From Rhynchobatus australiae (Eukaryota), in contig JAUZTB010000048.1 in assembly GCA_034780895.1 (NCBI GenBank), positions 29,710,221-29,774,220 on the forward strand: a stretch of DNA of 64,000 nucleotides, written 5' to 3'. The position numbers were made by a program, and so were the translations under genes. The notes beneath the pieces were generated by a model. The model did not search any database. It had not been told where the DNA came from and saw only the letters and a program-made list of their open reading frames with translations. Below are positions 1 through 64,000 of the stretch, piece after piece. Position 1 is the stretch's first letter, and each line of letters begins with the position of its first letter.

Positions 1-1074
1 TCTGAAGGTTGCTGCCACTTGTGTTAGCACATACCATAAAAACTAGCACATTCAAAAAAAGGGGAGCAGAAATGGGGCCAAGTGGTAGGTAGATAAACCT
101 TGGGTATATGTTACAAAATTGTGTTAAATATCATTGTTCAATCTACTCAGATTTCACCATAAATTGCAAGAAAATCTCTTCCCATACATACAATAGCGTG
201 ATGTGCAGAAAGTAAAAATTTTTTTAAAAGTTTGAGTTTCAAGAGCATACTCTTTTTTGCCTTAATAGTGCTACAAGGCACAGCAGCTAATTAGGGCACA
301 GATCCCCAGTACACGTCTTCTGAATGTCAAAATTTTGGACCCTTTTGCATATTCATCAAACAAATTTAATGAAAAGAGAAAGCAAACCAGTAGGAATTTG
401 CCAATCTTGAAACTTACAAGCAATTTGCCTTTTGATCATTTCAGTTGCCTGGATTCCAACAGAGAAGACCTGCAGTAGTCTTAAGATCTTCTCCTTTATT
501 GCATTTTTCACATTTTTGGGTTGTACAGGAGAGATATTTGTAATAGTAAAATCAAAATTTGCAGTGTACATTAAATGTCATTTTTGAACTATGTTCAAAT
601 GTATCAGATAAAATCTAGACATAGAACACTGTAGATGGTTCAAATTTTAATGCCATATTTAAATTGTAATCCAGATCTCCTAAATATGTAATCTAAACTC
701 AAATTGTATATGACTGAATAAATGTAATATTTTTGTCTGACAATATTGGTTCCCCTGTGGTGCTGTCCATAGTTGGCTCATTGGTCTGGAGCATGGTTGT
801 AATGATTGGTTGCTTGATGAGATGACCTAACCTTTTTGGTGTTTAAAAACCATTATGTTGGATGGGGTGATAACAGTCTCCACTGATCTAATAAGCAAAC
901 TGTTTGGAAGAGTGGTATTTAGAGGAATGATGTATCTATAAATAATGAACTTTACAATAAGAGTCTGCAACAATGGATGTACTTGTGCTGTCATTTTTGC
1001 ATCAATATAAAGTAGAATGAAAACAATGGTCAGGTATTAGTGTAGTATTCAGCCATTAGCTTGACACCATCTAG

Positions 1075-1410
1075 TGGCATAAGAAGTGTACTGGTTATTT
1101 TACTGGATTAGTACCCAGAAGTATGACTATTGAAATTGAGATGTGGGTTTGAATCCTAACAAGGCACATGGAATATTGAATTTCAAGTATTTAAATAAAT
1201 CTGAAATAATTTAGTATCAGTAATGGTGATCATGAAACTACCAGGTTATTGTAAACACCTATCATGTTCACTGAAGAAAATCTGTTATTCTTGCCCTCTA
1301 TTTCTGGCCAATGGCCATTTGGTTGACCACAATTACCTTTTGAAACCAGCAGATCAGCCACAGTTAGTAAGATTATCTTGGCCTTGCCAGTGAAGCCTGT
1401 ATCTCTGGAA
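1075..1410 (+). mobile_element. Old tRNA-derived SINE-like repeat
   Basis: B-box-like GGTTTGAATCC followed by ...taatggtgatcatgaaactacc...; related copies in reverse orientation at about 39530-39880 and 51575-51900. Confidence 0.5.
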
Positions 1411-2751
1411 TGAACAAACATAACAATAGAGTCCAATTCGTATAGTCACATCTCCTAACCTCACCCACTTATTCTTATCCTGTCAGTGTGATCCACTTTG
1501 TACCAATTCACTTTGACAGTGCAGTGCCATTAATTCAAAAAGCTTTCATTTGTTTTGTTTTGTGGTATTACTCAATAGCTGTTTCATGCTGTCATTAAAG
1601 AGCTCACTTGCTCCACTCCGTCTGCAGTAGTCACTCTTAGCCAATCAGTCTGAATGTCGGATTCCCATTCCCCAGCATCTCCACTTTATTACTTCCCTTC
1701 CTGCCTTCAGAAATTTTTTGAGGACTTTATGTTGCACACCCATTTATCCCCTCTGAATTAATCCTTTACCCCTCACTCAAAATCCACTTATTGTTCAGTG
1801 TGCATGCTCAAACATATTTTTCCATACGTGATACATGCTTCAATTAATTTATTTTCCACATAATATTTTCCAATTTAAAGTATCTTTGTGCAATGCACCA
1901 TTTTGTAGTATATATGTGCAACTAAATGATCTTTCTTGCAAACTCTTTCCCCTCTGCAACACACCAGACTCTCAAAAGAGTGGATATTAGATATGCTGTA
2001 TGATTGCTTTGATCAATATCCTATGACCCTTCTGTTGCTATTCTTTCATCTGCCTTCTTTCCATTGATCCGATGACAGAATGCTTCAAAGATGTTGATTA
2101 ACTTGGCTTTTTTTTCCTCTTGGATTACATGTTTGAACAGAAACTTGACTTCCAATTTTTTTTTGGTGAAAATTATTTTTCCACATTTTCTTGGGTTTTG
2201 TCTGCAGTTGTGGTTCCTATTTCTGGAAATTGATAGTGGACACAGATTGGAGTCTTGGGCAATATGCTTGCAGTAATGCCTTTAGCAGAAACTCTATCAG
2301 TGAAAAACATTGTGATCTGGTACTCTCGAGATCTTAATGAAGGACAAAAACTAAATTCAGTGAGTTTACATTCAAACCATTCAAATTCTTTATAGGCGTG
2401 AAAAATGATAGCTCACAAATAGCATATAGGCAGCTTTCAAATAAAATAGCAATTTACATTGTAGATCCTTTCCAAGGTGATTTTTAAATGAGGCTTTGGG
2501 TCCTGTGATTTAAAATTAATTTTCATGATCTGGAAAGCATATAATTATTCATCGGTTGTATTTCAAATTTTAATGCTGGGTATTAACACCTCATTCTAAA
2601 CTAACTCCTACGGCTACTTTTCAAACAAATATATGATAGTCATTAAAACTGGATTGTAACGACCATATTTAGATTCTAATTTTAAATGTTTATTTTTTTA
2701 AATGGCAGGTATAAAGGGTACACACTAATATATTTTTGTGTTCTTGGATAG

Positions 2752-2851
2752 GTGGATCTAAAAGAAGCCAACATCTGGGTCCTTGTGATATCTATTTGGA
2801 TGACCTACAAAAGCTGGATCCTAATATTGCAGCCCTGTATTTCCCTAAGAG
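2752..2851 (+). CDS. LPIN3: Lipin (LPIN3-like) internal exon, first visible exon
   Basis: Flanked by ...ggatag| and |gtattg. Encodes [33 protein letters not shown], the conserved lipin 'IYLDDL...AALYFPK' block. Upstream exons lie outside the window. Confidence 0.9.
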
Positions 2852-3223
2852 GTATTGTGATCAAAATGTGCAGATAGAAAATGAGCAGATAACTGTACAC
2901 ATCAAAGCAAGTCAGTAAAAAGATTCAGCAGACCCATAACAGAATAAATTAATAAAGTACTTATAATTATTAACTCAATTCTGCATGAAATCTATAAAGT
3001 AAGGATATAAAGTACAAGTCAAAAATATCAGAGCTGCTGAAGGGCACAGGCAAGAATTATACAAGTTTTAGATATCCTTTACAACAATGAGGTCTGGAAA
3101 GTCCTCAAAATGCTTATCTTCAGTCTTTCTTATCCCATATTTATTTCTTTTGTAGATTCCTTGAATATATTATTTATGGTGCTTTACATTTTATTAATTG
3201 TAGTAACATACACAACTAATGTT

Positions 3224-3362
3224 GAAGGTCCTGATGAAAGTTCTTGACCCGAAATGTCGACTGTCCGTTTCCCTCCATAGATACTGCCTGACCTACTGAG
3301 TTCCTCCAGCATTTTATGTATGTTGTTCCAGGTTCCAGCATCTGCAGAATATCTTGTGTCTC
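3224..3362 (+). mobile_element. Penelope-like terminal repeat with decayed hammerhead core
   Basis: CTGATGA...GAAA motif followed by ...ccatagatactgcctgacctactgagttcctccagca..., a family recurring at about 8060, 14090, 40725, 46990 and 52855. Confidence 0.55.
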
Positions 3363-3829
3363 TGTAATTAGTTGTAGTGTTACTTAGTTTCAATATATCT
3401 GTTAAAAACTGCTCCAAATTGTGATGCTGCATGAGTCATGCATAGTTTTACTGACCAAAGTGGGTTCAGGCTAGGCATAGTTGATGGGTATCAGGGAGAA
3501 CTCCCTATGCAGCTGCAAAATGTTCGCTGATGAAGCGCCTTGTGGTCTATTATAGAGTTGAGATTATCTTCCTCCAGAAAGACATTTGTCAGTAGTTATT
3601 GTAACATGGAAAGCTTACAACTTTGTTTCAGAAAGGCATTAGCAAACTTAAACTGGCAATGCTTACTAATTCCTTGGGAAAAGTTTGGGATGCCCTCCTT
3701 TACCCAGATTTTGATATTATCCCTCTTTATTGATCCTATAAGCAAGTCGCATTCTTAAATAGACTGTGAAGACAAAGTTACTTTCCAAACGTGAACCAGG
3801 AGAAAGGAAAAATTATAAAAGTTAAAGCT

Positions 3830-5480
3830 CTTTAAGATTCTTTAACTGAATGCATGTAGCATTTTTAAAGGACTCTTGAGTTGATGGCACAAATGGTAAC
3901 AGATGAGTTTGATTTAATAGCTATTACAGAGATAGAGTGCAGGGTGACCAGAGCTAGGAAGTCAGTTTTCTGGGTTATTCAGTGTTCCAAAAGAATAGGC
4001 AAAAGGAAAGTGTCAGTGTGGTGCTGAGTAGTGATGTGGATGCAGTTGATGGTGACATGGAATCAGTTCGGGTGGAAATAAAGAATATCAGATGAAAGAA
4101 GACACAGTATGAGTAGTCTACAGGCCCTCAAAGTGCTGCCTCTCAATAGGGCAAAGCATAAAGGGTGAAATATCAGAGGCATGTGAGAAGGAACTGCAAT
4201 TATCATGGGTGATTTTAATCTGCATTTTGACTGGACTAATCAAACTGGCAAGGCTACCATAGAAGAGGCATTTGTGGAGTGTCAGTGATTTTTTTCCAGA
4301 ACAGTTAGTTACAGAATCTCACTGGGAATACACTGCCTTAGATTTGGTCATCTGTAATTGGTTTATTATTGTCACACTTTTGAGAAACGGTGAAAAGTTT
4401 TTGTATGCATTCCATACAGAAAGGTCATTCCATACATAAGTACTTCAAGGAAGTACAAAAGGGAAATAAAACACAATGTAGAGTATAGTATTATAGTTAG
4501 AAAAAATTGCAGTACAGGTAGACAAATAAAGTGCAAGGGCCATGACAAGGTAGAATGTGTTCATCTTTATCATGTAAGAGGTTCGTTCAAGAGCCTTAAA
4601 ACAACAGATGCTGTCCTTCAGCCTGGTGGTGCTTGTTCTCAAGCTTTTGTATCTTCTTCCCAATGGGAAGTGGGAGGAGAGAGAATGACCAGGGTGGGAG
4701 GGATCCTCGATAATGTTGGCTGCTTTCCTGAGGAAGCAGGAAGTATAGACGGAGTTAATGGAGGGGTGTAATAAGGTAAAATTAATAAAATATGTTATTG
4801 TTAAGGAGCCCCTAGGAAATAGTGACCAAAATATAGTAGAATTCCAGATGCAGTTTGAGAATGAACATCCCAGGTTTAAAACCATTGTCATAAACTTAAG
4901 TAAGGGCATTTACTGAGATATGAATGTAGAATTGTCTAGAGCGGACTGGATAAATAAGCTCAGGGATAGGTCAATGGAAGAGCAGTAGCAGATATTTAAA
5001 CAACCAGTTAATAATGCTCAGCAGTATTTTACCCCAGTTAGAAAGAAGGATTTCATGAGAAGGATGAACCTTTCAAGGTTAACAAAGGAGGTCAAAGAAA
5101 ATATTAAATCAATGCATACCGAGTGGTAAAGCAGAATTTTTCAAGAGCCAGTAGGGAGAGACTGAACAGGTTATGAGGAGGAAGAAAATTGATCGAGAGA
5201 AAACTGCCAAATAATATTAAAATAAACAAGACTTTCGATGGATATATGGAAAGGAAGAGGGTAACTGAGATAAGTGTGGGACCCCTAAAGGGTGGAAATA
5301 GGGAATTAATAACAAGACACAGGAAATAGCAGATAACTTAAACCAATACTATGCATTAGTTTTCACAATGGAGGAAACTGCAAATATCCCAAAGGTAATT
5401 CCAAAGGGCAGGAAAGTGAGTGAGAAATATTGGATCAGCCATGATCCTGTTGAATGGCAATATTGGCTGCATGGCCTACT
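3830..5480 (+). mobile_element. CR1 LINE ORF2 fragment (endonuclease region), interrupted
   Basis: Degenerate reading gives DLIAITE, IMGDFN, LDLVICN and EPLGNSDQN, which are APE endonuclease motifs. Split by an insertion at 4359-4766. Confidence 0.75.
4359..4766 (-). mobile_element. Rex1/Babar-like LINE 3' fragment nested in CR1
   Basis: Minus ORF contains RKAANIIEDPSHPGHSL..FPLGRRYKSL, the Rex1-type RT C-terminus. Flanked by a TGTAAT duplication. Confidence 0.72.
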
Positions 5481-5620
5481 CTTTTCCCTTTTCTGATAGT
5501 ATTGTATAATCAAATTGCCTTGTGATAATTTCACTGATTAATGTGTAATTTGTCACTTCAGTCAAATATCTTAGTTATTTTCTTTTCTGCTGGTTCTAAC
5601 TGTGGCTGTTTCCTTTTCAG

Positions 5621-5808
5621 TGAGCAGGATTCAGGTTCCAAACTGTTGAATGAACCTGGTACACATTCAGAGTCCCAATCTCCACAATCAGTAGGAAGTG
5701 CAGCTGCAGATAGTGGCACGGAATATCTGTCCGATTCGGCTAGTGAGCTACCCGATGTAACTCTCTCTCTCTGTGGTGGTCTCAGTGATAACAATGAGAT
5801 ATCCCAAG
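5621..5808 (+). CDS. LPIN3: Lipin exon, serine-rich region and start of M-Lip
   Basis: ttttcag| ... |gtacag. Encodes SEQDSG...[22 protein letters not shown]...[17 protein letters not shown], containing the lipin SPQSVGS/DSG and LSLCGGL motifs. Phase 2 in, matching the previous exon. Confidence 0.9.
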
Positions 5809-7483
5809 GTACAGTAAATTGGAGTGAAAATGCTGGCTCTAAGTGATTGATTATTCATTGTTTATTTGACCTCTAATTTCTGGAGCTTGTATTTTGAGAA
5901 TTTGGTATTATTATGGTTTGAACTGGAATGTGATCTACCTTGCCAAGTATCACTTTTTTCAGTTCTTTTTGAAATGTCTTTAGCATGATGGTATTTAAAT
6001 GCTATAACTGCATTACCTTCAGCTAGAATGATATGTACATGGACATGAGGAAAAAATTGTTCAGGTGCAAATGTGTTTTGCAGAGATAAAATTCTATTTT
6101 CATTTGCAGTTAATGCAAAAATCATCTCAACTGTTAGGCTTGAAATATTTGGTTATTATCTGTATNNNNNNNNNNNNNNNNNNNNNNNNNNNNNNNNNNN
6201 NNNNNNNNNNNNNNNNNNNNNNNNNNNNNNNNNNNNNNNNNNNNNNNNNNNNNNNNNNNNNNNNNNNNNNNNNNNNNNNNNNNNNNNNNNNNNNNNNNNN
6301 NNNNNNNNNNNNNNNNNNNNNNNNNNNNNNNNNNNNNNNNNNNNNNNNNNNNNNNNNNNNNNNNNNNNNNNNNNNNNNNNNNNNNNNNNNNNNNNNNNNN
6401 NNNNNNNNNNNNNNNNNNNNNNNNNNNNNNNNNNNNNNNNNNNNNNNGGAGTAAAGTGTAGAACTTTCACATTGTTTTAAACAAAAATTTTGGAAGTATG
6501 AGTATGCACATTTTGTATAAATATTGATAAAATAAGACTTCAGGAAGTTTTGGAAATGTCAGAAGAAAATCTGCATAAATGATTTGGTGAGAAAAGGGAA
6601 TTGTATCCAAAGTGCTAATCCACCTTTTGGTCTTCACTGTTGATGATTGAACTGCTGCCTTTTCTTGATTTCCACATACCCCTCCCCCTCCTCCCCCAAC
6701 CAAGTTTTGTGTTAATGCAAATTGCAGGTATGTTTTTCAATGACATTGTTCCATCCTGATATTGTCTTTCCCACAAAATTGATTTCTCTAATAGTTATGT
6801 CTTGTGACATTTATTTATTTATAACCTGTGCATTGTATAATCTGTGTGAAGAATTTGGACTAGTTCTAGGTAACACTAAATGGAAGCCAACGATTCCATA
6901 AAGTCATTCATCTTGGACATTGGGTCCTGAATACAATTTTCAACACAACAATCAGAATACACACGGAACTCATAACTTAATTCTAATGTCAAAACTGCTG
7001 TAACAAAAAGTCATATATTTTAAAATGGCTATTTAACAATGTAAGTAACTCAAAATGATGGACTGAGTTTCCTAGTGGAATATGTTTTTTAATGCCACTA
7101 GTATGTGCCTTTTAAACTGTTGCATCCAAAGTTAAAACTTGAGGTAGTGTTAGTTTGATTTCATTTAAACAAAAAGATATCAACTGTAATGTCAACTGTA
7201 AAGTCTCAAGGCAAATAGTTTGCCAAGCTCCATGTGGAATAGGACAATTGTGGATACTTGTTTAGAGCATTGTCAAATTAAAATGTTTGAAGTACTTTGC
7301 ACTAAACAATTTTGAAGTGAAGGAAAAATAAAATTCCCTAAAGGATATAGTTGGCATATTTTTAGTGACAAACTGGTAATTGCAAGCTGGCAAACCAAAG
7401 GTGAATGTATAAAATTAATTAATTTAGAAGTTTTGTTTTTAATATTGATAATACGTTGCTGTATGTTTTGATGTTTCCCACAG

Positions 7484-7553
7484 GTATTACAACTGGGCTG
7501 TGGCTGCTCCCATGATTCTCTGCATTCAAGCCTTTCAGAAAAACTTACCCAAG
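7484..7553 (+). CDS. LPIN3: Lipin exon (M-Lip domain)
   Basis: cccacag| ... |gtatag, 70 nt. Encodes [23 protein letters not shown], closest to LPIN3 ([20 protein letters not shown]) from recalled paralog sequences. Confidence 0.92.
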
Positions 7554-8534
7554 GTATAGTTCTGTTACTTGCTGAGATTTTTTTGATTCATGTAAAAAAA
7601 ATCCTTAAGGCAGAATAGACGAGAGGGGCTAAGTTCTTACCACTGTCCCAGTGAATTTTTCAATTAAGCAATTATGCACACCCTGTTATTAGATGATGGT
7701 TTCTCCTCCTGGGCCATTACCTCTAGTACCCTGTTTCACACCTCTGAACTCCATGTAACATCATCCAAAAACAGCGTCAGGTTCCACCTTGACATTCATC
7801 TCACCAGCAATCTTTAACCTGTCAGTCTGCATGTCTGGCATCTGGTACTGCATTAGCAGAAATTTTTTTCAAATAATGGGAAGACCAAAGTCAATAATTT
7901 TGGCTGCTTCACAAGCTGTATTCTAGCTACCAATTCAATTCATGCCTTGGCAAAGGTCTAAACCAGAAGATTATTGTGTGTCTGTCTGAGGTTTCTTTCT
8001 TTATTGGCTGTAAGCCATGCCCCAGTATTTTAAAGATGCTAGAAATCTAGCAGACTGTGATGTTTTAGTTCTGTTGAAAAGTCATCAGCCTGAAACATCA
8101 ACTTTTTTTCTCTTTCCATAGATGCTGCCTGATCTGCTGAGTATATCCAGCACTTTTTTTATTTTAGGTGTGTTCTAGTCATAACATTCTCAAGAATATT
8201 TCCTAGATGACCTGAAACTCAAATAATGTTGCTTGAAGTTTTTTTAATCTATTTTGTGAACTCTTGAACATTTTTACAATGCATCCTGAGATGCAATTCT
8301 CAAGGCAGATTAACTGGAAGTTTTGAAAAACATTTTTTATGATAAATTCTCTAACCTACTCAAATAGAATGTGTTGTAACATTTCAAACTGTGCTCTGTT
8401 CCGTAGTGTTATTTCCTGCTATAATGAATTATTGAGGTCTCATCAGGATAGCATTTATAGACAAAAAGATATAAAAACATGGTGCATTAATGTTGGATGT
8501 TAGTAGTTTAAATCTTGCTGCTNNNNNNNNNNAG

Positions 8535-8627
8535 GCTACTATTGATAAATTGGTAAAAGAAAAGATGCCAAAAAAGACTGGTGGCTGGTGGTTCTCCTGG
8601 CGCAGAAAAAATGCTGCAGTGAAAGAG
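8535..8627 (+). CDS. LPIN3: Lipin exon (end of M-Lip, WWFSW motif)
   Basis: AG directly after a 10-N gap, donor |gtatgt. Encodes ATIDKLVKEKMPKKTGGWWFSWRRKNAAVKE. Confidence 0.9.
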
Positions 8628-8664
8628 GTATGTTTCTTCACACCTTTATTTAAAAACAAAACAA

Positions 8665-9140
8665 AAAAGAGACGCGGGAGTAGGCCACACAGCCTCTCAA
8701 ACTTACTCTGCCTTATAATTCGACCTCAACTGATCTGATCTTCAGCCTCAACTCCATTTTCTTATCCAGTCCCAATAATCTTTGATTGACCTTTTAGAGA
8801 GTTATTTTTTTTAAAGAGAGATCATTCTTAAAACAAAATCTGATGACTTGATGTTCACATTTCTGAGGTGAAGAATTGAAAGGATTCACAGACATCCAGG
8901 AGCAGAAGTTCCTCCTCAACTCTGTGCTATGTGGTAAATTCCTTATCCTTATCCTGCCCCTAAGTTTTAGGCCACCCACCAGAGGAAGCACCCACATTAG
9001 CATTTGCCCTTCAGAATGTAATGCCTTTCAATTAGATCACCTCTCATGCTTCTTCTGAACTTCAGAAAGTACAGGCCTATTCGCTTAATCTTTCCTCATG
9101 AGACAGCTGTCATGCCTGGGATTAACCTAGTGCAGAGTCT
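8665..9140 (-). mobile_element. CR1-like LINE 3' fragment
   Basis: The ...ggagtaggccac.cagcc... tail is characteristic of shark CR1 3' ends, and the minus ORF is degenerate RT-tail-like. Confidence 0.5.
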
Positions 9141-9834
9141 CCANNNNNNNNNNNNNNNNNNNNNNNNNNNNNNNNNNNNNNNNNNNNNNNNNNNNNNNNN
9201 NNNNNNNNNNNNNNNNNNNNNNNNNNNNNNNNNNNNNNNNNNNNNNNNNNNNNNNNNNNNNNNNNNNNNNNNNNAGAACATTCCATTTGCCTGCTTAAAT
9301 ATTTGGTGCAGTTGTGTGCTAATTTTATCTTGTATGAGGAGATATCCCTCTGAATACTGATATTTCACCAATTAAATAATAATCTTTGTAAAATAGTTAA
9401 CCACAAATTTCCCCTTGTTTTTCTACCCACTTACTTAACATGCCTATACCCCTTCCTTTGTTTTACACATTTCAGAAGAATTGTAAATGAATCAATAATT
9501 AAAACTAGACAACAAAGTTGATGGGATTACTACAACTGCAAATCTGTTTTGAGTTACATAACCTTGATTTAAAGTCTTTTGGACAGCTTTTATTGATAAA
9601 CAAAGTGTAGATTTTGATTAATTTCAGAAAGAATCTGTACAAATGGAATTACCAAATAAAGAAGGTGATACATAGCAAAAAGAGAACTTCTGTATAAAAT
9701 TGTGGTAGATATTTGAGTTTTTTGATGTATGTAAGGTATAGGCTGACTAATTCACTCCTATGGTAGTTTTACTGCAGCATGGTTTAGCTTTTATAGACAT
9801 ACAAAGTTTTAATTATTAATGATTTTATTTTTAG

Positions 9835-9914
9835 CCAGAATCCACTATCAAAAAGGGTGAAGATCAAAGTCAAACAGGAGAAGCTAAACAATCTGGTTTA
9901 CTGGAAGGTTGCAG
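9835..9914 (+). CDS. LPIN3: Lipin exon, low-complexity linker
   Basis: ttttatttttag| ... |gtaatt, open in phase 0: PESTIKKGEDQSQTGEAKQSGLLEGC. Position fits the variable linker exon of lipins; sequence itself is poorly conserved. Confidence 0.65.
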
Positions 9915-10564
9915 GTAATTTCAAGTGCCAGCTTTTCCACAGACTTTACAAAAGCTCAGTTTTGATTATATAGATTTTGCTTTTAAAAGTAAATGTAACT
10001 CGTATCTGGTCTTTACATAATCCTTTGACAAATACAAATCAGTTTTTAGGTGTAAATATAACTTGTATCTGATAATTACTAAATCCTTTAACAAATATAA
10101 ATTGCCACAAGTGTCAAACAGGAAGCGCCATCCAGCTTTTTAACACGTGCAGACAAAAGCGCACAAAAATATGATAAGCTTTTAAAAAATGATCAGTTGG
10201 TTATTGATAATTCCTGTAAATTAACTGATTACATTTCAGGATTTTGATCATGTCGTTCACTTAGCACCTACCAATGTTAAGGGNNNNNNNNNNNNNNNNN
10301 NNNNNNNNNNNNNNNNNNNNNNNNNNNNNNNNNNNNNNNNNNNNNNNNNNNNNNNNNNNNNNNNNNNNNNNNNNNNNNNNNNNTAACTACTTCTTCCCAC
10401 TTGTACCTGCTATTAAAACTAGACACAACTAACTCACACCATAGTGAGACCATCATTCTTTACCTTGAAAATCCTTTCACGGTGAGAATCATACTAAAAA
10501 GCATACTGTTAACCATTACACTGCCAATCGTTAACCCTTGCTTTCCCAGCTATCTTTCACATAA

Positions 10565-10762
10565 GTGTCGCCAATCTTCTGGTGCCAACATGGCATGCCC
10601 ACAGCTCCTAACCTGTATGTCTTTGGAATGTGGGAGGAAAAGGGTGCACCCAAAAGAAACTCACGCAGACACACGGGGAGAACGTACAAACCCCTTACAG
10701 ACAGCAGCAGAAATTGAACCCAGGTCGCTGGAACTGTAATAGCATTACGCGAACCACTACAA
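10565..10762 (-). mobile_element. tRNA-derived V-SINE/HE1-like SINE
   Basis: Minus strand has A/B boxes (gtagtggtt...ctgggttcaatttc) and the ttttcctcccacattccaaagac core shared with copies at 41665 and 45235. Confidence 0.75.
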
Positions 10763-11414
10763 GTCACGTCTGCTACCATATAGGGAAGGATATGAGTGCT
10801 TACCATGCTATCACCATCTAGAAATATGCAGAGTAGGTAAGTTATGTCAATGAGCTGATTTAACAACAGTAGCCCTGGCAGAGTCCTCCTCACAAACAGC
10901 TGNNNNNNNNNNGGCGGGGGGGGGGGGGGGGGCCTATAAACTAGGAGAGTTTTTCCACAGATTATTCAAGCAATAGCTTGGCATAGTTTTCCTCACTGTA
11001 TCATACCTGACAGAAAATGTGCCAGGTTGCTCCATCACAAACTTTAGATACAAGCTGTCCCACCAGCAGAGCCAGTCCTCTAGAGGGGAAAAAAATAATG
11101 GTTTCCAAGTGTGAGGGAATAGCCCAGGACTCTTATGACATCAGGTCAAACGTGGGCAAGGAAACCTCCTCCAGATTGCCATCTTTACTTCTCTGTCAGT
11201 TGATGAATCAGTGTTTCTCCATATTGAAAAGAAGAAGCACTTGATGTAGCAAGGGCATGGAATGCACTCTGGGTGGGGGCATCAATGTCCAGTCCATCAC
11301 CATGATTGGTAGATTGGTAGCACCACCACAGACTGATCTGACCGGGTGATGAAGGACATAGTTTCCATATTGGGTCTGTGCTAGAGCGTGAGGGAACCAA
11401 CATGAAGGAAAATT

Positions 11415-11581
11415 CAGCCCCTAAACTAACCTCTTACAGCACGTGGATGGTCCGCCTCTGACATTCGGTGCCTGATCTTTTCTCCTCCTTTGTTTTACTC
11501 TCCATAAAACTGAAGTTATCCAAAGATCGGACGCCAAATGTAGGACACTTCACGTGCTGTAAGAGGTTAGCTTAGGGGCTG
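11415..11581. repeat. Inverted repeat, about 60-bp arms (MITE-like hairpin)
   Basis: cagcccctaaactaacctcttacagcacgtg... pairs with ...cacgtgctgtaagaggttagcttaggggctg. Confidence 0.85.
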
Positions 11582-11684
11582 GATCTGCACATGGTGAGTC
11601 TCTGGACAGAGGTGAGCTGCAGACGAGACGATGGAAAATGCTGCCCAGGGGCCAGATCCGAGTCACGATATACCACCCCAATTT

Positions 11685-12338
11685 TGTCACGTACCAGCAA
11701 CAAAAGAAACACACCGAGTCATGTATAAGTGTTTAAAAACCATATTATTAACAACTACTTACGATAATAAGAAAAATAAAAGTAAAAATGTTACAATGTT
11801 AGAAGTAAAAATGTTAGATCTTAAACATTAACCCCAAAAACTAAACTTGAAATGTGTGTGTGTGGCAACTTCCCAAACTCATAAGTCTAGGAATAGTTCT
11901 CACAGTTCAGTTCAGCAAGCCGTAAGGTGAAACATGAGCAAAGGCTTCTTCAAAACTACCGTTGACTGAAGACAAAACGTAGAAAGAAAATAGAGACATT
12001 ACAAAATCCAAATATTCCACGATGGAACCCATACGACACTTCAGTGTCTACTCAGCAGTGACTACTCCACCACTTTGTTTCGAAACATCTGGCACCCTGA
12101 AAGGCATTTGAATTGTGGCTGTCCACACAAATACCTGTTTCCCACTACAGGTTAACGACAAAGTGGACTCCACTGGATTATTCCAAAAATGCATACGTGG
12201 ATTGTAGTGACAGACACAGTCACTGTTTTTCATCCATCGATACAGAGACCAGCAGGCTGGTGTGGCCGCCCCCACCGACTGACTCCGACTGTCTGCTCCA
12301 AAACGTCATTATGTCCTTATCTCCTGTTGTTGTCATCA

Positions 12339-12413
<75 letters not shown>

Positions 12414-12463
12414 TGTGCTCTATCTTAAAGGGACATTCACCAACAGTAACCTCATCTGTAACA
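11685..12463 (-). mobile_element. Probable LTR (Gypsy/ERV-like), solo or truncated
   Basis: Minus strand runs TGTTACA...GTGACA (TG...CA termini with a short imperfect inverted repeat) and is followed by AAATTGGGG. No clear target-site duplication. Confidence 0.5.
12340..12410. repeat. (CA)n microsatellite, about 35 units
   Basis: Perfect CA run read directly from the sequence. Confidence 0.98.
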
Positions 12464-26461: not shown

Positions 26462-29400
26462 TATCTCTTCCAAAGAATTTGTACTTTTATTCATGTTAAT
26501 AATTTCAAATGAAGTTGTTTTGTCTTGAATTGTTGTAGAGCTATTTCATCCCATTTATACTTCTACCAAATTTTGTCTTGCAATTACTGGAATTTGTCCT
26601 GTTTTGAATTAAAAGACCAGGCTCCTCATGGACTCTTTTGTAGAACGTTTTAGCTTCATTGTCTCCTGGTTATTCTGTAATTGCCTAATTAATAGAAACA
26701 AACCTGGAGTCAGCAGATATTTTTATGGCGGTCTAATTTAATTAAATGGATTTTGCTGTTGTTGCTCAGTAATGCTTCTCTTGCAGGATGGAATCTTTAA
26801 TATCCCTGACGCTGAAAAACTTGACCTTTAGACTGTGGTTGATAGTTAAATGTTTTTCAAAAGCTGTGGTGTAAGTACATGGACAGGAAGCCTGCTGGCA
26901 ATGAGATGTATCACAAAGGCCAGAACCTAACCTGTCTATTTGGGCAGGGGCCAGGTACGTTAAAACCAGATTACTGTTTTGGCATGGTGTCCATGAGTGC
27001 CCCAGGCAGAACAGTGAACACTCTCAATGAATCCTTCAGCCCTAATTGCCAGATGGGATTGTATATTTGATAGACATTTAATAAAAGAAGCTGGATGTAT
27101 TTTCCTGCCACCTTTGATGGAATGGGGTTTGTCACTAAACTCTGCTGTACATTCAAAGGAGCCTCTCTTTCCTAGTTGGGTAATGTTGCTCAGGGCATTT
27201 CTGATTTCTCACAGGTTTAATCATCTGTACCGCATGTTTGTCTAACACCAAAGTCACTTGGCAGCAATGGACAATGCATGGCTGCCCTACCACACTAATG
27301 TTACCTATTTTCTGTTGTATCTGAGAGACAGCTGATTTATGTCTTCCATATTCTTCTGCTTCTGAACAAAAGCATTAAAAAATCATCAGTGCCTTGAATG
27401 GTGTATCAATCAGTTACCACACTGTATGCCAACAATTGTTTGAGTATTGGTCTGCCCAATGGAGATTCAGTAAGGTTCAAGGTCATGTAATACAGAAGGT
27501 GTCTTTGCACACTGTGCCAATGCAGGGCGCTGAAGGATAATTAGCCAAGTCCAGAACTGAGGTGCTGTGGGGAAGGGGAGGCCAAGTATTCTATGTGGAG
27601 GGCAATACACATGTTTGGAGGACGTTAGTGAACTGCAGCCTGTGGTGGCTCAGCATCAGGCTTGTGACTTTGAGCCTTGAGAGGCTGGGAAGGGCTTGCG
27701 TCCAAAAGAACATCGTGCCAGGAATTATGTCATTATATCGGCATCAGGTTGGGAAAGAGCTCAAAGCAATAACAATTTGATATGGAGTATCTACTCCAAT
27801 TTCTGGAGTAGGTTCAAAGTCATTGTTAACCAAGTTCTATTTTGAGAAACATTGATTTTTCAAAGCATAATGCTAAAAGATGTAGTTCTGGGTGTCTGTA
27901 AATTGAAATTTTGATTTTTACTGTCCCGAGATCCATTGTGCACTCTTTTTACAGGAACACCCAAGGTAGTTCACTACATATGAACTGTAAATACTTAAAT
28001 AATTGATTTCACTCTGTATTTGGCATAATTTCAAACCGTGTTTATTGCGAACATTAAATTAAACAGTAGAAAATGTGTATTTAATTTACAGAAAATAGCA
28101 CCATAACTTGCTTGTTCACCAAGTTTCATATGTTCAAAGATGTACACTAATATACAAAACAAGAGGATTTCAAGTTCATGTGTATGTTGAACAATTCTTC
28201 ATTCTGTTTTAAAAAAAATTGTCTGAATTGCAATGTAATGCTAGCACTTATTACTAAATATAAACNNNNNNNNNNNNNNNNNNNNNNNNNNNNNNNNNNN
28301 NNNNNNNNNNNNNNNNNNNNNNNNNNNNNNNNNNNNNNNNNNNNNNNNNNNNNNNNNNNNNNNNNGTAATGCTAGCACTTATTACTAAATATAAACAATT
28401 ATACTTTTTCTCAATACATTTTTGGGCAAATAATTTTTCAAATTACTACAAATGTTCTGGCAGTTTGTTTTACAACAGGCTACTGTCAACTCCCCAAAAT
28501 AGTCAATTGATCAAATGTCAGTGATTACTGTGCTATAATCTGCATTTGAATGTTATTTTTAACACAACTAATTTCAGTTAAATACATTCATCCACTTCAG
28601 AATCTTTGACCATTCATAACCATTCATTAACATTTAAGATCATTACTGAAGATGCAATTTTTCATTTCTGCCGCAGAAGTGTTACTGGATTATTATAGAT
28701 GCAATAAAGCGCTCTAATGTTCAGTTGATGCAAAAACAATTTATAGATGCATCATGTTCAAACATTGGAAGCACACAAGTTGGCAACTGATGAAAGTTTA
28801 AGACTCCTTGATCAAAAGTCAATCATTTCATTGTTCTAACAATTCACCATTGTGAGCAAATTGGCAGAAATTCTGTAACTGAGTGCACAAGGTGGAGAGA
28901 TGAACAAACATCTGTGTATGTTCTTTCATTTCTCAATTTGCCATTTGCTGAGCCCAGGTAACTGCTGTTCATTTCTCTATATCTGCTCTAGGAATCTTTG
29001 GATATTTAAAGGTGAAAGCAAATGCACACTAGATTTAAAATTTATGTCTTCATTTTAAAGTTGGCATGGATTATGTGTAGCTTAGCCTGATATATGGGAA
29101 TGAAGGTTAATGATGGATTTTCATAGAAAAATTAAAGTTTACATTTAAAAATAAATAACACTGGTAACTACATGGATATCTTAGGCTACCAGAGTCAAAA
29201 TATTTGCTACTGTAAGAAAACAAAACCTGGCCTGATTTATAAGATAGCAACGTTCTTCTGGCTAATGGTAGCTTACATCCTGATATATGGTCTGGCAGGC
29301 AGTGGTGATGCCAGGATATTTTTGAACTCCAAATGTTAAGATTTGCTCCAGTGCACATCTTGCACCAGATTGTACCTCACGCTGTTCACTATTCTGGGTT

Positions 29401-29967
29401 TGAACATTTTATGTGGCATTTCCTTTGAAGAGTAAAATTCTTTTGATTAAATGGCCACCAACTGAAACATTTAAGATCTCATATAAAATCTTCAGCCTTT
29501 TAACCCGTTCAGCACTGAGACTAAGCTTTCAAAATACTAGTATCTTTGTATGGACTAAATAAAATTGGAAATTTCTGTAAATGAGTAATTTAAAATAGAA
29601 TTATAATATGTACAAAGCAAATAGCATTTTTGAAATCAGTCATATTATTTAATGGTAATGCCAATATCTGGCAGAACATTACTGTTCTCAAAGGGTTAAT
29701 AACACATGGACAGTAACCTACAGCCCTTGTTTCTGAAGATATTTAACTTGAATATGCAGTAACCCAGTTTGTTTTGCTTAGTGGTTCTTGATTTAAAAAT
29801 CTAGATTGGCCATGGACCATTACATTTCTAGTGTACTTCAGTCTGCCACATGTTTATGTTTGAAATGAGTATTTCCAGTTAGTTCATCGTGAGATTTACA
29901 GGAAGCATTTTAAATCAAATGATGGCCAATTCTTTCAGTTCTAGTTGCTCTTGTTACCTTGGTTTTG

Positions 29968-30305
29968 TCAGCTATGCATTGGTGAATCGTTCAGTAAAAC
30001 ACCACTGAATGTAGAGTACAGCTCCTCTGTTCCTGTGTAAGCTAATTTTCCTGACATGACAACAACACTGACTTCATCACCAGCTTTCAGCCTGAGAATT
30101 AGGCTGAATACAGCGAGGCCACCTCCAGGATGATTCTTAGTTTCATCCACTGAAATTTCTAGTAGTTCAGTCCTGTAGCCAGCTGTGTCCACTTGTGCAA
30201 TGCTCACATTGGATATTGTCAGCACAGCCTCAATGCGTTCATTTCTCTGCGGAGTCAATACAGCACTAATAAAATACTGTCCGCTGTGAGGGACGGTAAA
30301 TATAC
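29968..30305 (-). CDS. EMILIN3: gC1q domain exon 2, terminal coding exon
   Basis: ttttgcag| then GIFTVPHSGQYFISAVLTPQRNERIEAVL...VFSLILRLKAGDEV...YSTFSGVLL...HS to TGA. Typical gC1q motifs GxFT, GxY and STFSG are present. Confidence 0.92.
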
Positions 30306-30998
30306 CTGCAAAACAAATGAAACCGAGAACTTTAGATTCCTGTAGCTATGGGCTAGAACTGAAATCTTGGTCTGAAGTCCCATTTACTACTTGTACCGTA
30401 CAAGGACCAGGCAATAATTATTTTCAGTAAGATCTGAGCCAACTACCATTGAGTTACTACTCTGTCAGATCAGCATTTTGGGGGTAACCAATGATTAAAT
30501 AAATACTGGGCCCAAAATAGCAAGTCAGAGCATGGGTAACCTAACATGAATGAATAGGCTCTTAACTTCACAACGTCATACTGCCACTACAAGGCACAGA
30601 TGGGGGAATGCAATAGAATATCTTCCACTTGGCTGGATTAACAGAGCTCCAAGATGCTCAAGAAGTTAACATTATCCAGATTTCAGGTCAAAACAATTTC
30701 TGGATTCATCATCCACCACCACGTGCATTTCATCCACCATCTTAAATATTTCCTCTACAAATAGCTTTAGTATGTACTATTCGCAAATAGTAATTGACAA
30801 GGCTTTTTTTTAACAGCTCCTTCCAGATGTCCACCATGAACCACAGGTAAGTGGTTTTACTTTCAGAAATTTACTTCAAACACAGAACAGTGCAGCACAC
30901 AGCAATGATTCGTTTCTGGGGCTTGTAAAATGGCTTATGCCGGTTTGAAATGATAAACTACCAACCAAGCATCTGTGTGTTTGCCAGGGATGTCATAC

Positions 30999-31130
30999 CT
31001 GTGTTGGGTGCATAATGCCCTCCATCATTGATGAGAATTTTGTTGAACCTTACAACCCCATTATCAGCAGTGAAGGGCTCTTCAGTTAGACCAACAGAAA
31101 ATACGACATGTTTTGTAAGAGCATTGTTTC
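30999..31130 (-). CDS. EMILIN3: gC1q domain exon 1
   Basis: ttatttacag| ... |gtatga, 132 nt. Encodes [44 protein letters not shown], the EMILIN-type gC1q start. Confidence 0.9.
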
Positions 31131-32495
31131 CTGTAAATAAAACATCANNNNNNNNNNNNNNNNNNNNNNNNNNNNNNNNNNNNNNNNNNNNNNNNNNNNN
31201 NNNNNNNNNNNNNNNNNNNNNNNNNNNNNNNNNNNNNNNNNNNNNNNNNNNNNNNNNNNNNNNNNNNNNNNNNNNNNNNNNNNNNNNNNNNNNNNNNNNN
31301 NNNNNNNNNNNNNNNNNNNNNNNNNNNNNNNNNNNNNNNNNNNNNNNNNNNNNNNNNNNNNNNNNNNNNNNNNAGGAAATGTTTGTGATGGAAAGAATCT
31401 GTTTAAGGCACTTCCTATGTTGGGAACAGTAAACTGAACTGTAAAATGAGGTTAATCTTTGAATTTTATGCTTCCCTTAATTGGGTATACGCCTGTGCTA
31501 CATAGTTAATTGACCACTGGGTTATCAGTGTTCCAATCAAAAAAAGAACAGAATATGTTCATTTGCTGAATTTTCCAATGCTCTAAATTTATTACTGCCA
31601 AGNNNNNNNNNNNNNNNNNNNNNNNNNNNNNNNNNNNNNNNNNNNNNNNNNNNNNNNNNNNNNNNNNNNNNNNNNNNNNNNNNNNNNNNNNNNNNNNNNN
31701 NNNNNNNNNNNNNNNNNNNNNNNNNNNNNNNNNNNNNNNNNNNNNNNNNNNNNNNNNNNNNNNNNNNNNNNNNNNNNNNNNNNNNNNNNNNNNNNNNNNN
31801 NNNNNNNNNNNNNNNNNNNNAATTTTCCAATGCTCTAAATTTATTACTGCCAAGTAAAAATATTGAGATGCCACTGTCATTAGAACTTGTGGACAATCCT
31901 TTAATGCTGCCACCTGAGGTAGACTTGAACTTGATACAGATGTATGAAATAAACATTCTTGACCAGTGCATTTAAGTTAAGCCTATTCTTAACTCCAGAT
32001 GGTTAGAACCACAAAGGACAAAACTGAAGTGAAACTTGGCACAATTATCAAGGAAAATATTCTCCAACTCTTCCATTATTCACATTAAACTCCCATACAT
32101 GCAGAGAATTCAAAAACTTGAACAAAGTTCAAAAAGAAACACCTTTGATGCATTCAATATGGTTCTGTCAGAAATGTTGCTATTGATCATTGACTTTCTT
32201 GTGCAGCTCCCATAATACATACAGCATGTGATGCACATTGTGGCTAATGCTGTTGGCTTCTAACCTGCCAGCTTGTCATTTTCCTTCCATTGACTGTGGT
32301 GGGGATAATAGTTTTGTCCAGTCATTACAGGAGGAGAGAAAACCAAGACTGGAATATCACTCTCAAATTAAGAAAACTGGGCACTCTGTGGTAAACTACT
32401 GAATAAAAAATCTTGCCAATTGGGAGTAAACTAGAATTTGGAAGGTTTTAGCTTTGTCTCTGCCCAACAGGCTCACACTTATCCCCTTTACTGAC

Positions 32496-32564
32496 CTGGA
32501 AGTGCTCCTGTTTTATTGCAGGCCTCAGAGGAAGGGCACTCCTTTGGGGTCTTATAAATACCCA
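32496..32564 (-). CDS. Candidate 69-nt linker exon before gC1q
   Basis: ttattgcacag| ... |gtcagt, phase 1-1, stop-free (VGIYKTPKECPSSEACNKTGALP). Supported by splice signals and position only. Confidence 0.45.
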
Positions 32565-32679
32565 CTGTGCAATAAGCTGCTCACATAATGTAGTCTTGCA
32601 CCCAGACATTGTTTACTTTGGAATGGCACCGTTAATTGAAAGATCATGGCAATTAATCATTTTATGTACACAAGGAAAG

Positions 32680-32975
32680 GGAATTTCTAAGGCACGTCAC
32701 GCATAGATTTCCGGATGTCCCAAAGAACTTTGATGTACTTCTGATGCTCTGTCACTAGATTGTGTTGGAAAAGTGTTAGCTAACTGGAGTATGGTGACTT
32801 CTCACAAATAATTTGTTCATTAACAATAAGTAGTGTAGGATAAATACAGATCAACGCACTGGAGAAATCGCCCAGTTCAAAATAGTGCCACGGGGTTTGT
32901 CTTTTCACACACATACGAGAGTGAGTAGGCCTTTGATTTACTGTCTCACTGATGGCACTTTCTCAGTACTCCACT
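32680..32975 (-). mobile_element. DeuSINE-like ancient SINE
   Basis: Minus strand cagtggagtactgagaaaagtgcc...tggcactattttgaac resembles the Deu central domain. Related pieces at about 39140-39510 (+) and 43090-43400 (-). Confidence 0.45.
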
Positions 32976-34969
32976 GGTATTGGTTAATTATTGTCACTTG
33001 TACCAAGGTACAGCGAAAAACTTGCCTTGCATACTGATGTAGTGTTAGTCTGAGGCATGACTACCAGACACCAAAATTTGAAGAAAAAAAGTTTCTAAAT
33101 GGAATGACAAAGTCAGAAATGGATTTATTAGGCTTGATAATAAGGAATTCTGCTTTAGTTCACAAGAACAAAAGTTATGGATTCTGTACACTGGAGTTGA
33201 GCTTTTGGCAATTGGATTCAATGGTTTTCAATGGCTTATGGGTAAAATATAACTTCTCATCGTGGATGAATGCATCCAATTTTAAAATAGAAGACACCCG
33301 AGTACAGTAGATATACAATAACTGCCATTTACATAGTTTGTATAATGTCTCTCAGTTCTTCAGATCTACCCAGACATAATGGACGAAATGACAAAGAACA
33401 GCTATCCAGATGACCAAAAGTGAGTGCATGAGGGATTGCAAAAGGATATATCACATCAGTTGTTAATGATTAAGCAATTCACACATCTACATTGTATCTG
33501 CAATAGAACAAAGCAAACTTCTAATCTAAGAATCGTTTGCTAGTTAAGTCAATAAGCCATTCTGATCAGTAGCTCAAATAAACAAGTTGCTTAAATAAAA
33601 GAAACAAACTTGGGTGTGCCCACAGGGATAGTAAATACTAAATGGCAGAGGCATAAATCTTGGTTCCACTTGAGTGCAGTAAATTTAAAATATAAACGTG
33701 GGTGAAGTTTCATTACAGTGTAATTATCTGACAACATATGGAATACACATAATTTTCCACTCTATACAAAAGAGGGCTTTTCCCAATCCTTCAATTTTTA
33801 AACCATTTGATACTTATTAAAATTTAAAAATCTAACTAAAAATCAGAAAAAAATTGATGCTTTATAAAATCTAATTCAATGTTTTTTTTTGTAAAAGCAT
33901 TTAAATTTCCAGCTCAATTATCTCCAAAAATTCAATGTTAATAATATAGGTACTTCTGGCAGCAGTGCTGCACATTACTGATTATTCTTGACAGACCATT
34001 TTAATGCAATTGGAGAGGGGAACTTAAAGTTACGACAGCTGACAGAAATGTACTCTTATGGGAAAATCAGTAACAGCAATTTCAAGAAGTTGCATGCTGA
34101 AAGTGGAAAGATATCTCTACAGCACCTTACCGGAATACCTTACAGCAATATTATCAAACAGAACTTGACATCAAGCCACTTGAGATATTTAGGCTAGGTG
34201 ACTTGAAAGTTTGGCCAAGGAGGTAGCTGTAAGGGAGTGTCTGAAAGTAAAGACAGATACAGAAAGACAGCTTGGGAAAAATTCCAGAGCATTGGGTTTA
34301 GGCAACATAAGGCATGACTGTGGAGAGATGGAAATTGGGATTCTCATGACTCCAGTATTAGAACAGCACAGATCTTGAAAGATTATATACCAGGAGGCGG
34401 ATATAGATTGGAAGGAGCATGGACATAGAGGTGTTTGGAGGTCAGGGTGGTAGGGGATGATTATGAAAACAGAATTTTAAAATCCTAGTGGGAGCCACTG
34501 TAGGTGGTGTACAAACAGGACTTGGTGTGAATTAGAATATGGGCCGCAGAATTTTGAATCAGCTTCAATTTACACAGGACACAAGATGTGATGACCACCA
34601 CAAGAGCATGGGAATGAAGATCTGAGGGAACAATGGCAGAGATGAGGGTTAGCTGCAGATGACTGAAGGCAGGTATTATGATGAAAGTATCTTGGTGAGG
34701 TTGAGACTTTGATTGGAAGTTCAGCTCAGAGTAGACTCAGTTGTCAAGCTGGCAAACAGTCTGGCTCTGTCTCTGTAGCTAGGAACATTGGTGAAGTCAG
34801 TAGTAGGGGAATACAGTCTGTAGTGGGCAATAGTTTAGGTTGTCCCAATTTCATCCATTACAGAAGGCCAGAAGCAAATCAGAGATGGTACATAGATGCA
34901 GAGATAGGGCTGTGTGCTGTCAGCATGTGTGTGGAACTTTATAAAATAACACCCAATTACATGATTCCC

Positions 34970-35190
34970 ATTTCAATTCTCCCCACTTTCCCATCAACTT
35001 CCCTCAGATTCTACCACTCACCCACACACTAAGGGCAATTTACAGTAGCTATTTAAACTACCAACCGACACAGGAAACTGGAGGAAACCCATAGCAGAAT
35101 GTGCAATCTCCACACAGACAGCACCAGAGGTCAGGATTGAATTCAGGTCACTGGAAGTGTGAACAGCTTTACCAGCTGACATTGCCAAGA
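34970..35190 (-). mobile_element. V-SINE-like copy (degenerate)
   Basis: ctccacacagacagcaccagaggtcaggattgaa and the agattctaccactc tail are shared with the copies at 54640 and 61100. Confidence 0.65.
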
Positions 35191-35430
35191 GAGACCTGGC
35201 TGTGCTATATGTTATTCAGTCAGTTACAGCAAACTGCAACAAAATCATCTCCTAGCCAACCAAAGCTGACTCTGGAACGATTCTAAAATTTGGAAATTTA
35301 TTTGCAGATATCGAACTTCAATCGTTTGTGATGGTCTACGATACCAGTATTTTTAATGTTACATACTGTTTTTAGGAAAATAAATAGTTTGGGATTTTAA
35401 AATATTCCTTTGTAATTTGAGTAATTTTAC

Positions 35431-35466
35431 CTGATGATCCTGGAGGGCCTATGGGTCCTTGTAGAC
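35431..35466 (-). CDS. EMILIN3: EMILIN collagen-like (Gly-X-Y) exon
   Basis: ttttgaatttcag| ... |gtaaaa, 36 nt, phase 1-1, encodes GLQ GPI GPP GSS G. Confidence 0.8.
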
Positions 35467-37135
35467 CTGAAATTCAAAATAACACAATTACGTTTTGGAA
35501 CTCTGCCACTGTTTAAAGAGTTTGGCATTTAACTCCATACATTTATATTGGCAGATTTTATTTAATGGTTTTGACTTGATGCACGTAATTTCCTATGACA
35601 AATTAACTACTGTTGTTGAAAGTGTCATGAGTTTGCTGTTTTGCATTCAATTATTGATAGTATACAAAATTGAGGTACTTAATTGTTTATCTGAAATGCA
35701 AAATGATCAGCTGGCAATCAGAGAAGTTCAGAAGTTGACCCATGGAAAACTGGAAGATTTCACTGTGATAAAACTTTAAACTTAAATTAAATCTTGCTAC
35801 TAGAATCCAAAAGAATGAATTAATCTTGTAAAGTAGGCTTTTAAAAAAAAGCACATTCAAGCCCTTCTCCTGATAGACATGATTTATTCATATCACCAAG
35901 CTCCATTTATGTGCAATGGATGTAGCTATGCTTCAATACCACCAATTACTTGCATCAATGTTGTCGGCTGTGTACATTGTAGCTTCTTTTACCATCTATC
36001 ACATGAACCGTGCGGGTGACATGNNNNNNNNNNNNNNNNNNNNNNNNNNNNNNNNNNNNNNNNNNNNNNNNNNNNNNNNNNNNNNNNNNNNNNNNNNNNN
36101 NNNNNNNNNNNNNNNNNNNNNNNNNNNNNNNNNNNNNNNNNNNNNNNNNNNNNNNNNNNNNNNNNNNNNNNNNNNNNNNNNNNNNNNNNNNNNNNNNNNN
36201 NNNNNNNNNNNNNNNNNNNNNNNNNNNNNNNNNNNNNNNNNNNNNNNNNNNNNNNNNNNNNNNNNNNNNNNNNNNNNNNNNNNNNNNNNNNNNNNNNNNN
36301 NNNNNNNNNNNNNNNNNNNNNNNNNNNNNNNNNNNNNNNNNNNNAGAACTGGCACAGACTTCACTGGTCTTTCTGTATCATTCTAATAAATTTTAAAGAG
36401 CTACTCATAATAACTAGATTAGTTTCTGTACAGGAGACAAAGCTGCTTTCATGAACTAAAATGTGTGAAAAAGGCCGCAAAGTACACCAACTGTAATTTA
36501 TCTCCAAAAATGTTTTTAAATAATTACAGCCAATTAAAGATTTGCCATTGGAAATAGTTGCTATACTCTCCTTTGTAACAGTTAAAATTATAGAATAATA
36601 AACTATCATCTGTTAAATCATCAGTACTTTTAACAGTACATCATTATCATGAAGCATTTACAATAAGCATGATAACCTATTGCCGATAAATTATAAGACC
36701 TGTTTCATGCAGCAGGTCTAATGAGGTCTTAAAGAGGTTTGATCTGTTATGTGAAGATGAATCTCTATGATTAGATAAGTACCTTAAATTCATTTACTCT
36801 TCATAACAGATTTTGTTTCCAAAATGCCATTTAATTACAGCTGAGATATGAGAAATTTCATGATGGATTGCAAAGTGTATTAAAGAAGAAGGTGATTCAG
36901 ATGAAGGATTCAAAAAATTATTGACACGATGAAGTGTTTTTAATAGTCTGTGAACAATTTGTCTCCAGTCTCTTCTGTTCTAATTTTAGGAACCCTTTTT
37001 TCAAAGTGCATAATTTAATAGTGCTTTCTGACAAATGTTCAGCTGACATGTTGAAGTACATTGATGTGAGGCCTCAAATATTACTGTTGATTTTCAAAAT
37101 GATATTTTCAAAATGAACAGTAATATTTGAGACTC

Positions 37136-37548
37136 CACATAGAACATTACAGCATAGTACAGGCCCTTCGGCCCAAAATGTTGTGCTGACGCTTTATCCT
37201 GCTCTGAGATCTATCTAACCCTTCCCTCCCACATAGCCCTCCATTACTCTATCATTCATGTGCCTATCTAAAAGTCTCTTAAATGTCCGTCATGTATCTG
37301 CCCCCACAACCTCTGTCGGCAGTGCGTTCCATGCACCCACCACTCTCTGTGTAAAACAAAAACATACCCCTGTCATCCCCCCTGTATCTTCCTCCAATCA
37401 GCTTAAAATTATGCCCCCTTTTGTTAGCCGTTGTCGCCCTGGGAAATAGTCTCTGACTGTCAATTCGATCCATGCCTCTTATCATCTTGTACACCTTTAT
37501 CAAGCTACCTCCTCATCATCCTCCTCTCCAAAGAGAAAAGCCCTAGCA
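37136..37548 (-). mobile_element. CR1 LINE 3' end
   Basis: Minus ORF IKVYKMIRGMDRIDSQRLFP...RGHNFK; tail gggccgaagggcctgtactatgctgtaatgttctatg. Confidence 0.82.
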
Positions 37549-38299
37549 CATCATCATCATATCAAAAGATCAATTCAATTAACAGCCACAACAGTTAGTA
37601 AAGGATTCCATTTATAAATTTAGAACTTTTAGTTTACACTATGATCTATCAGGTCGTTGGAAATCTCTTTAGCTTCACAACAGGTGCAAGTCTCATGTCA
37701 GGTACAATATGGTGGGGGGAGGAGGAGTCTTGTAACACAATTCTTTGTGTTCAACTGTAATTGGTGATTACACATGGATTATTGATGCAAAAATGTCATT
37801 TATTGATGGACACTGTCAAAACATTCCTGCTGATATCAAGAATCCCATTAAGATTAAAAGTCTTTGTACTTGTGGTTTAATCTTTGTTGTCATAGCCAAA
37901 CTGGGGCAGTGTTGATAACTGAATTGAATACTTAACGTGTTTCCAGAGCTCAGAGTCATTGTGAATGATTTTGCTGTGACAAGCAGTGGAATCGTCCAAT
38001 AACTACAATGCTAATAAACAGCTCTTGTTAATGAGTTGGATTAAGCTGCTTTTAATTTTTAAAAAATATTTCAGCAATTTATTTTGTGACCTCCGATTTG
38101 CCCCATTGTTTTCAAAGGCTTATTCAAAACACTGAGGAAGATTTGGGTCTTGGCACTGAAGTACCAGTGGATGAATATCCATTGATTTTTCAATGAAAAA
38201 TGTGCTCTAAAACTGCTATATGAGATGCTGAAAATGTTAAGTACCCTAGTATTAATGTAATAAAGCTTCCATTGTTGGAGAGAAGAGAAATCTGAGAGG

Positions 38300-39110
38300 T
38301 ATACATCAGCAAAGTTGGCTCAAACTAAATCCACAGTCTTAATATCATCTGCAAACTNNNNNNNNNNNNNNNNNNNNNNNNNNNNNNNNNNNNNNNNNNN
38401 NNNNNNNNNNNNNNNNNNNNNNNNNNNNNNNNNNNNNNNNNNNNNNNNNNNNNNNNNGTCGGTGCACTGCATTTGGGTTCTCTGAGTTTGCTCAACATTG
38501 TGATATCCTGTTGTGGAGGAAGCTTTCCTTCTAACTATCCTATTGATATCCCTCATAATTTTCTATACCTCAGGCAGGTTCTTCTGCCCCCCCCCAGCTT
38601 CCTCTATTCCCGGGATAACAAACCCAGCTTATCCAATCTCTCCTCTGAAATGAAATGCTCCAATCCAGGCAACATCTGGTAAACCTTCTCTGCACCCTCT
38701 CCAATGCAATCACATCCTCCCTATAGTTTGGTGACCAGAACTTTGCACAGTATTCAAGTTGTGACCTAACTATTACTTCCCTAGGCTTATATTCTATGCA
38801 CTGTCTAAACTGCCTTCTTAGCTACCTTATCTATTGTGCTGTTACCTTTAGGGATCCTTGGACCAAAATCCCTCTGGCCCTCAATACTCCCTAGAGATCT
38901 ACCATTCATTTATATCCTAGCCTTATTCGACCTCTCAAAATGCATCACCTCACACTTATCAGGATTAAATTCCCTCTGCCAATGCTCTATCCATCTTACC
39001 CACTGATCAATGTTGTTGTGTAACCTAAGACTCCCCTTCTCACTATCAGTAACACCACCAATTTTCATATTATCTGTTAACTTACTAATTATACCTCCTA
39101 CATTCACATC
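38300..39110 (-). mobile_element. CR1 LINE RT fragments
   Basis: Minus ORFs contain FADDIK and ISKLTDNMKIGG...WQREFNPDKCEVMHF. Confidence 0.8.
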
Positions 39111-41664
39111 TTTGTTAGGTAACTTGAGACAACAGTTTGCCTCTTAGCTAGAGGAATCAGTAGGCTATGGGTTCAATTCCAACTGAGGACATAATCTTGG
39201 TTTCATATGTTTTAAAATGAATTGATAATTCATGTTTTAATTGCAATTTCTCAAAACTATAATCTGAAAATCATTATGGTATTGGGAAAATAATTAGACT
39301 GGTGGTGTTGATGTGTTTTAGGCAAGATGAAAACCAAAGCTACATTGGACAGTATTAAAGGATATCCATGATCTAATGGCGCAATTCAAAGAACAAGGTG
39401 TTTTACTGCCGGGGCCAATATTTTCTTCTCAACTAACATAAGCAAACAAATATTAATTACTGTATACAGACTGGGTGGACTGTTTTGTGATGAAACACCA
39501 GTGACTACTCATTAAAAGCTATTTTTTGTCTTCATTGGACGTGGGCGTCACTGGCAATGCCACAGTTTATTATTTATTTCTAATTGCCTTTGAACTTAGT
39601 GACTTGTTGGACCATTTCAGAGGCAATTAAGAGTAAATTGCATAGCTGTGGACCTGCAGTCACACTGAGTAAAGATGGAAGATTTCATCCTGAAAGATGT
39701 GAGGACACAAGATGAGACTTACTGACAAACTGGTAGTTTCATCATCGATGCCAGGTTTTTAATTCAAAATTTATTCAAATGCTTTAATCTAAATTTTGCA
39801 GCTACTATGGAGCAGTGTTCAGAATCGATAATCCAAGCTATGGATATTAGTCCACGAACTTAACTATGCTATCGTACCCCTTACTGATTTCACTCTATTT
39901 TGGGAAAGCTAAGAATATTGTCATATTAATGTAAATTCTTCCAAATAGATTACAGCAATGGATTGGAACAAATTTGAAAACAATTATGGAGTAGTTTGTT
40001 CAGAAATAAACTGGGGACCTTTCCTGAGGACTTTGCCAAATTATATTGTTAGATCAATGTGCCTGGACAGGCAACAAGTAATAAAATATTTGTTTAATCT
40101 TTACAAGCTAAACAGTGATGCTAGTCACTTATTTTAATGGAGTCCTTACCAGGGCCATATAAGAGCCAAGTATTTTTAATCACAGAATCAAATCTCAAAT
40201 TCTCATTAATACGGTATGAATTTGGTGAGACTGTGGCATTGCAGATGTACTGAAAAAAATTTGCTTNNNNNNNNNNNNNNNNNNNNNNNNNNNNNNNNNN
40301 NNNNNNNNNNNNNNNNNNNNNNNNNNNNNNNNNNNNNNNNNNNNNNNNNNNNNNNNNNNNNNNNNNCAGATGTACTGAAAAAAATTTGCTTCCCAGAAGA
40401 TTTGTGAATGAACACTGGGAGGCATTCATATATTTTAACTGCAAATTCTCAAAATTATATTTTCACCAGGAAACAATAAACCACATATTTCAGGATTCAG
40501 TGCAGTAATGGCTTATGAATTAACTTGATTAAATTGCATATTTATAAATGAATTGGATTTCCTACCATAAGTCAATAATTACAACACATGCTAAAGTTTT
40601 GCCAAATCTGCTTATTCACCAAGTTTCTTGGAAAATCAGTATGTTGATCAAACTGGGTCTGCAGGTGTAAATCATCCATCACCATGAAAAATCATCATCA
40701 AGAAGTCTTCATAAGAAACTAAGAAAATAAAAACTGCAGATGCTGGAAATACTCCATGGGTCAACATTTTGTGGAGGCAGAAACAGAGTTAACATTTCCT
40801 ATCAATGACCCTTCTCTGCTTCTCTCTCCACAGAATGCTGCCTAACCTGCTCAATAGTTCCAGCGCTTTGTTTTTATTTCTTAAGAGGCTAAAACAACAA
40901 CAGTGATAGAAATTTATGGGATTATTAATTAGGTGATTTCAAATTCAGTCACCATTTTCAACATGCAGACAAAAATGTTCAGAGACCCTAATCGCACAGC
41001 CATGGTTGCTAATCAGCTGGCTCCTAATGAGTTAGTTTGTCTATTCTTTAACAGAGCATGGGTGTTGGCCTCACGTTACTGAGAACGTAACCAAGTCTGG
41101 CAGTTGCAAAACGTGCATTTTCTGGTAAGGTATATCAAAACGGAGTAACAATGTGGCTACTTTATCTCTCATTCCCCCACAGATCAAGGGCTCCAAGCAT
41201 AGGATCCCTACATCCATCGTCAATGTTCCAACTTTCAAACTGTAATGATGCAATTCCTTATTGGGTAGTACCTTGAAATACCCAAGCCAAGTGAGTAAAT
41301 CCTGAATAGGAGGATAAAATACACCTCCACCCTGCACAACACTTCCCGAATTGATGAGCCATTAGCCATATTTATACATGTAATAATCGAATGGTTGCAG
41401 TACAGTCCTTACCACAAAGTGTGCATTAAAATCCTGTAACTGAACTATTCTATGCTATCATCTAAAAGAGGAAGCAGTGCTGAAGTATATTAAAAGCAGA
41501 AACAGTGGGCAGGCTGCCACACATATTTAGATGGGATCTGAGATCTGGTGTTCATTTTGAATGGAATTTAAAAGATTGGAGCTTAAGATTTAAGAGCATA
41601 AAGGAAATTTCTAAATCTCAAAATTGTAGATGCAACAGGTTACCTTACTGTTTCTAGATATAAT

Positions 41665-41957
41665 AAGATTTCTTTATTAGTCACATGTGCATCGAAACAC
41701 ACAGTGAAATGCATCTTTGCATGGAGTGTTCTGAGGGCAGCCCGCAAGCGTCGCCATGCTTCTGGTGCCAACATAGCACGCCCACAACTTCGTAACCTGT
41801 ACGTCTGTGGAATGTGGGAGGAAACTGGAGCACCTGGAGAAACCCACACAGCTACAGGGAGAACGTACAAACCACTTACAGACAGCGGCCAGAATTGAAC
41901 CCGGGTTGTGGGTGCTGTAATTGTGTTACGCTAACCACTACACTATCGTGCCGCCCT
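41665..41957 (-). mobile_element. V-SINE/HE1-like SINE, near full length
   Basis: Minus strand begins gggcggcacgatagtgtagtggttagcg (A box) ... cgggttcaattc (B box) and ends in an A-rich/AATAAA tail. Confidence 0.82.
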
Positions 41958-42139
41958 ATATATATATAGTGACACACAAAAAACACTTACTAGTTTGGAA
42001 TCTCTTTACTGTATGAACTTTAGTAATAAGCGTTTTAGAAATTAAAGATGTTTTTCATGAAATAATGCACGATCAAGCTAAGAAGAAAACAGAAGTATAA
42101 AATGCACTGGACCATAAAGACCAACTTATTTACTCTCTT

Positions 42140-42720
42140 ATTTCTACTTAGACAATCCCTCTGCATTGAAGATGACTTCCTTCCACTTCAGTTCTGTGGA
42201 TTCCGAGGTGGATGATGAGGCTATTGTGGGACGGACAGATTCTGGCACAGGTAGGGTAGGAGGTACTGGGTGGGGTGTGTAGGTGGGTTGGCAGTTTGGG
42301 AGGTGGTGCACTCCTGCCCGTTACACTCGACTTGTGCGTTGCTGAAGAGGCTCGAGGTTCACAATACTGACCTGAGTGTTGCCTTCTCCATTTTGTGAAG
42401 CCCTGGGCCAGGAGATTCTCATGAGCCAGTGTGGGCAGGACACTTTTACAAGAATGCTTTGAGAACATCCTTGAATTTTTTTTCCTCTGACCACCTTGCC
42501 ATTTCTCACCGTGACAGAGCTCAGAACGCAATCTTAGCAATCAGGCGTCAGGTATCTGAGTGGCATGGCCTGCCCTGCCCTGCAGAGTCAACTTGGGTAA
42601 TGAGGTCTCAATATTAGGGATGTTGGCCTGGTTAGAGGGTGCTAATGTTGGTTCACGTATCCTTCCAGTGGATGTGTAGGATGTTGCCGATATAGAACTT
42701 GGAGGCATCGATAGTCTGAG
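42140..42720. mobile_element. Decayed LINE (RTE-like) fragment
   Basis: GC-richer segment with no intact ORF; style similar to about 44540-45870. Family assignment is tentative. Confidence 0.35.
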
Positions 42721-43529
42721 ACAAGAACAGGGAGGTTAGTCTGGTAGGCCATGAGCCTTGTGCCTTGCTTTTAATATTAATATTAATAAAATTTAATATA
42801 AAGCATCAGAGTGCTGAGTAGGAAGCATCAGTGCAATCAAGACTGAGGGCGAGATCATTAGGGCTTTGAGACCTTGATGGCCAATGGGTTGTGGTTAGGA
42901 TTTGGACACTGCTGAGAGTTGCTGAGCTTTGCTTTGTTCTATGGTATACACACCGTGGTCTAGTCAACATTCGGATGTCCTGCAATAATGGAGGGAGAGT
43001 GGTGGTAATACTCTGTGCCTGAGGTAAACAAAAAAATGACTTAGACATATCAAGTGTTTTTAATGCCCCTTTCAATATGTCCTAAACTACTTTTCATTCA
43101 ATAGAAAATAAACATAGAAGTCATTTCCAAGCAGTAAGCTTCCACAAAGAGCAAGGTTACAACAACCAAATAATCTACATTAGTGGTTTTGATTTAGCAA
43201 TCAGTATGGGCAGGACTCCACTTTTCTTGGAAATGCTTTAACCAAAAGATAGCTGTTTTGAAAGTGCAGTGCTTCCTCAGTATTACACTGAATTAACAGC
43301 TTGGAATTTTGTGTGCAAGTTTCTAGACTGGGACTTGAAGCTGGAACTTTCTGACTTAATGTAAAAGTACGACCACCTGAGCTATACCTCAGGTATTCGT
43401 AAGTAGAAATCACCTCTGCTCTCCAGTTCCTAATGCTGGCGTGTCAAAGATGGAGAGCTATCAACATGTTGGAGCCACACTATGTTCACACTTCAGTTTA
43501 AAAAAAAATCATAGGAGCAGACGACTTAC

Positions 43530-43544
43530 CATGTAGTTTTATTT
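43530..43544 (-). CDS. Candidate 15-nt micro-exon of EMILIN3-like gene
   Basis: ttataattctgttatcagccag|AAATAAAACTACATG|gtaagt, phase 1-1, adds EIKLH. Supported by splice signals only. Confidence 0.4.
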
Positions 43545-45234
43545 CTGGCTGATAACAGAATTATAAAAATTATGCAATATTACCATGCATGTGTGAAGTG
43601 CCATTTAAATAACCCATGAGAAAGGTCATGGTTGTGAACTGTTTGAGTGTGGCATATGTGAGCCCTATCATTGGAGTGATGGTCACATTGCATACTTCCA
43701 ACACTGGATATACGTGACTAACAAATGGACACGACTGGGAGATTTTAACTTTTGCATTATTTTGTCTGTGGAGGAAATGATAATTTGAAGTCTGGGATAA
43801 TTGGAACTGCTGCAATTTTGAGTTTGTGATAACTAATCCAAGCTGACCCAAGTCAGCAAAATCCTCTCTTATCTTTTAATTAATGTGTCAATATGTAATC
43901 ATATGTTCTCCAATAGTAAATGAGATGCTAAGTGTGAATACAACCATTATTTTAAACTGAAGGATCATTAATTTTCTGCTACTTTACATCTACAATAGAT
44001 GTAACGTAGCACAGTTAATCGTGTTTACCCAAATGAAAGGAATAGTGACAACTGCACGTCTGAACAAGAAATCCAATAGCCTGGACTAATGACCCCACCG
44101 TGGCTACTGTAGAATTTAAACGGAATCAATTAAGATTATCAGTANNNNNNNNNNNNNNNNNNNNNNNNNNNNNNNNNNNNNNNNNNNNNNNNNNNNNNNN
44201 NNNNNNNNNNNNNNNNNNNNNNNNNNNNNNNNNNNNNNNNNNNNACAAAGAAAAAACTTGCATCAAAAATTGTGAACATGAAACTGAGCTTTTCTGACTG
44301 TAGACCCACAGGAATGTGGTTGGTTTTTAGCTGCCTTCTGAAATGGCCGAGCAAGCTACTATATGTGAAACTCTGATAAATCTTAATGAATGTAAAACAG
44401 ATGGACCACTTGGCCAAACCTCGGCACCAGATTTGGCAACAAAGCCAGTCTATTCTGCCAGGTCCTTCTCACAAATATCGAGGATCATGCCCATGTTGTG
44501 GGAGAGCTGTTGTATTGTCGAGTCAAGAAACTGCCTAATGTAGGGCTGGATGGTCCAACTGGATGTTTGCCTCAACTTACAGATCATTTGTCGCTGCGAA
44601 CTGTGGTTACAGCCCTGGTGAACTGCCACCAGAGCTCAGCTGGCTAGGCTCCAGCTGACTCTGTGTCACTCGCCGATCGTAGGCAGTCAGGACTATTGGG
44701 GGTGTGGGTAATGTGATCAGCCCCAGTGAGTGCTGATGATGTCCAATGCTTGGTCCTCCCAGGTGATTGGTAGAAAAACCCTTACAGGCATGGGTGTGGT
44801 GAGCAGCTTCACCTCACTCCCAGCCCAAAAGGATGCTACTTGGAAATGAGAGGTGGCTCCAGAGATATGGCAAGTGTCCCCAATTTCCAGGGCCTTGTCA
44901 TGATCCTATAATATGGGAGTGCAGTGTGGTACCACAGGCCCAGACTAGCAGACCTTGGTCTTCCAGATGTTGATTGCAACACCCATCCTCTAATATGCCT
45001 CTCATATGGGGAAAGCCTGTTCTTTCCATTAAGACAGTTCTACTGGTGCAGGGTCCAACCTGAGCTGAAGTCAGAGGCAGCTATCCCGAGGTGCTGGGGA
45101 ACTGCAGGAAGTGTGCATTCTCTCCTCGGATTCCACACCACTACATACGCCCACAGAGCAACATTTAACTGGAGCAAGAGGATAGACTGCAACTTTGAGT
45201 GCAAGATTGAGGCCATGATGTCTCATGACTTCAG

Positions 45235-45533
45235 ATAGATAGATATTTATTCGTCATATGTATATCGAAACACACAGTGAAATCATCTTTTTGCGTTTCT
45301 GAGAATGTGCTGGGGAGGCAGCCCGCAAGTGTTGCTACTCTTCCGGCGCCAACATAGCACGCCCACAGCTCCTAACCCGTACGTCTTTGGAATGTGGGAG
45401 GAAACCGAAGCACCCAGAGGAAACCCACGCAGACACATGGGGAGAATGTACAAACTCCTTACAGACAGCGGTGGGAATTGAACCCAGGTCGCTGGCGCTG
45501 TAATAGCGTTACACTAACTGGTACACTACTGTG
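45235..45533 (-). mobile_element. V-SINE/HE1-like SINE
   Basis: Closely similar to the 41665 copy; B box ctgggttcaattcc; (TATC)n tail. Confidence 0.82.
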
Positions 45534-48500
45534 CTCAAACATTAACAATAAAACCAACTGTTGATTGGCATCCACCACTCTCGCTCAATCCTTCATCTTA
45601 GGCACTTCTTGGAGGAGCCAATGAGGGCGGTAGGATACACCTGGTGCAGGTCTCAATGATGATTGCCCATGTTGGCTTGGCCGCCTGGACTGAAGAACAT
45701 AGGGCTGCCCCCATAGGCAGGTGCTGAGAGTTTACACCTGCAACGGTAGAAGTGTCCTTCACAACACTTGTGCGGATGAAGCTCTGTTTTCACACTTTGG
45801 ACACAGTCCATCATGTTGCATACCACATGACTGGACCTTTATTGCAGTTCAGCTGAAATCCAGGATAAGGTGAGGGTGAGTCCCTTGACATCAAGGTAGC
45901 ATTTTGAACATGCAGCATCAACGATCCCTCATAAAATTGAAGTCCATTAGCTGGTGTTATACCCAGCACAGAGGTGCTAACCAAGATGATTGTAATTTTC
46001 AGAGGCTACTCATTCCAGACCCAGGACATAATCTCAGGGTGAGATTCTAGGCCCAACCAATTTATTTTGTTTATTATCAGTAACCTTCAGCGTAAGAACA
46101 CATCTGAGATTGTTCATGGATGATGACACAGGGTTCAGTTCCTTTCCTAACTCCTTAGATATTAAAGCAGCCCTTGCCCACCTTACATCAAGAACAGGGG
46201 GGGGGGGGGGCCGAATTAAGGNNNNNNNNNNNNNNNNNNNNNNNNNNNNNNNNNNNNNNNNNNNNNNNNNNNNNNNNNNNNNNNNNNNNNNNNNNNNNNN
46301 NNNNNNNNNNNNNNNNNNNNNNNNNNNNNNNNNNNNNNNNNNNNNNNNNNNNNNNNNNNNNNNNNNNNNNNNNNNNNNCTTGGGACTTGTAAATGAGTGG
46401 CTCACCTCCTGACTCTCTACAGTCTTCTCACAATGCAAGTTTTGTCAGAAATAATCTGTTCTCATCTTCTATACTAGCTTGTGTTCATCTAAAACTCCAA
46501 ATCTTACTGAAACTCTTATTCATACGTGAGGGTGAGCACAGTGATCTGCATAAATCTGTGTTGACTCTGCTCAATTCTTTTATTATATCCCAAGTGCCCG
46601 TGACTACTTCTTAGTAATAGATTCCAGCAACTTTCCTTACTGTTGATGGCAGGTCCACTTATCTGAAGTTCCCTGTTTCTCCCTCCTGCCTTAAATATTG
46701 GGGAATATAAAGGAAAAGAAAATTAAACAGTAAACCAAGTGAGGAGAAAAGTTAGGAGACGGCTCTTTTACATAGTACTTTTCAGATCTTTGCCAGGGAG
46801 AAGTTGAGGACTATTTGCAAACTTCAGGGGTAAACTACGTGAACATTTGAAGCAGAGAATGATAAAAGGCAATGTAAAGACAAGGAAGGCAGTGGAATTT
46901 GTTTGGAACTGAGTGAAGAAACAGCTGGGACAATGAAGATTGGCTGAACAGCCCTCTTCTCCACTGTAACTCCTATAATCTTAAATAAGAACTGAAAATG
47001 CTGAAAACACTCATCAGATCAGGCAGCATCTGTGGAAAGAGAACAAATACAAAAAATGCGAGGAAAAACTGCATGTGTGCTTTTTTTAAATTTCCATTTG
47101 CTGTGGAAAGAGAAACAGAGTTAACACTTCAGCTCAAAGACCCCTGGCAGAATTGGTTGATGAAGGGTCTCCAAAGTGAATTATTAACTCTGTTGTCCTT
47201 TCCACAGATGCTGCTGAGTGTTTCTAGTATTCCTGTTTTTAATTCAGATTTTAATTTCAGACTTTTAGCCTCTGCAGTGTTTTTAAATTTAATCTTCTAC
47301 AATCTTTGGCTGTTTTCAGAAGTTGGCAGAAGGAAACACATTTGTTTGTGTAACTGGGTGGCAGCACTCCTTACAACAGCATTTCCTACAACACCCCCGC
47401 AGCATTTAATTTGACAAAGCTCTCTGCAGCATCTGAAGGTAATGAAATTTGAAGTCCCACATGTGCAATATATCATCCTACATGTTTGCTTTTGTTGAAA
47501 AACAATATTACACACTGTATATTAACCTTCCATTTGCTCAGTGTTACAGTATTCTTTCCTTATGAGAATACTCTTTAGCTAGAGAATACCACTAAATTGC
47601 AATGTATTTTTTTTTCCCTTTTGGGTCCATTTATGCAAGTGGAGTAAAAATGGTTCAAGTAAACTTCAACATGAGAAAATTGATGCATGAAAATTCAGAA
47701 TGATGCCTTGTGTGGTGGCACAATAGGGAATCTTGTTCAACTTTGCTTTGAGAAAACTTAACACCTGATCAACACAATGCACATTTAGATTTAGAGCAAA
47801 GATTAAAATGCACTGCAGAAATGCTAAGCTTGCAATGAAAATTTTGCAAATGGAGTAACACTTAAGGATATGGATCCAACATACCCTGATTTTGAACATT
47901 AAGCACTAACAGTAGCAATGAGAAGTTGCTATGGCAATTGAAAAAGATCTTTTTTCTAAATTGTTTTCCTGTTCTATTGCTATGTCCCATGATTCTCTTA
48001 ATATGCAGAAATCTGTTTCCAAAGTACATGGAACAATCACAACCTCTGGATCAACAATTCATAGCCCTATTACCAAAGATATTTCCCCCTTGTTATCCAA
48101 AATGAATGACCCTTAGCCTGGGAAAATGAGCCCTTGATCTAGATTTTCATTCATGCATTGATATTCCTCAACACTCTCACACCTGACTCTCTTTTTAAAG
48201 AAGAATTGATCTTTTTTAGACTTCAGACTCATGTAAATTATCTTTTTTTTTAAAACTGGAAATCAAATCCCTGTAAGTAGATTTAAGGCAAGATTCCATT
48301 TACTTGATTCNNNNNNNNNNNNNNNNNNNNNNNNNNNNNNNNNNNNNNNNNNNNNNNNNNNNNNNNNNNNNNNNNNNNNNNNNNNNNNNNNNNNNNNNNN
48401 NNNNNNNNNNNNNNNNNNNNNNNNNNNNNNNNNNNNNNNNNNNNNNNNNNNNNNNNNNNNNNNNNNNNNNNNNNNNNNNNNNNNNNNNNNNNNNNNNNNN

Positions 48501-48597
48501 NNNNNNNNNNNNNNNNNNNNNNNNNNNNNNNNNNNNNNNNNNNNNNNNNNNNNNAGGCAATCAACAATAGTAAAGATGCAGATTACATAATACTCAC

Positions 48598-50472
48598 CAA
48601 TTAACATCTGGTCTCCAATGCCTGCAATTTTGGTATTACACTCGTGCACTGAATCTTTCAGACCAGTGATTTCTTGACCGTGTATCACAAGGGTTCCATT
48701 CATTTGGTCCATGTAACTCCACAGATCACCAGCATGATTATCCAAAGCATCCTTAATAAAATCCAGACTGGTTGTTATTGCATTTAGCTTACTGCACACA
48801 CTCTCCATTTCAGCTACCCGCCTGTCAACCTGTGATACTTCCTTCTGGATGTCCTGAGCATTGTGCTTGCAGTTATGGAGATCTGACATGATCCTGTGGT
48901 TAATTCGCTGCAGATCTCCTTTGAGTTCATGGACACGTCTGTCGTTAAACATGAGCTGGGAACCTTGGCTATTCAATATCTGTTGAATTAGATGGACTTC
49001 ATCTGTCATTTTGCGCTCATGTTCATCCCAGGTTGAATTGGCATTTGCAAAATCGTCAGCATATCTGTTGACAGCCTCTTTGATCCCCTTCAGTGTCCTG
49101 TTAACAGAACTGATGTTGATCTTCAGTAAAGTGATTTCTCCCTGCACCCCACTGGATTCTTCTTCCTCTTTAATTTTCCTTTGTATTTCAAACATGGAAT
49201 AGTTGAGTTTATTGAGTAGACCAGAGTTCTTATCCAGCTGGGTCACAACATCTTGGCAGTTTTTCTGACAGTTGTCAATATCTGTTCTGAGAATTTCAAT
49301 GTCGCTAACAATTGAGGTGCAATCTGCAGTGCACAGATTTTCCAGAGCTATAATTCTTCCCTCCAAGTTATCCAGACCATCGTTACTTTGCTTTTTAATA
49401 GTGGCAAGTTCTGTTTCTAGCATTGGGATGACTACCCCCTCTAGGTTTGCGGGTGTAGTTACATTACTTAACTCTTCGACTACAATGGTAACCCGACCCT
49501 CGATCTCCTTTAGCTTATCGTGTAGTAGTGTTTTCATTCCATCCAATTCAGTTCCAAAGTGCCCCTTCATCTTGTTTTCAATGGTCATACAATTTTCTTC
49601 TATGCTCCTCTCTGTTGCATTGATTTTAGCCTCAATGTCATCCAGCCTACTATCATAGATATTCTCTACATGAATAGTGGAGAACTGTGGTAGTTCATTC
49701 TCAAATCGAGTTGTTAATGACCTTTGATAGTTTGATATCTCGTGTAGGTTCTGTTCCAAGGCATTGACTTTGTCTGTCAAATACTTAACAGTGTCACAGC
49801 AGTTTTCTGTTACAGCCAATCCATCAATTTGAGTTTGTAAGTTATTAATCTCCTTCTTTAGGTCAGCTTCTTTCCCGTCTATTGTTTCCTGAAGCCTTTG
49901 GTTTATACTTTTCTGTTCATCGCACTGCTGTTGGACCAGCTTTACCTTGTAATCACAGATAGTTTGTACATCTGTAAATTTGTTTTCAAAACCATCTAAT
50001 AGATCCTCTCTGAACTTGGTGAGTTTGGTATCTATGTAAGTATCAATGAAATCCACAGTTGCTGAAGGTGAAGAGGGTCTACTGGCCTCCAGTAGTTGCC
50101 TGAGTTGTCCATCGTGGCCAATCACCATGCCATGAACTTCATCAAGCAAGTCACTCTTTGTTTTCAATACATCCTTCACCTCTGTCACTTTGGCTACCAA
50201 GTCTCCCATTGCTGGCGGATATGTTGGTTCTCCTTTACTCAGGTTTTCTAGGCCATCAGTTATATATCCGAAGCCTACCGCGGCATCAGGGTATTTAAGA
50301 TTATTCAGCAAAGAAACAATCATTTTATTGGTGTCTTCCTGAATTGATAGCCTGAGGCTATCACTGATTCCGCTGACCATTGTCTGGAGTTTCTCAAATG
50401 ATTGCGAAAATCGTCGCATTTCATCTTCTAAACGGTCAATTCGTTCTCCATATATATCCGGAGCTTTAGGGC
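48598..50472 (-). CDS. EMILIN3: EMILIN3-like large coiled-coil exon (1875 nt)
   Basis: ttttatag| ... |gtgagt, within ORF 48263..50485. GERIDRLE, VGFGYITDGL, KVTEV, LLDGFENK and GEITLLKINISSVN match recalled EMILIN3 coiled-coil segments. Phase 1-1. Confidence 0.93.
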
Positions 50473-52174
50473 CTATAAAAGGCAAACATTATAATATTAA
50501 TGGATTGCACAAATTGGGATGAAATTTATGAAATAAATGTGCCTGAATTTAATGTTTATTCTTGGTAAAGTTGCTAAAGTAAGGACTTGTTGTCAGGGTT
50601 CGTCGTTCTTCTAAGGGACAGACATGAAGAATACTATTGATCTTAATAAGTTCATTTTCCATAGGATTGAACTAAAGGGATTTCAAGGGCAACTACGATG
50701 AGCTGTCAACCTGGCCTCCCTTTCATAGCTCCTACTGAGCCAGGTTGAAATTCAAATAGGTCCTGAGGTCAATTACTAATTGAGGAAACTCATGACATTG
50801 CTAGGTACAATATTTACACTCTAAATCATTTTTCCCTCCTTCTTCAAACTTTTACAGTTTAAAAAATGACCCAATTTCAAAAGCATAAATATAAATAGAA
50901 GTTTCAAGGTAAGATAGTAAATGAGTTGGGCAATTTTAATAATAGAATCAAATTCAAAGGTGTCTACTTCAGATGCACACATGTACAAAAAACTCCCAGG
51001 TATTATTTTTGCCAGTTTAACTTGGCTCGAGGGAATGGCACTTTTGCATTGTAAAACTATAATTAGAAATGAGATTCTTAAATTCTAATTGTTTGTGTGA
51101 ATATAGAAATTAAACCTTGGAACTGGGGAACCTGTATATGCAATTCTAAGGCAGATTCTTCTAGAAAAGAGCCTGTGAGAGTGGCCTTCTCAGCAATGAT
51201 TATATTACGTTGAACTTTAACTGATTTGTATGCATGCTTAATGCTTCATAATTGTGAGATTTCCCCACATTGCAAGCATAACAAAGTTAAAAGTAAAAAC
51301 ATTTTCTATGAAGGCTGTCGCAATTTAAAGCCAAGAAGCTGAAGTTACAGTTTAGCAATAATACAAAATGGGTGGCTATAAATTTGGTGGCATTTTTACA
51401 CGTCACCCATTTCTCTAAGCCAATGGAAGAGTGATTCATGGACTGTCGATTTGCTCATGTTGTGTCGTCCCCAAAATCTTTGACCCATTTTATCTTCAAA
51501 ACTTCATTATTGCTTCCCAAATGCATTCACAGACAAATTCAGCTTTCTTGATTAAATTTTAATTCTTTTTTTTTACAAGCTATGGACAACACTGGCAACT
51601 TGCTGTTCATCTCTGCTTGCCATTGAATGGAAGGTGGAGTTAAGAGTCAAGCAGATTGATGGGTCTGCAGTTACTAGGTAAGGGTGGGAGATTTCCTTTC
51701 CTAAAGAACAATGTGAACTAAATGACTTTTTACTGCAATCCAGTAGTTTCATGGTTACCATTAATTGAGATTTTTTAAAAACTTAAGTCCATAAGTTTAA
51801 TACCCCAGCTGCAATATTAGGATTCAAACTCACACCTTTGGGTCAATGGTCCCGAATTCTGAATGCTAGTACAGAAACCTAACCATTATGCTTCCATGGA
51901 AGTTTAGTTGTATCCAGTAATAGCAGAATTGTCCAAGCTTGTGTTTTGGAGGTTTTCTCAGTGTATCATGTAGGATTTCCCATATAGCACAATGCTGTGA
52001 AGTTTCCTGAAACTGCATGGAAGTATTGGCTTAATAAGGAAGTGTACAAATTTTTAGTGCCAAGGTTGAGGCTTTTTTTGTGTGTGACTTAGAGGTATAT
52101 TTATACTTTGCTTGAGCTTGCCCTGTTTGTTGTACACAGTCAATAAAACCTCCATCCAAACCCCTATTACTCAC

Positions 52175-52243
52175 TAACATTGTTCTGCCTGTTATCCAAA
52201 GGTTTGAAGAACCTTGTGCTGAGACCGGGTTGTAAATTTATGC
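52175..52243 (-). CDS. Candidate 69-nt cassette exon of EMILIN3-like gene
   Basis: tgctctttaaatgttag| ... |gtgagt, phase 1-1, stop-free (GINLQPGLSTRFFKPLDNRQNNV). Supported by splice signals only. Confidence 0.5.
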
Positions 52244-52854
52244 CTAACATTTAAAGAGCAGGAGCACCTGATGCCATTATTGGTTCTATTTAATGAAAAA
52301 TGTAATTATCTTATTCCTCAGTATTAATATCACTTACTGTATTTTGAATGCATCAGAACAAGTTACACAAAAAAAAACCCTGAAAAGTTGTTTTGACAGC
52401 TTTCAGTCTGTTCAGACCAGGTCTGAAGATCTTGTGGGGGGATGTCTTAAATTCAGATTAGGTTTAACGGCCATGCGAACAGTTCAATTTCCATGAATTT
52501 TGTTACTTCCAGAAAATGCAGGCCATTAAATTTTCTTAAATATTGCAATTAGTGTGCCAAATGTACATAAATGATGATGTGATTACACACTGCAATTTTT
52601 ACCAATAAAGACCTACGAGATCTAAAGAAAGAACACAGCACAAGATTTGCATTCTCGTCATGGCCCAATTCTGCTTGCTTTGTGCCATGTTTTCTCACTT
52701 TCCAACATATTCAAAATGAATTCACAGGGAAAGTTATACCAGTTTTAAACACAGATTTTGGCTGAACTGCCCATTACATCCTTGTTGAAAATTACAAGAC
52801 AACGTTTAAATGAATACAGCAATTAATTAGCTCAATTGTCATTTAAAAAAAAAT

Positions 52855-53100
52855 CAGAGAATGCTGGAAACACTCAATCTACAGATGCTGGAAATGCTCA
52901 GCAGGTCAGGGAGCATTGGGGAAAAGAGAAGCGGTTAAACATCTCAGGACCAGAACCCTTTATCAGTTCCAGTTCATGAAGGGTCCTGGTCCTGAAACAT
53001 TAACTCTGTTTCTCTTTCCACAGTTGCTGCCTGACCTGCTGAGTACTTCCAGCATTCTCTGTTTACGTTTCAGATCTCCAGCATCTGCAGATTGTTGATC
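52855..53100. mobile_element. Palindromic Penelope-like terminal repeat pair
   Basis: About 80-nt arms atgctggaaatgctcagcaggtcagg...accctt pair with aagggt...cctgacctgctgagtacttccagcat. Confidence 0.7.
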
Positions 53101-53477
53101 TTCAAGTCATTTGTCAAGCTACATTGGCATTCCATGAAATTCTGAACTGGATATTCTAAACAGTCCTTTTCAAACCTTTATCTCCATCAAGATTCAAATG
53201 AATGAAAAAGACATATGAACAGAAATAGAATAACTGACTATAATCAGACCAGATTGTTTGGACATTACTGAACTGAAAAAAAAATGTTATTTTATGAGTT
53301 TACATGATTGCCTTTAAGAATGTTGCAAACTAATAAAAACAGTTACTTCACAGCAAAGTGAGATTATGCACTGATCTTGCATGTTTCTACTAGCCTCAGA
53401 GCCTAGGTGCAATTTGTAAAACAACTCATCTGTAGTTCAAAAGGAGAGCAAAGGTTCCCGATGACATTAACACTTAC

Positions 53478-53641
53478 CATAATAACCTTTTCTGGGTCCT
53501 GGATGTGATGGTCCAAGTTCAGGGAGTCCTGTCGGACCTTCCTGGCAAGCATCACCAGAATATCCTGGACAACATCTCCATTCTAACTCTGTCACGGTCT
53601 TGTATCCAATTTTATATTTAGGTTTTAGGAAGGTCCGATAC
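53478..53641 (-). CDS. EMILIN3: EMILIN3-like exon 3 (EMI domain, C-half)
   Basis: ttcacacag| ... |gtaagt. Encodes YRTFLKPKYKIGYKTVTELEWRCCPGYSGDACQEGPTGLPELGPSHPGPRKGYY, with the EMI WRCCPG motif. Confidence 0.94.
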
Positions 53642-54639
53642 CTGTGTGAAGCAATTAATTTTTTAAATTAACAAAACATATCACAGCTGGGAAATTTGAT
53701 AACAAACTATGTATTTTCCACTGCAGGAGAACGCATGAAACCACAAGCAGAAGTAGCTTGGTTCTGATTTCTTAATGATTTGTTGTTTACTTCAAACTTC
53801 TTAAATCAGTACAAATCTTTTGTGGCAGAGTAAGGCTACAGATATGCAAACTGTCTTTAATTCTTCCTTACATTTCCAGAACCTTAGGATTGATGGAAAC
53901 TGGGTTAAAACGATGAAAGATTTCTTGACAGTTTGCAGCCAAATTGAATGTGATCCCAACAGGATANNNNNNNNNNNNNNNNNNNNNNNNNNNNNNNNNN
54001 NNNNNNNNNNNNNNNNNNNNNNNNNNNNNNNNNNNNNNNNNNNNNNNNNNNNNNNNNNNACCTTTATTTTCAGGTCCCCCTTTTGCAGTTTTCAAAATTA
54101 GCTCCCTCGATCAATTTGAAAACAAAGCACTTTATTTGGATCTACATGAATATCTTGGGCCTCAGTGTCCTTTAAACACAACGACCGTTATTAAATCTAG
54201 ATTAAATGACAGCTGTGAAGTGGATTTCAGCATCTGATTGAGGTTCAAAGTCGCCCAGCTTTCTCAGCTGTCTGGAAATTGATTCCATCAACTAAAAATA
54301 GCTGCTTAAATCAAGCAATGTGTTTTTCATTAAAATTAGACATGTACTGTGCTAACAACAGGACACCCAAGAGGGAACAGATGAGAGAGCCAGGTTATGT
54401 TACACACTCAGCCCACACCTCACTTTCCATGCTGTTTTGGACTGAATACTCTCTATTTAACTAAAATAAAAATTTATTATTCCACTAATAACAGTGTAAT
54501 CTGGTGTTTATATAATGCATGTTTGTCGTCGTATTATCAAAATAATGCTCGTAGCTACCCTTTTGGTAATCTCTGCAACTACAATGCTGAGTTAATCTCA
54601 TATGACACAGGACGAGGTCACTTTGGCCCAGGAAGCCCA

Positions 54640-54932
54640 CGCAAGTTTACCAAGCGACCCCATTCCCTGTAACCCATTCTCCCCACATTCCCGTCAACTC
54701 ACCCCAGATTCTACCACTCGCCTACACACAAGGGGCAATTTATGACGGTCTACTAACCCACCAAATTTGCACACCTTTAGGATGTGGGAGGAAACAGGCC
54801 CCAGAGGAAACCCACAAGGTCACAGGGAGAATGTGCAAACTCCACACAGACAGCGCCGCAGGTCAGAATTGAACCCAGGTCGCTGGAGCTGTGAGGCAGC
54901 AGCTCTACTAGCTCTGCCACTGTGTCACCCAA
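54640..54932 (-). mobile_element. V-SINE-like SINE
   Basis: Minus strand gggtgacacagtggcagagctagtagagctgctgcctcacagctccagcgacctgggttcaattc shows tRNA-like A/B boxes. Confidence 0.8.
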
Positions 54933-55219
54933 ATTGGTAAGCTTACTGTGTCTTGTTATTTTTCCAGCAGTTAGAGATTTAGAAATTGGTTCTATAGATA
55001 TGACCTATTTACAAGTTGCAATGACATACCTCAAGTCGTTGAGACTCTGCATTAAATATAAATGGTAGAATCTGCAGGATTTTCAGGTTAAGATAATCCA
55101 GGCTCTTGTACAGACAGAGGACATTTGCCTTGCTTTATATATAACTGACATAGTACAGGAATGAATGAGTTATTTTCCTTTATGTAGTCATCAGCCAGGG
55201 AAGTCTGCTCCTGGGACAG

Positions 55220-55386
55220 CCTTGTTTTCACCTTCACAACATTTAAGAAGCATTTAGATAGGCACTTGAGGTGCCAAGGTATAGAATGCTATGGATCTAA
55301 TGCAGGCAAATGGGGTTAGTGTCGATGGGTCCACTAGTTAGCATGGACACAGTGGGCTAAAGGGCCTTTTCCTGTGTGTATGATTC
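55220..55386 (+). mobile_element. CR1 3' tail fragment
   Basis: acatttaagaagcatttagatagg...gggctaaagggcct...tgtatgattc. Similar tails at 57920-58080 (-), 60015-60065 (+) and 61415-61545 (+). Confidence 0.65.
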
Positions 55387-57662
55387 AATTTCTTTGTTAT
55401 TGCTCCAATTTATATGTAAACTGCTTACATCAAGTGAGAGATCTGCCTCAGGTCTCCACCGAGGTGGAGATACCCAAAAGTGACCAGAGAATGTTTTCTC
55501 AGCAGGTTTTCCTTCACTTGGAGAAGAGAGAAAGCCAATTGTCTGCGCATGAGATGAAAGTATTCCATCCTCTATTTTATCAGAATTTAATTGGCATACA
55601 GTTTATGCAGTTGTCAATTTCTCTTTGTAGCTTGTCTCTGCCATTAACTGGAATCTCAAAAGTGAATGCCAGCAAGGGAACTGTATGCAATCATCTTCTG
55701 TTGCAAAGCAAATAAAGAACCGAAAAATAAACAAATGTAGTGGTAACTTAGAGAACAATGTTCATTTCTCCCATGGGTGGGATTCACGGACTAATACAAA
55801 GACATGGAAAAGTGATTAGAAGCCACTAAATTTGATTGATACCATCTCTTTGGTACACAAATATGAAATTATTCCTATTAAGACAGATACTGTTCAAGGC
55901 ATCTAGTGTGATTTGTTTGTTTCCATTTGAGTTTAAGTCAGAAAGAACATTGCATTAGAAAACATGTTGTACAAACTACTGCTGCAGCAGATGTAACATC
56001 TGCAGCCCAAATTGAACTGGTAGCAAACCTGCTTTTGAAGAGCAGCTGCCCTTCATTCTTGGGGTTCCAGGTAGCATCTGCACTGAGTTTTTGGAAGTCG
56101 CTGTTTGTAGTAACAGAACCTGGCCAAAATGGTGACCTAATGTGAAACATCCTCCCAAATGCACATTTAGTTCAGGAGCGTTGTGTTTGATTGATTGGTT
56201 TCTTTGATAACTGAAAAATCTTCAATTGCTTTGTCCCTGATGCCATTCTTTCAGGTGTCCAGCACATGTCTGAACTGAAAATTGCCACTGACAAAATTGT
56301 CAGGCACCATGATGATGTCAAAAATCACTATTGCAGTGCTTTTTATTAATTCAAAAGTATACGTTCAGACAAAAACTCCCTTTCGTGACAAATCATAGAT
56401 CAGTGAATCTTACTATACAACAGGAGGCTACTTGATCCTTCATTTCTGGGCCAGCTCTTTGAAAGAGCTATTCAATTCATGTCACTTTTGCAAATCTTTT
56501 CTCCAAAGTATTCCAAAACCTTTCCTTCCTTTTCAAGTAGATATCTAATTGAAAACTAATTCTAAATCTGCTTCCAACCACCTTTGCATTGCTGAATGCA
56601 ACATAAAAGTGCGTAAAGTTTTCATCAGCAATCCTGTGATTCTCTTGCCAATTATCTTAATTCTGTGTCCTTTAGTTACTGACCCACCACAGCAGAAAAA
56701 TTATTTACTCTGTGAAAACTTATCACAATTTTAGAATATTTCTGAAGCCTTCTTTATGCTTCTCTCTTCTTTAAAAAAAAGAAAATTTTCTGGAGTCTGT
56801 CGTGCATCCAATTAAAAAAGCAACAATTTCAATCAAAAGAATGCTGTGACTACCTTAGTACAATTCTCTGCCAAAATACACCAGTTATTCTTTCAAGTTC
56901 AGTCTTGACTGCAACCTTTGTTTAATTAAATCTGCAAGACGCTACAAATTGAACTTAATGAAATTTTAACAAGGTAATGGTGGGAGGAAATCACATCAAT
57001 GTCACGAAAGCTGTCAAAAGGCATTTTCCAATGAAACATGTCTCTGACATCTGTTGCGAATGGGTATTGAACATTCGCACGTCCGCAGATCCTTTGCTGG
57101 CCACCAGAGGACGCGAAAGCACCAGAGTTCAGAAACTTTCTCCCGCTCCCTCAGAGATAAATGATCCCGAGCGGTGCAGCCTGTTTCTCGGTTCAAAATC
57201 TTAATGCCATTTATTTAGACTAATTACTCCAAATCTCTGTACCAATGCATAAAAAAAAAGTTTCGGCCGTTTAAAAGCAATCGATTAGGTCCCATAGTTT
57301 TTAAAGAACTAATTAAGTCAGAAACCAAATATAAATCAGATCAACTCACCCAATGCCATTGAACACTCCACAAAAGCATCCATTTAGTGCATTATAAATT
57401 ATTTTAGTATTATTCAAAAACTATGAAATCCAGTTGTGAATTTGAATTTTAAGGCACTTAATGCCAGTTGATATCCAATTTCCCCCACTCGCCAAATCTT
57501 AAATGTTTTGGCTCAGATTAAGACATATCCCTTATTTCCTGCTGGATGGAGGGTCCCGTCAGTATAACTCTGCACGGTACATTCTACCGCGGCAGGATCT
57601 CCGACAGCCTATTGTGGTCAGGGCACCGCTAGAATGGAAACAATCTGGCGGCGAGGTTGCAA

Positions 57663-57698
57663 GATCACAGTCCCGGGGTTGATCACAGTCCCGGGGTT
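57663..57698. repeat. 18-bp tandem duplication
   Basis: gatcacagtcccggggtt repeated twice in EMILIN3 intron 2. Confidence 0.9.
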
Positions 57699-57733
57699 GA
57701 GGCGGGTGGCGCGGCGAGGTGCTGAGAACTTAC

Positions 57734-57859
57734 ATGACTACTCCCGGACACTTGAGTTGTCCCCAGGCACACTGATGGTATTCGGCCTTCACAAAGGTGT
57801 CTGTGCCGTCTTGCATCGTGCAAGTGATATTCTTCTTCACAATATAGGCGCAGTAATTC
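57734..57859 (-). CDS. EMILIN3: EMILIN3-like exon 2 (EMI domain, N-half)
   Basis: ttcttcag| ... |gtaagt. Encodes NYCAYIVKKNITCTMQDGTDTFVKAEYHQCAWGQLKCPGVV; 'VKAEYxQCxWGxxKCPG' is the EMILIN3-type EMI signature. Confidence 0.93.
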
Positions 57860-58291
57860 CTGAAGAAGAAAAGCAAATCGCCCGTTGATATTTTTCGAGT
57901 AAATAACACAAACAAATCGAGTCTATCAGGACATCGGACAGCACAGGTCCTTCGGCCCACGAATTCTGTCCCGCACACGATGCCAAATCAAACTAAATCT
58001 CTTCTGCCCGCACATGATCCGCATCCCTCCATTCCCGGCATATTTACGCGTCTTATCTAACAACCTCTTAAAAGCTACCGGTGCACAGTTGTGGTTTAAC
58101 CTCGTTGGTGCAAAACATCGAGTCAAGAGCTTCGATTGATGAAGAAAAAATAAAGAACAAGTCGTGCACGTCTCTCAGTTTGCGTCCCATTTAGTTTTGC
58201 AAAGCTGCGACAAATAGGTGGAGGTTTAAAACTGCAAAGTCTTTGGGGGGGGGAATTGTTTAATCTTTCAGCAAAGGAGAAGGAAACTCAC

Positions 58292-58467
58292 TTGTGCCGG
58301 CCCGTGCTCCGCCCTGCGCCTTTCAGACTGGGGCTCGTCCCTGAGGTGAAGAGGTTATAGCGGTACGGAGCGTAGAAATTACCCTTCGCATCGATGGGTG
58401 GAAGAAAGGTCAACGCCACAAGGCAGCAGAGAATCAGAGAGGAAGACGCCGACGCGCTTTCTAACAT
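58292..58467 (-). CDS. EMILIN3: EMILIN3-like exon 1 (signal peptide)
   Basis: ATG at 58467, then MLESASASSSLILCCLVALTFLPPIDAKGNFYAPYRYNLFTSG...GRHK, donor GTGAGT. Hydrophobic signal peptide plus the EMILIN 'RYxLxTxG...HK' motif. Lies in a CpG-rich region. Confidence 0.88.
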
Positions 58468-59143
58468 CGTGACAGTTTTGTTTTAATATCCAGGTGTAGC
58501 AGCGCAGTCGAGCCCGTCTCTTGATGCTGAAAGCGGCGCAAAATTCGTCGGGCGCCTGAGCACCGGTCGGAGAAGGAAGGTGGGGATGGGTNNNNNNNNN
58601 NNNNNNNNNNNNNNNNNNNNNNNNNNNNNNNNNNNNNNNNNNNNNNNNNNNNNNNNNNNNNNNNNNNNNNNNNNNNNNNNNNNNNNNNNNNNNNNNNNNN
58701 NNNNNNNNNNNNNNNNNNNNNNNNNNNNNNNNNNNNNNNNNNNNNNNNNNNNNNNNNNNNNNNNNNNNNNNNNNNNNNNNNNNNNNNNNNNNNNNNNNNN
58801 NNNNNNNNNNNNNNNNNNNNNNNNNNNNNNNNNNNNNNNNNNNNNNNNNNNNNNNNNNNNNNNNNNNNNNNNNNNNNNNNNNNNNNNNNNNNNNNNNNNN
58901 NNNNNNNNNNNNNNNNNNNNNNNNNNNNNNNNNNNNNNNNNNNNNNNNNNNNNNNNNNNNNNNNNNNNNNNNNNNNNNNNNNNNNNNNNNNNNNNNNNNN
59001 NNNNNNNNNNNNNNNNNNNNNNNNNNNNNNNNNNNNNNNNNNNNCTGGTGCAAGTCTGCGACTCCTCATTCAGTGAGATGCACAGGCACAGCGGGCAAAC
59101 TCGCTGCTCGCAGTGGAATCCAACTCAGTAAAACTGCCGAAAG

Positions 59144-59150
59144 TTTTATA
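59144..59150 (-). promoter_or_regulatory. Candidate TATA box for EMILIN3
   Basis: TATAAAA on the minus strand about 30-36 nt before a CCACT initiator-like sequence near 59114, about 680 bp upstream of the ATG. Confidence 0.4.
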
Positions 59151-60379
59151 AAAGAATAAAATCAGCCTGCGCCCAAGAAACGGCATTGAAAAAAAAAACA
59201 CTTTTTACTAAATTAAACTTTTGTTTTTGCAAGCACGGTTGGCGAAGGGTGACCCAACCCTGCCTGCGTCTTGTTGCATTGCAGGTTTTCTTATATCCTT
59301 GGCTGCAGGGTTTTGAGTGAGGGAGAGGAGGAAAAGGAAGGATTTTTTTTTCATGCGAAGTTTGATGTCGTGGATTTTTTGAAATAATTGTCACGGTTTG
59401 ACTAAAAGCAGGAGGGTACATTGCGGACAGGTGAGGGAGGGGTCGTTTGGAGCGGTAAGCGCTGACACCACAGCAACCGGTCCAGTAACGTGCCCCAGAA
59501 ACCGGCTGCTCACTCGCCCTCTCCCCACCGCAGCTGCGAGCGAGGAGCCAGCACCCGGGAACATTAAGGAGCTTGAATGAATTGTTAGAAGGAAGACAGC
59601 GATCTTAATCAACAACGCTGGGGCTAGCTCGCCAGATTAAAAACGAATGAACTATGCAATTTGCTTTCAGAGAGCCTCTGTTCTAATTTCTGATCCCCTC
59701 TCACTCTGAAGGGGATGGGTTGGTCCTCCTCCGTCGTGGAAGAGGGTCAAGTGATTTAGTAAGTAGCCCTTCACCTGATAGAGCCTTTGGCAATGGTTTG
59801 CGTTCTCCAGTGAGCTGGGAGCACCGCTCGAACTCATTGGCGGAGCTGTTCCCCAAGCGAAGGTTTCGTGCGAGCCGCTAGCTCTGGTACTTCACAGTTG
59901 GTGCCTTCCTCCTGAAGTATTGGCGCTCGGTGACTGCACGGTTAACGCATCAACCAGACGTTGTCAATAACGGATGCCAGGCCAGCAGCAAGACATTGTG
60001 CATGTGAGGCAACTTGGCCAGCATGGACGAGTTGGGCCGAAGGGCCTGCTGTACAGCTCTATAACTATTGCCATAAGATCAGTGAATCTGCAGTGTTGGT
60101 GTAAATCGGACGCACAGTCTCCAGGGTGACGGCAGCTCTGTCGACTTCATCACCACTTTGTTGCCCCAGCTCGGCTGGGCGCCCCAAGGTGACCCTGCGC
60201 CTCATGATTAATCGCTGCAATCTCACCACAACCCGCCCAGATCAATTTGAAAAGAATTTGAAAGCAGGCTTTACTTTCTACTGAAGGCCAGATTCGGTTT
60301 GTTTCAAAGAATCACTTTTGGCCCATGTGCAGAGAGAGTTCCCCCCCCCCCAATTTCTTGTTCACTTCAGCGACGTGGA

Positions 60380-61020
60380 CCTGGCGGGCAGGGGCAGTAT
60401 CTATTGCCCACCCTTGAAAGGTGCCTTCATGAACCACTGCAGTTCTTCCGGTGTGGTGATAAAGTGAGCAGTGAGTTTGAACCAGGAATGAGGAGGGACA
60501 GCAATCTCCACATCAGAATGGTGTGTCACTTGGAGGGGAACCTGCAGGTGGTGGTGTTCCAGTGTGCCTGTTGTTTTTGTCATTCTTGGCGATAGAGCTC
60601 ACCAGCTTGGGAGGTGCTGTCGGAGTAGCCTCGACCAATGTCAAGCATCTCAAGTGCTGTTCCATCCATCTGGGCACGGAGAGTCTTGTGGACAGTGGGA
60701 AAGCTTCCTGGTGTCAGGAGGTGAGTTACTCTCAGCACGATACCAGGACTCTTACCATCCCTTGCAGCCACTGTCTTTATATGGCTGGTCCAGTTGAGTG
60801 TCTGGTGACCCTCAGGGTGTTGATGCTGGGGGATTCAGTGATGGTGATGCCATTGAGTGTCAAGGTTAGGTCACTGGGCTCCATATTGTTGGGGGAGATG
60901 GTCATTGCATTGGATTGGTGAGAAAATTAGTTTCCACTTATCTTCTCAGGCCAGAATGTTTTCCAGGTCTTGCTGCAAAGCCTCATTTTCTGAGGAATTG
61001 CAAATGGAGTAAAACACTGC
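60380..61020 (-). mobile_element. Decayed CR1/L2-like LINE fragment
   Basis: Short broken minus-strand ORFs (e.g. RVTHLLTPGSFPTVHKTLRAQM) resemble the RT-tail region of non-LTR elements. Confidence 0.45.
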
Positions 61021-61099
61021 CCTGGAGAAAGAGGTAGTGAAGGGAGCTACTTTCCTGACCCACTGAACTCGTATAGCACCAAGTCCAAGCTTACTGTCA

Positions 61100-61387
61100 A
61101 TCACCCAATCTACAGGAATCCTACACTAATCCCACTTTTTTTTATTCTCCCTAAATTCTCATCGCCTCCCCCAGATTCTCCCACTCAGCCACATACAATT
61201 TGCAGTGGCCAATCAAGCAACCGCCCCGCACATCTTCGGAATGTGGCAGGAAACTGGAGCACCCAGAGGAAACCCACATGATCACAGGGAGAATGTGCAA
61301 ATTCCACTCAGTCAGCACCCGAGGTCAGGGTGGAACTCGGGAGCTGTGAGGCAGCAGCTCTGCTGGCTGTACCACTGTGCTGCCCTA
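61100..61387 (-). mobile_element. V-SINE-like SINE
   Basis: Minus strand gggcagcacagtggtacagcc...ctgcctcacagctcccgagttcc; same family as the 54640 copy. Confidence 0.75.
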
Positions 61388-63189
61388 AGTCTGTGTAAGT
61401 TTCAGAATTCTGACCCAAAAATGGAGAGGAAAGGTTTAGAAGGATATGGGCTGAATATTGGCAAATGGGGCTAGCTTGGAAGGCCATCTTGGCTGGCATG
61501 GACCAGTTGGGCAGAAGGGCCTGTTTCCATGCTGTATGACTCTAATGATGGAAGTTCACCGACAAAGATAAGGATGGTGGGGAACTTGTGGAGAATTTGC
61601 TGATGATACCCTTTGGGTTGGTAATGGTTGATGATTTGGTGGGTGCTGTTGAAGAAGGACTGAAATGAGCCATGAAAGAAAACAGTGAAAATTCTCGGGC
61701 AAACACTAACTTCAAAAAATTCTTTTATGCAACAACTATTGTAACATTTCTACCTTAAGATGATGCATGGGACCAAACATCAACAATATTTTCAACAAAA
61801 TTTCATAACAAAGTGATAATTAAGGAAACAATCCTTGAACTTCTAAGGAAGAGTGTTCAGGGTTGTTTGTGAAATATCTAGAATGCCAGGAATGCAAACA
61901 AAACACATAGGTTTTACTGTTTGCATTCAAGAAACTGATTGAAGTGCTCCAGTTTGGTTGTTTGTGCCTTTAACTCTCAGCAGCAGGACTCATCCCTTAC
62001 ACAACAACACTACACGATCAAACCCTCTGCTGTGTATGTAGCAATCACCTGCCACATGCAAACTTTTAAGGAGGAAGTTATCATTCTGGTGCGATACCTG
62101 ATTTTTCCCCTCAGAGCAGCATCTACCAAGCTGTCCAAAACTAAAAGGGCTTGAGGGCAGTGATCGTGTTCTGAAATGAAAAATGGTCAGTAACTCATGG
62201 GAGTCTTGTGTTTCAGGGTTGGTGTTTCAGACTGTGGTTAAAATGTGGCTACCAATCTTACAGCTGGCAGCTGTGAATTTATTCTGTCTGGCTGTGAATC
62301 CATGTCCTCTGGCCAAGAGAGAGCGAGAGCTCAATGTTTGTGGTTCTAAATACACATGCAAAAGTCTGCTCTATTTGATACACTTAAACTTTTAAAAATA
62401 TGAGATTTTTTTTGTCTGAAGAGACTTTCACTGGGCCAAACTGCAGACAGTTTAGTTTTACCCCTTAAATTATACTTTCACTTCTGCTTGACAGTGAAGG
62501 TTTCAATATAACTGCACTCTAACAACGCTAATTGTTTTTTATTATCACTGTGGAATCCCTCTCTAAAAATTCGATGTCCAGAGTTGATTTATATTCGGAA
62601 GGTCAATGTGCATTCCTCTGAGAAAGTGCCAAGCTCAGTTACTACAGATGTGCAATAAAAGTTCATCAAATTCTTTCGAGCAGCCAGGCTCTACATTGTT
62701 TAAACCAGATGTCCAATTTGTGACTGTTACTGATGTACATCAAATTGACAGTCCGGTAACTTCTGCAAGCACTGTGAGAGTGTCAGAGCCAAAGTTTACA
62801 CTTCTGTAGAAACTTGCAGTTCCTGCTGCATGTCCAGAGTGAGCTGTTAGAAGCGTTGTTGTGTAATTAAAGCTGCGGAGCTCCATCTCTTGAATTTGAA
62901 CTTCTGTAAGGACAAGGAGCTTTTGAAAAATGTTAAGTTTTCTTTGTAGAGCCTAGTGGATACCTGAGAGTAATTGCTCCAGAATTTTAACTCTGTCATC
63001 AGCCTACATGCACTTGGTGGGCTGAGTTAAAGGTAGTCCGTTTTGCTTCTCTAATTTCTCCTTACAAATAATACTCCTCCTTACTGCTGTGTCTTCTGTG
63101 CGTCAATTGTGCACTCTCTACATTGCCCTGACAATCAATAAAGTAGTTCTGTTCCCCCCCCAACCCCAATTAACTGTACAAAATTTACC

Positions 63190-63302
63190 ATAAGTAAAAT
63201 AACATTATTTTACTAATAATAACAACAATAATAATAATACTAATAACATTATTATTATGACATTATTATTATAACAAAAATAATAATAACATTATTTTAC
63301 TT
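63190..63302. repeat. (AAT)/(ATT) low-complexity tract
   Basis: Read directly; the ends aagtaaaataa and ttattttactt are mutually complementary. Confidence 0.8.
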
Positions 63303-64000
63303 CTTGCTTGCTAATTTTCTTTCTTCTTGTTGAAGTAATGACTTGTTGCTGAAGACCTGATTCACAGGTGCTTTCTGCTACCTTGCCCAAGTGGCAGTAC
63401 TTCAGTGTGAGCCAAGACAGTGTCTTTATTCAGACCATTCAAAGAATAGCCCGATTCTTTCCTTACCATGTAAGGTTCCAGCAGGGGATTCCAGGGTAAT
63501 GAGACCCTGTTGATTTTACTCTTTAACCTGGGACGGCTGGAATCAGTTATAATGCCCAGGTGAGATCGAATAACTCCTTGGACGCTTCTTGCCACAATGA
63601 CTTACTCACTCAGAAATTAAGGCATCAGGAAGCATTTGCTTAACTCCTTTGAAATCTTATACATTCAAATCCTTTTCTCCAATATGACTGCAATTATTTG
63701 GGGGATTTAAACAATATAGTTTACCAGAAGACTGGTCCAAGTATGCAAGCTGCAAAGTGTTGCCTAATTCAGATGTACTATTTTGTCAAGCCAAATCTCA
63801 TACAGCCCCACATTTCTTTCATTGCTCACTTCAACGCCAGATTCCAGCTTCCGCTTACACCTAATAGACATGCCATAAGAATAATGAAGTTTTAGAACAT
63901 TGCTACCAGTGAGATACAAGAAGGTGGAGGAATATATTAAGGTATTAGACATTATAACAAAGCCCATATTGTCCTGTGATAGTTAAGAATGAGCAATTAA

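What the first reader, a model, noticed from the sequence alone, without database searches (positions are those of the whole stretch)
29968..58467. An EMILIN3 ortholog that retains collagen and gC1q domains
Seen: a complete minus-strand gene with consistent phases and canonical splice sites, running signal peptide, EMI, 1875-nt coiled-coil exon, 36-nt Gly-X-Y exon, then a two-exon gC1q (948 aa from the firm exons, up to 999 aa with the three candidate exons). Established: EMILIN-3 is the family member described as lacking gC1q in mammals, where the protein ends in the large coiled-coil exon. The EMI signature (VKAEYHQCAWGQLKCPG, PKYKIGYKTVT), coiled-coil motifs (GERIDRLE, VGFGYITDGL, LLDGFENK) and tail-to-tail position next to an LPIN3-like gene all favour EMILIN3 over EMILIN1 or EMILIN2. 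Inference: this lineage keeps the ancestral full-length architecture and gC1q was lost later on the bony-vertebrate side.
Basis: partly seen in the sequence, partly recalled or inferred. Interest (0 to 1): 0.85.

Follow-up and report, generated by a model that had tools for sequence, protein, structure and literature searches.

The report
Ray EMILIN-3 keeps its C1q domain
This ray's gene for the matrix protein EMILIN-3 encodes the C1q-like head domain that the protein lacks in the bony fishes and land vertebrates examined; sharks, rays and a chimaera share it, so the 'truncated' textbook form likely arose by one later loss.

Summary
The gene is real: seven GT-AG exons give 948 aa (signal-like N-terminus, EMI, coiled coil, short Gly-X-Y, two-exon gC1q), 927/948 identical to Pristis pectinata EMILIN-3. 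EMI+coiled-coil trees place it in EMILIN3 (100/100) and reject EMILIN2 (p-AU 8e-11); this genome has separate EMILIN1 and EMILIN2 loci. gC1q is in 15 of 17 cartilaginous-fish hits (13 named species) and 0 of 103 bony-vertebrate-type hits. A skate contig carries coiled coil and gC1q in one ORF. All three paralogs share gC1q intron positions, so retention plus one bony-stem loss is most parsimonious; gC1q-only trees cannot exclude a graft from EMILIN2. Two reader claims are overstated. The 'collagen' is at most five triplets, skipped or broken in several species. A tail-to-tail lipin is not diagnostic, since EMILIN2 has one too. EMILIN1's integrin residues E933 and R904 have counterparts (E886, R857) in 12 of 12 sequences; binding is untested. 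Public protein records already hold this architecture; ten paper searches found no paper noting it, and no earlier finding of this scan names EMILIN3.

The parts
58292..58467 (-). Exon 1: start codon, hydrophobic signal-peptide-like N-terminus (no predictor run)
   Evidence: matches residues 1-59 of P0001
57734..57859 (-). Exon 2: first half of the EMI domain (C62, C72, C89, C96)
53478..53641 (-). Exon 3: second half of the EMI domain (C124, C125, C133) and linker
48598..50472 (-). Exon 4: 1875-nt coiled-coil exon, ends at a phase-1 G|GTGAG donor
   Evidence: 55% identical to coelacanth EMILIN-3 against 37% to coelacanth EMILIN-2
35431..35466 (-). Exon 5: 36-nt Gly-X-Y vestige (12 codons; at most 5 triplets with the next exon)
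   Evidence: skipped in skate and sevengill records, interrupted in stingray/manta records
30999..31130 (-). Exon 6: gC1q, first part
   Evidence: Pfam C1q 25.1 bits; same 3' boundary and phase as EMILIN1 and EMILIN2 of this genome
29968..30305 (-). Exon 7: gC1q, second part with the EMILIN-type loop (R857, Y880-E886) and stop codon
   Evidence: joined to exon 6 in contigs of two relatives' runs
13318..19784 (+). Lipin gene, C-terminal (LNS2) exons; converges tail-to-tail on the EMILIN3 gene (context, not part of the gene; its last exons were not mapped)

Best explanation
This is the EMILIN3 gene of a ray close to the sawfishes, and it encodes a full-length EMILIN with a C-terminal gC1q domain that was likely inherited from the common ancestor of EMILIN2 and EMILIN3 and likely lost once on the stem of bony vertebrates. 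Shown: gene structure, orthology, distribution among protein records, shared intron positions, and a continuous coiled-coil-to-gC1q ORF in a skate contig. Inferred history: a block 'myosin regulatory light chain - lipin - EMILIN' was duplicated before sharks and bony fishes split; both copies kept gC1q in cartilaginous fishes; in bony vertebrates the EMILIN3 copy came to end a few codons past the old splice donor of the coiled-coil exon (likely read-through into the intron) and the downstream exons were dropped. Inferred function: a secreted coiled-coil homotrimer, with the EMI domain acting as in mammalian EMILIN-3 (TGF-beta maturation, heparin binding) and a gC1q head that would cap the trimer and, through E886 and R857, would bind alpha4/alpha9-beta1 integrins as EMILIN1's does (about 0.4 for this last step).
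For: Gene model. EMI+coiled-coil tree: EMILIN3 clade 100/100, grouping with EMILIN2 rejected at p-AU 7.7e-11, one change of state for gC1q on the 30-row tree; same topology with 53 rows. gC1q in 15 of 17 cartilaginous-fish rows and 0 of 103 others; the two exceptions are short isoforms of species that also have the long one. A gC1q-only search ranks 15 cartilaginous-fish EMILIN3 first (78-100%) and then drops to EMILIN2 (60% or less) with nothing between; none of 16 short hits is a bony EMILIN3-type gC1q. Twin blocks on contigs C48 and C135 with the same order and strands. Same phase-1 introns before and inside gC1q in EMILIN1, 2 and 3 of this genome. Sevengill EMILIN3 gC1q is 59.6% identical to sevengill EMILIN2 and 57.5-58.2% to coelacanth/turtle EMILIN2, while sevengill EMILIN2 is 63.6-64.2% identical to those two: the split looks older than the shark-bony split. 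gC1q is more conserved than the rest of the protein (77% against 69% to chimaera); 16 of 25 and 16 of 20 changed codons were synonymous among the differences listed for two relatives' contigs (the table was cut, 40 of 446 rows shown). E933 and R904 counterparts kept in 12 of 12 sequences (residues from PMC3342094 and PMC13551418, passages read). In 16 bony proteins the chain ends 10-23 residues after the last conserved Cys, where the exon ends at +14 (this ray) or +18 (sevengill); coelacanth has Gly at +18 followed by three residues.
Against: gC1q-only trees are unstable: sister to all EMILIN2 (87/40), with cartilaginous-fish EMILIN2 (93/88), and three placements not separable (p-AU 0.31-0.56, three models). 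The joint from exon 4 to exon 5 or 6 was not seen in RNA of this species; the direct evidence is a skate ORF and database models. Absence in bony vertebrates rests on protein records: 120 of 211 hits listed, no lungfish or placental mammal among them, no genomic search for hidden or relic exons. The read-through origin of the bony C-terminus is read from protein ends only. E933/R904 counterparts are also kept in all nine named EMILIN2 rows, so they show family membership, not binding.
Confidence: 0.82

Rival explanations
1. gC1q was lost from EMILIN3 before the shark-bony split and regained (or overwritten by gene conversion) from EMILIN2 in early cartilaginous fishes.
For: One gC1q tree joins the domain to cartilaginous-fish EMILIN2 at 93/88; AU tests do not reject that placement (p-AU 0.31-0.41). 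EMILIN2 is the nearest relative of the domain.
Against: That tree leaves bony EMILIN2 paraphyletic against the species tree, a sign of rate artefact. The domain is hardly closer to shark than to bony EMILIN2 (59.6% against 57.5-58.2%), the same small gap as in the EMI+coiled-coil part (39.8% against 35.5-38.9%). The exons sit at the same place relative to the lipin tail and have the same intron phases in both twin blocks. It needs a loss plus a precise regain where one loss suffices.
Confidence: 0.07
2. The domain is ancestral, but it was lost several times or later than inferred; some early-branching bony vertebrates still hold unannotated gC1q exons behind EMILIN3.
For: Coelacanth EMILIN-3 ends in Gly plus three residues at the position of the shark splice junction, as an unspliced model would; a chimaera record shows the same kind of short end although that species has the long form. 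Ray-finned and lobe-finned tails differ in length (10-13 against 21-23 residues). No lungfish was sampled and no bony DNA was searched.
Against: 0 of 103 rows and 0 of 18 further EMILIN3-type cluster representatives carry gC1q, across coelacanth, caecilians, salamanders, turtles, birds, a lizard, a marsupial, reedfish, paddlefish, gars and teleosts; no orphan EMILIN3-type gC1q of bony origin among 16 short hits.
Confidence: 0.12
3. The gene is a divergent EMILIN2 (or a fourth EMILIN), and its gC1q is unremarkable.
For: EMILIN2 also lies tail-to-tail with a lipin, and the gC1q is EMILIN2-like.
Against: Rejected at p-AU 7.7e-11. The genome has its own EMILIN2 on C135 (82% to skate EMILIN-2 over the coiled-coil exon, against 35% for this gene) and an EMILIN1 on C76. 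Only three EMILIN-type coiled-coil loci were found.
Confidence: 0.01
4. The gC1q exons are not part of this transcript (a separate small gene or relic), and the joined model is an annotation artefact.
Against: An 836-aa ORF on a 3,436-base skate contig runs from EMI through the coiled coil into gC1q, far shorter than the genomic span; ten more 836-aa members sit on contigs of 3.4-3.7 kb (their sequences not inspected). Contigs of three relatives' runs carry about 2.6-2.8 kb upstream of the gC1q exons, matching 2,377-2,509 coding bases plus a leader. The gC1q exons have no start or signal peptide of their own.
Confidence: 0.03

Closest known systems
EMILIN-3 (EMILIN-T) of bony vertebrates, e.g. 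Latimeria, mouse/human, zebrafish
   Same: Ortholog by EMI+coiled-coil tree; seven-Cys EMI domain; one large coiled-coil exon; 61% identity sevengill-coelacanth over EMI+coiled coil.
   Different: Continues past the coiled-coil exon into a Gly-X-Y vestige and a two-exon gC1q; reviews define EMILIN-3 by lacking gC1q (PMC13326518, PMC3342094, passages read).
Public cartilaginous-fish proteins named EMILIN-3 (Pristis pectinata, Narcine, Leucoraja, Mobula, Hypanus, Hemitrygon, Cetorhinus, Heptranchias, Scyliorhinus, Chiloscyllium, Rhincodon, Callorhinchus)
   Same: Same architecture, with Pfam C1q precomputed; 98% to 71% identity over the coiled-coil exon. The architecture is therefore already on record in automatic annotation.
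   Different: Nothing essential. The 36-nt exon is skipped in skate and sevengill records and interrupted in stingrays and manta.
EMILIN-2
   Same: Sister paralog; full architecture; gC1q 56-61% identical; same intron phases; tail-to-tail lipin in a twin block.
   Different: Coiled-coil exon only about 35% identical; EMILIN-2 has a long proline-rich region before gC1q that this protein lacks.
EMILIN-1 and its solved gC1q (PDB 2KA3/2OII)
   Same: Best solved relative (E 1e-30); same loop insertion with counterparts of Y927, L932, E933 and R904.
   Different: gC1q about 44% identical, EMI+coiled coil about 25%; EMILIN-1 has a stalk of 8 (skate) to 16-17 triplets.

Membership tests
EMILIN/Multimerin family | N-terminal EMI domain with seven cysteines | tested here: met
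   C62, C72, C89, C96, C124, C125, C133; Pfam EMI matches on exons 2 and 3
EMILIN/Multimerin family | Long central coiled-coil region | tested here: met
   By homology over 624 aa to EMILIN-3 and -2 and weak hits to coiled-coil Pfam models; no coil predictor was run
EMILIN/Multimerin family | C-terminal gC1q domain | tested here: met
   Pfam C1q on both exons; EMILIN-1 gC1q structure at E 1e-30
EMILIN/Multimerin family | Secreted homotrimer | not testable with these tools
   Hydrophobic N-terminus seen; the structure job did not finish and no complex was folded
EMILIN3 orthology group | EMI+coiled coil groups with bony-vertebrate EMILIN3 to the exclusion of EMILIN1/2 | tested here: met
   100/100; alternative rejected p-AU 7.7e-11
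EMILIN3 orthology group | Separate EMILIN1 and EMILIN2 exist in the same genome | tested here: met
   C135 and C76 loci
EMILIN3 orthology group | Neighbour is LPIN3 rather than LPIN2 | tested here: inconclusive
   Three lipin loci in the genome; no named lipins were available for a tree. The next gene matches MYL9 best; a ZHX and a BRK-domain gene lie on the same contig but 6 and 14 Mb away
EMILIN-truncated (EMILIN-T) structural class | Lacks gC1q | tested here: not met
   gC1q present; it is an ortholog by descent but not a member of the truncated class
EMILIN1-type collagen stalk | About 17 uninterrupted Gly-X-Y triplets | tested here: not met
   At most 5 triplets; exon skipped or interrupted in several species
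EMILIN2 | Groups with EMILIN2; proline-rich region before gC1q | tested here: not met
Integrin-binding gC1q of EMILIN1 type | Loop insertion with E933 and partner R904 | tested here: met
   E886 and R857; 12 of 12 cartilaginous-fish EMILIN3 sequences
Integrin-binding gC1q of EMILIN1 type | E-dependent adhesion of alpha4beta1/alpha9beta1 cells | not testable with these tools
   Needs a cell assay

The most novel reading that the evidence does not exclude
Cartilaginous-fish EMILIN-3 is a working alpha4/alpha9-beta1 integrin ligand, and the headless EMILIN-3 of all bony vertebrates is a fixed intron read-through isoform of this ancestral gene: one splice-site event on the bony stem turned a cell-adhesion EMILIN into a growth-factor modulator, and sharks still show the 'before' state, possibly with both isoforms.
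Probability: 0.3. Interest if true: 0.68.

Novelty: new variant of a known kind. Interest (0 to 1): 0.52.

Why it matters
The one feature by which reviews define EMILIN-3, the missing gC1q, turns out to be limited to bony vertebrates among the records examined. That dates the truncation and supplies a natural full-length version. It lets one ask directly what gC1q adds to an EMILIN (trimer assembly, integrin binding, matrix placement) on the EMILIN-3 backbone, and whether the notochord and TGF-beta roles of EMILIN-3 came before or after the loss. Limits: the proteins are already in public databases with the domain marked, retention of ancestral domains in slow-evolving cartilaginous fishes is a familiar pattern, and no new domain or mechanism is involved.

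Tried and rejected
No RNA holder of this species was listed. The first attempt to lay contigs gave no result; the second covered the 3' exons but not the coiled-coil exon, so the exon 4 joint was not seen directly, and the 36-nt exon had no cover there (no evidence either way). gC1q-only trees did not settle the domain's origin. The structure job had not finished; no model is used. No complex was folded. The original EMILIN-3 paper (PubMed 22334695 / PMC3322879) was not held; I did not read it, nor the zebrafish papers, and they or their supplements may mention fish or shark forms. My first exon list had two boundaries wrong, corrected. Candidate exon at 43544 rejected (no protein support); two chance candidates at 47905 and 41804 likewise have no counterpart. 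CHD/ZHX neighbours, recalled from the human locus, are not adjacent here. The lamprey protein named EMILIN-3 is not usable as a one-to-one ortholog (p-AU 0.0008, long branches). Scan notes: no finding names EMILIN3; two unrelated cartilaginous-fish notes were returned and not used.
Full report
Observation. Seven exons with AG/GT ends and matching phases (58467-58292, 57859-57734, 53641-53478, 50472-48598, 35466-35431, 31130-30999, 30305-29968) give a 948-aa protein with one stop. Both 3' exons hit Pfam C1q above the cut-off. The model has the same length as a public protein named EMILIN-3 of Pristis pectinata and matches it at 927 of 948 positions, so the window comes from a ray close to the sawfishes and the model agrees with an independent annotation.

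Which EMILIN. A search with the coiled-coil exon returned EMILIN3-type proteins in all 120 listed rows of 211. In EMI+coiled-coil trees the model sits among rays, within cartilaginous fishes, within an EMILIN3 clade that includes coelacanth, tetrapods and ray-finned fishes (SH-aLRT 100 with 53 rows; 100/100 with 30 rows). Forcing it with EMILIN2 is rejected (p-AU 7.7e-11). The genome holds two other EMILIN loci: C135, 82% identical to skate EMILIN-2 over the coiled-coil exon, and C76, whose gC1q groups with skate EMILIN-1. These twin blocks show an old duplication but do not by themselves say which copy is which; no lipin tree was made.

Distribution of gC1q. Of the 120 rows, 17 are cartilaginous fishes (13 named species and one unnamed skate-type protein) and 15 carry C1q; the two without are short isoforms of Hemitrygon and Callorhinchus, which also have the long form. 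None of the other 103 rows (96 named bony vertebrates, 7 unnamed teleost-type proteins) carries it. A profile built from EMILIN gC1q domains gave the same count (15 of 17 at over 200 bits; best of the 103 was 3 bits) and found none in 18 further EMILIN3-type representatives. Searching with the gC1q alone ranked 15 cartilaginous-fish EMILIN3 first and then EMILIN2 at 60% or less (120 of 214 listed). Among proteins under 521 aa, 14 of 16 hits matched EMILIN2 best, one EMILIN1, and one was a skate fragment. No lungfish or placental mammal was among the listed rows; for mammals I rely on two reviews (PMC13326518, PMC3342094; passages read), which state that EMILIN-3 lacks gC1q.

Is it transcribed as one unit. 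No RNA run of this species was listed. An 836-aa ORF on a 3,436-base Logan contig runs from the EMI domain through the coiled coil into gC1q; its cluster has 23 members, two named as skate EMILIN-3-like, and ten more listed members of 836 aa on contigs of 3.4-3.7 kb (not inspected one by one). The genomic span of these parts is about 24 kb in the window, so such contigs must be spliced (inference). Contigs from four runs of relatives, guessed to be RNA, were laid on the 3' part: in X2 and X10 one record covers exons 6 and 7 back to back, and records of X1, X2 and X3 carry about 2.6-2.8 kb upstream of the gC1q exons, against 2,377 and 2,509 coding bases expected.

The 'collagen' exon. It gives at most five Gly-X-Y triplets, against 8 in skate EMILIN-1 and 16-18 in the other EMILIN-1-type rows checked. 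It is absent from the skate and sevengill records and has Glu or Arg in a Gly position in stingrays, manta and one catshark. It is best read as a linker left over from the stalk.

Retained or regained. Every outgroup examined has gC1q: EMILIN1, EMILIN2, eight lamprey and hagfish EMILINs and a multimerin-like gene of this genome. One change on the bony stem explains the pattern. In all three paralogs of this genome the coiled-coil exon ends in phase 1, and gC1q is split by a phase-1 intron at the same codon. The gC1q alone does not decide the matter: it forms its own clade (100/99) beside all EMILIN2 at 87/40 with 67 rows, joins cartilaginous-fish EMILIN2 at 93/88 with 29 rows, and three placements are not separable on 151 columns under three models (p-AU 0.31-0.56). 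Distances lean to retention: sevengill EMILIN3 gC1q is 59.6% identical to sevengill EMILIN2 and 57.5-58.2% to coelacanth and turtle EMILIN2, whereas sevengill EMILIN2 is 63.6-64.2% identical to those two.

How the loss may have happened. In 16 bony proteins the chain ends 10-23 residues after the last conserved cysteine; in this ray the exon ends 14 residues after it and in the sevengill 18. Coelacanth has Gly at +18 and three more residues, and the short chimaera record ends the same way. This fits read-through of the old donor followed by decay of the downstream exons. It is an inference from protein ends. It also leaves open that some early bony lineages hold unannotated exons; no bony DNA could be searched. 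In the window the read-through frame runs into a stretch of N after 13 codons, so its stop cannot be seen.

Likely function. The gC1q is more conserved than the rest of the protein (77% against 69% to chimaera), and most listed differences in two relatives were synonymous (16 of 25, 16 of 20 codons; table cut), so it is likely under selection. Its nearest solved structure is EMILIN-1 gC1q (2KA3, E 1e-30). That domain binds alpha4beta1 and alpha9beta1 through E933 in a loop Y927-G945, helped by R904 (PMC3342094, PMC13551418; passages read). Counting along the aligned chain, the counterparts here are E886 and R857, kept in 12 of 12 cartilaginous-fish EMILIN3 sequences and also in EMILIN2. I infer a trimeric head able to engage these integrins, on top of the EMI-domain roles reported for mammalian EMILIN-3 (TGF-beta maturation, heparin binding; PMC13326518, passages read). 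No binding or fold was tested; the structure job did not finish.

Novelty. The architecture is in public protein records with C1q marked, so it is not new to databases. Ten full-text searches (terms pairing EMILIN/EMILIN3 with gC1q, C1q, shark, cartilaginous, chondrichth-, elephant shark, Callorhinchus, skate, lamprey, notochord, R904/E933) listed no paper whose title, abstract start or read passages note it; most listed papers were seen as listings only, subscription papers are not covered, and the original EMILIN-3 paper was not held. One 2026 review lists gC1q for all family members without comment, which reads as a simplification, not a report of this form. Verdict: a real, well-supported new variant of a known protein; moderate interest.

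Noticed in passing
L039:2694-2909 and 9368-9586 (G000:C48, about 60 kb before the window); G000:C135:61536826-61537017: A MYL9-like myosin light chain gene precedes the lipin; a paralog precedes the lipin beside EMILIN2. The order light chain - lipin - EMILIN is kept in both twin blocks.
   Followed up: partly
proteins P0234, P0374/P0266 (Petromyzon): Lamprey proteins named EMILIN-3 and EMILIN-3-like carry gC1q but fall outside the EMILIN2+EMILIN3 clade; one-to-one orthology with EMILIN3 was rejected for P0234 (p-AU 0.0008, long branches). The names may mislead.
   Followed up: partly
proteins P0322 (Myxine), P0374 (Petromyzon): The gC1q loop that holds the integrin glutamate in EMILIN-1 is expanded into a long acidic insertion, several hundred residues in the hagfish model and tens of residues in the lamprey one. 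May be real or a modelling error.
   Followed up: no
window 58383/58382, minus strand: A second GT donor inside exon 1 would join another reading frame to exon 2; the skate record P0377 starts with the matching alternative, signal-less N-terminus (compared by eye).
   Followed up: no
protein P0399 (Leucoraja EMILIN-1): Skate EMILIN-1 has only 8 Gly-X-Y triplets against 16-17 in sturgeon, caecilian and echidna and 18 in a lamprey protein; collagen stalks seem shortened in more than one cartilaginous-fish EMILIN.
   Followed up: no
G000:C77:4907152-4925094 (L021-L023): A multimerin-like gene (EMI, coiled-coil exon, single-exon gC1q without the loop insertion); used as outgroup.
   Followed up: partly
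window about 37137-37550, 38660-38950, 41700-41930; 57663-57700: Abundant short interspersed repeats in the long introns (very high depth in all or most runs laid) and an exact 18-bp duplication in intron 2.
   Followed up: no
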